Shown piece by piece: positions 1-64,000 of a stretch of DNA of 64,000 bases; positions within the stretch are counted from its first letter, which is position 1; each line of letters opens with the position of its first letter. The notes under the pieces were generated by a model, which saw only the letters and a program-made list of their open reading frames with translations, had not been told where the DNA came from and did not search any database. The stretch lies in contig NMRA01000116.1 in assembly GCA_002633005.1 (NCBI GenBank), positions 44,483 through 108,482 of the forward strand, given 5' to 3'. The DNA comes from Phoronis australis (Eukaryota > Animalia > Phoronida). Position numbers and translations under genes: made by a program.

Positions 1-366
1 TGGAAGTTTTACCTTAAAGAAGTTGCGTTCTTGAGAATCTGCCCGCCTTTGTGTCACACTAAGTGACTGAAAGTTAGTCTCCCTATCCCAGGATTTGAAA
101 AAAATCGTTACTTTAGGTTTTTTGAGTGCTGCACATGATTTAAATTCTCTGAGTTTCAAGCAACTTCCAAGACTTTTGATTCGTATAGTCCAAGTTCATA
201 TTGGTCATTACAGCCATAACCTTGTAAGTAGGACTATCTGCCCTGGGTATGAGTTTCCTCAGTTCAAACTAAGGTCAAAGGTCAAGGTCATCGACATCTA
301 TTGTTAGTCACTCTCTCCAAGACTCATTGGGGAGTGCAGCAGCTCACTGTCCTTTGATAATTTCAG

Positions 367-4951
<4,585 letters not shown>

Positions 4952-7900
4952 ATATTACTTGAAGAAGTACCACTTGAATATTGTACACATACTGTCGTGA
5001 ATGGTTTATTTCTGTGCACATTTGCTCAATGAATGGCTGAAATTGAAGTAAAACTTACTTCTGGCCAGTGACAAATGATTAAAACGCCACATAGAGGTTC
5101 TGCGTCGGTGTAGCTATTTATTGTCACTGCTAAAGGTGACTGAGCCCAAAGCTTGTGCCAATAAGTATTTGTGCTGACTATTTAAATACTTTTAAATTCA
5201 AATGTTGTAGCCTCAATATCTTTAATTAGTTTGCTAATGTTGCTGTTTCTTTTTTTATTCTTTTTTCATTAAAAATCCATCATTATGTTTATCAGAGAAT
5301 GATAATGTGTTGCCACACCATGTCATGTTTCTAAAGTGCACTTACTAAATTCCATTATTTAGATTGTTGGAATATTGCTCTCCTAGGCATGTGGACTGTT
5401 TTAAATTGCTGACATTGTCTCTCAGTAGATGAGGTGTTTGCAGTTATTTAACTGTTTTTTTTAACTATATGCACAAAAACGTTTAATTGAAACAGTCTTT
5501 AAATCTTTTTGGCTGATTTTCAATTTTCATATCAGTGTTATCATTTATCTTATGTACTTAAATGTCTCCAAGTTGTCCTGTATTATGTCTTCTCTTTGAT
5601 TTTTTCAGTTAATTTTTTCATATAGTCATACTGCCTGTATATCACCTGTGATTAGTTGTCACAAGATATATGATATTGTGCTAAAAAATAAATAACCAAG
5701 TGATAAAACTATAATATACTGGAACTCGTTTACACGGTACTTTGGACATTGAAGGCCATATAAGGTGTGAATAAAATTCTCGCCTTATTTCAATAATAAA
5801 GGACAATGAAACATGTGCACACAGCGCACACAGCAGGAGTCAGCTGTATAACCACAACAGGAAGGTCAAAGGTCAGATTTCAGGATGACAATGACACTGC
5901 TAGAGAAAACCAAGGAATGTGACACCAGATGATGTGATTATATGAAAAATTGGTGGTTAAACTGGAAAAATCAAAGTTAAGTAGGAAGTTTAATGAGACT
6001 TATTGGCCTATAAAAGAAGGTTACTGTCAACTTATCTTATGATGTGTAAACATACTTAAACTACTCTAATAGAATCTGCTGAGGGTATTTCGGTTGGAGC
6101 TTAAATAATATCAAACTTTACTGTGATATAGAATATTGTTTGGGTTTTAGTGTAATTGTTTTTTTTTTAGATTTTCATCAATTGTATTCTTAAACTTAAG
6201 TTTTTTACAAAGTATATTCGTCAACGGTCACGTGATAAAGGATTTGGTGAAATTATACTGTGCAAGGATTATCAATCTGTCAACTTAAAGTTAACATCAA
6301 GTTTCAAAAGAAATTGCAGTTTTCTACTGCATCCGTTTTGTAAGTTTAAAACATTTTGACTTGATGTATTGTACTTGTGTATATTTTCTGGTCAGATTGC
6401 TTTGGTCAGTGTTACTTTTGAATCTCTTTGTAGCATGTGTGAGTTTTGTCTTTTGGAAATATTCAAGTTTTTGTAAATAGTTTTGTGGAGGGAAACGCTA
6501 ACATTCCATAAAAAGCATATGTTGTGCTGCACTGGAAGTTTATTATTAAAAGAATTTCATTAAGATTATTGTTAACATGTCATATGTATTTATATATATT
6601 GTAACAGGGTTTGACATTAAATAGCATTTTCCTAGTGTAACAAAGGATGGATTTCATACTTGAAAAGATGTTAAAATGCTTTCCACTGATGGAAAATACT
6701 TTTTAGGGTAGTTGCTCTTACTAAGGTAGGCCATGCTTGCATTAGGCCTAACAAAATCCAGCCATAGCTGACCTTGGCTCCAATTTGTTTTCATTTGGAT
6801 AAGCAGCCAAAATTTGGCCTTGACAGTGGTGATGTCTGTACCAAGTATATTTTTGTATTGTCTTGTGCTATAATAAACAAAGGAATGCAAGCAACATTCT
6901 TAATGTTTTTAGTTTTTATTTTCCCCGCATGTACAGATGTCATCTGTATGGTGTTCTTCTGAATCAGCTGTAACTCTCAAACCCATTACAGGAACTTCGT
7001 GAAATTTGGCAGATGTGCTGCTGTGAGTTGGAATATTTTGTGGGCCAGTGGCTGGTTGGATGAAATGGACACAGTAGGGAATCACTATATTTTCTGAATT
7101 TCAGCACGTTTGTGAACTTACTTAACTACTACTATCATGTCTTTATTGGGAGCCTTTTTGCATACATTTTCTAATCATTATGTCCGAAAACCAGGCCTCC
7201 TTATACATAACCAGAACATAAATGGGGACCGAGTCTTTATTACCAGGTTGATGAAGAAAAGACCCTTATTTATGTTAACAATCTCGAGAACTCGACTATT
7301 TCTCATTATTTATCAAAGCTAAAACTTGATGTAGCTGAAGAAAGGGCAATCGGTTCACAAATGCTCAGACGATTTAGGGAACTGCCACGTCTCTGTTAGG
7401 ACTGTGTCGTGAAACTGGCAATAGAAGCCCCAGAGCCAGTATTCAGGTCTAGAACCGCGTGATTGTTGCTTAATATTAGCCTCGTCCGTTTCATTACCAG
7501 GCCATGGGTCCAAGGCCACAGAAGGGTTATCAAATTACTTCTGTGACCATTTGTGGGTGATTTTTATTTTGATGCTTTTCATATCATGAACCATTGTATG
7601 ATACAAAAGTAAAAATTTTTAATGTTCAAATTTGCACATTTCCAAAAAATTTGACGATTAATTTGGCTAATTTCAATATAACAGAATGTATTCAAAACTG
7701 AAATTACCGTAGACGTCCGAAAGAGATGATATTGGAAATATTTTCATAAAAACATGGTATTATTTTATCTCATTAAAATCCAACTTTATGGCACTTCCAT
7801 TACTGAATTAGTTGAAATTTGGAACCGCCATTCCAAACATTTAATGCTACCAGGAAGAGATCTCTTCCTGATGCTACGATTGAAGTTGTAACCAGAAATA

Positions 7901-9201
7901 CATTACCACGCTAACGTTTGGAATATTTTTAATCTATCTGAAACCAGCAAAAAAGTTGTTTTTATTCAAATATAACAAGTTTCAGGTGGCAGTCGTGCCA
8001 AAAAGTCCTCGTTTTCTTCTTTACTTCCACTGGCGACAGAAAACGTGGGAATACCGGTACTGTACGGTTACACCAGCATATGTAATTACCAAATGGCGAT
8101 AGAAAATTGCTGTTTGCAGAGTAACAGATTACGCCAACGAAAAGATTCTGTTACCCTCATAATAATAGTGTTTTGTGAATACAACTTCGAAGGCAACACC
8201 CTGTCCTCAAGCGACGACCACTCCTGAGATAATATGACCCTGCATCCCTTCACTCGTCATAGTGAAGTCAACCGCTTAGCTGTCACCATGCGAATTTTAA
8301 CAGCGTCAGTGCGATTACAAGTCGTCGTGCGCACCCAACTGAGATATCCCAGAACCCAAGTGCCGCACTACTACGTTTGCGTACCCGTATTTGTACTTGG
8401 TTGATCAGGGGCTTATTACACTGCCTTGGCCGACTACCATTTTTACGCCATCCCCAATCGTCACCCGCACTCTAGCTCCTCTAGCCTCCGATAGTTCCCC
8501 CTTATTTCTAAGCCAATGTCGTATTTTTAAATTGGATACTTATCAATAGCTCCCCAATTTGTTGTTTGCCCAAGTTTACATTAAACTTTCCCTAAATAAT
8601 TACCCTCCCCCGAGCCTAGTGCCTGTGAACGCTTATGTTTCGGTGCAATTGTTACGGGTACGGAGTGTTGTGAATTTTGAATCTTGGAATCTGTTTTCAT
8701 TCACAAAAATTCCATTTCCCATCGTTTTTTTAGTCCCAACATCGCAACGGACGAATGTGCGGTTTCCTGGACATAACTTTGGTAGCCTATCACTTTGCGT
8801 TGCTCTTTGGAAAAACGGAGCCACTCTACATAGTGCCATGTATATATGGCAAACCTTAGTTTCAGTAACCCCGCCACGCCTGTCTGCAATTTTGGAACTG
8901 GCTAAACAATGAGGTCGGGAATTTTTTTTCGAAATTGCTAAGATCCTTTTCATGAACTTGGCGTGACTGAACGAAGTCCAACAACTTGACTGCAGATGCC
9001 GCTTATGATGGGATCGGATGTGATATGTCCTTGCACGGGTTCAAGCGCGACTCACAGGGACACCATCGGCGTGAAAATGATTTTCCGAAATCACTGAGCC
9101 TAATCCGCGCGGGACCTGGTCGCGCCACTGCAACTAAGAGGGTTAATTAATTGCTGTACTGACCGTAGAGAGGGCAGCAATGGCCATAGAGCGACATATT
9201 A

Positions 9202-10200
9202 CAGTGGCGGATCTAGGATATCACAAGGGGGGGCCCAACATTTTGTCCGGCTGTAAGCATTTGCGCAAACTGAACCACGATTGTAGATGCACGTCATAGC
9301 ACCGAATGGGGGGAGGTCGGGAGGGGGGTTTGCCCCAGGACATTTTTCTGTTTTTACTTCTACTAAATCAAGCATTTTCCTCGATTCCTGAAGTATTATC
9401 CAAGAAAAAAGGAAAAAAACACAGAGAACGTGTCAAACAGGAAAAACAGAAATTACCAAAGACACGAACTCACGACCTCGCGGATAGAGCGCGCGTGCAT
9501 TACCACTACACCAACACGATTTAACTACTAATGTCCTACTAAAAGACCTACCTGTTTATGGTCCACAGTGTTTGCGCGCGAAACCTACTTCTTTTCGTAA
9601 TGCTTAATACACGTTTTATATTTTGTGCCACGAATTCTTAACAAATTTGTCGTATTTAAAATAGTCTTCAAATGCCCAAAAGACCAAATCCGTTTTTTGT
9701 GTTGGCAATAATGACGGGATTGCTTTGGAAATCGTCTTAAGATAAGGTTTGACAAAGAGAGTATTGCGAGTTTCTGAGTGATTCATTAAGGCTTCGATTA
9801 AAATTCACATCTTACCAGCAGCTTCTGTTTTCTCATCGTCACTCAGGTTCCATTCTCTTTAAAAAATGAAGTAAATTTTCTTCATTGCACAGTGGAGCAG
9901 ACGACGAAAACGGAGTCGTAGTGCGCAGCGCCACTGCCGGTCGCCTGGGATATCGCGGGAGAGCCTATATTTAGCCATAGTTCCGTTACAAATGCGCCGT
10001 GTTCCGAATTTGACACTTGAAATTGGGGTTTGAGCCCCCCCAAACACTAAAACTGCACACATTTTAATCTTTTTTCATCCGTATAATTTTAATTACCGGA
10101 GTTAATTAATAAACTCACCATTTCCCTACGCTCTTACTGTTTTATTTTTTTTGGCGGCAGCCAAGGGGGGGGCGGCGGGCCCCCCCTAAATCCGCCTATG
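9202..10200. mobile_element. Non-autonomous DNA transposon, hAT-like termini
   Basis: Starts CAGTGGCGGAT and ends ATCCGCCTATG (inverted), with G/C-run subtermini. No clear 8-bp TSD. Confidence 0.55.
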
Positions 10201-12289
10201 TTATTGCCAGGGATTATCATTTTTTTATTTTACTTATCTGTATTCACTATATTTACTTGTAATTGTATTAGTCATAATAAACGACCTTATATCGACTACC
10301 TCGGTCTCTTTTTCATCTGTGGTAACGAGCTTGGGACTCACGTATCATTTATATCTTATTCGGGACATGTGTTGATCATAAAGACGAGAACCGGAGCTAA
10401 GCGAGATAATTCGTTATGACGCCGGCATAAAAAGAAGCTCAAATGTAACTAGCAAGTCGTAAAAGACGCCGCAAATAGTGCGGTATTTCGTGATGTCAGT
10501 GACGATTACTTTTAAAGGATGAATTCCATCATATAGTGACTAAATCGGCAATTTCGGACTTTGCCCTGCGTAGCGTGGCTCGTCATACTTTGCATATGCA
10601 ACCGATACCTTGCCGGGCTGGCAGACGCTATTTTTAGTTTTCCTTTTGGTCAACGAGGGCAGCTCTCAAAATGAGTTGGGGTACAGACCAGAAGCAATGC
10701 TTCTTCGGGCCCAACATGTCCATATCTTTTTGCGTTTTTGACCCTACCCATTTCACGTTCGGGTTTGCAGACAATATTGAGGCGATGGACTTACTCTACA
10801 TGACTGAGACCGTGACGTCTGTTTTCAAATCTTGCCAAGGGGTTCATGCTGTTGCTGGAAAATACAGCTGACTTAGGCAAACACAAAATTGTAAATATTT
10901 AGTGGCGAACGCTTTACGAAAGGATTTAATATACATTGTATGACTAACACAAAACTTGGGACTCACTATTTTGAACTTGAAATGACGCTTGAATTATAAC
11001 GGATCACTTGTCAGCGTTCGTTCCCTTAAACGCTCACTGAATGCAGTACCGTTGACAACATCGCTCTGGTAGACGAAGTTTGAGTATGTGGCGAATGAAA
11101 AGAAATTAACATTTCCAGTTTAACTGCATGGCATGACAGTTTATTTACTTAATAAACACGCAATACGCAGAAAGTACAGCACTCATGTTAGCGGCCAAAT
11201 ACAGGTATCAAAATAACTAAGTAAAAGTATACATTTTATGAAAGTAAAAAGCCTGTAGAATGTATTGATAGTGACATTTTACCCCCTGCAGTCAAGTTGG
11301 GACGCGTGACCATGTCTCTACAGTAAAAGTCAGCCCCACAAGACACCGATAACAACAGCTATATCATGGCAAAATTTCATTTGTACCAGATCATATCTCA
11401 AAAACGCTGTTTCAGTTTTCAAGAACATTTCTTTTTCATTTTATGCAATCTTTTCATAAAGGTATTGTTTTTGATTGCCCTCATACAAAACTTGATTACT
11501 AACATTGTATTTGAGTACATTGCATATATCTGAAACTTCCACACCAATCAGCAGACATTTCCGAGATATAAAAGGTTCGGAAGTTAGCCAAATTTGGACA
11601 TTAATTAGTTAAGGTCCTTGACCACCTAAAACATTCGACATGTGAAAATTTCTTAATGCTTCACACAACAAACAAATTACCCGTCTAGAATATAGTGCTC
11701 TCAATACAACATAGTTGGGTTGAACGGATACAAGAACAACTATAATGTACTCACACTCTACTTTATAGTGCATCTGCAGGCGCTTCTCTGCGTGAACTTA
11801 GAATCTTGCTTAATCAAGACGCGGATGCGTGAATTTGGAATACATGAGGAAGCATGACAAGTTCACTCAAATAATCTCGTTGGCATTGATAAAAACTTGC
11901 ACTGCACTAAATCAAATTACATGTTAATAAAATAACCTAAATTTTAACCCATCTTTTTCAACTATTACCAATATCATTCACCAAACAATAAATAATTTCA
12001 CCATTCACACATTCCTCGATTCTTTGACACACGTTATCCTAAATGAGAAAATGTGTGATCACGAGGCCAATAATAACACAAAATCTTTACACTGAACAAA
12101 AATTTCACCTGATTGCCCAAATGAATATTCTATTTCAAGTTCATGCACATGCGATCTTGAGATTAAACAGGAGATTCCATTAGTTCACGCACAGCAGGTG
12201 CTCATAACTAACACAATTATTATACGAATGGCCGATTGATGGCATATGAATTACGAAGAATTTAGTATTCAAGACTCTACAAGGGGTTT

Positions 12290-13050
12290 AAACCCCTTGT
12301 AGGATTTTGTGAAATTTGGCAAGTGTATTCCAGCGCGACAAACGATGGCGTTGACTGTCTGACGATTCTGACTACCAGTTTGCTCCCTTGAGTTCATTTT
12401 TTAACATTTTTCTCTTTATCATCAGAGCTCTTTGATGGACTTTCTTTCCAATTTGGCAAATAGATTTCCATTGAGGACACAATGATACCAATTCTCATAT
12501 TCAGACACATTCAACATATCGTATTTTAAATCATCTAGACACCAGTTTCATTTTTATTGTTGGCGTCCCACTCTCCATCAGTCAAACTGGTAGAAAGGCC
12601 ATTATTATGGAAATTGGGCATCCTGTGACCTACTGCCGGAGATTACAGACATCGTGTGCCCTACTGAGATCACAGGCATCGTGTGCCCTACTGAGATCAC
12701 AGCTGACAAGCCATGATGCAGTATTTTGGCAACCCAAGATGGCAAATTATTTTTGTGCCTGTGGTTCAGTATATACCAAGTTCATTGGACCTATAATGAG
12801 TAAAGTACTGTGATTGATGTTCATGAAATTTAGCAAATAAGTCACTATCATGAGGACACCAACGCCTGCCTTCGTTCAGGCGGATTTGACCTAGCTGCGC
12901 CCCCTAGTGGTCTTTTGGTTACTTTTGCGACATGTTTTCACCGGCTATCTCCCTATCCATGAAACTAAGGTGCAGGTTGTGTTCCTATATGCTCAGCGTA
13001 CTCTAGAGGACGTTCTTTTGTTTCTTAAGTGCTGCTCCCTCTAATGAAAA
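12290..13050 (-). repeat. Diverged reverse-orientation fragment of the CCACTAG-motif (HINE) repeat family
   Basis: Contains GCGCCCCCTAGTGG and TTCATGAAATTT(G/A)GCA segments, the reverse complement of the 30.8-34.3 kb repeat. Confidence 0.45.
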
Positions 13051-13164
13051 TGGCTAAAATAATGATCATCTCTTGTATCTGTATACTACAAAGCACATGG
13101 TGGGGGCATATCAATGCTCTGTGTTGTTCTAAATGTTAAATATTTAGAGAGCAAAAGACAAAGA

Positions 13165-16100
13165 TCATTCTTCTTTTTCTATAAAAGGCAGTTTACCATT
13201 ACTATAGTAGTCGTAGGGTGTGCTTGTGTATCTTATAACATACTCCGGGTAATATTGCCTATTTTCGAATATCACAAAAATATAGGGATCTACCATTTGA
13301 TTGACAACACTGTCGTACAGCAAGGAACCTTTCTCAGAACCAACGGGTGGCGGTCTCTTCATACCCCGCTCACCCTTTGTGAACTTACCCACGACCACAC
13401 TACACACAAACATGTCAAACTGTTTGTTACTCTCTATACCAGGTCGAGGTGGTGGAATGCAAGATGTGTCCACCTTCTTTGTGTCTGTATAATGAAAACT
13501 AGGACATCCATCTGGCAGGACACTGGGCGGTACTTGCGAAGAACCAAGACCAGGCTCGACATCAACTTGAGGAAAAGGCCAGCCAAAATAGTATTGAGTG
13601 ACGGAGACCCCGGTACGTCCGAGTAGCTGCTTGGCTCCAGAGTCAGCCGCAATAACATTTGCCTCAGGAGGAGTTGGGGTACATCTTACCTCAGAAGCTG
13701 AAAAGTAGAGGAATGGAAGTCAGCTATTAGCTTAGATTGAATACCCGGCCTCATGCTATTAAGCTTACAGAATTCATGTGACAATAATGGTGTCCTAATT
13801 TATGCTCAATAAGTAAAGGAAATCAGTAATTGAATTAGAAAACACATAAATGTCTTTATACAGCAGGTGATATACATCCGTCTGTACATCCACACAAATG
13901 TGCAGAAACAATGGTAACAATGTCTATATCAGACATCGGTACCAACCAATTGTACGTAAACAACATCATTTCAACCGTATTCGAGCATATTTTGTGTGCA
14001 GAAAAGTCAGACATTAGAAAGATGTTTATGATCGACATATGTCCCGAATAAAGATAAATGATACGTGCATCGCAAGCTCGTTACCAGAGATGGAAAGGAG
14101 ACAGAGGTAGGCGATATAAGGTCATTTATTATGACTATTACAATTACAATAACGTATAATAGGTAATCTATGGTAAGATGGGTAATAAAAAGCGCCGGCC
14201 ACGTGGAAGTACGAGAGACTGACGAAAACTGGGAGGAAGAGGGTGGGAAAATTGAACTTAGTTATGATGTACGACAATGTGGCCGGAACAAGGTGAACTG
14301 AAAGAGAGGTTACAATAACAAAGAAAAACGCCCCTAAAGACATGTGACAATCGTCAGCCTATAAGAGCCAAGAGCTGACCAAACTCGAGGCACGTGATAA
14401 CAGCAGACCGCACTGCGAAGGCTGGGAGGCGACGTGTAGTCCTGCACAAAGGAATAATGGAATAGACCGAGATGATGGGGAAAAGGAGTAAGACGAGTCC
14501 ATATGCTCACATAAATATATTTAACGAGTGAAATACCATTTACTTTAAGGTCATTATAAACCAGAATCGTTGAATATATGAAATGCTGTAAAGAAAGCAC
14601 TAACAAGCCAGGAGTAACACAACACAAGTGGTCAAAGCAACATGACACCTGGACAGGTTAGACCAGCAAAAAGATCAAGAAAGCCATGTATATGAAACTT
14701 GCTAGTCAATGCCCTCAGTCAGCAACCAGGATGAGACTCCTAGTAGCCCTTCTTATGGAATTAAGACATATGAGTATATAAAAGTATAAGAATATAAAAA
14801 AATTCTTCAAGAAGAGTAGTAAAAAAATTAGCGAAATTTTGCACCAATTTTTTTGACTAATTGTGAAAATAATTTACGGTTACTTTCATCTACTTTTTGG
14901 AAATCTACTGAAATTAAACTTCCTCAATGGTCTAATGATTGTGTGCTGGAATGACAACTGACCAAGGTCAATGGTTCAAACCTATCCTTACCGGAAGAAA
15001 AACGAAAAAATCCGAAAAAATGCTGATCGTTGACCACAATGAGTATACCAGATACTTGAGCTCGACCTTCTATGAATGCCTGTAACACCTGAATAGGGCT
15101 GCACAAATTATCAACGAAACAAAATGTATGTCATGCCAATCAATCCATGTAAACATACTAGAGGTTAAAAAATAGATCAACAAATTTCTGAAGTTGACCA
15201 AACTTACGCTAAGCAACCTCCTGATAATGTTGACCTTGTGTCTGCAAAATATAACCAAGTATGTTTGTATTGAGATACTGCGGTGGTGTTTTAAGTACAC
15301 GAACCTTGGAGTTTACTGTTCTTTGAGCTATAGCTGTGAGAGTAACACGCATAACTGGCAAAGTAGGTTCCTGAAAATATTATAGAACACATTAGCGGAG
15401 TCGCAAAGTCTTGGTCCTACTAAAGTATGGCATACTGTCCAGTGAAATATACTTTTACAGATCAGTTTTGCCCACAAGCAGGGCTTGACAAAAAAGAGGA
15501 AATTTTTACAGCCCTAAATACACATTTCAATCTAAACCATACCTCAACAGATCGAAAGTAAATATTAGTATCACAAGATCATGTTACTGTGTCGTGTTGG
15601 CAAAACGCACTCATCTTAAGCAGTACCTGACATCTATTTCAGCAACAACAATGATGGCAATTAGATGCAACAAAAGATATTTTTTAAAATAAAAATAATA
15701 AAGATAATGATGAAAAAATTGAAATGTGAGTGGCAGGAGCTTATTCTTGATTTGCTGCAGGGAGACCTACAAAATTATAATTACGATACAAAATTACAAA
15801 AAATTGAAAATCGATCCATAGATTATCTAGAAAGCCTGAAATACATACACATTTAATTCCAACAAACAATTTAATTTCAACGCAAATGGAAAAAAGTCAA
15901 AACGAAAACCTGTGGCTCATACCCCAACTGTTAGCATGGAAAAATGAAAGTCAAAAATAACATACTTTAAACTATAGAATGCATTAATCACAATCCTAAG
16001 TTGGCCAAACTTTTCAGTTTCAAACAGTACTTACAGGAGATAATTGTTCATACGCCACGCTGGTGTAGAAGAAACTATATGACAAGAAATAACTACCAAG

Positions 16101-17139
16101 ACACTGAAAATAGGCTGGCAGAATTTGTAAACAATGGCTTAGACCAATAAGATCATTCAGAATCTGTCACGTGATCACTCAAGTCACAAAATAGAACATG
16201 AAAAATGTCAAAATAAATTGAAATCGGACGTCTGGCACATGCTACATTTTTCAGTGTTACGGCATTCAAGCACAGCCTATGAGGTTTTGACTATGGCCAC
16301 CTACCATCCCGTAAACCTACCAGGCTTAGCCTATAATGGTATTCATGGCATTTCAAGTGTATAATCCGCTATCATTGGGTCACAATGCATGCTTGAAATA
16401 TTTTATCAATTTGTAACCTCGAAGAAGCATCTCAATTGTGGCACAGCCATCTGTTACCTTGTCCATACACAGTTTCATTGGCACTTCCAGATAGTCGGAA
16501 ATCCAGGTTCTGTTCACATATGATGTCGGTCAGATCGGGGTTGGTGCCATGAAAGAGTTTTATCTCATTCAATGACTGTTTACCATTCTTCTGTAGCACT
16601 GCATTTCTGTGACTGTGAATAGACAATCGAACATGTAACACAGTCACCTTGCTGTAAAAAATCAAGCAGCACATGCATAACAGACTATTTCCAAAGGACA
16701 ACAACAACAACAACAACAACAACACAGTTTCGGAGAATAAAGATATTAGAATCATCTTTCAAAAGGCAAATTTTCTGCTTTATTTAGTTTAAACCATAAC
16801 TGCATCAAACAAATTTCAATGGAATTCAATTCAAGTCAAACATATTTCAAAATGACCTTCTTTCAACATTGATAGAAAATCAGCTTTTCAATGAACTCTG
16901 TAGGTCCATCAACTACACAGGTTTGTATGAAGTCACAACCCTTGTAAAACTGTATGGCTACATCTAAACAAGAATCAAATTCATAACTCCTCACATACGT
17001 ACTCAGCATAAAGTCTCCACAACTCGGGGTTCTCGACACGCTCAATGGATACGATGGTGGCACTCATAGTACGGTAGAACATGGTGGCAACTTTCTTGTA
17101 TTCTGGGGAATCACCATCTAATGTGATTCTTATGAACCC
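13165..17139 (-). CDS. PARP catalytic domain exons (PARP7/11/12-like mono-ADP-ribosyltransferase, H-Y-I triad)
   Basis: Motifs LFHGT (exon 16458-16612), YGQGTYFA (joined to exon 15305-15370), and RPPP, LYDSVVN, PYIFVIF, QYYPEYVI (last exon) match the TiPARP/PARP12-type catalytic domain. Ile stands in place of the PARP1 catalytic Glu. Confidence 0.92.
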
Positions 17140-20100
17140 CTAGCAAAAACCCAAAATTAAAAACAGTTAATAAGCTCATTTCTATTTTTGAATCAATGAT
17201 GAACAACACAGTTACTAGATATCGTAAACGTTCGGGTTAACGCCCATGTTCAGTTAACCACCCACCCACGATTTCTGGAAATTTCACGTTTAAGCGCCCA
17301 TGTCTGGTTAACCGCCCACCCCCGATTTTTTGGTTTGCTAATTTAACCGCCCAGGGCGTTAACCCGAAAGTTTACGGTAAGCATTTGCCACGTGGAAATT
17401 AAATTCTCCCTCACTAACTCAGGATGCAAATCAACATAAGTCAGGGGCCAGGAACTAATCTTTGTATACACAATTGATCCCAAAATTATTTTTGAAATTT
17501 TCCATTCGACATTGAGATTAGTGCAAGTCTACACTTGATGACCTCCAGCAACAAACTCAAATAAAAACTTGAAATTTCAAGTTTAGACTCGAAATTTCAT
17601 CAGTAATGCAGTGGCCATCAAGTGCAAACTAGGATTAACCAGTTATCCGTGAGCCATTATGTATTCGAGCATACAATAATAGATATTCATTGGCACAGTA
17701 ACAGAATTATAAAATGCCAAAAGTTTAATTTTGATCATAAACATTAAACCTCGGGCCCAAGAATTTTTGGTCTTACAGTTTCAGCCAGTTGTGCACAGAA
17801 CAACAACTGCTTAGTACCATCACATGTCACCTTGCTATTGTCGAACCAATTACGCTTGATGTCACGCTTATACACAAAAAGTTTTGAAGTTCATACAACC
17901 AAGTCCACATGAATATCTTTACAGTACTTTATTTCCAACATAGCTGAAAATTATCACTTACCAGTAATTACAATTCCCCAAAATTTCAAAATGCAAATAA
18001 TTTGCTTTAAAAATTAACTTTCACTGCATGGTGTGATGTAGCTAATGTGACCTTGCTCAAGGTCACCAAATGATGCTAGTGCCTGGAAGTGCCTGACCCA
18101 CACCTTGGTACACTGAAGAAAATCTAAAGTTTTCATCTGAAATAGTGTGCCAATATCATACCATGAATGATACGCTTACAAGGAAGTCATGCATTTCTAT
18201 AGGGCCTTTCATACAAATGTCGTCGTGTCGATGGTTTGGGGAGTTGCAGTCAGTATGAACCCTTAACTCCAGTCCTGGATCGCAGTTAACAGCTTCCGAA
18301 GTTAACATCGCAGTTAACAGGTGGATTTAATAGTGCAGCGTTGACGCTGCGGTGCAGTATGAACGCTTAACTTTGGTCCAATCGAAGTTATTGCCAGGTG
18401 CCACTGTTATCGTCAACAGTTACAGGGTAGTGTAGTCACTAATAGCTGCTTATATTTTGCTCTAATAATCACCAATCGATTTAAAAATAAATTTAATGCC
18501 ATTTAGGACATGTAAATTTTCCCAAATTGTAACATTGAAAAAAATCTTAGCATGCAGCGCTACCTTGCGATAGCTTCGAAGACAACAGCGTCACCAACCG
18601 TTTATTTCGATATTCATTTTAACTGCCGAAGCCAGTATGAACGGTCCAGTTAACAGCGCTGTTTAGGTCGACGCTCTGCTCAGACCGGAGTTAAGTCAAT
18701 ATGAAAGGGCCTTAAAGATATGTGGGAATTTTCACCGCTCGTCCTGAACGGCTTTTACCAGGATCAAAGAGAGCGCGGCACCAAAGTCGGACACAGTTGT
18801 GAGGACCACATCGTCCAGTGCGAGCAAGACACAATTAAGAGTAATTACCAGACTATAAACTGTAGTAATCATCTCTGGCTGTAAATACTGGCAAATTCTC
18901 AAATGTATTAACCGAACACCACGGCAGTATTCAGCTGGAAAAAAAACAACCAAGTACAGTTTTCGATTTTTAAAAATTGATGAATTAAAAAGCCAAAAAC
19001 TACAAACAATGCGTACGATTGAAGATAACCGACCGTGTGCACTGATATCCTTTCTGTCTCGTTTAACCAGAATTTTCACAAGGAAACAGTTGTACTTAAC
19101 TTGTGCCCACTCTTCATTTTTTTGACTCGGCTGACAATGAAAAATCTAGAATAGTTATGCAGTCAGAGCAACTGAAATTGTCCAGAGATTAAAAATCTTC
19201 AGTTTGACTACCACCATATTTGCACTTATGTATATATTTTATGATTTGAGTTCTAATAAAGATTAAACTTGAACTAATGACACGTGTAGTTTTGTTTGCT
19301 AAGAAACGTTTAGTACGGTAATCTGGAAAATTCAGGGATGGGTTCACAATTAACTAAATTAATTTAATTAAGTTTAGATGGCAATCAAAATCTACCACTG
19401 TTTTGGCACTTCAAGTTAAAAATAAAATAAAACGATATCAACCCTTTCCCGGAATGAAAAAAACAAGTAGACCAGAATATTACAAATGAAATAACGAAAA
19501 CTGGTATGAAGCATATTTAAAACCACCGTTCCTTTGGGAAGTGGCCCTTTGTCAAGATAAATGCAAATTAACTTTTTAGTCACTTTGTTATAATATTTAA
19601 AATGTACCAAGTTAAAACTACTCTCCACAGTTGCAGGCTATAACTGACTGTGCAAATGGCAGAGAAAACCAATTTGGGTGTAATAACAACCACCATTGTT
19701 GAGACAGTACTGGATATTACTGCTGAACAGGCATCATAAAAGTTGTCTGGGGCTGAGGGAAACTGAGCCGTGACCAGTCTAAGTGAAAAATTCGCCACAT
19801 GTGTTTTCCCGGCCAAGGCAAAATACATTTTCTGTCTACGGCCATGAAAATAACGTCAAGTTCACCAAAGTGAACTGATGCCTAAAGCTTCAACCAACGA
19901 CCTCGGTACACTGATGAATATATTCTAAAGCCGACCACAACGCTTCAACCACATTGTGTGATGAAAAGATGCAAAATTGTGTCTCCCCAGCTATAAAGAT
20001 AAAGTGCAGACAATTTCTGTATCAGCTTTCATGTAACTAGCCATATAGGTACAGAAAGTGACTAGCTGTCATACAATGACTGTTCACGCAGACACAAAGT

Positions 20101-23100
20101 TTTCAAAATATATGTTTAGTTTCAATACCTAGTACACAAAAATGGTTGGAGACAGTTATCAATGGCTTACCTCCACACGTATGTAGTCTCACACCTGTAT
20201 CAACTTGTGAATCATAATTTATATAATCTCATCCAAAGTCTTCCTAACTTTCACATTATGGATCTATCAGTACACATATGTGTTACTGGTGGTCCTGAGT
20301 TCAGTGAAATGTTACAGTAACTACCAATGAAAATTTCCGACGTCAATGAAGAGCAATATTAGAAACTTAGCACTTCCCTGTCCGTGTCTCTCGTGAATTG
20401 ATGTGTACACAGATAGTGGCGGACAGAGCCTCTTGATATCAGGAACACTAATCTAGCTTCTTTTGTGTGGAGCAGGACAATTACTGGATTAGTGGTAACT
20501 TCAGGACAATAAATACTGGCTAAAACGGTTGATTTTTCAACCTATTCAACTTCTGAAATTGAATTTTCGCGTGAAAAGCTTTGAATCCTTTTTCTGAAGT
20601 ACAATAAATATTAGCCAAAAACAATAGCATCATTTATGTTTTGTTGACCAAGGGATGTGTGTACCTTAACGTAATCATATGCGTTTTCTCACATTTAACA
20701 AGTTTTAATAATGAACACAACACTTGCTAATCAAGTTTAGTAGGTTTCCTTTGAATTGAAATTCTTTTTCTATTCACTATACAAATAGCGCAGACAACGA
20801 ACTATGGAGACCTTTTATGCAGTTGAACACCGAAGTTACAGAAGAGCCCCATATTCACGTGATTGTCAACAGTATGTAACCAGTCACTGCCTCTATGCTG
20901 AGTATGCGTAAACACAGATTTAAGTTAGCACAATGGACGTCAGAGAGATGAAGTCGTTTCTCAGAGTACAAAATAAGGAAGTCACCAAACAAGTGGAACG
21001 AGCAGTCCGCTGAAACCACAAGCCAACAACCTTTCAAGAAGAATCATATTTTGGGAGAACAAAACACTGAACTTGACAGCATATCCAATTCTCGCAAGTA
21101 TTAGTATACAAACTTACGCGACATTAGAATATTTTCACTGGCAACTTTCACAAGCCTTGCAATCTTTCATGGAATTTGGTCCTGTGCCTACAAGTACTTT
21201 TCTAACGACTGAGGTGAACCATGAGAACCAAAATTCGATTCACAACATTCAGTTAAAAACCCTTGATACTCGTTGATGAAAGCAGTTCCACTGGGCTTTG
21301 GTATGCGGAGTAAATAATTAGATTGACTTGTGAGCTTAAACAATAGATTGTGAGAATACTTCACAACAGATCGGGTTGTTATCTGATCTTGGAATTAAAA
21401 CCACTTCTGTCTGGAGTTGAAACTGTATAGAGGAATTATTTGTCTTAAATTACCAGGGAGGGTGAAAATGTAATACGTGTAGGAACTATTTTACTCCCTC
21501 ACCTTCTTGGTGGGATCTTTGGTCTCCCAGTGGCTAGGCATATCTGGTATACCTCCACACTGGCTGTGACTCCCACCATCATCGGCTATGTATTCCTCTT
21601 TACAGTAACGGCATGTAGACTGAAACAGAACATGAATTAGATGGCTGAGGGGAGACAACTTTTGCTTCACTGTAGTGTTACAGTATTCAACATGTCCGAT
21701 ACTACACAACCACGGCTTCTAATCAGCTTGTTTCTTGCACACCTAGTTTAGATTACTGATCAACTGACAGTAATCAACACTGTTTTGGTGCTAAAACACT
21801 TATTAAATGTGAATGCTGAGTTAGGACATACAGACAACCGATAACTTGACCAAAGGAGTTAACAGACAAACTTACCAAATTAGTGGACTTAATCCTACAC
21901 TCCGATCAGATGTGGAATATCTTTTTGAAAATTAGAAAAATATGATGTTGGACGCATAAACATGTATTGTTGTCCACTGCGACAAAGTATCTCGTAGATT
22001 ATGCTAGTGTATTATAGACATTAGGACACTTTTCAAGCCCGTGTTTTTAGTGTTATAGCTGATTTGAGAATTTTGAAATTAGCGACAGCTTCAATATCCG
22101 TAAAATTACGCTGCTAAATAATATGCTTTTGTAATTCACGCTAGCCCATAATACTTGTGAAGTAACCAACATAATTTATTTGGTGGATTTACTGGGTACA
22201 CTTTCCTTGAGTGGACCACTTACCACATCTACGCCGTTATTGAAACGTCTACATCGAGCAACCAACGAATGTGCAAACACAAAAATAAATCAAGTAGCAA
22301 TGTCTATTTGTAATAATACATTTGTTTATCGTCTTATAATAATAGTGTACTAAGTTTTGATCCAATCTTGTGAAACAATGTCACTACAATTTGACGACAG
22401 CACGTTCAAGGACATGAAAAAAGTTAATTTTGCATGTATTGACAATGAATTATAGATTAAGTTTCAAATAACTTGACAACTATACGTTGCAATGGAAACT
22501 AATAGCACACTTTTGTAAGCTGTTACGAGATTTATTCACATCCCAAGTTTAAAAAGGCCGTTGACGAATGTCGGAGTTATGACACAATAAATCTATAAGT
22601 AAAAGAATGGCCATGAGAAAATCTCGAATGACACTTGAATGGTAAGTCATAGAGAGAAATAGACAACGCACAGGACACCATGAGCTACCAAAAGTCCCGT
22701 TGTGCCTACAGTGCTTTGCTACGTTACAGTGACCTGTTAGAATTTGGATCACATATGTCAAATGCTCAACTGTCAAGATTTCGAAGGTTATTTACTTGTT
22801 GATCATAATGAGAAAGTTCTGCTTGGCTTGTTTACAAGATTTTTAAGTCCCGGTCAACAGCCTCCCGACTACCTCTTAAACGAAGTTGACCCGTGAAGTT
22901 CATTGGACCAAGAGCGCACCAAGTTAACCCGTGAGCCTCATTTTGGCTGAGAGCATACCAAGTTGACCCGTGAACCTCATTTTGGCCGAGAGCGTACCAA
23001 GTTGACCTGTGAGGCTCATTTTGGCCAACAGCATAGTTACCAAGTTGACCCGTGAGGCTCATTTTGGTTGAGAGCGTACCAAGTTGACCCGTGAGGCTCA

Positions 23101-26100
23101 TTTTGGCGGAGAGCGTACCAAGTTGACCCTTGAGGCTCATTTTGGCTGAGAGCGTACCAAGTTGCGAACACTCATATGTAACATATAAGGATAGCAGGAG
23201 GTACATTGTGCAAAACACTTGCTTCTATTTCTAATAGTCTGTTTGCATTATCACCCATAAATGTCTACATAAGCTTTGGCCTATTAGCAGTTCTCTCCAC
23301 TACAAAGCTTTTTAAGCTCAATACACAAGCATCAACATAGTGTGAGATGGCCCTTGGTTGGTACAGTTGGAATGAAGGTCACTAAATAAGGTTTGAGATA
23401 AGTCATGCACCTTTAAACATTTCACAACTTCAAACACATTTCGTAAAAAAATATTTAACATTGTGGTAATGCTATGTGTTTGACATGTACGTCTGGATCG
23501 TGAACACGAGAAAGACACCAATTAATACACATACTTCAAATAAACTCTTAGTCTGCAGTTTATTTTGTGCCACTGAACCGAGGAAGCAAAGGGAAGACTT
23601 TTTGCGAGTTTCAATTCTCTTGTAGGCAGACTGGAATGCATGAACTTTGCACTGCTTAAACATTCAAGTGACTGTAAATACCTTTCCGCATTTAAAGCAA
23701 TTCATCACCTTCTCACCACCATGTACAGGCACCATCACACCACAGCAAGGGCATCTGTGAAAATAGAAACACAGGTGTCACACACGACGTTCACAAATAT
23801 TTAATAGTATAGTACGGTGGTACCAATACTGATAGTTCTCCTACTCATGTGGTCATTCCTTACGTCCAGGGCCTGTCTGACCGCCTCACCTGGACATTTA
23901 AACAGTTTGACATTTCTATTATTAATTCTCTCCGCAGCCAACTGGTTAATGTCAAAAAAGACCCCCAAAGTTAATAAATCTTGTGTTGTCTAAGATGTCA
24001 GGTGTAAGGATCCCCAGTGCTCAGACAGTTACATAGGTGAAACGAAACAGTCCATTAAAATGCGTACGTCACAACATCGTCGTCCTAGTTACGGGGACAC
24101 TTATGATCGGCTATTTTTAGCCACCTGTGCGCCACTAGACATGATTTCTATACCGACGATGTCACTATCCTAGACTGTGAGGAAGACTGGTTTAAAAGGC
24201 GTGAAAAAGAAGCTCTCCATGAGCGCATTGAGAGTCGCTCCCTCTTTAAATAAAAGAGGTGGTTTACGATTCGATTTGTCACACGTATGGGATGGTGTAC
24301 TGACGTCAATGCCGCGCCGTTTAGCCAAAACGCCACCAATTGGCCAGTTTAATGATAACGTTACAAGCCAAACTGAAGTCCGTGAGATGCGAACGCAACG
24401 TCGCTAATTTTTGTAAGTTTTTTATTCCAGTATTAGACTCAAGCTTGATCTACATTCCAAGAAACTGAGTTACGTTCATGTTTGACTTAAGTTTAAGATT
24501 TGTCTCAACTTCTATTTCAAAAACTTTCATATCCGGTAAGGTAGTCAAAATTTAGACAAAACTTAAGCCAAAGACTTAAGACAAGCTTGAAATCTCTTTC
24601 TTGAAACAAACTTGAGATTTTATCTTAAAATTGGCTGAAATTTAAGATTTGTCTTAGCTAAGTCAGTTTTCTTGGAATCAGCCCCATGTCACTAAGTTAC
24701 CAACACGTCGCTCCATAAACGTTAAGCTGTGAGATCTACTTACACAAGTACGCCTTCCCTTTTCTCAAATTCCTTTACAGAGTCTTCTAACATACGTTCA
24801 TGAATAGCGTCATAAGTAACTGGTTCCAGAATCTTTTTTAATTCAGCTGTAATGGTAATTAATACCTTTGCTGTGTGTTGGCTCGAGAACATTATAGAGC
24901 AGGCACCTTGTATTGTCAGGGTATACTAGTTTGACTGTAAAAATGCCTTTCATTTAGACCACTAAGTGTTAATGACATTGCTCTTAAATTGTTCCTTCAT
25001 CAAATTAAATATGACAGACTTCGAAGGAACTGACATTCATTACTGCTCAAAGTAATGCTCTACAATTTGGCTTGTCACAACATATGAAAGTGAGAATATC
25101 GTAATTGGACAGGGTATATACAGAAACAAGAGAAACGCGGAGTGTTAAAATGCATGCACCCACGAATGCACTGCAGATGGTGTGGTTCTAGGGGAGTTTA
25201 TTTGTATCACAAAAATGGCCACTAGATGGTGCAAAATACGTTGAATCCATCCGAAAACGGTAAAATGCCATCGTTTCTTCAATAGAAAGCTTTTACCTAA
25301 TTTCCTAAAAATCTGTGACAGTCAAGAAACAAAGGAAAACCAAAAAATGAAGTTGTCACTAGAGGGCACAATGTTCATCCGATTCGTCTCAAAGCCATCG
25401 CCATCATCGTCCCTTGTCAACTTCATATAAATACAGTTGCCAATGTTCCAATAAAGATCCTGTAGAGTATTTAGGAAACACAGCTATTTGGCCACAAAAA
25501 ACAAGACTGACACTATGAGGCGCCACAGTAGTTAAAGTCATTGTAAAATCATGGTCAACTGTCCTCTTCACACTAAGAACATATATGCCAATTTTCACAA
25601 TCATCCTTAGAATGCATTGGTTCATAGACGGGCGGACGCCAAAAACAGACTACAAAATGATAAAAATGGCTGCTAGATCGCGCAAAATATGTTGAATCCA
25701 TCTGAAAACAGGTACATTTCTACGTTTTTTAATCAAAAGTTGTTTATTACATTTCATAAAAATCCGTAAAAGACTTTCAGAGAAACAGAGGAAAACTGAA
25801 AAAATAAAATTGCCACTAGGGGGCACAGCGTTCGTAGGATCCGTCTGAAAAACAGACTCGAAAACAGCAAAAATGGCCACTAGATGGCGCAAAATACCTC
25901 AAATCCATCTGTAAACAAGAGGATAGTGTCATCTCACCAATAGATGCCTATAATCCAAGCTTTATGAATATCCGTTGAAAACCTTTGAAGATACAGAGGT
26001 AAAAAAATTGCCTCTAGGGGACACAACGATAGCCAAATCCATCCAAAAGTCATCGTCAACTGTTGTAAATTTTATATCAATTGCTAAATTTAGTAAATAT

Positions 26101-29100
26101 CCTCCAGACTGTTTAGGAGAATTACAGCTATGGGCGCAAAAAACAAAACTGCCACAAGGAGGTGCCACAGTGGTCAAAGTCGTCCGAAAATCATCATGAG
26201 CCGTCCTCTTTATAATAACAAATCAGTATAGTTCAGTAGTTACTAAAAGCCTTTCATTTACACAAACTTCGTTAAATACACAACTAGACTTTTTATTAGC
26301 GAGCTTGATACAGGTACCTTTGTAATTTCAAAATAGTCTCCTTTCTTCTGGTGTGCAGATATGAAGTAAAAGACCGAGAGACATAACAAACAAACAAATA
26401 AAAACAGTACCTATATTTCGAGACTTCATGTCACATCATCAGGCAATGACTGGATTGAACATACACATAGCGAAATAAATAGCGAAATCCACGTGACAGC
26501 GAGAAGAAGGGCATACAAGCAGAGCCCTTATGAAAAAGCTTCAGGAAATTCTAATCCCGAAAGCCAGTGAGAATCTCACTGGATTCCAGTTAGATTCCAG
26601 TGAGAATCTAACTAATTAAGATGCCATTTAAATTAGTGAGAAAAAAATTCTCACTCTAGTGAGAATACAGTGATATTCCAGTTAGAATTCAGTGAGAATC
26701 TAACTAATTTGCATAGCATTCCCACTCAGTGAGAATTTGTCTTACTGAAATTCTCACTCAATAGGAATGCTATGCAAATTAGTGAGAATTTGTGTTAATG
26801 AAATTCTCACTGAAAATCTCACTGGGTGAGAATTTTGAACTTAGAAAATTTTGTGTGCCTTTTCAGCCACTGACTGAATAGAATCGAGATCAAACCTTTT
26901 TGGTAACCAAAACACTGCTTATTTTTGTGAGTTTATCTTGAACTTTGACTAAGGATACAATTTAATAATTGCTAATTGTGAAATATAGCAGACATAAAAT
27001 AATAACTATAATGCCTTTGGTGAATCAGCAAAATACTGAAAACTCAGCTGTCAACATGCACAGAATGAAGACATCAGCCTAATACTGGTGCTTCATGCAC
27101 TCTACTACATGTATGAAATGTACTAACCTTAAGCTTATTAACACGCAAAATCAGTCCAGGATCACCTGTGGTTGACTTGCAGACAAACTGTTCAGTAATT
27201 TCAGAATATTTGTGAGAAAAACATCAACAATCTTCAAGCTATTTCTCCAACTGCTCATTCCTGACGCCATTTTAGTTTGAATTCAGAAATCTGGTTCAAC
27301 TGAAATTTCTACAGTTACAGCCAATCAGGGTGTTTGTTTATCTCAGATTCTCACTGAATTCTCACTCCAATTTTGGCAAGTCCAAATTCTCACTCAATTC
27401 TCACTCAGATTTTTCCTAAGTCTGAAATTCTCACTGATTCTCACTCAGAATTTTTCTAAGACCAAAATTCTCACTGGATTCTCACTGTTACATAACATTT
27501 TCTCACTCATTCTCACTGACTGCCCCTGTTGTTCAATTCCCACTGGGTTCTCACTGGCATTTCTAACTATAATTGGTGATTTAGTGAGAATCTAACTGGA
27601 ATCTAACTGGAATCCAGTGAGATTCTCACTTTCTTTTTCGTATGGGAGAGTGTGAATGTAACACACGGTAGGAAGCCCGCAACCCTATCAAAACAGAGCC
27701 AGAGTGTGATGCACACCTGTGAGCAGTTCATTCAACACAGGTTTTTTGTGACTGATCAATAGCTATTCCAAAATCTTTAGCCGAAATATGTCATTTTCAA
27801 CATACCGAATGATGGTATTAACTACTATTTCTTGCCTACAGTATAGTTATATGTTCGTAACTCAGATATTTGTTAGACATCGTGCTTAAGAAGATTGTAA
27901 GGGATAACATTAAAGGAGAATGCCACCTGATTTAATTAGTCTTTTTTCCGTCTTAATCGGTCTATATATCCACATCACCTCTCATACGGTCGACCTTACC
28001 TTGCCGAGAGGTGTCGCGTTAACCTGTGAGGAAGGTGAGAAACGATGCATTGACGTCAGTGGTTCGTTTGCAGAGTGAATGCCGCTATGTTGCGGTGTAT
28101 CGTTCCCGCTTGTCCGAACTATGCAGCTGCGAGGAAAGTGGGTATATCGTTTTTTCGAATTCCTCAAGAGTCCGAAATGCTTATAGGAAGTGGCTCGCAG
28201 TAGTGAAGAATGAAAAGTACGCTGTAAATAGCAGTGCCTGACGAATGCCGGCTTACCAAACAACTATCAATACATTTCGTTGTCTGTCAGAGCTTGTTCA
28301 TGGTGCCTCTTTAGTATTTCTTCATCACTGTGTTCCTGTTCGAAATGAAATGTAACGATCCACCTGCGAAGTCTTCGTCCGGATGAGCCCTCGGTTGTCT
28401 AAGTTGGGATTGTAAGTTGCCATGTTGACGTTTATTACTGAGCGTTCTGTTTCAAAATGAATTATTCTCACCCTTACCAAGACTTATATTAAAACTGAAA
28501 CAAAGTCTGTCTCATTAGATGCAATTTGTAATGCCTTTGGAGTGTTCGAGAGTGCCAATGATTTGAGAAGCCAGCAATGAATAAATCACTGCGTTACCGG
28601 CTTTAGGTGCAATAAAACTAATTGACGGGACACCGAGGCCATGTGAGCTCATGCTAATTTAGTGTTTGATGGCAGAAACTGTTGTGAAACAACTCAATTT
28701 CTATCCCACAGTCAGGTGTTAGGGGAATCTTTATTTACATTTACATTATTCACATAATGATCGTCAATGCACAACTTGTGCCCTGACGGTTCTGTCTGGC
28801 CAAAGCGGAACCTGAATTCCGACGAGTAAGTAGATATGCAGTTTCATGGCTAATTCACCAAACATAATCATGTGCACTTTACTTCTTAGGCTCACTAGTA
28901 TAGTATTTTCTTGACTGTAAGTTTAGTTTCCAACTTTGGCTGGTTTATGTCCGTGATGTCTAATCGCTTTCCGAGCCATGATATGACTGGCCGGGATTAA
29001 ACGATCAGTCCAACCGCGACGGGCCTCAGATCGTGCTCCGAGCCACTGGCCACGATACAAGCGTTTTGAACTAAAAAATCACAAGTCTAAACAACACAAA

Positions 29101-32100
29101 TCTAGGTTCTCCTGTCTGTATCTCACGGCAAAATACTTAGAATTATCTCTGAATAGACCCCAAACTCCTGCTATGGACCTTATTGGCCTGCCGAACTTTG
29201 TAGGCTGCGGTGTGTCCAAACTCCAATAAATCCGTAGCAACGAAATAAAACAACATGTTTTTATAAAAACTAGGTATATTTTTAAGGGTTTTACTTCGAA
29301 GTTTGATGATTTATTGGTGTGAAAAGATGAATTCAAGCAATAAGCTGACACCAATAACCCGTGTTGTGAACTGTGTGTGAAACCAATTACATCATTGGAT
29401 AATTTCAACCCCTCCGTCTGCTGTCAGGTGTCAATTAGTAACGCAACCGTACGTGCTGTAATGGAGTAGAACTACTCGATCTAAATTGATACAAATTAGG
29501 TTGTTTTTTTGGGTGGCATGCTCCTTTAAGGTGATCAAACCTGGTGACAGATTGAATGTAGTCATTTATTATCAGAATATAAAGTCACGTCACCTAATGT
29601 CATGAAAAACAACCCCAGTTGTGAAAGACTACAACCAGTGGCCAAATGTAATGTCACCACCGCCAGATGGACGGACGAACGGAGATGATGGCATAAAGTG
29701 TCCACATATAAATAATATGGCGGCATAAAAATTCTACATTCACAAACCTCACTCAGTGAGAAGATGGCCACTGTGTGAGAATTTTAGGAAGGATAGTCAA
29801 GTAGGAAAACAAATTATCACTGGGTGCTATGTAAACTATATTAGTACCACCACTAGATTGGCATGTAGTATCTTACAACAGATGGTGCTATGTGTTACAA
29901 TATGGCAACTTCTGCAGTCTTCAGACTCGTCGAACACTTCTTCAGATATATAGGCTTAAGGTTCATACATAGCATTACTTAGATTCTCAATTCACTGTGT
30001 ATTAGTTCCTTAGTTCTTAGCCAAAATACCTAAGGGTCAGACCTGCCTGACACTCCAGGCATTGGAGTCTGGAATAACACTGTATTCTCACTGAAGTGAG
30101 ATTCACATTGTATGGAATTCCATGAAATTCTCACTTCAGCTTTTTCATTTTGCCTGCCATTGAATTCCTGTCAACGAATAGCGAAGTGTCATGCATTTGT
30201 TTGCAAACAAAAAACTCACTTTTCATCTGAGTATGGTACAATTTTATCCTGTAAGTGGTCAAAATCATAATATCGTGTTCAGTTCAGCTTTAAAGACACT
30301 TTGAATAATTACCAAATTTCAGTCCCATAACCATCTGCAGACACTCAAAGACATGCTTTTGTAGAGTATGGATAGTTGGTTATACGAAGCCGTTGTCAAT
30401 CCCACCCTCCACCTTGACACATTTTCAGCTAGGTGCAGATGCATTCAAATTTGATAGACCACAATTTGAGTCTTAACTTAGAAGAAATGAATGGCATACA
30501 TAGTGTAGAGTTCCGGTAATTTTGTGCGCACGTGTACAGTGAACTTCCTGCTCATCGCAATAAAACGGCGCATCTCAAATCGGCAAAGGGACGATATAAA
30601 ATTTGAGTTCAAGTTATTACACACGATTGTACAATGCAAAAAGTTACGTTACCAAGTGGTATCCACTTGTGACAGCCTTTAAGTGGACACTCCACTGAAT
30701 AGTGCACCATCGCATCATGACCACGGCGATTAACCTCAATAAAAGAAAAACACCATGAAATAACAGTTTGAAATCCAACTCGGTCATCCATTAATCAAAC
30801 AAGAGCAATGCAAAGCATTGAAATGGGCCCACAACTGCACTGCAAACGGCATGCATTTAGGGGAGTTTATTTGTACCATAAATTTAATAAATATCTTAAA
30901 GAGGGTTTGGGAGATATAGCCATAGACACATACAAATGCCACTAGGAGGTAATCACAATAGTCCAAGTTGTCCAAGAATCCTCATTAGCTGGCCTCATTA
31001 CAGTAAACGCCAATTTCCAAAAACATCCTCAGTGTTTGGTTGATAGAGGGGCAGATGCCAAAAACAGACTAGAAAACAGTAAAAATGAACACTAGGTGGA
31101 GCAACATATGTTGAATCCATCTGAAAACAGAAACACGTCATCATTTCTTTAATAAAAAGCTATTTACCAAATGTCATGAAAATCCATCAAGGAACTTCGG
31201 AGAAACTGAAGAAAACAGAAAAAATGAAATTGCCACTAGGGGGCACAGTGTTTGTCGTATCAGTCTGAAAGTCGTCACCTTCCATTGTCAACTTTATATA
31301 TATTAAATCCACTTGATAAATTTAACAAAGATCCTGCAGAGGGTTTAGGAGATACAGCAACCGACGTGAAAAAAACAAAACTGCTACTAGGAGGGACCAC
31401 AGTAGTCGATGTCATCGGATAATCATCGTCAGTTTTCCTCTTCACAATAGGGACATGTATGCCAATTTTCACAATCACCCTTTGAGTGATTTGGCTGATA
31501 GAGGGGAGAGTGCCAAAAAAACAGACTCGCTACTAGGTGGCGCAAAATACCTCGAATCCATCTGAAAATGGAAGGATAGCGTCATCTCACTAAGAGATGC
31601 CTATCTACCAAATTTTATGAAAGTTCGTTGAGCACCTTTGAAGACACAGACTGAGGTAAATGTAAAAAACTAAAATTTCCACTAGGGGACACACCAGTAG
31701 TACGATGTGTCCAAAAGTCGTCGTCATCTGTTGTCAACACTTGCTTAATACACTTGCTTAATTTGATAAAGAACTTGCAGAGCGATAAGGAGATCCAGCC
31801 ATGGGCGCAAAAATAAACAAGAGCAACGCGGAGCGTTGAAATGCGCCCACAATTGCACCGCATACGGTATCCTTCTAGGGTTGTTTATTGGTACCATAAA
31901 GTGGCCAGTAGAGGGCATACTTTGCAAAATGGAAAGGCATGGTCATTGTCTCCTCAATAGGCTAGGGGCAAAATGTGAGTAATCTTCATAATACAAGCAC
32001 ATCCTATACACCAGTTGCTTAAAGCACCACAGAAACATAGAATTAAAAACAAATTTACCAACATACGAGATTAGCACAGCATTAGAATGCCAGAAACAAA

Positions 32101-35100
32101 TTTCTACTTGGAACTTTTCCTTCACAGTCACGAAGTAACACAAAGTATACACCTGAAGACCTATGAAAATACAGAGGTCAATGTAAAATACTAAAATTGC
32201 CACTAGAGGCAAATACTAAAATTGCCACTAGAGGCATACCGGTAATCAGAATCATCCTAAAGTCGTCATCGTCCGTTGTCAACATCACATAAATACACTT
32301 GCTAAATTTAGTAAAGATCCTGCAAACGGTTTGGGAGATACAGCCATGGGCGCAAAAAAACAAAACTGCCACTAGGAGGCGCCACAGTAGTCCAAATCGT
32401 CTGAAAATCATTGTCAGCTGTCTTCCTTATAGTAAGCACATACACGCCAATTTTCACAATCATCCTTTGAGCGGTTTGGTTGATAGAGGGGTGGACGCAA
32501 AAATACAGACTCGAAAACAGTAAAAATGGCCACTAGGTGGCGCAAACTACGTCGAATCCATCTGAAAACAGTAGGATAGCGTCATCTCACTAATAGGTGC
32601 CTACATACCAAATTTCATGAAAATCCGTTCAATACTTTTGAAGATACAAAGGTAAGCGTAAAAAACTAAAATTGCCACTAGGGGGCACACCGGTAGTCGG
32701 ATCCGACCAAAAGTCGTCATCTTCCGTTGTTAACATCATATAAATATACTTACACAATTTGTAAAGATCCTGCGAACGGTTTAGGAGATACAGCCATAGG
32801 CGCAAAAAAACAAAACTGCCACTAGGAGGCGCCACAGTAGTCGAAATCGTCGGAAAATCATCGTCAACCATCCTCTACATAGTAAGCATATACATGCCAA
32901 TTTTCACAATCATCCTTTGAGCGGTTTGGTTGATAGAGGGGTGGACGCACAAAAACAGACTCGAAAACACTAAAAATGGCCACTAGGTGGCGCAAACTAT
33001 GTCGAATCCATCTGAAAACGGGAGGATAGCGTCATCTCACTAATAGGTGCCTACATACCAAATTTCATGAAAATCCAATAAGGACTTGTGAAGATACAAA
33101 GGTAAGCGTAAAAAAATTAAAATTGCCACTAGGGGGCACACCGGTAGTCGGATCCGTCCAAAAGTCGTCATCTTCCGTTGTTAACATCATATAAATATAC
33201 TTACACAATTTCGTAAAGATCCTGCGAACGGTTTAGGAGATACAGCCATAGGCGCAAAAAAACAAAACTGCCACTAGGAGGCGCCACAGTAGTCGAAATC
33301 GTCGGAAAATCATCGTCAACCGTCCTCTACATAGTAAGCACATACATGCCAATTTTCACAATCATCCTTTGAGCGGTTTGGTTGATAGAGGGGTGGAAGC
33401 ACAAAAACAGACTCGAAAACAGTAAAAATGGCCACTAGGTGGCGCAAACTATGTCGAATCCATCCGAAAACGGCAGGATAGCGTCATCTCACTACTAGGT
33501 GCCTACATACCAAATTTCATGAAAATCCGTTCAGGACTTTTGAAGATACAAAGGTAAGCGTAAAAAACTAAAATTGCCACTAGGGGGCACACCGGTAGTC
33601 GGATCCGTCCGAAAGTTCGCACATGCCGTCCCATTCATGAATGGAACATATGTGCCAAATTTCATGAACGTATGTCAAAGGGTTTTGGAGATAGAGCAGC
33701 GGACGCCGGACGCCGGACGGACGCCGCCCGGACGGACGGACGGACGGACGGACGGACAGAGATGACGGCATAATGCGTCCACATATAAATATGTGGGCGC
33801 ATAAAAAACTGCCACTAGGAGGTGCCGCAGTAGTCCAAGTTGTCGGAAAATCATTGTCAGCTGCACTCTTCACAGTAAGAACATATACAGCAATTTTCAC
33901 TATCATCTTTAGAGTGGTTTGGTTGATAGAGGGGCAGACGCCAAAAAAACAGACTCAAAAACAGTAAAAGTGGCCACTAGGTGGCGCAAAATACCTCGAA
34001 TCCATCTGAAAATGGGAGTTTAGTGCATCTCACTAATGGATGCCTATCTGTCAAATTTTATGAAAATCTGTTGAGGAACTCCGAAGATACAGATGTATAC
34101 GTAAAAAACTAAAATTGCCACTAGGGGGTACACCAGTAGTCAAATGGGACCGAAATTCGTTGTCATGTGTCATAAGCTTCATATGAACACATATGCCAAA
34201 TCGCATTGAGATCCTATGAGGGGTTTAGGAGAGACAGTTGCAGACGCTGGACACCAGACGCCCAGACAGAGATGACAGCAATACGCACCCACCTGTAAAT
34301 ATGTAGGAGTATGAAAACAGATGAAATTGACACAAAAATTTAAGCCATTTTCATCAAACAATCCTGAGAGACGAAAGAAGTTATTGTCCAGGCGAAGTCT
34401 CCAGTAGAAGAGGTTGTTAGGAACCTGCCATATGGGTATTTTATCCTCTAATCTATACCGTAGTTTTGCGTAGGTAATCTGGTAATACAGCTCCAGCAGA
34501 GTCCTTAATCACTGATCAATCGAGTCGGGTGGTTGCATTTGCAACAATTTTAAGACTTTTATTGAAATAATTTCAAGACTTGTATTTTCTTTCTATCAAG
34601 GACTCAGTTGACAGACAGATTTTGGGATGGACTGTGTGAAAACGTGACCCACATTGCAAAGTACTGATTTTTTTCCGATGTGACATCAGCATTTTACAAT
34701 GTGCACAGAAATTTAGCATACTGGGAAGTTTTCAAGAAGAACAATGAATTTGTAATACTTCTGAATATGCTGGGAATAGCATAATTGCAACCTTTTGATA
34801 ACCCTGTCGATTGCTCTTGAATCAACAAACCTTACTCTCACCTCCACCTACATGAAAAATGTAATGGTTTGTTTACCCTAGCTTAAATTTAACATTCAAG
34901 CTCGTGAACTCATTTGTAATTGTGCAATCCTCTCATGTTTGATATTTTCACTTAATTTGCATTGATCACTATTTTCACAGAAGTTCGACAGAATTATTTT
35001 ATTAATAGTTCACAAAATAGCCAACAAAGCCAGCTGTACCTTTTTGCTTTTAAGTGCTTTCTTCACAGTGTTTGTCATACAGTTGGAGCAGATCTTGTGA

Positions 35101-35182
35101 TGGGCAGTGCAGACGACAAACTTAAAATTCAAGAGTGAGGCACTACATGAGCAACAGACCAATCGGCTTGTAGTTGCAGACT
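13165..35182 (-). CDS. RING-IBR-PARP coding region, either a separate gene or the C-terminal continuation of prominin B. Exons: 35040-35182, 30653-30734, 24744-24846, 23682-23754, 21503-21619, 17003-17139, 16458-16612, 15305-15370, 13165-13697 (stop TGA)
   Basis: All nine exons join in phase. The 30734 acceptor is an uncommon GAG after a pyrimidine tract. Translation: SATTSRLVCCSCSASLLNFKFVVCTAHHKICSNCMTNTVKKALKSKK...ECPLKGCHKWIPLAELKKILEPVTYDAIHERMLEDSVKEFEKREGVLVCPCCGVMVPVHGGEKVMNCFKCGKSTCRYCKEEY...HSQC..DMPSHWE...SPEYKKVATMF...IERVENPELWRLY...LFHGT...VYGQGTYFAS...MFVCSVVVG...RPPP...LYDSVVN...IFVIFENRQYYPEYVIRY. Confidence 0.88.
16697..16723. repeat. (CAA)n microsatellite
   Basis: Directly visible. 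Confidence 0.9.
17220..17379. mobile_element. Small Tc1/mariner-type MITE
   Basis: TIR TATCGTAAACGTTCGGGTTAACGCCC versus GGGCGTTAACCCGAAAGTTTACGGTA, with TA ends. A decayed relative lies near 4140-4300. Confidence 0.7.
18201..18712. mobile_element. Harbinger/PIF-like MITE
   Basis: TIR AGGGCCTTTCATA versus TATGAAAGGGCCT, flanks TAT/TAA, and internal repeated CAGTATGAAC subterminal motifs. Confidence 0.65.
21503..35182 (-). CDS. RING1 (C3HC4, RNF216/TRIAD3-like) plus IBR zinc-binding exons
   Basis: Pattern CxxC-x11-C-x3-H-x2-C-x2-C...C-x4-C, then a helical linker, then CPxC...CxxC-x4-CxxC...H-x2-C. Spacing and context resemble, from my recall, the RING1-IBR part of RBR ligases such as RNF216. 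Confidence 0.75.
22880..23165. repeat. 39-bp minisatellite, about 7 copies
   Basis: Unit approximately CCAAGTTGACCCGTGAGGCTCATTTTGGCTGAGAGCGTA. Confidence 0.92.
23845..24345 (+). mobile_element. Penelope-like retroelement remnant (linker plus GIY-YIG endonuclease, disrupted)
   Basis: Translates across frameshifts and a stop to VVIPYVQGLSDRL...SLRSQLVNVK..CVV*DVRCKDPQCSDSYIGETKQSIKMRTSQHRR...AIFSHL...VTILDCEEDWFKRREKEAL...PSLNKRGGLRFDLSHVWDGVL, typical of Penelope C-termini. Confidence 0.85.
25123..26215 (+). mobile_element. 5' part of a HINE-like (non-autonomous Helentron) element with CCACTAG core repeats; probable 3' end at about 29660-29731
   Basis: Begins AAACAAGAGAAACGCGGAGTGTT, like the copies at 30796 and 31815. 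Contains diverged core units. A matching 3' end (GACGG microsatellite, hairpin, GCATAAAAA) lies at about 29670-29731. Confidence 0.65.
26555..27646. mobile_element. Foldback-like MITE built from ATTCTCACT/AGTGAGAAT motifs
   Basis: 36-bp exact inverted repeat (AGTGAGAATCTCACTGGATTCCAGTTAGATTCCAGT at 26566; reverse complement ending 27630), many internal 9-bp motif copies, and CCC.../...GGG-type ends. Confidence 0.75.
27914..29525 (+). mobile_element. Kolobok-like non-autonomous DNA transposon, copy 1
   Basis: TTAA|AGGAGAATGCCACC ... GGTGGCATGCTCCT|TTAA. A second copy lies in inverted orientation at 57712-59395. Confidence 0.8.
30796..34318 (+). mobile_element. Nested HINE-like elements: outer about 30796-34318, inner about 31815-33807, with internal tandem units of about 450 bp
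   Basis: 5' AAACAAGAGC..ATGCGCCCAC, tandem core (equivalent positions 32521, 32971, 33423), (GGAC)n microsatellite, and 3' hairpin ATGCGTCCACATATAAATATGTGGGCGCAT followed by an A-run. The inner copy interrupts the host unit at an A-run. Confidence 0.75.
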
Positions 35183-36689
35183 CTGGAAACAGAGGTATTA
35201 AATGAAATGTAACGAAACACATGCGAATTTTTTAGCACATATATAGTTCTTTAAGAAATGTTCATTTTCACAATATTAATTGAAAATGTCGATTTTGATG
35301 GACAGTCCACAAGTAGACAAATATTTAACATGTTGTGAAGGATTTGTAACAGAATCTCAATATGCAGGCATTTCAATCATAATTGTGTTGACTGTGTTTG
35401 ACAAAATCTAGCCAAGCGTTGTCTTTTAGGTCTTTTGAGTAACAGTATGAGAATTAGTCAAAGGTGAGAACACGACAATTCTGATTTTTGACGTATAGCT
35501 ACTTTGGATAGAGTGTGATGAACAAATGCAACAATTTCCATTAAAATTGTGATTTCTTAGAAAGCTGACGCTCTTCAAATTCGGGGCAGGTTCATTGTTA
35601 GGAAAGATGACATAAGGGTGTTTGGTTATCTTTAATTGAGTTAAAGTGGATAAAAACCCTCCCTCCATCACAAAAAAACAATATTTGATTTAGAACACCT
35701 ACTGTATGAAATTGGCCAAAAGTTGAATATGAGATAAGGGCTTTGACAACTGACAGTACACTATTTGCTGGAGATGAGACCCTACAGGTAGGCTTGTCAC
35801 ATGGTGTCACTTTGTGTGCCGGGCATGATCAGACCCTACAAGTTGGCTTGTCACATGGTGTCACTTTGTGTGCCTAGCACGATCTCAAGGAACAACAAAC
35901 TGTCAGTTTTTTTGCAAATCAAGATGAGGTCACTTCTCATCTGAGTAAGGAACAAGCAGACGCCATTTCATGGCAGTACGTGGTGTAATTCAAAAGTTCG
36001 CTTTTTGGGACGGAATGTGGGTCTGTAGCTGCTTTGTCTCAAACAATAGGGCATAATAATTCTGTACTAAGAGGCTTTGAAAATCATTATGGGATGTAAA
36101 AAGAATGCAAATTGACTTACTAATCTTTGTACCCGTTAAATTCCCAAGGTTCTTCAATGACCGACAATTGTGTCATTTCATCAGTACTTAATGAAATGAG
36201 TATTGGTTTTCCTGTTTCAATAACTGCGGTACAATCTTTCAGGTTTATTTTAATATAAGCCTCATAAAAGGAAACTTTAAACACAAACCAACTGCAGGTT
36301 CTTACAGTATGACATTGATCTTATTAAACTCGCCTTTTGAATCTTTGGGAGGGCAACAAAAAATCAAATTGGACTTTAAAAAGTACTAAAATGTCAACAG
36401 TGCATAACAGTGACTAGGGTATCTGGATCTCATCTGTTCATTAGCAGACGTAAAGTCAATGTAAATGACAAATCCATATAATGATGACAGAATATTTCAT
36501 TTTTCCTAACTTTCTCCTCCAGCAACTCTTTTAAATGTTCTATTTTTCGTCTGAGAAATTCAATTTCAAGAGCAATGAGAAAAAAGCTCACCTATGTGAA
36601 TGCAAATTCATTTCGACCACATTTGTAGTGCAATTGTTTGTGCAGTAAGGAAAAGAAAAACTTGCCTGTTATCTTTTCCATCCACCCAC

Positions 36690-39600
36690 CATGCGCTTGG
36701 GTATCAGTGTCTTTTATAGGTTCAGGATCTGCAGTTGTTGACCTGTCAGAGGTCGATGATTCAACAAAGGATGTCTCTCTGAAATGAATCCAAGTGGTTC
36801 AACTTTGTTGGCACTGGAGTATAAAACCACTGAAAGAGAGGTTTGTCAATCGTTAAGTGTAATTTGTTGGTGAATTCTCTTTCAATTCATATCTCATTAA
36901 TCAAAAGTGCTTAAAATCACCAATTTCATCTCAAAAACACCAGAAAACAACCCCACCAGTAGACAAGCTTTCAAATTAGAACACCCGCGAGCACTAACTG
37001 ACGGTATGTTAATTAGCTGAACTGGGAAACCACTCACAACTCCATTAGTCATCCTCCTTGTGTTTAGTGTGATATTGTTGCTCATTTTGCTGTTGTTTAC
37101 GATATGATAAAGACTGGTGAGAGGTTTCATTTGTGGTGGTTTAAAGCACTGAATTTGTTTTTTATCACAAAACTGACCCAACACTTATATTTCTCACACG
37201 TTCATTAGTCAGAAAAGTTAGGCCAGGTGGTTGGGCTGAGAAGTACCTTAACTGAGGCAGAGATCAGCGTATGAGTACGTCATGTAGATTTTTATCAACG
37301 TATGAGTGCATGTAGATTGTTATCAGCGTATGAGTACATGTAGATTATTATCAACATATGAGTACATGTGAATTGATATCAAAATAAGAGTACGTGTGAA
37401 TTGATATTAACATATGAGTACATGTGAATTGATATCAATGTATGAGTACATGTGCATTGATATCAAGGTATGAGTACACGTGAATTGATATCAACATATG
37501 AGTACATGTGCACTGATATCAACGTATGAGTACATGTGAATTGATATCAACGTATGAGTACATGTGAATTGATATCAACGTATGAGTACATGTGGATTGA
37601 TATCAACGTATGAGTACATGTGAATTGATATCAACATATGAGTACATGTGAATTGATATCAACGTATGAGTACATGTGAATTGATATCAACATATGAGTA
37701 CATGTAGATTGACATCAACGTATGAGTACATGTAGATTGATGCCATACCGTGCGTAACTTTCTGGCGCAACTTTGTTCCTAGAACAAAAAAAACATGACT
37801 GTTGTACATAAAATATAACTTGCATATACAAACATGGGTCAATTACACAAATAATTGCCACAAATCAAAATCAATCAGCAGTAACAGAATTTAACCATTC
37901 CCATTTAGGAGTAGGCACATCTTTTCCCTAGAGGTCTGCATGGTAGTAGCCTCCTCTTCTCACCACAGTCAGTTCTTTCTCTACCAGGAGTAGGTCTTTT
38001 CTCAACGGCAATTCAGTTCTCACTGACTCGGTTCTTTTCACGCCAACCGCATTTTGTTCTCATGAATCGGTGTACATTTCTTTCAAACAATTTTTGTCAC
38101 TTCTATGCTTTTAAGTTGCTTTGTTCATGAACAAAAATAAAATACAGAAACACCTAGTATTCTTGAAAATATTACAATGACAACTCATAAAGTAAAGTGA
38201 GTTGGATGTTGACATTGACATTCAAACATTAAAATTTGTGATATAAAATAGGAGATATCAGAACCACACATTGGTACCAGGTAAATATATGTTACATGTA
38301 CACGATGAGCGTTATTGCATTGACATTTGTGGCATACTAAATCATTTAAACGAGGTGTAAAATTCAACTATGTGTCATGTAGTTGAATTCTACACACAAG
38401 ACTTCAGCCAAACTCAACTCCTGCAGTAACATTCGTAAAAGTTCAAGGTTTCTGTTAGCATGGTATGTATAAAAAGCAGTGAAACAAATGACAGGTTAAC
38501 AAGAAGTGAATTGTGGTTAACGAGAAAAGAACTACAGCTTGTAAGGGAATGAGTTAATGAGAAAGAGATGCTCATGAGAACATCCAATTTGCGAACCGTG
38601 AAGGAGGAAAATTGGCAGACCAGCCTGACATCGCGAGGGCAAGACATTGGGGTATTCCCTTGTTCACATACTAGCTAAGACATGGATGTGGCACAAAAAG
38701 TAGACAAATAACCATTGTGTACCTAATGTACATTGATGATACCACAGCTTTATGACATTCCAAAATTAGTCAAAAGACACTGGTTTCCGGTTTTTATTGT
38801 ATTGCAAATAGCACTATGGAAACAGGAAATAAAAATTGTTTCCAACATCTGGATTACAGAATCGCCAAGGTGTCGATGCATCATTATGTGTCAATAGTCT
38901 ACATAAAATTCACTAATAACGGCATTTACGTACCTTCGAATTCCCACTGTTTTCTGAGTGTCCCTACAACACGACACAAAACAAGTCAACCTCGTTCTAA
39001 GGCAATTATCAAACTTTCCAACTAAAATCCTCGTTTCATAAGACAAAGTTAAACGGTTTGTTAGGTCAGAAGCTTAGATCAGAAGCATTGTAACAGTTTA
39101 AACATGGAAGTGCCACTCCAAAGAAATATGTATCCAATCACTCTTTCCAATGTTTCATAAAAGTGCATTCAGGTTTGTCGATTCCTTCCTAAAGTCCTTA
39201 CATAGGTCTTAGCTACTTTCTGATTTAGCTGACATGCTAGGTACTAGAAAACAAACAGTAAATCAAACCCCCCATCACGGGTGCCTGTTTAAATTTTTGC
39301 TCATTATACATTGCCTGTTAGGCCTTTTTCAAGTTTTTGTTTGTTTAAAATCTTTTCTTTGTGCATTTGCTTTAGGCCCTTCAGGCATTTCTTAAGTTTT
39401 TTGTTTTGGTTGCGTCATTAAGGGCAATTCATTGTACACCCCCGTGGCATTTTTTCCATGCCCATCTTGCAGAGTCTTATTTAGTTCTTCTACTTCTGTC
39501 AATGATAATAAATGACATTATGCTTAATCCTCAGCTTGTTTTACTCTGCAACATAGATTGTGGCGTACCCCGGGCAAAATAGATTACAATAAATACCATT

Positions 39601-42600
39601 ATTTATCATTTCTGGTTGTTCTTGTTGATCTTAAGGCATATTAAACAAATCGTAGAGCATCCTCGTTCCTGAACTTTTGTCAAATACTAACGACCATACA
39701 GCTCCTCAGATATAATGTGTACATACCTTACCACCTCACTCTGACTTGCCGAGAGATCCCTCCAATGCAACATAAAGAAAAACGTGTTTACCTTGTTTTA
39801 AGGTAATCAGTATTCAGGGACATTATCACTTATCATTAATATAATTATTGTCATCACCTATCACTGTTATTGTTAATATTACTTATCATTATTACTATAA
39901 TTGCCATTTATTTTTATCCTGAGTGGCCTCCTCAGTGAATGAACATTGGTTTCTAGGTGGATCCAGAGACAAATGCAACACAGCAGGGATATAGAACTAT
40001 GTACACAACAACAACAAAAGAAAACACTCCCTGTGTAGTACCAAATAGCCTATTTATTATTCATACAGAAAAGTATAAAACAGTTCATTATTTAAAACGA
40101 GTTATTCTTATTAAGATGACAGGCAAAAAATTGAATTTCATGCCTCAAAAGCGAGGCCTTCTATATTAATATAGAGGGCGCCGCCGAAAGGTGGCCAATG
40201 AGCGGCGCTTCCTATATTAATATCGTGGGCCCCGGCTCTCCGGCCGCCTTTTGGCGAGGCCCTCTATAATAATATGGGCGGCCTCGCCGAAAGGCGGCCG
40301 GAGAGCGGGGCCCTCCATATTAATATAGGAAGCACCGCTCATCGGCCACCTTTCGGCGAGGCCGCCTATATTAATATAGAAGGCCTCGCTTTTGAGGCAT
40401 GAAATTCAATTTTTTGCCTGTCATTTTAATAAGAATAAGTCATTTTAAATAATAAGCTGTTATAAATCACTCTTCTAATTGTTATGATATTCCAAAACAA
40501 ATCTCATTTTGCACTTAATATAGAGCTTATCCAAAAACTTCTATGCCACGAGAATAGCGTTATTTACAGATCTTGCTACACTAATACACTAAGACTAGTC
40601 CAGGCGAGGTGCTTTACCCTAGCCAAGCAGCAAGTGAAGCCTTTTCATAAAGACATGCTTGAGTTAACTGAGTAAAAACTATGTAAAGCTTTGTTAGAAA
40701 GTACTGCACACCTGTAATTTGTACCCACCAGATTAGATTTATTGCATTGGATACATAAAGGGTATGGTAAGACACTGTCTACAGCCGGGTAATCAGGGTG
40801 AGTGGGGTGTACCGGATGATTACAGTGCTTCTCACCTGTCTTCATTATCATTCCTAATTCCAGTGTCTACACACTCCTTGCAAATGTGACACACACATAC
40901 AAACTGACTCACCCATTTTCAACAATGAAATCTAAGCTGTATCGCTAGACACAACACCATCTGAAAACTTCAATATTCAGCGCCACCTACACTTACACGC
41001 GGTAACTGCAAAGCATTCCTAAAGCTCGTTTACAGTGAAACAATAAACGCGGAGGTGAGATGCAAGGTCATAAGTAATAATGACAAAGGAAAATAGTACA
41101 GATCACGAACAGATATACAAAGATTACACAATACATGAAACCGCAGAGGTGAGTGTGTCTACCAGCAATAATAAACAGATGTAAGATTCACATGTGCTGC
41201 GACATGAACCAGTGAAATTTCAAATTGATGCTTTCCTTTAGTTTTCTGTAGTCATTTTACATGTACCTCAGGTTTTCACTGTTGTATACTGGAATGTTCA
41301 AATGACCTGAAATTTCGTCAACTCCAACTGAATTTGTCTGGCGATTGGATTAAGTGGATGCGTAGCCTACGTGCTCTCCAACAATGCCTAGCTGTATGTA
41401 TGCCATGTTTTCTAATTACATCCTTGTGGGTGCACATCACTGTTGCATGTCTGCCATCGTGCCGTCCTTGCCACCGTCATCAGGTTGGGCACCCCTCCAT
41501 CTAGGCATTTAGGAGAGTTAGGTGTTCTCCCAAGCCTAGTTTGCTGACAGTACTTATGGCAATTTTTTTTTCATTTTTCTCTTAATTGTTTGGCTTCTTT
41601 GTGCTTTGCAGACATCAAAAAGTTACATAAGGTGAGGTATTCATAATGTTTTTATCAACACTAGGTTGCTGTATTCCTATAGGTCCCTGAATGTTGGAAG
41701 CACTTTTTTAGTTTCGAGATCTTGCCTTTCATTGGCTGTGCTTGAGTCACTTTGCCGATTCCGCCTGGTCACCCGCGCCAGCTAAGACATTTGATGCCAC
41801 TGGGTTCTTGATGACTAACTTTCTACTTACAGGTCAATCGGATATTCTAGTCAATTGTCTCAATCAAATCGAAGAGGAGCAGACATTGCAAGCTTTTTAT
41901 TTCAAACCACTTGAACATAAGTCACCTTTACTCAGCTTGTTAAATATTCATGGAATAGTGTACTGTCTCGTAAACACAGAAAATACAATGCTCTAATCGT
42001 GGTATCTTACAGCACACCTGTGAGAAACAACTTTTCACCAATTGTTGTGGTGTTCTTATTTAACAATCAACATTAATTAAAGGAAACAAATTACCAGCAG
42101 GGCACATCTATGTCAGGGTCTATCTCATCGAAACCGTCACCCTCATGCTTCATACAGCGGTAGTGCTTGGCCAGCTTGACTGAGAAGATGATGGAGGGAG
42201 TGAAGAAGAAGAGACAACAGCCGAAAGAGATCCAAAAACAATTCTAGAATGAGTCAAAAATATACAGATTGGCGACTTGTGTTCTCTAACGATGATGGTG
42301 GACAAATTTAATAGGATTCCCCAGAAAACTCTGATTTGCAAGTACCTTGGTTTTGGGGGAATTTGCACTCAAATCAAAAATGATTCACTTCGAAGCTTAA
42401 TTTAGTAAAATAAAGTTTAATTTGGATTACAGCTCTTACTCACCAAATATTTGTCCAGAGACTTTAAGATAACGAACAAACTTCAGAAACAACACAGTTG
42501 GTTGTACAGTTGTTTGGACGCAGACACTTTCAGATAATACATGAAGTTTAAGCTTTCATTCCTCAGATCCCAGCTAGGATAGTCAGTCTATGCCAGCTTG

Positions 42601-45600
42601 ATCCGTGTGATTTTCAGTTATAAAATGTTAAGGTTTGACTTGCAGTCATGCCACGCTTTTTCTTTGTATAAACTAGCAGTATGAATACTGACCTTGGCAT
42701 GGACTCTGTAAAAACGTTACAGTTCTTGCAAAGTACTATTTTTTACTGACATCACCAGGATTTTAAACCTAGCTCCAAAATTAAGAGATTAATTAACTTA
42801 AAGGTCTACACAGTTATCAGAAGAAAAACAAAAAGCGAGCCTGTGGCAATCCTGAATAATTTAGTCATGGCATAATTGCAACACGTCAACAATCCAGCCA
42901 CCTCCCAAGAAACATAGGGTTCAACAACCTCCACTTTCAAGTCAACATACATGGGAAATGCACAATACTTGGATTGTTCACTCAACCTAATTGAATATTC
43001 ATGATGGCGGCGAACAAAACCATGGAATTGTATTTCAACAATTCACATGCGTTTCCCCTGTATATCTGAATGGGCGGTTGAGTAAGACCTGCTATACGAA
43101 GTCTTTGAAATATTGCAATTAAAGACTTTTAAGGCTCCTAGGATTGCAAATTACTGCCATCAGCAGACCCCAGCATCAACTGACCAGCGAAGCTGTGATT
43201 CGAGAGATAAAAGTTAACTTCATGAATTAATGTGAAAGATGGTGTTCAGACCACCCTGCAATATTCACGTACTGACTGACAGCATAAGTGCGTTATCAAC
43301 CACTATTTTAAGAGAGAAATGATTTTGTTAAAGGTTCTTGGAGGTGGTCTTTCCCTACAGCTGTTGCGTGGCCAGTAAAGCGTAGGTCACGCTTGCCCAT
43401 TAAACAGACTTTGTAAGGAGTTTTCAAAACTTGCTTCAAACCCTTGAGGGTTGACAATAGTTACATGGGATTATTTTGTTTTTGAGAGATGGATGGGAAA
43501 TAAAACGTCAATATCTGTTAATAGGTCAAAACCATGTTTAGTGTCCTATTTTAATAAGTGTTCACATCAGGTGTAGAATGCAGACAACTTACCATGACCA
43601 CAGAAACGTAACCGCAGAGTAATGTAGATGTCAACTCTTCATAGACAGTCCATAAGGGACGACATTTTCCAAGGTCTGTATTCAGCTGGAAGATACCCGC
43701 ATACTGCAGAAACAGAAGTGCAACGGACAGACAGGGAAGAGTTGCCCCTAGGTGCTCACAGAGTTGGGGCACCAACGGGCTATTGGATCCCAAAAATAAA
43801 TTAAGACAACATGACCGTAAGAATATTTCTTTAGTGGGAAAAGAAAATTTCAGCGCACCTCAGGTTGACACCAGTATTGCGCACCAGTCATGTCTTCTCC
43901 CGATACCAGTCCAACCTCAACTTTCACATCTCCAGAGAGCTGTTTCAAAGTGACTTAAGATTTGAGACAGAAAATTGTCCTTAAAGGTACTGCAGGTGGT
44001 CCGAAATATGTTACAACAGATGTGCGCAGGCTGCTTAGCCGAGCCCATTTTAAGATACACCTGGAATCATTTTTGTTAAATTACTATCATATACATATAC
44101 AAGCTCGGTCATACGTTCCCCATATTTTTTAAAAAATAATTAAAAACTGACTTTAGCAACAGCAGAAAGTGTCAGAGAATATATACCCACAACTGTTATT
44201 TATTGAGAAAAGTGGTACAAATTATATCCAGACAATGATGTAAGATGCTGTGAAGAGGGAGCTGTGTAAGTCAAATTTCTGTCTTAAGGATATCTCAAAG
44301 TTAACCTTATTCAAAAAAATTGGCCATTTTTACAATATTTCTACTTTGTCTAGCAAAATACCTTATCTTCATTCTCGGGGAACTTCAAATACAAAATATA
44401 GTAATCACTATAAATCCACGCATTTATAAATACGTGCACTTAAAAAAAGCAATTGCAAGTCATTTAGGAGGGCTCATTGCACTCAAGTTTGCTGAGAGAA
44501 AGGCATTGCAACCTTGACATGTTTTGGCCCCATCATCAGAAAATGAATACAGGAAAACAGTGTTGGTATAAAGAAATTGTTATTCATAACGAAGCCTTTA
44601 TTCTGGTATTCTTCCCATGACTCAAAACCCTTGTTACGCCACTGCGCAGAGATGTTGCACAAAGCCACTGTTCTGACCTTCTGTAATGTAAGGAGGAGAC
44701 TTTAACTTATCAGCTAACAATGGGCATTTGAGTCACAGGTTATATTTGAGATGTGCCAGTGAAAGAAAGGGAAGGTCAGAAAGTCACAAACGAGGCTAAC
44801 GTTACGGAATGTATAAAGGCATGTCTTCGCTTTAACAAATCACAGTTATGAAAAGTGTTGTCAATAAACGAATATAAAGTATTTCGATCAGGTGGAGTTG
44901 TCAAAAAATGATAAGTATTTGTCGCATTGTACTGCTTTACTTACAATTCGGTAAACTCTTGACACAAAATCATCAGCCACTCCTTTAACTCTACTAGAAT
45001 AACTCTCAAGTTGCTGTAAACAAAGCAGAGCAATTATTCATAACCTGTAGGAGTCAATTGAAGTCGCAATCAAGATTGGGAAAATCGAGAGTAAGCACCT
45101 TTTCTGACATGATGGCCAAGTTTAGGGAGCAATAACTAAAAAGGTATTACAGTAATTTTATAATATAGGTTTTAATTTGCTGCAACATACAGCTTACAAC
45201 AATAATTTTGTTGGCGCAATTCCTACTTCAGACCACTTTAAGTGATAACTGTTCTACTACATAATTAATAAACGTTTTCTTACCAAAAGGTAGTACTTTA
45301 AGACGAAGCAAGTAAACAAATACATTCATTTGGTACAGAGCCGAGACCATCAAGAACTAATCAGTAACATCCAATCATGTCGGAGGTTTTAACAGGTCTA
45401 CACTGTCACCTACTGATATCCTACTGCATTTCTCACCGTCCTTATGTCAGCAGCTACACTACCGTTGAGGTAGTTTTGGGTTTTCTGAACGCTTATCTTC
45501 ACAGTGTCATAAATATTCTGAAACATATAAGCAAAGATGACGTACAATCAGAAGCAGCTGAAACTAACTTGGGTTGCAGCGTGACTTAAACTGTCTGGCA

Positions 45601-48600
45601 TTTTAACTATCTAGTATCTCTATTACTGACAAAAACATAACTTATAGGGATGAAGAGTCAAATACAGTATTGAAAGAGTGGCAAAGGAGGGAAAGCGAAG
45701 GAGNTTGAGAAAAATCAATGGATTGATACCAAATTGTAATAAATCAGAACTTCTTGAAGCACATAAAACACAAACAGGCCAGTTACCCTGAATTCAATCA
45801 TGGCGGTGGTGGCATTGAGAAGAGCCTGTTTATCCTTGATCACTTCAGCAGCATGAATCTGAAGGTGAGCCACCTCAATAGAGCTGTTTCTCAATGCAGA
45901 CTGTAATGTGAACAGGCAAGTGGGTTAAAGGGTTGAGTTCCGTAAACAATAAGTGAATAAGCTAGAGTAATATTGTGGTTAGTTTGTAACACATGGTGAT
46001 ATCTCACAAAGTCTTAGTACTACATTTTTGCCAGGTTCTCGCGTCAATAAACACGTGCCGGGTAGACATGGTGCAGAACGTTGTTGTCTGGCACTTTTAA
46101 GCAGCAATTCTTTAAGCATTTGTATTGAAATACTATGTTCATTTAACATAAATTTGGCTCTTGGCTATTATCGTCACTGCATGCACTTAATAAGATCTAT
46201 AATCACATTTTAAATAATATATAATAGTTTTATTTTAATATTCAAGTAGTTATTTTGAAAATTTGATTGTAAAAGACCATGCTATTTGTAATTTGCCAAG
46301 TTCTTTCATCAAAAAACTTGCATGAGACAACTCCAATGCTAACATTAATTTGGGGTTTTGTTACCCCAACACCCAAGCAAGCCTGAGTCAGACTGTAACA
46401 CACCCCTTCTAATCGATGCACAAATTAATGCTCAAGGCTTAGCCGCAATCCTGAAGAAAACCAGTATTCGTTAATTTGTCTTATAATGCATCGATTTTAA
46501 AAATTCATCAAAAACGGCTACTATTTACTTTAATTTCCATCATAAAAACACTCATATTGATAGTTTGCCTTACTTATTGTTCATTTTTTTAATTTGAAAC
46601 TCATACGCTGAACAGGTGAGTTGGTTTATGACTCCCAACTATCTCATCCAAAAAATTCAGCCAAGCCCATTAATAGCGACTTGCACACTTCAATCCATGA
46701 CAGCACCATCATGCCTTTGATGTGCCGAGGACTTCGCTGGATATTCTGGGGGTGAACAGCTGTGCACGCTTTCTCATCAACTGCATGCAAATCCTAACAG
46801 CGTAAGATTTGCTGAATGTACGTTTTGTTTTACTGATGAAATGGACTGTTTTTAAAATCAATGGAAACCTGCCAACAACACACTTTAGCGTGACTATGGA
46901 ATGACGTGTGCAAGCCAGCCTTGCACTTTGACGTCGATGAAACAGTGTAACAGAAGTGCATACTGTTCTAATTTTAATAAAAATACATCCATGATTAGAA
47001 TGTTTTACACCATTCTTTTTTTTTTGATTTTACACTGACCGCAGTGCTGGCGCTTATGTTTTGGTACATATCCGCTGTGTCGTTCAACCAGGCAGCGAAG
47101 GAGAACAGGTCGGTGGTCGTCAGGTTCAAGCTCAGCTGTGTAAATGAAACATTATTGACAGTAAGAAGCAATGAAAGAGCCAGTTGAGAAAGGTGTGAGA
47201 ATACAAAACAATTAGTGCAACTGGCTTGTCACGGTAGGCTGGCTGTTGTAATTCATGTACTCTGTCCTTGCTTTGAACTTAAATGCAAACAAGGCAAACA
47301 CCAGCACAGACATTTTCACAAGAATTGAAAGCAAAGGATTTGACTGTTCTGTCTCCTCTTGTCTAAAGCAGGGCTCGACATAACGAGCTGCAGGTCGCAT
47401 TTGCGACCTGAAATTTGGAAATGCGAGCTGAGATTTTTGTCAGCTCGTATCAAGTCGCAAAATGCGACCTGGAATTTCCAACGAATGCGAGCTGAGTTTT
47501 TACATTTCTCAACAAATACCTGGCAAATACAAAGCAGCTCTTGTTAATCCGACCGTTATTTGGTCGCTGCCAAATCCAAGTTCAAAACAACACTAACGGG
47601 GACAGCCCTCCCGATGACTTGTAAGCAAGTCGCGTGAACATGGGATATGCAGTATCGATCTTCGACGCGTATCATTGGCTAACTCTTTCGGCCACTTTTG
47701 TAAATTCCCGGATTCGCCGAAGAAAGTTTCGGNAATTCATGTACTCTGTCCTTGCTTTGAACTTAAATGCAAACAAGGCAAACACCAGCACAGACATTTT
47801 CACAAGAATTGAAAGCAAAAGATTTGACTGTTCTGTCTCCTCTTGTCTAAAGGAACCACATGTCTGTCTTTGATGGTTATTGTTAGGTGAAAGTTAACAT
47901 ATTTTTCAAAATTAAATGACACAAGTTGAGATTTTCGTAATCAACCCCTGACGTGACTCCATTAGACCAGCATCAGCTCTACTCACCGAATCTGTAATTT
48001 GCGTCTGGTTCAGTGTAACTGAATAGTTGAGCGAGTGTAGCTTGTTCTCGATGTCTGTGATGAGTAGCTTAATGGATGACAAGTTTACTTCGACTTCACC
48101 AAGCGTTTTGTTTATGTCAATGGTCTGCAACAGATCATTAATTTTACAGATCATCAACATCCTCATGTTTGTCCCAAGTCACTCTTATCATCATCAACAT
48201 TATTGTCACCATTGCCACCATAATCATCAATGTAACCGTCACAATCATCATCATTGAGGTCAGCGTCATCATCACCATCATTCATCACCATCATTATCAT
48301 CTGCAGCATCAGCCTTTGTATCATCATCGTCATCAGTATCGCAGTCACTAATATCAACACACTGGCATGTTGGCCCTACAGTAATCATTCCCCAAATTAC
48401 CATAGATTAAAGAACTCCTAGATCATAGCGTCTACTAAGCAGGCCTCAAATGTTACTCACAATGATCACTTTCCAGTCCTTCATAGTCTGCCTCCTAGAT
48501 GTGTACTGTTAACTTCTGTTTATGCCCGTTCTTACAGGGGCATCCCTGCATATTACAGCATTCTCCACTTTGAAAGTCACGTGATTTAATAATTGAAATT

Positions 48601-51600
48601 CACTCATGTACAGAATATAAAACACCTCCAACAGATAATACCAAGGTGTTCTAGATGATATCTAACATTATAAACACATTGAGTTGTTCAAACATTCAGA
48701 TTATTACAGATTATAGATGAAACACCTCAGTTCTACTTTACCTGCGAATAATCGAGCACCTTTTTAACGTCAAACAAGCTGGAGACAGAGAGCACTTTAT
48801 ACGCAGGTTCATTGTTCTTACAGCCCCTGGAAGTGACAACAAACATGAGATGAGACAAACACATTTAATGTCTTTGAGCTATTCTTTTGGTGATCAACTG
48901 ATTACTACATCGGAAACTGTCTATAGATTATAGTAGGCCTACTTGATGTGTCAATATAACTATACTTTTAAGATACTTAAAAGTATCTTGAACACACCAA
49001 TCAGAACATTATACGGTAGGAACAGAGAAAGCACTCAAAGCCGTGTAGGCCCAAGTTGTTACAATTTCTCAACTCTAGAGCACCAACATGCACAGGCTGA
49101 GTATGCACACCACATGCACACCAACATGCACACCACATGCACACCAGCATGTACACCAGCATGCACACCACATGCACACCACATGCACATCACGTGCACA
49201 CCAGCATGTACACCAACATGTACACCAGGATGCACACCAGCACGCACACCAGCATGCACGCCCAAGGACACTCATCTCAAGCCAACCAACTCCTCTCCTA
49301 ATCACCACTAAATTCACCCCATCAACCACTCCTCGTTGATAGCACTTCCTATTTGCGTGTGACGGAGGTACAAGGGTCTCATGGACCCCCGTTCATTGCA
49401 AAAAAGACCTCCCTACTCAAACCTCATTTCAGTTTTGTGCATGGATCCTCTATTCACTGCAAAGTGCATCCAGGTTGTCATTCATTTCGATCCCTCTCGA
49501 CAATTTTGTGGTTGTCCCTCTCCCCTGTTAAATACTTCTGGCTACGTCAGTGCCACTTCCTCTATTTTTTCTGCCATTGTTTTACAGTGGTATAACACTC
49601 AGGGGAAGCAATAAAAAACATGTTACACTGCTGAACATTGAACAGTTCAGAACACACATTATTGATCATTCAGCACATAGATTAGCTGTTTCACTATGGC
49701 CAATATTTGTCCAAATAGGAAAAGGGCTTAAGTCAGAGTATGCCTCAATTACAGACTTTGATTGCAGTCTTAGCGAATTTAATATCAGGTATAGATTCAA
49801 GTCTGAGACAATTTTTGGTTAATATGCACGAACTCAGTTTTCTTCTTGTTGCCGACAGGAAAGATTAGCCCCAGGGAAAAAGAGTAAAATAACAGATATA
49901 GACCAATCCCTCTGGCATATTAGGTCATATGGACCTCGGGAGAGCAGCGTTGCCTTTGGCATCTGACGCAGCATTGCTCTGCCTTGACCCATAACCTCGC
50001 GATGGGTTCATATTATTATTGCATTTCTAAATGGAAACCATCACAACTGTACTCACTGCAACACTCCGGAGAATGTCAGGTTGATGTTGCTGTTTTGTAG
50101 AACAAATCCTGCAAGGGGATAGCCAGGTCCTATAAGGCTATTTGCCGGACCATCAAACAACTACAAACATAAGAAAAACAGTGCATGGATTTATGATTCA
50201 AAAGAACACGGCAGTAACGTACGGAGTCTCACCAGAGAGGACAGGACCTAGGAGCAGGTAGGTAGCGAACGGAGAGGGGGTGGGAAGGGGTGGGAGATGG
50301 TGGGAGGATGGAAGGTTTGGAAGGAAGGAGGGGGAGGGATCAGGTAGTGACTGACAAATAAAGAAATCAGAAGTAGCAACTGCCTCTGTATTTCCACAGT
50401 GTCAGCCACTTAAAATAAGCTGTCCCCTGATAATTTGTGTCACTTCCCAGAACTGGTTGCATTACACCCTTTTCCCACTGACCACAACTGTTCAATCGGT
50501 TGGCAAATAACCAAGTTGGCTGGTTGACTGATGTAGCCATGAGTATCTCATTCACGACTGATTAACTCCATCCAGGTATTTATGGTTGGAGTGGCAGCTT
50601 TCTTTTGTGAGATAATTGTTCTAATCTCTGTTAAGATCATACCTATAAGCCTGACTGTTATAAGTAAAAGATATATAAGCTGTTTGAACATAAAACAGTA
50701 ACAAGTCTGAATTCCTCAGCTCGTCAAATGATGATCGTGTTTAGTTTTTGAATCACTAAAATTGTCCAATTACAACCAAAGTTACAACAATTAATCTATT
50801 CTATCCGATCGCATTACCAATTAAAGCACTGCATGGATTTGATTGTTCATACGAGGTCGGCAATAGGGTGCAACCACTCTTTATACTTTTCATAACATTT
50901 ATGATACACATGCAATTCTCACGTCTGGTCCCGACCAATACATTGTTTTTAGCAGGATATGCGACGATATTAGGCCTCATATGTTGGTTTTATTTAGTTA
51001 CGCAGCATTACTATCATGGTCACATGGTTGTTATATGCTACAATTTTCATGCGCAATTAGCCTAATTACTCAAAAATGTTAAGATGTGTTCGGATGTGGA
51101 TATATAGCTAACTTTCATTTTATTTCCATCAAAATGCAGGCATTCACGCTCATAGGACCAGATAGAACCGGCTGCTGGGATCTGTTTCTCAGTGATGCGT
51201 TGGGTAAATCCACAACTGGTGACGCTTAGATGACAAAACTTCTTTCAAAAACGAGCGGGTGAAGCAATACTGAAATAACCAGCTCGAGAGCACATTAATT
51301 TGACTTCTTGGAATTAATAACAATTGCTTGAGTTCACTCCGAACTGAAGCTAAGTTTTTCATGTAACAAGTCCCAATGCCAATAAAATGCTTATTGACAA
51401 ACTGAGAACACATGACCTCAGCTACCATCACTTATTCATTGCTGCTCTTGAAAATCTTGAGTTAATGGGTGTCGAAAGTAATATAACTGCTAATGGTTTC
51501 AAACCTTTTGAAGCCTGGATTAAGTGACCTGCGTGATGTCATACCAGACAAAAGACTGCACTCAGCAGTTAACACTGAAAGGAGCCAGATGTTTCACATT

Positions 51601-54600
51601 TATAACCGCCATAAGTCTGGTCAAGTCATTGAATGGGAGAATGCCCTAATGGTCATCAAAACCAACAGCGAGGTGCCTCAAGTCAATGTGGACACATTGC
51701 ACTTGGAGCTTTGTCAGGTTCATGCGACATAACTGTGTGTAATAGGCAGCATACAGCAAAGTTGTTTGGAATAAAAATCAACCCTAAATATCTTGTAAAC
51801 CTTCATTAAAACAATTTCAACCATGCTTAAAACATTTAGACCAGCCTCAGCTTTAACTTTGTTAGATTTATCCCATGATGGCTCAACTTTTTNAAAGATA
51901 TATAAGCTGTTTGAACATAAAACAGTAACAAGTCTGAATTCCTCAGCTCGTCAATGATGATCGTGTTTAGTTTTTGAATCACTAAAATTGTCCAATTACA
52001 ACCAAAGTTACAACAATTAATCTATTCTATCCGATCGCATTACCAATTAAAGCACTGAATGGATTTGATTGTTCATACGAGGTCGGCAATAGGGTGCAAC
52101 CACTCTTTATACTTTTCATAACATTATGATACACATGCAATTCTCACGTCTGGTCCGGACCAATACATTGTTTTTAGCAGGATATGCGACGATATTAGGC
52201 CTCATATGTTGGTTTTATTTAGTTACGCAGCATTACTATCATGGTCACATGGTTGTTATATGCTACAATTTTCATGCGCAATTGGCCTAATTACTCAAAA
52301 ATGTTAAGATGTGTTCGGATGTGGATATATAGCTAACTTTCATTTTATTCCCATCAAAATGCAGGCATTCACGCTCATAGGACCAGATAGAACCGGCTGC
52401 TGGGATCTGTTTCTCAGTGATGCGTTGGGTAAATCCACAACTGGTGACGCTTAGCCACATGACAAAACTTCTTTCAAAAACGAGCGGGTGAAGCAATACT
52501 GAAATAACGAGCTCGAGAGCACATTAACTTGACTTCTTGGAATTAATAACAATTGCTTGAGTTCACTCCGAACTGAAGCTAAGTTTTTCATGTAACAAGT
52601 CCCAATGCCGATAAAATGCTTATTGACAAACTGAGAACACATGACCTCAGCTACCATCACTTATTCATTGCTGCTCTTGAAAATCTTGAGTTAATGGGTG
52701 TCGAAAGTAATATAACTGCTAATGGTTTCAAACCTTTTGAAGCCTGGATTAAGTGACCTGCGTGATGTCATACCAGACAAAAGACTGCACTCAGCAGTTA
52801 ACACTGAAAGGAGCCAGATGTTTCACATTTATAACCGCCATAAGTCTGGTCAAGTCATTGAATGGGAGAATGCCCTAATGGTCATCAAAACCAACAGCGA
52901 GGTGCCTCAAGTCAATGTGGACACATTGCACTTGGAGCTTTGTCAGGTTCATGCAACATAACTGTGTGTAATAGGCAGCATACAGCAAAGTTGTTTGGAA
53001 TAAAAATCAACCCTAAATATCTTGTAAACCTTCATTAAAACAATTTCAACCATGCTTAAAACATTTAGACCAGCCTCAGCTTTAACTTTGTTAGATTTAT
53101 CCCATGATGGCTCAACTTTTTGTCAAAACCAAATTTTTATGTGAGCACATTTAAAATATGGGCACTGCAGAGAAAGCATCTACTGAGAAGTCTACCATGA
53201 CCACGTTACAACAAACTTCATAATCAGTGATCAGGATTGCTCTGAAATCCAGCAAGTCTAAGAAATAACAACTAGAGTCCCTTTTATCTAATATTAACTT
53301 TTCGATATGATGCAGAATAATCAGCCATTCACCTACCTCTTTGTAGATTTTGAACGAGGGGTCTGTCAGAGGCACACAAGCAAACTTCTCCACAACCGTA
53401 CCCGACGCAAAGATTATAGTAGTTAGAAGCATGAGCCAGGGACCAAATATGAACATAAAACCAACGGAGCTGCAAGGAAAATCAACATACTTGAAACACA
53501 ATGTGTATTGATGCGTACTTCATTTTGTAAAGAATAATGTCCAACAGAAAACAACAGTCGAATAATGGTATCTCATAATTTAGGCACTCAGTGGGTTTCT
53601 TACCCACTGTCTACAAATGTGTTTTATGAATAGCCATAAAGACCAACTTTCCCCCCAAATGACTATCACAATCTTATCTAGATTGGAAGTCAGACCCTAT
53701 TTGTCATTTTATAAAGCACGTCCGATTTTGCAAAGATGTTATTCGACTCGTGATGGCAGTGGGTTGATTCAGCTCACATGACGGTGCTGCAACCAAGTCA
53801 GATACAAGTCAGAGTTCGCATAAGCAGCCGCGGATGTTACATACATGGCATGAACTTTATTCTGTCCCAAATTGTTCAAATAAAATTAGTTCACACGTCA
53901 GAGCAATAGATTAATGGAGATGCAAATAGTTCTCTCTTTCATTATTAATTACTGAGCAGTGAATTCAAGCGGATTAGGTGACAAAACTGAGTAGTGTGGA
54001 GGCCATCATCCGGGCAGCTGCCAGCGACAGTATGCTCAGGGACTTTATTGATGCTGTTAATGTTTGCTTTGATTTTGAGCAGTAACTATATGTCCCTGCC
54101 TGGGTCCGGTCTTCAGCTACCTTAGTTCTATTACTAGGAAAAGAAACCAGAGTAATTGACTGAACCGCACTTCATGAAAATATTTTGAACTGCTATGTCA
54201 TTTAATACATTACATTGCATAAAATAACAAATTATACAATGATTGAATAATAATGTATGCCGGTCTGAGGATGTGGTAGGATAACTTTCCGTATGAATAA
54301 AGCTATTTTTGCTGGATGAAAACAGTGAATTTCAAAATTATTAAAATAATTAGATTTTTGAGGTAGTATAGATAAAATATAATAACACTTATTCTATAAT
54401 TCTCTGTAACTTTCAGTTTCTGTGAATAGAGAGAAAAGTCCGTTAGCAACCCAGAGATTGCTTCAACCTTCCACAGACAGGTCATGAGATGTTATGAAAG
54501 ATTTTTCATTGACTTGACTCTATATCATCATTGGTGATGGTTATGTTGACATGGGCCAAATGAATCATGACCAGCACTAAGATGACATGTATATGCCATC

Positions 54601-57600
54601 ACACAGATTAGATTGTAAAAGCGTTCCAAGTGACACATAACCAAGTGAAATCATTTGTTACGAATATATTATACACTGAAGTGAGCCTTGGATGACCCCA
54701 TTCAAGAACACCTGGCGAATTAGTTCTCGGAAGAAGAGAGGCTTTAGCGTTAATGGGCGATGTCAGCATTCCCGTGCTGCCATTATGGCGTTTTGTCCAT
54801 GCCCATCTTGCAGAGTCTTAGTTAGTTTTATCTATTTACGTCATAATAAATGACAATATTCGCAATCCTCCTCTTGTTTTACTCTGCAACATAGCTCGTG
54901 GCGTACCCCGGGCAAAATAGATTACGATAAATTAAATTTAACTTGTTAAATGCATTTATCNAGAGCCGCGGACGCCGGACGCCAGACGCCGGACGCCGGA
55001 CGGACGCCGCCAGGACGGACGGACGGACGGACGGACGGACGGACAGAGATGACGGCATAATGCGTCCACATATAAATATGTGGGCGCATAAAAATCATCC
55101 TGCTTACGTTTTAAACAGTGGATAACAAGGCACACGCAATACTATGGCACCATTTTGACCAGATACATTTTGACTGAATCATGTACAGAAGATGAAGCTG
55201 TATAACCCAAACAAACCAATATCAAGGGAGTGTCCCGGGGGATAAAATAAATTTTAAACTCAACTATTGGCTTGACATTGAGCAGCTCCACAACCCTATG
55301 AAAGAGAAATACATTCTCTAAAGCTGACGTATGTCTCATACTCACGCCATCAGACAGTTGCCCCCACATGTGGACAATGGTCCGCGTTTCCATGGCAACT
55401 CTTTGTGTGAGCTGCACAGGGTACCAAAGATCAGACCAAGCACCATCATCAACACTGTACCAAGAGTAAGTACAACCAGGGTGTTGATCACTATGTCGCG
55501 GTAGTGGTCGTAAGACAGATAGACGTCTGCGTACTTAGTTACCATATGACTGTAGCGAGTGGCATTCAACTTGAGGAAAAGAAAGACAACAAGAACAGTG
55601 TAATTAACAATGACTGTGTTATGTAATCCAATCAGATGGAGACAGCCTGATTATGGAACAGAAGCAGTGAACTTTATCTCTCAATTCATTTCTATCTCAC
55701 CGACTGATCGCTTCATTTTGCTAGATGATGCTAGTAACATCTTTAACATAAACACAAAACTTTAGTCTTTCACTCATGATCGTGCTTCTCTCACAGGAAA
55801 CTATATAGGTTCCTCTCACAGGAAACTAGGTTCATGGAACACTGCACTGGCCAATGACTTTGCAAAATTTATTTACTATAAAAAACATAATACACCGACT
55901 TCGTTTGGTGGATGGCACTCAAAATATGTCGGTAACAAGATTCAGAATGCAATACTTTCGACAAAATTCTTCAAAAACATGTCTTTCTAAATCTCCATAT
56001 AAACGTTCGATGGTAAGCTGTTGAATTGGCTCAGTGATAAACAGTTGATGTGAATATTAATGTTTGATACAGAGACTGGTGCTCATTTAATTGTTTGAAT
56101 AAAAGTTAACTCACATTAGCTATTGGTCTTACGCTGTCCAATGACGAGTCGATAGTCTTTCCAACATCATTCAATCTAGACTTCATGGCTGCAATAAAAT
56201 AAAATGTATTTGTCAATCCTATTGCTTTTAATTCTAGCACTGCCAGCAAGAAGTTCTGGCAGTGGTAATATTTTTCCAAAGATAGGAACGAATCAATGAA
56301 TGAATTGAAAACCCAGAAGATTTATTTGTCACTTATAAGACAAAACCTCACTGCTTAGCGTGTGATTTCAAAAAGCGAAAAACCACTATTTTGCAGTTTT
56401 AGTATTTAAGAAATGTAGTTGCTATGGTGAGGAACAAAAACATGATCACATTTTTTTATTAATCGGTGTTCAGAATGACTGCATGTTTGACTTTTGAAAT
56501 CGAAGTTTATTTTAAAATTTCGGCCCACCGATGTACATTAACAAAGGCTACAGCAACTGAACAAGTGTTTTGAATCAAATACTCACAAGTGATAGTGTCA
56601 AGAGAATCATTGTACACTGCCTCTGGAATGTCATCAAGGGTTTTCTTTACCTTGAAAAAGAAAATTAATCCTGACATTTTAAGCATGCAGTGGAAGCGAA
56701 CATTTCAAAAAAAGTTTTTATCAAGTAATGGTTTCCACAACAGTCCCCTATTAGGTTAACGCCATAAAGTAACGAACAACCAATCACAGTCCTATAGTCA
56801 GCTGTGTTTGTGAATTTGTTCTGCAATTTTCGAAAAGCACATCTGCCATTGACAATGATGGAAAGCTACACGACAGCTGTTGGAACACGTTTAGCGATCT
56901 TCACCAAAACGACACACAATGGCAGCTGAGTCACCTACGATACGCCTGTTTGCTTGATTGCAAGTTCACATGCAGAAGTTGTATAAAGTTATGCTTTCAG
57001 TTAACTAAACATACATGTATCATGATTTCAACCACTTATTGTGGCATTAATCCATAACCAAGCTACAACTTAGAACAGTGCAAGAATTAATGGCCTCGCA
57101 TCGTAGCTACGGGGTCCTCAAAAGTGGTGACAAGCACTTACCTGGCAGATTGATAACTATGGCACCCTAGCCGACACTGAAAATTGTTGCGATCGGGGAC
57201 TGCGACAAAGTTGGCGCGAGGTAATAATGGTGATGAAAAGAAGTCAGAAACAGTGTTGCCCATTACATCATTGACAGCTTTGCATTGTTCAAGAACTAAT
57301 AGCAAACCTACTTTGAAGCGTGTCATTTCACTTACATCCAATGCCAAAGTACTAAAATTCTGTTTTGCGCTTTTATTCAATGTTGTCATTCCTGACAATA
57401 TGTCCGGCAGCTGGAAACAAGAAAAAAACAATTATAAGTTCAGTACAGCAAGAGTGGCATTTAAACTCATTCACTTAGTATTCCACACTAGCGTGTATTG
57501 TCTTCCTCAGTCATATCAAGCACTAAAACAGTAAAACATGTGCACAATATAGTTCTCTGTGCTCAGCGACACTAAAGACCATCCACAGACAGATAACTAG

Positions 57601-60600
57601 GAGCCGAATTGTGTGTTTTCCGCTTCAGCAAGAGAGAGGTCTGTTTGCTAATTAAGGTAACTTGATGACAAAGCAACCGTGTGACCACAGTAGCATTTTG
57701 AATGTCTTTAAAGAAGCATGCCACCCAAAAAACAACCTAATTTGTATCAATTTACATCGAGTAGTTCTACTCAATAACGACACGTACGGTTGCGTTACCT
57801 GACACCTGACGGCAGACGGAGGTGTTGAAATTATATCCAATGTCATCGGTTTCACACTCAGTCTGTTCAGCAGTTAACAACACAGGTTACTGGTGCTAGC
57901 TTATCGCTTGAAGTCATCGTTTAACACCAATAAATCATCAAACTTCGATGTAAAACCCTTAAAAATACACCGAGTTCTTATAAAAACAGGTTGTTTTATT
58001 TCGCTCTTACGGATTTATTGGTATTTGGACACACCGTAGCCTACAAAGTTCGGCAGGCCAATGTCCGTAGCAGGAGTTTGGGGTCTGTTCAGAGTTAATT
58101 TCGAAGTATTTTCTGTGAGATACAGACAGGAGAACCTAGATCTGTGTTGTTTATACTTGTGATTTTTTTAGTTCTAAACACAAAACGCTCGTTATCCTGG
58201 CCAGTGGCTCGGAGCCCGATCAGGCCCGTCGCGGCCGGCCGGATTGACGCGTAATTATCCCGGCCAGTGGCTCGGAAACTGATCAGACATCACGAACATA
58301 AACCAGCCAAAGTTCAGTGGAACTAAACTTCCAGTCAAGAAAATACTATACTAGTGAGTCAAAGTATGTGCACGTGATTATGTTGCCGATTAGCCACGAA
58401 ACTGCAAATCAACTTAATCGTCGGGAGCCCCGAATTCAGGTTCCGCTTTTGGCCACAGCACGGTCAGGGCACAAGTTGTACATTGACTATCATTATTTGA
58501 GTAATGTAAATGTAAATAAAGATTCCCCTAACACCTGGCCGTGGGATGGAAATCGAGTTGTTTCACAACAGTTTCTGCCAGCAAACACTAAATTAGCATG
58601 AGCTGACATGGCCTCGGTGTCCCGTCAATTAGTTTTATTGCACCTAAAGCCGGTAACGCAGTGATTTATTCATTCCTGGCTTCTCAAACCATTTGCGCTC
58701 ACGAACACTCCAAAGGCATTACAAATTGCATCTAATGAGGCAGACTTTGTTTCAGTTTTATATAAGTATTGGTTAGGGTGAGAATAATTCATTTTGAAAC
58801 AGAACGCACAGTAATAAACGCCAACATGGCAACTCGCAGGCCCGACTTAGGACGAGCTAGAGCTCATCAGTCCCGACTTCGCAGGTGGATCGTTAAGTTT
58901 TACAGGCTATCAATTCGGACAGGAATACAGTGATGAAGAAATACTAGAGAGGCGCCGTGAACAAGCTCAGACAACGGAACGCATGGAGTTATTTGGTAAG
59001 CCGGCATTCGTCATGGGCACTTTCGACGTCTGCAGGCCATAGAGACGGAGATGTTTCGTGGCCTCATACTTGCTATTTACAGTGTACATTTCATTCTTCA
59101 CTACCATGAGCCACTTCCTAAGCATTTCGGACACTCGAGGAAGTAAAAAAAAAAACGATATACCCGCTTTCCTCGCAGCTGCTTAGTTCGGACAAGTGGG
59201 AACGATGCATCGCAACATAGCGGCATTCACTCTGCATATGAACCACTGACGTCGCTAGCATCGTTTCTCACGTTCCTCACAGGTTAATTAACGCGACACC
59301 TCTTGGCAAGGTAAGGTCGACCGTATGCGAGGCGATGTGGATATAGACCGATTAAGACAGCAAAAAAGACAAAGTAAATCGGGTGGCATTCTCCTTGAAC
59401 ATTTTAAGAAAAGTTAGTAGTATGACAATTAACACCTTTCCAGCTTTATAGGGCAACTTGTTTAGGATAGGATATCTCAGCACTCTGAGCGGTAAGCAAC
59501 TGTTAAAGAATCATGGAACATGACTTTTCATTGATTAACACTAACAAAGACAAAACATTGAGAAATACATTATAGTGCCGCTTGTGGCTGCTCAACAATA
59601 TGAATGGACTAAATCGATGGATTTCACAAACATAATTACATTCTGTAACTCATGTAAGATGACAATTATCATCACAATGATTCGTTACATTTCCAGCTAA
59701 TATCCAAACCATAGGCTTATGGCAAACAACCAAACTGAGGCATACACATTTCTGTGACAGCCATCATCTTTTTACAAGGTCAGTCTGCTGTACAGGTAGC
59801 ACTTATGTGATCGAGGGTATCAACGAGGTCAGCTAGATTGAACTGTCTTTGTTACATCTGACCGATAAGGAAGGCCTGCCTTGCCTTCTCCAAAAGCTCC
59901 GCCTACTTTTTAAGTCATCTTAGACAGTAAGACTTAGCCTCTGGACTGACAAATCTTTGTTCGCTACGTACTATTGATAGACTTCCTGTCAATCAAATTA
60001 CTCCCTCAACAAACAAGATTGGAGTTGAGGAAAGCTACTTAAAGCGATAAAAGCAACTATAGTCCATATCTTAAAAAATCTGGATTGAAGCTTAATCAGC
60101 GACTTTGGTTTGCATCCTGTTAGTTCCAGATACCCTTAATTAACAGGTATCATCTCGCTAAAATACTCAAATCATGCCATCATTTTTCTAATTCATCATC
60201 GTTTGGGTGCAACAAACAGCCCAGGTGGAAACGATTTTCTGGCCGCATCTCTAAATTCCAGCTTCAAACCCCTAAACCCCTGCCCTGGATTAGCAAATAC
60301 CAAGCCTGCAGCACAAATTCCACACTTACGTACCTAAAAACTCCACACACTACAATTGGTGACCAACCAACTCCATACTCATAAGAGATCAATCTCCAGT
60401 CCTGGACCATGGGTCAGCAGGTAAGAAGTTTGTACTGTGAGTTTCCGTGTTTGCTGATCTGTGACTGAAGGTTAGGGGTTCAAAGCTGCTGGGAATTTAG
60501 AGGCGTGGCCACCAACATGTTCCCACTCCAACTTTAATGGAAAATGTCAACACGGCAGTATCGTCATCGANTGCCATCATTTTTCTAATTTATCACCGTT

Positions 60601-61881
60601 TGGGTGCAACAAACAGCCCAGGTGGAAACGATTTTCTGGCCGCATCTCTAAATTCCAGCTTCAAACCCCTAAACCCCTGCCCCGGATTAGCAAATGCCAA
60701 GCCTGCAGCACAAATTCCACACTTGCGTACCTAAAACCTCCACACACTACAATTGGTGACCAACCAACTCCATACTCATAAGAGATCAATCTCCAGTCCT
60801 GGACCATGGGTCAGCAGGTAAGAAGTTTGTACTGTGAGTTTCCGTGTTTGCTGATCTGTGACTGAAGGTTAGGGGTTCAAAGCTGCTGGGAATTTAGAGG
60901 CGTGGCCACCAACATGTTCCCACTCCAACTTTAATGGAAAATGTCAACACGGCAGTATCGTCATCGAAATCTTGAAACATTAAAGTAGCCAAATCTTACA
61001 ATGGTGTTTGAAGCCAAAATATTACTTACGTTGGATTCGTTAAATGTAAGCGAAAGCGTTGACGAGTTAATGCCACAGTTGGGTGGTGGTCCCACTGGGC
61101 AATTCTGCAGGTTGGTCTCCAGGTTGGCTTTGACCGTGTTTACTTGGTAGTACAGATTATTGGATGACGTCACCAAGGCATTGTAAGAATTGCTCAATGT
61201 ATTCTCGAGGTGTTCTAGATTGTTACCTGCAAATATGGAAGTATCTCTACAACAGTTGAAAACTTAAAAAGACGCAGTGATAGAGTCAGTATTACTAAAT
61301 TTCTCATATTTTTTGCAATTAGTAATGTTAGCACACAATACTCTTTATGATTAATTAAAAAAAAAACTCACAATTAAGAAATGTATTCTCTACTAAGGGT
61401 TCATTTAGCAACACTGAAATGCAACCATCATTTCAAGGCAATAGTTATTCATAAACGTTGTCACGGGCAATTTAACCGAACAATATTGTAAAATAAACGT
61501 CAATATATACAATACAAGGCAAAAGTATTCAGACAAAATGTGCCCAAATTTGTCGTCATAATGGCTCGGCAGAAGCCAAGTTTATAAGAAGAATAGTCTT
61601 ACCTCATGACTGAGAAAAAAGGTGAATAAACAGAAAAGTAAGGTGGCAAAGCGCAGTATTTTGTAATTTTGCAGCCCTAAAAATTATTTCCAGGTATTTT
61701 TGCTGCTAACAGAATTAGCCGTCATAATAGGGAAACATTAATTTGTCTGATTACTTTAGGCTTGTTGTATTTGTTCCCTGCTTACTTGATTCAAAACTAA
61801 TCAGGTTCTGTACGACATCCTTAACACCTCCAACTGTGGCCAGTTGATCTCTGACAGGCAGCCCAAGCAGGGTGTCAATAT
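36690..61881 (-). CDS. prom1: Prominin-family protein, paralog B, partial at 5'. Exons: 61786-61881, 61030-61226, 57336-57410, 56587-56650, 56115-56188, 55346-55569, 53337-53469, 50057-50160, 48742-48826, 47987-48124, 47040-47135, 45787-45900, 45437-45517, 44945-45013, 43593-43685, 42095-42243, 39727-39759 (weak acceptor), 37749-37778, 36690-36778 (linker)
   Basis: Continuous in-frame exon chain with canonical splice sites. It includes TM3 (IVINTLVVLTLGTVLMMVLGLIFGTLC), GGNCLMA/SVGFMFIFGPWLMLLTTIIFASG (TM4), GCKNNEPAYKVL, LNTDLGKCRPLWTVYEELTSTLLC and NCFWISFGCCLFFFTPSIIFSVKLAKHYRCMK (TM5). Exon sizes of 93, 149 and 30 nt equal those of paralog A. There are many N-x-S/T sequons in the loops. 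The symbol is family-level only. Confidence 0.88.
37268..37742. repeat. 28-bp minisatellite, about 17 copies
   Basis: Unit TATGAGTACATGTGAATTGATATCAACG. Confidence 0.95.
39420..39600. repeat. Dispersed repeat fragment; second copy at about 54770-54935
   Basis: Shared CCATGCCCATCTTGCAGAGTCTTA...TTTTACTCTGCAACATAG..GTGGCGTACCCCGGGCAAAATAGATTAC. Confidence 0.8.
40079..40460. mobile_element. Near-perfect palindromic element of about 380 bp (MITE-like)
   Basis: Arms include ATGACAGGCAAAAAATTGAATTTCATGCCTCAAAAGCGAGGCCTTCTATATTAATATAG and its reverse complement; centre near 40270. Confidence 0.85.
47369..47732 (+). mobile_element. hAT-like insertion (5' end CAGGGCTCGAC), truncated by an assembly N
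   Basis: It interrupts a sequence that reappears uninterrupted right after the N at 47733. Confidence 0.6.
48185..48350. repeat. Degenerate (CAT)n low-complexity tract
   Basis: Directly visible; source of His/Asp/Ile-rich spurious ORFs. Confidence 0.85.
49081..49262. repeat. 11-12 bp minisatellite (ACACCAGCATGC-like)
   Basis: Directly visible. Confidence 0.9.
50667..53121. repeat. Tandem duplication of about 1.23 kb joined by N at 51893 (probably uncollapsed haplotypes)
   Basis: Identical ORF translations 1229 bp apart (51493 and 52722), few SNPs/indels, and N exactly at the junction. Confidence 0.9.
54962..55094 (+). mobile_element. 3' end of a HINE-like element after an assembly N
   Basis: (GGAC)n plus the same hairpin end as 33700-33807. 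Confidence 0.8.
57712..59395 (-). mobile_element. Kolobok-like non-autonomous DNA transposon, copy 2 (inverted relative to 27914-29525)
   Basis: TTAA|AGAAGCATGCCACCC ... GGGTGGCATTCTCCT|TGAA. The interior aligns with copy 1 along most of its length. Confidence 0.8.
60172..60968. repeat. Tandem duplication of about 400 bp joined by N at 60571 (probable assembly/haplotype artefact)
   Basis: Two nearly identical blocks either side of the N. Confidence 0.88.
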
Positions 61882-62974
61882 CTATAGAGAATAGTAAGCA
61901 ATATAGTGACAACAATTGTAACCAAGAGAAGACTGAGATACAGTAACCAATACAGTCATCACCTCATTGACCATTTTGGGGACAAAGGATTATGGGATAG
62001 CGGTTATCCAAAGCAGCAAAGCCAACAGGCAAAGATCAACAATCTGTAGATTAAATCCCATTATTTTAGAAGTATTGCAAATATAGCCAGAAGTTCAGTT
62101 TATCATAGATGCGAGTAACAGGTACTCGTACCAAAATTTACTACCATCTAGCTTACTCAGCAGACAATTGCTTGTGTGCTTTCTGAATTCTTTATTGGAC
62201 AACACGCAAGTTATATACAAATCTACGCAAGTCATATACAAATCTACGTTCTGGGATGTGCACGCATCAATTTTCACTATCAGTAAGGTCAATTAAAATA
62301 CAAGGGATTTCATTCTTAGACTTAAAATTTACTTAAGAGAAGAATGTTATATAAGTACACTTAAGTATGCGCAAACTTCAGTCATGCAGTAAAGCCCTTC
62401 TCTAGTTCAAAAGTCACATGACTTTAGTTACCACATGATTGAAGTTTGCACATGACCAGATAACATTCACATCAGAAGTTTTCTGGATATTCATGGTGGC
62501 ATGTTACTGACAAACTATAATGTGACCGATGTGCTTGACAGTCAGTGTTCCTCCAGCCACACTGACAATCATTTTTAGTAGACAATGTCTATGTTACCAC
62601 CCTCTGTGATGTTTCCCTGCCTTGTTATAATGAGTTGTGTTTGTTTCTTTTCAGTCTCTTAGTTGTTCTATAACAGCACAACCTTGGTCATGTTTACTTT
62701 CCATCACAGTTGCTATTTAAAACAGCATTCACTCAACAGATGGGGATACCTAAGGGTTCCTTTTGCAAGGCACATGTATTCATTGGGAGCCTAATTAGTA
62801 AAAACAAACTCTAAGCGTTGATAAGCGCCAAACATACACATTGCACATGGCCCACGGATTACAGCATTAAGCATTTCCATTTAAGGGTCAGTACCCGTTA
62901 TGCTAGTAAATTCAAAATAGCCTCTTGAGAGGATGCATAGCAAGTTAGCAATACTATCCTAAAAGGAATTACCT

Positions 62975-63200
62975 GCCAAGACGAAAAAACTAAAACTGCC
63001 ACTAGGGGGCATAATGGGAGGCAGGTAAATCCAAAAGTCATTGTTATCCATTGTCACATTCATAGAAATACATTTGCCAAATTAACTTCACAAAGATCCT
63101 GCAGGAGCTTGGGAATGACAGCTGCACAGTGAAAAAAAGCAAAAATATCAATAGGGGGCACCACAGCAGTCAAACTGTCTAAAAATCATTGACAGCTATG
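62975..63200 (+). repeat. Diverged fragment of the CCACTAGGGGGC (HINE core) repeat
   Basis: AAAACTGCCACTAGGGGGCA...AAAGATCCTGCAG, as in the 31-34 kb units. Confidence 0.65.
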
Positions 63201-63375
63201 CTCAGTGGGAAGATATGTTAATTTTTATAACAATTAACTCTTAAAGTAATTCTGACAGTGACAAGAAATTTAATGCATGACTTTCTGGACACTGTTTAGG
63301 CACAGTTCCAGTCAGATCCCTCTGAAAGTCAATCACCAACTGTCACGTTAATAGCGGATTTGCAGCGCAAACGAA

Positions 63376-64000
63376 CTACGCATTGCGCATGTGCGAGTTA
63401 CTTCCTGCGCGAAGGCTCATGGGATAGCTTGTGGTCAGGAATGTCTTGAGCAGGCTGGATAGTGTGTGCATTTGGAGTGATTTGCAAACTAAAAACCATG
63501 TTTCATTTTTTTGCTTTATAATACCAAGCAAGTCCTCTCTCTCGTTTGTAAACACAGCGTAGCTATGATCAGTGACCGTGTGACCGAGGGCACAACTGTC
63601 GTCATGTTCGGTTTCAGACAAGTTGAGAGTTCTTGGGTTGCTTAATTTTGCTTTCGCCGTGGATATGCTAGAGACGTTAATTTTAAGAGGAAACTCCGTC
63701 GGAATGTTGTTCTCATACGTCTTTTTTCCACCAGGAAAATGTTCGCTGCACACAAGATGGCCCCTAGGCACTGAATTACATCGCATTGGATGCCGCAGGC
63801 ATTCAGGGGCGATAGTACATCCTCACAAAAAGTTACTCATTTCAAAATACAGCAAATAAAATCAAATGAACCATACATGTAGGAACACGGAGTTATAATT
63901 AACACATACCACGACTCTGGATACAATTTAGTCAGCAAAACTTGAACAAATCGATGAAAATCTGTCGCGGTTTGCTCGAGTTTCTCTCAGTTACCGGGTG
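63376..64000 (-). mobile_element. THAP-domain coding remnant, probably from a DNA transposon inside a prominin B intron
   Basis: Has VCSEHF...IPTEFP (THAP C-terminal motifs), a downstream DHSY motif and a short amphipathic helix. A possible FHRF motif lies near 63945-63960. Confidence 0.65.

Follow-up and report, generated by a model that had tools for sequence, protein, structure and literature searches.

Introduction

We know of no agreed molecular function for the prominins (PROM1/CD133 and relatives, Pfam PF05478). Their layout is TM3, TM4, a large glycosylated loop and TM5, with conserved cysteines, followed by a short, non-enzymatic cytoplasmic tail with small exons that are alternatively spliced. 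PROM1 is found on protrusions and extracellular vesicles and binds cholesterol (PMC10967083, PMC11405016), and the former, a 2024 review, states that no prominin of any species has an enzymatic motif or domain. RNF216 is an RBR E3 ligase (PDB 8EB0, 7M4M) with a RING1-helix-IBR region and a RING2. PARP12 (ARTD12), related to TIPARP, ZAP and PARP15, is a mono-ADP-ribosyltransferase (mono-ART) with N-terminal CCCH and WWE domains, and its H564 and I660 mutants are inactive. Finally, there are soluble invertebrate proteins, such as P0199 (Lingula), P0201 (Pecten) and P0202 (Saccostrea, "RNF216-like"), in which RING1, with or without an IBR, is joined to a PARP12-like domain; we found no description in the literature of this family, whose PARP domain occupies the position that RING2 has in RNF216.

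The Phoronis australis gene analysed here, prominin B, compares with these systems as follows: It has the prominin layout, cysteines and small tail exons, but its tail, ~548 aa in the model, includes zinc fingers and a PARP domain. Its RING1-helix-IBR is homologous to that of RNF216, but a PARP domain stands in place of RING2 and C517 and Y519 are replaced by Ser and Ser. PARP12 is its best structural-database match and the mono-ART His and Ile align, but B has no CCCH or WWE domain, has an insert of ~90 aa, and in the model has as its membrane anchor a multi-pass protein whose ectodomains are large. With the soluble family it shares the RING1 ligand spacing, IBR, PARP12-like domain, insert site and lack of RING2, but a prominin replaces the membrane-free N-terminus.

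Results

The gene model and its prominin part

Prominin B occupies positions 61881-13165 of the window (the whole 64-kb stretch of DNA that was analysed) on the minus strand, with 28 exons in a single open frame (Table 1). The model is 5'-incomplete, the 5' end of the gene not being found within the window, and it is 1112 aa long if the linker donor is at 36690 or 1120 aa if it is at 36666. Its splice sites are AG acceptors and GT donors, the exception being the GC donor option at 36665; the acceptor at exon 30734 is the rare GAG. As the preliminary description had it, eight exons follow the RING exon and the frame stays open to a TGA at 13165; the nine module exons contain no stop or frameshift. 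Eight other long ORFs in the window gave no Pfam match above the cut-off.

Table 1. Positions of the features of prominin B and its paralog in the window.
Feature	Coordinates	Strand	Remarks
Paralog prominin A, 3' end	367-459, 1063-1211, 2218-2244, 2588-2617, 4696-4951	+	ordinary cytoplasmic tail
Prominin B, six exons, second half of first large extracellular loop and TM3	61881-61786, 61226-61030, 57410-57336, 56650-56587, 56188-56115, 55569-55346	-	Pfam Prominin E 1.4e-7 on TM3 exon
Prominin B, nine exons, TM4 and second large loop (N-glycosylation sequons: 11)	53469-53337 (TM4), 50160-50057, 48826-48742, 48124-47987, 47135-47040, 45900-45787, 45517-45437, 45013-44945, 43685-43593	-	
TM5 exon	42243-42095	-	149 nt, phase 0-2; Pfam Prominin positions 771-799, E 1.1e-8
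Cytoplasmic micro-exon 1	38963-38934	-	30 nt, phase 2-2; RNA joints on either side
Cytoplasmic micro-exon 2 (NKxAP)	37778-37749	-	30 nt, phase 2-2; last exon matched in paralog A
Linker exon	36778-36666	-	113 nt, phase 2-1; Ser/Thr/acidic; GC donor at 36665 used
RING1 exon 1, zinc ligands 1-6	35182-35040	-	RNA joint and ligand alignment
RING1 exon 2, zinc ligands 7-8	30734-30653	-	GAG acceptor; X3 read ends
Three exons: RING1-IBR helix, IBR (8 ligands), start of PARP region	24846-24744, 23754-23682, 21619-21503	-	alignment to 12 IBR-bearing relatives; Pfam IBR in relatives
Four exons, PARP12-like catalytic domain (predicted)	17139-17003, 16612-16458, 15370-15317 (or 15305), 13697-13165	-	H895, Y928, I1083 (model numbering); insert ~90 aa; stop 13167-13165
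In-frame TAG	36594-36592	-	reached only with retained intron 36665-35183; would give a short, enzyme-free prominin isoform

The model matches Nematostella prominin-1-A (P0001) with a blastp E of 5e-72, and its prominin part is 32% identical to that protein over 596 columns. Pfam Prominin matches were obtained with three exons searched singly, at E 1.1e-8, 1.4e-7 and 1.8e-4, all of them below the cut-off that applies to the whole protein. A word-indexed search with the TM5 exon alone gave one match among two candidates, an insensitive search that says little on absence. Of the 5-TM protein proposed in the preliminary description, TM3, TM4, TM5 and the loop sequons were identified within the window, and TM1-2 and the signal peptide would lie outside it. 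The cytoplasmic tail of the model is 548 aa long and contains RING1-IBR-PARP, and its first junctions are supported by RNA (below).

Paralogs A (plus strand) and B (minus strand) lie tail-to-tail, and their exon-for-exon match is evident from the sequence: the TM5 exons (1063-1211 in A) are both 149 nt and phase 0-2, the NKxAP micro-exons (2588-2617 in A) are both 30 nt and phase 2-2, and between them each gene has an extra phase 2-2 micro-exon (30 nt in B; 27 nt, 2218-2244, in A). The terminal exon of A, for which no counterpart in B had been noticed before, indeed has none in the window by sensitive blastn (A region 1-8000, E<1e-3; only two shared coding exons matched), and no remnant of that exon or of A's introns was found within B.

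RNA reads across the prominin-RING1 joints

RNA-seq reads from four runs (X1-X4; X2-X4 are one study) were placed, by strand, on positions 34960-42290 at 95% likeness, with ~18-19% of each raw run. Exactly four joints were listed there, all on the transcript strand and all equal to predicted introns: 38963/42095 (TM5 exon to micro-exon 1; 6 reads in X2, 6 in X3), 37778/38934 (micro-exon 1 to micro-exon 2; 8 and 4), 36778/37749 (micro-exon 2 to linker; 9 and 3) and the GC-AG joint 35182/36666 (linker to RING exon; 9 reads with 8 starts and 72 letters on the short side in X2, and 1 read in X3). None of the four was listed for X4 or X1; X1 had 7% of words and no contig over these exons at 95%, and counts neither way. 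The fusion of prominin to RING1 is real at the RNA level. One transcript uniting TM5 with the RING module had been claimed from the sequence, and its junctions 37749>36778 and 36666>35182 are now both found (12 and 10 reads), with junction reads in two of the four runs (X2 and X3); the opposite case, in which all prominin B transcripts end before 35182, did not occur, spanning reads being present. The linker donor had been left as either GT 36689 or GC 36665. The RNA joints use the GC, and the GT has no joint among those listed in 34960-42290 and was rejected as the main donor in spite of its higher score in our small matrix (6.6 vs 5.6). In addition, loose read ends in X3 extend RING1 exon 1 into exon 2, matching the exon at 30734 letter for letter (12 reads among the ends listed), and those in X4 match the exon at 43593 letter for letter across 43593>42243 (8 reads among the ends listed).

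Expression of the B locus is low. Read variants at 30% or more are absent from the RING exon and number three amino-acid-changing ones in micro-exon 1 and the linker (two in the linker), which are small numbers. Paralog A-type reads cross-map onto the TM5 exon of B. A repeat-swamped placement on 24700-43750 at 85% listed 42248/43614 as its only exon-related joint, which carries paralog A letters and was rejected as evidence for B because it reflects cross-mapping.

These reads establish the joints, but might there be two genes that overlap? In that case the gene for a soluble RING1-IBR-PARP protein would have kept a separate start, close to 35182 or upstream of it, and the mRNA linked to prominin would be a tissue-dependent or read-through isoform. 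Coverage in X3 and X4 dips over the linker while the RING exon is covered (bin depth 0.91 vs 6.08 in X3; in X4 1.5 on the RING exon, 2.51 on the TM5 exon and none on the micro-exons and linker), but in both runs depth is zero in bin 35205-35449, directly upstream of the RING exon, and no further joint into 35182 is listed within 34960-42290. X3 has 1 read on one side of the RING exon and 12 on the other; in X2, however, the counts are flat over all four joints (6, 8, 9 and 9), so TM5-bearing B transcripts mostly continue into RING1 in that run. In-frame ATGs are present upstream of the RING exon at 35222, as previously noted, and also at 35240, and all 38 relatives of the module (below) are soluble; yet tblastn with the N-termini of those 38 relatives, a weak probe given their low-complexity regions, detected no 5' exon of a donor gene anywhere in the window. 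The previously noted in-frame TAG is also present, and sense-strand intron depth around it in X2 is low (0.47-1.27). We judge the two-gene arrangement unlikely; a second, soluble RING-PARP transcript may nonetheless be made beside the fusion.

The RING1-IBR module

All eight zinc ligands of RING1 are retained in B and in 38 of 38 relatives, and all eight of the IBR in B and in the 12 of 38 relatives that keep an IBR, giving B 16/16. By atlas features the RING exon is RING-like (weak leads), and taken alone it gave no significant match in the PDB. The link to RNF216 comes through Lingula P0199: its RING1-IBR aligns at E 1.4e-18 with residues 7-141 of the human RNF216 construct in 8EB0, the only part of those 277 aa that is matched. 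Judged by these alignments, the cytoplasmic zinc module of B is an RNF216-type RING1-IBR. The PARP region begins no more than ~10 residues past the last IBR ligand, and a RING2 with its catalytic cysteine is absent, so RBR ligase chemistry is impossible for B and its identity as an RBR ligase was rejected. The residues at the RNF216 E2-face positions C517 and Y519, both Ser in B, are mostly polar in the relatives, and all 38 lack an aromatic residue at the place of Y519; since the whole family is without it, its loss is not decay specific to B. Thus, of the ubiquitin/E2-binding module first proposed, the RING1-IBR stands with its full set of ligands, and RING2 and the two E2-face residues are missing.

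The PARP12-like domain

The best PDB match to the PARP region of B is PARP12; H895 and I1083 of B correspond to PARP12 H564 and I660, and align with chain positions 78 and 174 of 2PQF (PARP12), which are likewise 96 apart. Y928, which we take to be the triad tyrosine, sits in a GxGxYFA motif. Pfam PARP matches to single exons fell below the cut-off, and a word-indexed search with the last PARP exon alone gave no matches among 476 candidates, again too insensitive to say much on absence. The marker motifs are 168 residues apart in B vs 76-80 in five measurable PARP12/TIPARP-like rows, and a long insert (at least 152 residues between the motifs) is present in 28 of 29 measurable family relatives. 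B is not a poly-ADP-ribose polymerase, an identity we rejected because the third triad position is Ile and not Glu. Nor is it by architecture a PARP12 ortholog, the predicted RING1-IBR taking the place of CCCH and WWE. The mono-ADP-ribosylating domain of the preliminary description thus has its PARP12-like signature intact, and B is predicted to carry an H-Y-I mono-ART enzyme.

Relatives of the module and remaining alternatives

The family of B's module is seen in molluscs and a brachiopod (Lingula), with a membrane segment in none of 38 relatives and N-termini of 150-890 aa that have no prominin similarity (0/38). Closest in the local set is P0199 (LOC106178183; 36% over B 665-940, E 1e-50), whose PARP domain also matches PARP12; six of the 12 IBR-keeping relatives match Pfam IBR at E<0.01. 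A tree of 23 rows places B in the IBR-keeping clade with support 100/99, on the longest branch in the family (1.75 vs a median of 0.38). In a PARP-core tree (27 of 39 intended rows, the rest having failed the motif filter) B is unresolved, with a branch of 1.3. By these comparisons the RING-IBR-PARP part of B is not a new domain assembly and belongs to the existing soluble family. No close ortholog of B was found among 1.84 billion representatives (best single-domain match ~74 bits), nor any paper on a prominin-RING-PARP architecture, in agreement with its having been called undescribed.

The long branch fits either adaptation or relaxation, and could mean that the fusion is transcribed and translated but that its module has lost catalytic activity or is in decay and serves just as a bulky tail or a scaffold, as the absence of RING2 and of the RNF216 E2-face residues might also suggest. 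This seems rather improbable, as B retains the full set of 16 zinc ligands together with the H-Y-I positions, the nine module exons are uninterrupted, and the missing Y519 aromatic is a family trait.

The module exons likely run on from RING1 to the PARP stop, since the seven later junctions are backed by co-linear homologs; among the reads and contigs none reaches all the way from prominin to PARP. The mRNA could instead end or leave frame after RING1, the PARP exons being another transcript's: two long introns, one of 5.8 kb (30652-24847) and one of 4.4 kb (21502-17140), lie downstream of the stretch 34960-42290 on which joints were read, AATAAA hexamers occur in intron 35039-30735, and the donor at 15317 has the lowest score in the model (1.9). 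But phases are compatible at all seven junctions from 30653>24846 to 15317/15305>13697, the alternative donor at 15305 is in frame, and the relatives have RING1-IBR-PARP in one chain, in the same order and with similar spacing; we consider such an early end very improbable. An assembly error that put unrelated exons side by side, suggested by 98-99% identical duplicates (overlap artefacts) around single N's at 47733, 51893 and 60571, can be dismissed, as RNA reads join the exons precisely at predicted splice sites and there is no N from 45704 to the PARP stop.

Discussion

We give a probability of about two-thirds to the following explanation as a whole: a duplicated prominin gene, spliced through two micro-exons and a linker exon onto the RING1 exons of a RING1-IBR/PARP12-like module, likely encodes one pentaspan protein with a predicted mono-ADP-ribosyltransferase tail. 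Our best reading of prominin B is a lineage-specific, membrane-tethered mono-ADP-ribosyltransferase that is likely ubiquitin-regulated. It may have arisen when an inverted prominin duplicate without its last exon landed ahead of the RING1 exon in a RING1-IBR-PARP gene whose product had been soluble, taking the place of that gene's long low-complexity N-terminus. The prominin part would direct the protein to protrusions that are curved and rich in cholesterol, and to the vesicles that these shed. With cytosolic NAD+, the PARP domain would mono-ADP-ribosylate itself or membrane and trafficking proteins nearby, and RING1-IBR would most likely be the enzyme's switch, through ubiquitin sensing or scaffolding. 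By analogy with PARP12-type enzymes, the protein would most likely serve in defence or in the control of trafficking at the cell surface.

A more speculative and rather doubtful extension is a receptor-like ART, in which the large glycosylated prominin loops, or the clustering of prominin where the membrane is curved, respond to an external cue, for example a microbe or an altered membrane, by activating the ubiquitin-gated cytoplasmic mono-ART on microvilli, on cilia or on vesicles shed from the cell. If true, B would represent a class of transmembrane signalling with ADP-ribosylation as its output, derived from PARP proteins whose PARP domain took over the place of RING2 in an RBR ligase.

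The prominin-PARP fusion is so far known from one lineage, with low expression. Membrane-bound ARTs such as the tail-anchored PARP16 and the GPI-anchored ecto-ARTCs have other topologies; for the PARP field, B would be a multi-pass, ectodomain-bearing intracellular ART. The soluble invertebrate family, with PARP at the place of RNF216's RING2, bears on the coupling of ubiquitin and ADP-ribose signals. For the prominins, B would give an enzyme-free protein family a predicted enzyme on its cytoplasmic tail, and an expressed prominin-PARP fusion would tie the ubiquitin-controlled trafficking tail of prominin to ADP-ribosylation and offer a direct handle on prominin function.

RNA evidence for the fusion

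The minus-strand prominin gene B is a real, expressed fusion whose two parts are both of known kinds. Its model lies in intron-rich animal DNA of ~39% GC and lacks its 5' end; the acceptors are all AG and the donors all GT, save for a GC option at 36665, and the frame is uninterrupted for 1120 aa (donor 36666) or 1112 aa (donor 36690). Residues 260-839 of the Nematostella prominin P0001 align with it (32% identity, E 5e-72), and tblastn of P0001 found no upstream exon in the window. Hydropathy gives three prominin TM segments (at about 193-223, 240-270 and 542-573), and Pfam Prominin matches fall on the TM3, TM4 and TM5 exons.

Transcript evidence was sought in X1, a contig set guessed to be an RNA run and holding 7% of the words, and in X2, X3 and X4, three stranded raw RNA-seq runs of one study that carry the same species label. 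A first read mapping was swamped by repeats; a second covered positions 34960-42290, at a likeness of 95%, and used ~18-19% of every raw run. Exactly four joints were listed there, all of them predicted introns and all on the transcript's strand (see table), and none of the four was seen in X4 or X1. These four consecutive joints in X2 and X3 bear out the prominin-to-RING splicing proposed in the preliminary description, including the two junctions it had named as a check, 37749>36778 and 36690 (or 36666)>35182, the latter from donor 36666. Among the loose read ends listed, 12 X3 reads pass from the RING exon to 30734 and 8 X4 reads from 43593 to the TM5 exon; both match the genome letter for letter, so the runs derive either from this species or from one very near to it. 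A few sites in the reads depart from the window in the manner of alleles, and none of the five single-base variants read out gives a stop.

Two splice sites around the first RING exon are uncommon, the GC donor at 36665 and a GAG acceptor at 30735-30737, and both are used in reads. At 42096-42098 all 12 reads joining TM5 to the micro-exon depart from the window's sequence in two of three bases, which changes two residues and is likely an allele.

Joint counts in X2 are flat along the chain from TM5 to RING, and sense-strand intron depth, from bin depths, is 0.47-1.27 across 35205-36674 versus roughly 7-11 on the flanking exons; the fused form therefore predominates in X2, and an isoform ending at the TAG at 36592 is either a minor form or precursor RNA that has yet to be spliced. 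The RING-PARP part may also yield a soluble product with a separate start: the RING exon in X3 has 1 read in its 5' joint versus 12 on its 3' side, X4 covers TM5 and RING with zero coverage between, and 16 further rows of loose ends lie beyond those listed; depth in X3 and X4 is, however, zero immediately upstream of the RING exon.

Positions of features in the window
Feature	Position	Strand	Details
Paralog A	367-4951	+	tail to tail with B
B model	61881-13165	-	28 exons
TM5 > micro-exon 1	42095>38963	-	X2 6 reads, X3 6
Micro-exon 1 > micro-exon 2	38934>37778	-	X2 8 reads, X3 4
Micro-exon 2 > linker	37749>36778	-	X2 9 reads, X3 3
Linker > RING	36666>35182	-	GC-AG; X2 9 reads, 8 starts, 72 letters on short side; X3 1
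Duplicate	47250-47852		119 nt, N 47733
Duplicate	50667-53121		1230 nt, N 51893
Duplicate	60175-60967		396 nt, N 60571
Roughly 450-nt repeat	25200-26200, 30880-34260		RING1-region introns; many decayed copies, interspersed or tandem
1.7-kb element	27910-29529, 57708-59399		B introns; two inverted copies, 83% identical
GCT x 60	780-959		intron of A
28-mer x 16	37293-37741		intronic, directly after micro-exon 2
39-mer x 7	22883-23164		intronic
12-mer repeats	49103-49259		intronic
ORF	63379-63822	-	148 codons, CSEHF motif

The duplicates, all within introns, are 98-99% identical and flank single N's; they are likely scaffolding artefacts from haplotype overlap. RNA depth on copies of the 450-nt repeat exceeds 1000 and is strand-biased, from cross-mapping copies; the 1.7-kb element has RNA reads on both strands and no Pfam match in two ORFs tested. 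The CSEHF-bearing ORF has no Pfam match, and we take its motif to be reminiscent of the THAP zinc fingers of transposons.

Paralog A and the point of fusion

By position, A and B have in common one exon of 93 nt, the TM5 exon (149 nt) and a pair of micro-exons of phase 2-2. Their DNA is alignable in the 93-nt and TM5 exons only (80% identity, dS 0.48, dN 0.18 over 240 nt), and no counterpart of A's terminal exon was found in B. The phase 2-2 micro-exon tail would have offered an easy entry point for fusion, with one phase 2-1 linker exon bridging the prominin tail to the donor's phase-1 RING exon. Over the initial 96 nt of the TM5 exon (1063-1158 vs 42243-42148), A and B are 95% identical (dS 0.12), as compared with 74% in the preceding exon and 63% in the remainder of the TM5 exon; gene conversion or strong constraint is possible.

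Origin of the enzyme module

Among 271 proteins compared, P0001 was the sole match to the prominin part of B, and 38 matched its RING-IBR part, 12 of them through the IBR. All eight RING1 zinc ligands are present in B, as in 38/38 relatives, and all eight IBR ligands, as in the 12/12 that bear an IBR; hydrophobic windows >1.8 are absent from all 38 relatives. The nearest named relatives of the enzyme module are from a brachiopod and from molluscs (named RING1(-IBR)-PARP members are from bivalves, gastropods and Lingula), which makes lophotrochozoan DNA the likely origin of the window. The closest module is that of Lingula P0199, whose catalytic domain matches PARP12; the human RNF216 match, made via P0199, is confined to RING1-IBR (E 1.4e-18). 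A tree of B with 22 of the 38 places B on a long branch within the IBR-keeping clade (support 100/99), and a long insert in the PARP domain is common to B and this family. The ligands, clade membership, common insert and relatives without a hydrophobic segment thus point to a pre-existing soluble RING1-IBR-PARP gene as the probable donor. The relatives' N-termini had no tblastn match within the window.

An exhaustive comparison of the last exon of B with 1.84 billion representatives yielded 1515 PARP matches, none of them a close relative; three of the best 150 extend into the RING region. Pfam Prominin annotation was absent among 120 listed of 1598 matches to residues 612-1010 of P0118, one of these three.

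Family members, including P0199, P0201, P0202, P0209, P0213 and P0226, have an RNF216-type RING1 and then a PARP12-like domain with the long insert, and are mostly annotated 'uncharacterized'; the IBR is lost in 26/38 of these soluble mollusc and brachiopod relatives. No description of the family was found in titles and abstract openings outside subscription journals. P0002 (Ptychodera flava) and P0009 are made up of PARP12-like catalytic domains in tandem, three or two to a protein.

Predicted chemistry

The predicted PARP active site of B is H-Y-I, of mono-ART type: its His and Ile correspond to positions 78 and 174 of 2PQF in alignment, 96 apart as are PARP12 H564 and I660, and we take the tyrosine of the GxGxYFA motif to be the triad tyrosine. 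Alanine mutants of H564 and I660 are reported inactive in the accessible part of PMC5656619.

RING2 is absent from B. In RBR ligases RING1 keeps E2-ubiquitin open and blocks direct discharge, transfer requires RING2, and the interface of RING1 with the IBR serves as an allosteric site for ubiquitin (PMC9834252, accessible sections). B is therefore ruled out as an RBR ligase. S667 and S669 occupy the positions of the RNF216 E2-face residues C517 and Y519, and 0/38 relatives are aromatic at the second, so that E2 binding by RING1 appears doubtful; ubiquitin sensing or scaffolding by RING1-IBR is a better guess. The observation of the preliminary description was confirmed and extended by RNA, and its interpretation is mostly right, except in its E2-binding ubiquitin module, now doubtful, and in its receptor-like reading, which is an unlikely one.

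Novelty and possible function

In the accessible part of PMC10967083 an enzymatic domain is said to be absent from prominins of any species; PMC11405016 surveys prominins across eukaryotes, and 'fusion' and 'PARP' are absent from the main text available; PMC9334734 counts 17 Aplysia PARPs, with IBR or prominin unmentioned in the text available. No description of a prominin-PARP fusion was found by full-text search, or in titles and abstract openings, outside subscription journals; domain tables in supplements may contain such architectures. The fusion is apparently lineage-specific; prominins have been surveyed narrowly, and other animals may have fusions.

RNA reads trace the splicing from the TM5 exon into the second exon of RING1, in an open frame with ligands and triad kept; it would continue to the PARP stop. 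The prominin tail after TM5 is cytoplasmic and varied by small alternative exons, and ubiquitination of the CD133 tail serves to sort the protein into vesicles (PMC10967083, accessible part). B would be translated with five TMs, would be located on protrusions and vesicles, and may mono-ADP-ribosylate at the membrane under the control of its RING1-IBR, with a possible role in surface defence or trafficking.

Follow-up and report, generated by a model that had tools for sequence, protein, structure and literature searches.

Can the front half of an RBR-type ubiquitin ligase serve an enzyme other than its own RING2? The question is raised by a Phoronis australis gene in the window, the 64-kb stretch of DNA analysed here, in which RING1, a helix and an IBR are followed by a PARP domain. 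The initial annotation, made from the sequence alone, proposed a single-chain device linking recruitment of ubiquitin-charged E2 (E2~Ub) to ADP-ribosylation, and left open whether the gene is also fused to a prominin. The locus holds an expressed open frame with this domain order and without RING2, and two RNA joints lead from a prominin tail micro-exon through a linker exon to RING1.

Gene structure and domain content

Nine minus-strand exons between 35182 and 13165, with GT-AG ends at every inner junction, make a single 468-aa frame with no internal stops, encoding in turn an RBR-type RING1, a helix, an IBR and a PARP12-like H-Y-I domain. The RNA data comprise four Phoronis australis runs, three of raw reads (X1, X2, X3) and one of contigs (X4). 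The exons are:

35040..35182, minus strand: RING1, first six zinc ligands (sense-strand read depth up to 11; profile and alignment)
30653..30734, minus strand: RING1, last ligand pair, C-P-x3-C, four residues between ligands (splice scan)
24744..24846, minus strand: RING1-IBR helix (alignment with the homologue helix)
23682..23754, minus strand: IBR, first four ligands (alignment with the scallop IBR)
21503..21619, minus strand: IBR, last four ligands, sharing the exon with the first PARP residues (sequence)
17003..17139, minus strand: N-terminal part of the PARP domain (best PDB match PARP12, E 1.5e-5)
16458..16612, minus strand: PARP His motif (H-G-T) and D-loop (PF00644, E 0.016 for the exon alone; reads at 16475)
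15305..15370, minus strand: PARP Tyr motif (reads over 15342, with a synonymous change)
13165..13697, minus strand: last exon, with a long Pro/Gly-rich insert, PARP C-terminal strands, the third-triad Ile and the stop (best PDB match PARP12, E 2.9e-14)

The joint 35040-30734 is seen in 15 RNA reads (12 X2, 3 X1), whose loose ends at 35038 match the letters of exon 30734-30653; joints from 30653 downward are predicted from GT-AG ends and the open frame. Further down, position 23724 is covered by 5, 11 and 3 reads of X1, X2 and X3, carrying a synonymous change, and donor 17003 is the exact end of one X4 contig piece. Repeats dominate the read layout of 13000-32150, where the 15 joints listed of 226 include no exon joint. 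RING1, helix, IBR and PARP domain almost certainly lie in this order on one chain. Exon 16458-16612 has an alternative acceptor 6 nt further in that also preserves the frame; the acceptor of exon 13165-13697 is predicted, and an alternative at 13484 would make the spacer 71 aa shorter. A candidate exon near 34500 was rejected, reads being absent over 34350-34931.

The eight RING1 ligands are C9, C12, C24, H27/28, C31, C34, C63 and C68 (468-aa numbering), the last pair lying in the small exon at 30734. Four residues separate C63 from C68, within the 2-4 that excerpts of PMC9834252 give between ligands 7 and 8 of RBR RING1 domains. The second zinc domain has C110, C113, C128, C131, C136, C139, H151 and C154. 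The PARP start motif comes 7 residues further on, still within exon 21619-21503 and inside the annotated limit of about 10 residues. Searching single exons one by one gave no Pfam IBR match in the window, and single zinc-finger exons are too short as Pfam or PDB queries to identify RING1 or IBR. A RING-helix profile built from 17 homologues nevertheless gives the window 36.3 bits (E 6.4e-11 among 270), against 20.2 bits for the best of 1000 shuffles and 7.7 bits for the next non-member. Residues 4-153 match the scallop protein XP_069133906 at E 5.6e-14, and the second zinc domain aligns with the scallop IBR at a score of 88, a value reached by none of 2000 full shuffles and none of 2000 with Cys and His fixed. 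The scallop RING1-IBR in turn has that of human RNF216 as its best PDB match (E 2.5e-18, 69.7 bits), its score against the RNF216 RING2 stretch being about zero (-0.1 bits), and its Pfam IBR match has E 1.4e-4 at 22.3 bits, against a cut-off of 24.3. By homology to a scallop IBR that itself matches the RNF216 IBR, the second zinc domain is classed as an IBR, and the annotated RNF216-like RING1, helix and IBR stand. Compared with the homologues, the window RING1 holds an extra stretch of about 10 residues.

Aligned with the PARP12 construct 2pqf, exon 17139-17003 starts at its residue 11, and the domain shares the His, Tyr and Ile motifs of PARP12 (H-Y-I). We take the Ile as the third triad residue; the motif is identical to that of PARP12. 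Excerpts of PMC9149570 associate the H-Y-I triad with mono-ADP-ribosylation, and from the triad the domain is predicted, with good confidence, to be an active mono-ADP-ribosyltransferase. It is not a PARP12 orthologue. The spacer after its Tyr motif is 112 aa long, where the other PARPs compared have a median of 18; an insert of at least 65 aa occupies the same place in 16 of 17 family members measured, and only 7 of 148 other PARPs have one of at least 60 aa.

Neither intron flanking the exon that IBR end and PARP start share (23681-21620 and 21502-17140) contains a RING2-type Cys/His pattern. Under looser criteria, 21502-17140, the intron that the initial annotation proposed to search for a missed RING2 exon, still shows no Cys-rich open stretch, and 23681-21620 shows one of 36 aa, which would split the IBR. 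Pfam likewise gives no RING2 in scallop XP_069133906. The reported lack of WWE and CCCH exons also holds: when the N-termini of 98 PARP12-like proteins, the majority carrying WWE or CCCH, were compared with the window, none matched at E<0.01, and the exons upstream of the PARP domain are RING1 and prominin. The gene does not encode an RBR ligase.

A family of RING1-PARP proteins in molluscs and an annelid

At least 21 database proteins are homologous, the named ones from molluscs and one annelid (gastropods, bivalves, a chiton and an annelid). Examples are Argopecten XP_069133906, Haliotis XP_046572660, Pecten XP_033751396, Bulinus KAH9518840 and Lamellibrachia KAI0241416, and database names include 'uncharacterized', 'PARP7S' and 'serine-rich adhesin'. 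The scallop Argopecten protein has the full RING1-helix-IBR-PARP order; 20 of the 21 have RING1-helix-PARP without IBR. The layout is thus common to the scallop protein and an unnamed family, and is not a one-off. The family RING profile finds RNF216 as its first PDB match (E 2.7e-7), and the RING1-IBR helix is well conserved. For a homologue model of poor overall quality (mean pLDDT 44.9; 73-82 across residues 11-40), the top 11 fold matches by VIA-align are all RBR RING1 structures, the best with Z 7.0 and rmsd 3.3 over 91 aligned residues, where Z below 8 may reflect no more than a common arrangement.

Ahead of RING1 the homologues carry about 210-760 mostly low-complexity residues, with acidic SIM-like motifs in many of these proteins. 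They look soluble, 20 of 21 lacking any 19-residue window above hydropathy 1.4, and prominin is absent from all 21. With 18 homologues as tblastn queries, no minus-strand match appeared upstream of the window RING exon; the long disordered N-terminus of the family is absent from the window, and reads lead instead to the prominin tail.

Quick PARP-domain trees (49 rows, 5 skipped for missing motifs; and 32 rows) place the window gene apart from the family, and a tree forcing all 11 together is 6.46 log-likelihood units better (p-AU 0.64), a grouping that is neither rejected nor demonstrated. Two word-based searches with the last exon gave no match (476 and 1 candidates). ESM Atlas returned only PARP clusters and, besides, one mollusc cluster of 62 (score 0.83), a lead. 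The main texts of open papers yielded no report of a RING-IBR-PARP or prominin-PARP protein; the supplements of PMC4245714 and PMC2964712 might list a RING-IBR-PARP architecture. Together the homologues, at least 21 in the databases, point to a PARP family that annotation has overlooked, and Pfam does not recognise their RING.

The prominin link

Upstream of RING1 lie:

42095..61881, minus strand: prominin, 15 exons, extracellular loops and membrane segments 3-5 (open frame, AG/GT ends, Pfam; joints predicted)
37749..37778, minus strand: prominin cytoplasmic-tail micro-exon, 30 nt (aligns in phase with the second-prominin micro-exon 2588-2617)
36666..36778, minus strand: Ser/Thr-rich linker exon, GC donor 36665 and alternative GT donor 36689 (RNA joints)

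Matches to PF05478 at 55345-55650 (E 1.1e-7), 53154-53519 (E 4.9e-4) and 42097-42243 (E 1.1e-8, profile end 771-799) each fall, taken alone, below the whole-protein cut-off; together they run through the fifth membrane segment, with three hydrophobic regions. The N-terminal part of the prominin (signal peptide, membrane segments 1-2) was not found within the window. A second prominin, with an ordinary tail, stands at the window start, adjacent to this one. According to passages of a 2024 review (PMC10967083), the prominin C-terminus is cytoplasmic and varies through small exons.

The joint 35182-36666 is carried by 9 X1 reads (8 starts) and 1 X2 read, and an X4 contig uses the alternative joint 35182-36690; both donors preserve the frame. 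Acceptor 36778, the one the reads use, is the sole one of three candidates that leaves the frame open into RING1; a frame via acceptor 36813 and donor 36743 was rejected, since reads use 36778 and 36666. Beyond the linker, 9 X1 reads have loose ends at 36779 whose letters are those of micro-exon 37749-37778, compared over 30 letters, and the joint from micro-exon to membrane exon 42243-42095 is predicted. Prominin and RING1-IBR-PARP together form a 26-exon, 1092-aa open frame. Reads joining RING1 exon, linker and tail micro-exon thus support the prominin fusion that had been left undecided, and the full fusion protein is likely made.

The same locus could instead yield a soluble RING1-IBR-PARP protein of about 474 aa starting at ATG 36681, in frame within the linker exon, with prominin-linked molecules as read-through from the neighbouring gene. 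This ATG has G at -3 and +4, and the homologues, as noted, look soluble. Fusion-joint reads come nearly all from one run (9 in X1, 1 in X2, 0 in X3), in X2 and X3 RING1 is far better covered than the linker (linker depth 10.9, 1.4 and 0 in X1, X2 and X3, against 5.3, 11 and 2.5 on the RING exon), and the X4 contig extends 59 nt beyond the acceptor, crossing an in-frame stop at 36801. In X1, however, depth over the linker is about 11, with 9 reads into the tail micro-exon and 9 into RING1, and falls to about 1.5 or less just beyond the linker donor. Moreover, donor 36690 of X4 skips ATG 36681, and the splice sites in use are the frame-keeping ones. A soluble protein as the working product is improbable.

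A possible ubiquitin sensor on a membrane-bound enzyme

Three other readings concern the zinc module itself. RING1 might bring charged E2~Ub beside the PARP site and so couple ubiquitin and ADP-ribose on one chain, for example by placing ubiquitin on ADP-ribose or modifying E2~Ub itself. All eight RING1 ligands are retained in the window and in 18 aligned homologues, PARP/E3 pairs produce hybrid ADPr-Ub marks (excerpts of PMC12687431), and PARPs with U-box or UBC domains are known (excerpts of PMC2964712 and PMC4245714). The originally proposed device is nonetheless weakened, and now appears unlikely: RNF216 C517 and Y519, loop positions examined at the E2 interface in the accessible text of PMC9834252, where mutating Y519 reduces discharge and C517A has no effect, correspond to Ser11 and Ser13, and the Y519 position is aromatic in none of 18 homologues parsed. 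RBR RING1 is described in PMC9834252 as holding E2~Ub open and non-discharging, and with RING2 missing it is hard to see how ubiquitin would be transferred; the donor-ubiquitin site sits on the helix-RING2 part, missing here, and known ADPr-Ub chemistry uses the RING and DTC domains of Deltex, no such domain being found by Pfam in the homologues scanned. The decayed E2 positions, the absence of an IBR in all but one homologue and the extra stretch in RING1 would also fit a folded spacer, or a scaffold for partners unrelated to ubiquitin, with the PARP domain acting wherever prominin places it. Gastropods, bivalves, the chiton and the annelid have, however, all kept the zinc ligands and the pattern of the RING1-IBR helix, which suggests a binding role, and this reading is rather less likely again. 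Least probable by far is that the second zinc domain is a RING2 (Rcat) whose catalytic Cys is gone, in the manner of RING1-Rcat modules that have no IBR: by eye, the loop past its second Cys aligns with RNF216 RING2, with Glu at the catalytic Cys, but the fixed-shuffle result ties it to the scallop domain, which aligns with the IBR of RNF216 and not with its RING2.

The best reading, a prediction for which confidence is evenly divided, is a prominin-anchored mono-ADP-ribosyltransferase whose RING1-IBR binds ubiquitin rather than transferring it. In a common ancestor of Phoronis, molluscs and annelids, an RNF216 duplicate would have exchanged RING2 for a PARP12-like domain, and in the lineage of the Phoronis australis gene a prominin paralogue would then have replaced the long disordered N-terminus. 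Anchored through its prominin part, the enzyme would face the cytoplasm at curved membranes, for example those of microvilli or cilia. The RING1-IBR helix and IBR, which in RBRs form the allosteric site, would capture ubiquitin chains, thereby recruiting or switching on the PARP domain, whose H-Y-I centre would attach single ADP-ribose units to nearby proteins or to its own chain. That RING1-IBR works as a ubiquitin sensor is a plausible, finely balanced prediction: excerpts of PMC9834252 identify the helix and IBR as the ubiquitin site of RBRs, and the IBR-less homologues imply that the full site is dispensable in the family. More tentatively, the whole would be a five-pass prominin whose cytoplasmic tail has gained a ubiquitin sensor from RNF216 together with a working mono-ADP-ribosyltransferase. 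It would represent the membrane-bound branch of an undescribed invertebrate family whose PARP domain took the place of the catalytic RING2 of an RBR ligase, so that a signal received as ubiquitin is passed on as ADP-ribose. With the front half of an RBR occurring naturally without its catalytic end, the gene makes the role of RING1-IBR without RING2 testable, and with it the question whether the allosteric ubiquitin site of RBRs is able to govern a different enzyme.

Among known systems, human RNF216/TRIAD3 (an RBR E3; PDB 8eb0, 7m4m) has the same order of RING1, helix and IBR, whereas the window gene lacks the IBR-RING2 helix, RING2 and catalytic Cys, places a PARP domain after the IBR and has serines for C517 and Y519. 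PARP12, a clade 3 mono-ART (PDB 2pqf), shares the H-Y-I triad, but the window gene is without CCCH and WWE, has the 112-aa spacer and carries RING1-IBR and a prominin tail ahead. The unnamed RING1-(IBR)-PARP proteins have a homologous RING1 and helix directly ahead of a PARP12-like domain; unlike the window gene they have a low-complexity N-terminus and no prominin, and only Argopecten keeps the IBR. With the Prominin-1/CD133 family (PF05478) the gene shares membrane segments 3-5 and the tail micro-exon, but its tail continues into about 470 aa of RING1-IBR-PARP; passages of the 2024 review (PMC10967083) state that prominins carry no enzymatic domain, and the long transcript, if translated, would be a prominin with a catalytic domain, contrary to that view. 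ADP-ribosylation is tied to ubiquitin machinery in PARP9/PARP14-DTX3L, tankyrase-RNF146, the Dictyostelium U-box-Macro-PARP and fungal PARP-UBC proteins, and PARP16 is a membrane-anchored mono-ART; in the accounts available, none of these relies on the front half of an RBR or on anchoring by prominin. Each part is a known domain, and domain shuffling is frequent among clade 3 PARPs, so the gene represents a new arrangement rather than a new chemistry.

Domain order and expression of the gene

With exon ends set by splice signals in the region read directly, nine minus-strand exons (35182 to 13165) with GT-AG introns yield 468 codons without a stop, in which RING1, a helix exon and a second zinc domain spread across two exons precede a PARP domain. 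RING1 has eight ligands, the last pair carried on an 82-nt exon (30734-30653) and separated by four residues, a spacing for which section 9 of PMC9834252 gives 2-4 residues in RBRs and two in canonical RINGs. Given that the first PARP-domain residues share an exon with the end of the second zinc domain, a RING2 exon could fit only by interrupting the IBR or the PARP domain. In the exon that follows, the alignment with the crystallised PARP12 construct begins at its residue 11 (E 1.5e-5). Pattern scans of the two introns where such an exon could sit, intron 17140-21502 having been suggested by the initial annotation, returned no RING2 pattern and one unrelated-looking Cys-rich stretch. None of 98 N-termini of PARP12-like proteins matched the window, and the proposed absence of WWE and CCCH exons thus held, as did that of RING2. 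The last exon matches PARP12 (E 2.9e-14), and the domain carries all three of the His, Tyr and Ile motifs, a pattern that a table in PMC9149570 assigns to mono-ADP-ribosyltransferases; on these triad motifs, a mono-ADP-ribosyltransferase is the favoured prediction. The product is best viewed as a RING1-IBR of RNF216 descent with a PARP12-like domain attached, in the order originally proposed.

The gene is expressed. RNA sources were three raw runs (X1-X3) and one contig set (X4), matched by species label. Across 13000-32150 repeats swamp the read signal, and no exon joint occurs among the 15 of 226 joints listed; in low-repeat, exon-bearing bins coverage is one-sided, as from a minus-strand transcript in most stranded libraries (for example, 3.5, 7.1 and 6.3 in the three runs against 0.04, 0 and 0 on the opposite strand in 13000-13638; 1.5, 2.5 and 0.4 against 0, 0 and 0.07 in 21307-21945). 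One X4 piece ends exactly at donor 17003, and 15 reads run past the RING1 donor into the letters of exon 30734. The IBR-to-PARP joints, as predicted from sequence, are supported by the exon common to both domains, by the uninterrupted frame and by a scallop homologue.

High-copy repeat families occupy 25100-34300, also 27910-29529 and 57708-59399, among them a unit of 450 nt repeated three times in tandem at 32211-33616 and an element of 1.7 kb with two copies in opposite orientations; these repeats attract many RNA reads that stem from other loci. At 14025-14538 some reads (32 in X1, 29 in X2 and 4 in X3) jump back 514 nt, with sides that reach 69 letters, reflecting either a tandem copy elsewhere or circular RNA.

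A homologous family in molluscs and an annelid

When 1.84 billion representatives were searched with the last exon, 1515 matches resulted, and among the 150 of these listed and taken further, three matched the RING-helix of the window. The profile built from those three gave 156 matches (120 listed). With a RING-helix profile of the family, 20 of 269 proteins exceeded 97 bits; one cluster mate brings the family to at least 21 homologues, those named coming from gastropods, bivalves, a chiton and the annelid Lamellibrachia. On this family profile the window scores 36.3 bits, against 7.7 for the next non-member and 20.2 for the top of 1000 shuffles. No Pfam RING or IBR rose above cut-off in the 13 homologues scanned, where PARP was detected.

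Family members without IBR (RBR-type RING1, helix, PARP12-like domain)
P0080, P0097, P0117, P0151-P0165, P0167, P0270

The scallop protein Argopecten XP_069133906 is the sole homologue of the 21 with a second zinc domain. It matches window residues 4-153 (E 5.6e-14), is the only one among 270 proteins matched by the window zinc domain alone, and aligns with RNF216 across RING1 and IBR (E 2.5e-18), which bears out the RNF216 likeness first noticed. An insert after the Tyr motif, 112 residues in the window, measures 65-362 aa in 16 of the 17 homologues measured (18 of 21 were parsable) and reaches at least 60 residues in 7 of 148 other PARPs. Homologue N-termini are long and of low complexity, with frequent acidic motifs that we take to be SIM-like; prominin occurs in none of the 21. 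The predicted model of one homologue is poor overall (pLDDT 44.9), and its top 11 fold matches are all RBR RING1 structures (Z 4.9-7.0). PARP-domain trees, of the kind suggested at the outset, leave the window unplaced, and a one-origin constraint is not rejected (p-AU 0.64). The window gene is assigned to an invertebrate RING1-(IBR)-PARP family that has no name and is unannotated in databases.

Unusual PARP12-like layouts among the hits
P0095: ZZ-MIB/HERC2-ankyrin-PARP
P0021: ankyrin-PARP
P0130: ZZ repeats-PARP
P0064: SH2-WWE-PARP
P0128: Tudor-KH-CCCH-WWE-PARP

P0095, with its Mind bomb front half, seems to be a further example of PARP coupled to an E3 front end.

The splice link to prominin

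Features at the link
42243-42095, minus strand: prominin membrane exon
37778-37749, minus strand: micro-exon, prominin cytoplasmic tail
36778-36666, minus strand: Ser/Thr-rich linker exon
361-4951, plus strand: 3' end of a second prominin paralogue (PF05478, E 1.9e-11; exons about 361-459, 1063-1211, 2588-2617 and 4696-4951, with stop)

A second read mapping displayed both joints found in 34350-37250. The RING1 exon is spliced to the linker exon in nine X1 reads (eight starts) and one X2 read, across an intron (35183-36665) that is GC-AG in both runs, and nine X1 reads continue beyond 36779 in micro-exon sequence. Of three candidate acceptors, 36778 is the only one that keeps frame into RING1, and it is the one used in the reads. 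The micro-exon comes after the fifth membrane exon of a prominin (PF05478, E 1.1e-8), and the second prominin has a tail micro-exon to which it aligns with identical phase; 17 prominin-side exons and the nine together give 1092 codons without a stop. Against fusion count the concentration of read support mainly in one run, the few or absent X2 and X3 reads over the linker exon, and an X4 contig that crosses an upstream stop at 36801; the read-backed part extends from RING1 to the micro-exon, short of the membrane exon. That contig splices into RING1 from 36690, a GT donor 24 nt upstream that leaves the frame unchanged. A prominin probably bears RING1-IBR-PARP on its cytoplasmic tail, a fusion at first left undecided; the anatomy originally drawn was right, its extent too small.

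Compared with the window, the X4 contig has three letter differences and a 3-nt insertion that keeps frame within the RING1 exon (35088-35182), and it differs at 11 of 148 letters in 36690-36837; it may derive from a divergent population, its splice into RING1 kept. The second prominin faces the fused copy and has an ordinary, short tail. Near-identical tandem duplicates at 50667-53121 (98.9% over 1230 nt, single N at seam 51893) and 60175-60967 (98.5% over 396 nt, single N at seam 60571) are likely assembly artefacts inside prominin introns.

Predicted function and known systems

In RBRs, as set out in sections of PMC9834252, RING1 is where E2 binds, E2~Ub is kept in an open state, and the RING2 Cys receives the ubiquitin; lacking RING2 and its helix, this protein cannot work as an RBR ligase. 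In alignment, Ser stands at the RNF216 loop positions C517 and Y519 alike, and the latter is aromatic in none of 18 homologues, suggesting weakened E2 recruitment. Since the zinc scaffold has been retained along with the allosteric-site helix, ubiquitin binding is favoured over transfer. The prominin C-terminus is described as cytoplasmic and, in mammals, ubiquitinated (part of PMC10967083). We infer a ubiquitin-controlled mono-ADP-ribosyltransferase at the membrane: RING1-IBR would bind ubiquitin, this binding would recruit or activate the transferase, and prominin would place it there. The IBR is lost in 20 of 21 homologues, which shows a full ubiquitin site to be dispensable across the family.

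Four other readings, partly overlapping, merit consideration. That RING1 brings E2~Ub to the PARP domain, the one-chain device initially proposed, draws on the eight kept RING1 ligands but is unlikely in light of the Ser/Ser loop and the missing RING2 and its helix. A soluble short form, with read-through from prominin, could start at an in-frame ATG at 36681 and is likewise improbable, while a ubiquitin-independent scaffold role for RING1-IBR is more doubtful. That the second zinc domain is a dead RING2 is very improbable, since its scallop counterpart matches the RNF216 IBR, against -0.1 bits for RING2; it is rather an IBR.

Links between PARPs and ubiquitin are common, as parts of PMC2964712, PMC4245714 and PMC12687431 attest: U-box and UBC fusions, UIMs, PARP9/PARP14-DTX3L and tankyrase-RNF146. 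Portions of 10.64898/2026.07.25.740670, PMC8102003, PMC9149570, PMC10967083 and PMC9834252 were also drawn on. The word IBR does not occur in the main text of two PARP surveys, nor RING in a ZAP/PARP12 evolution paper; no paper with a RING-IBR-PARP layout or a prominin-PARP fusion was found in the literature, supplements lying outside its scope, and the relevant part of a 2024 review states that enzymatic domains are absent from prominins (PMC10967083). RBR ligases have the RING2, and the PARP12 subfamily the CCCH and WWE, that are absent here, and the protein is a member of neither; all 21 members identified in the unnamed family are without the prominin link that distinguishes the window gene. 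The whole is one of known parts in an undescribed arrangement, with real transcripts and a predicted function.
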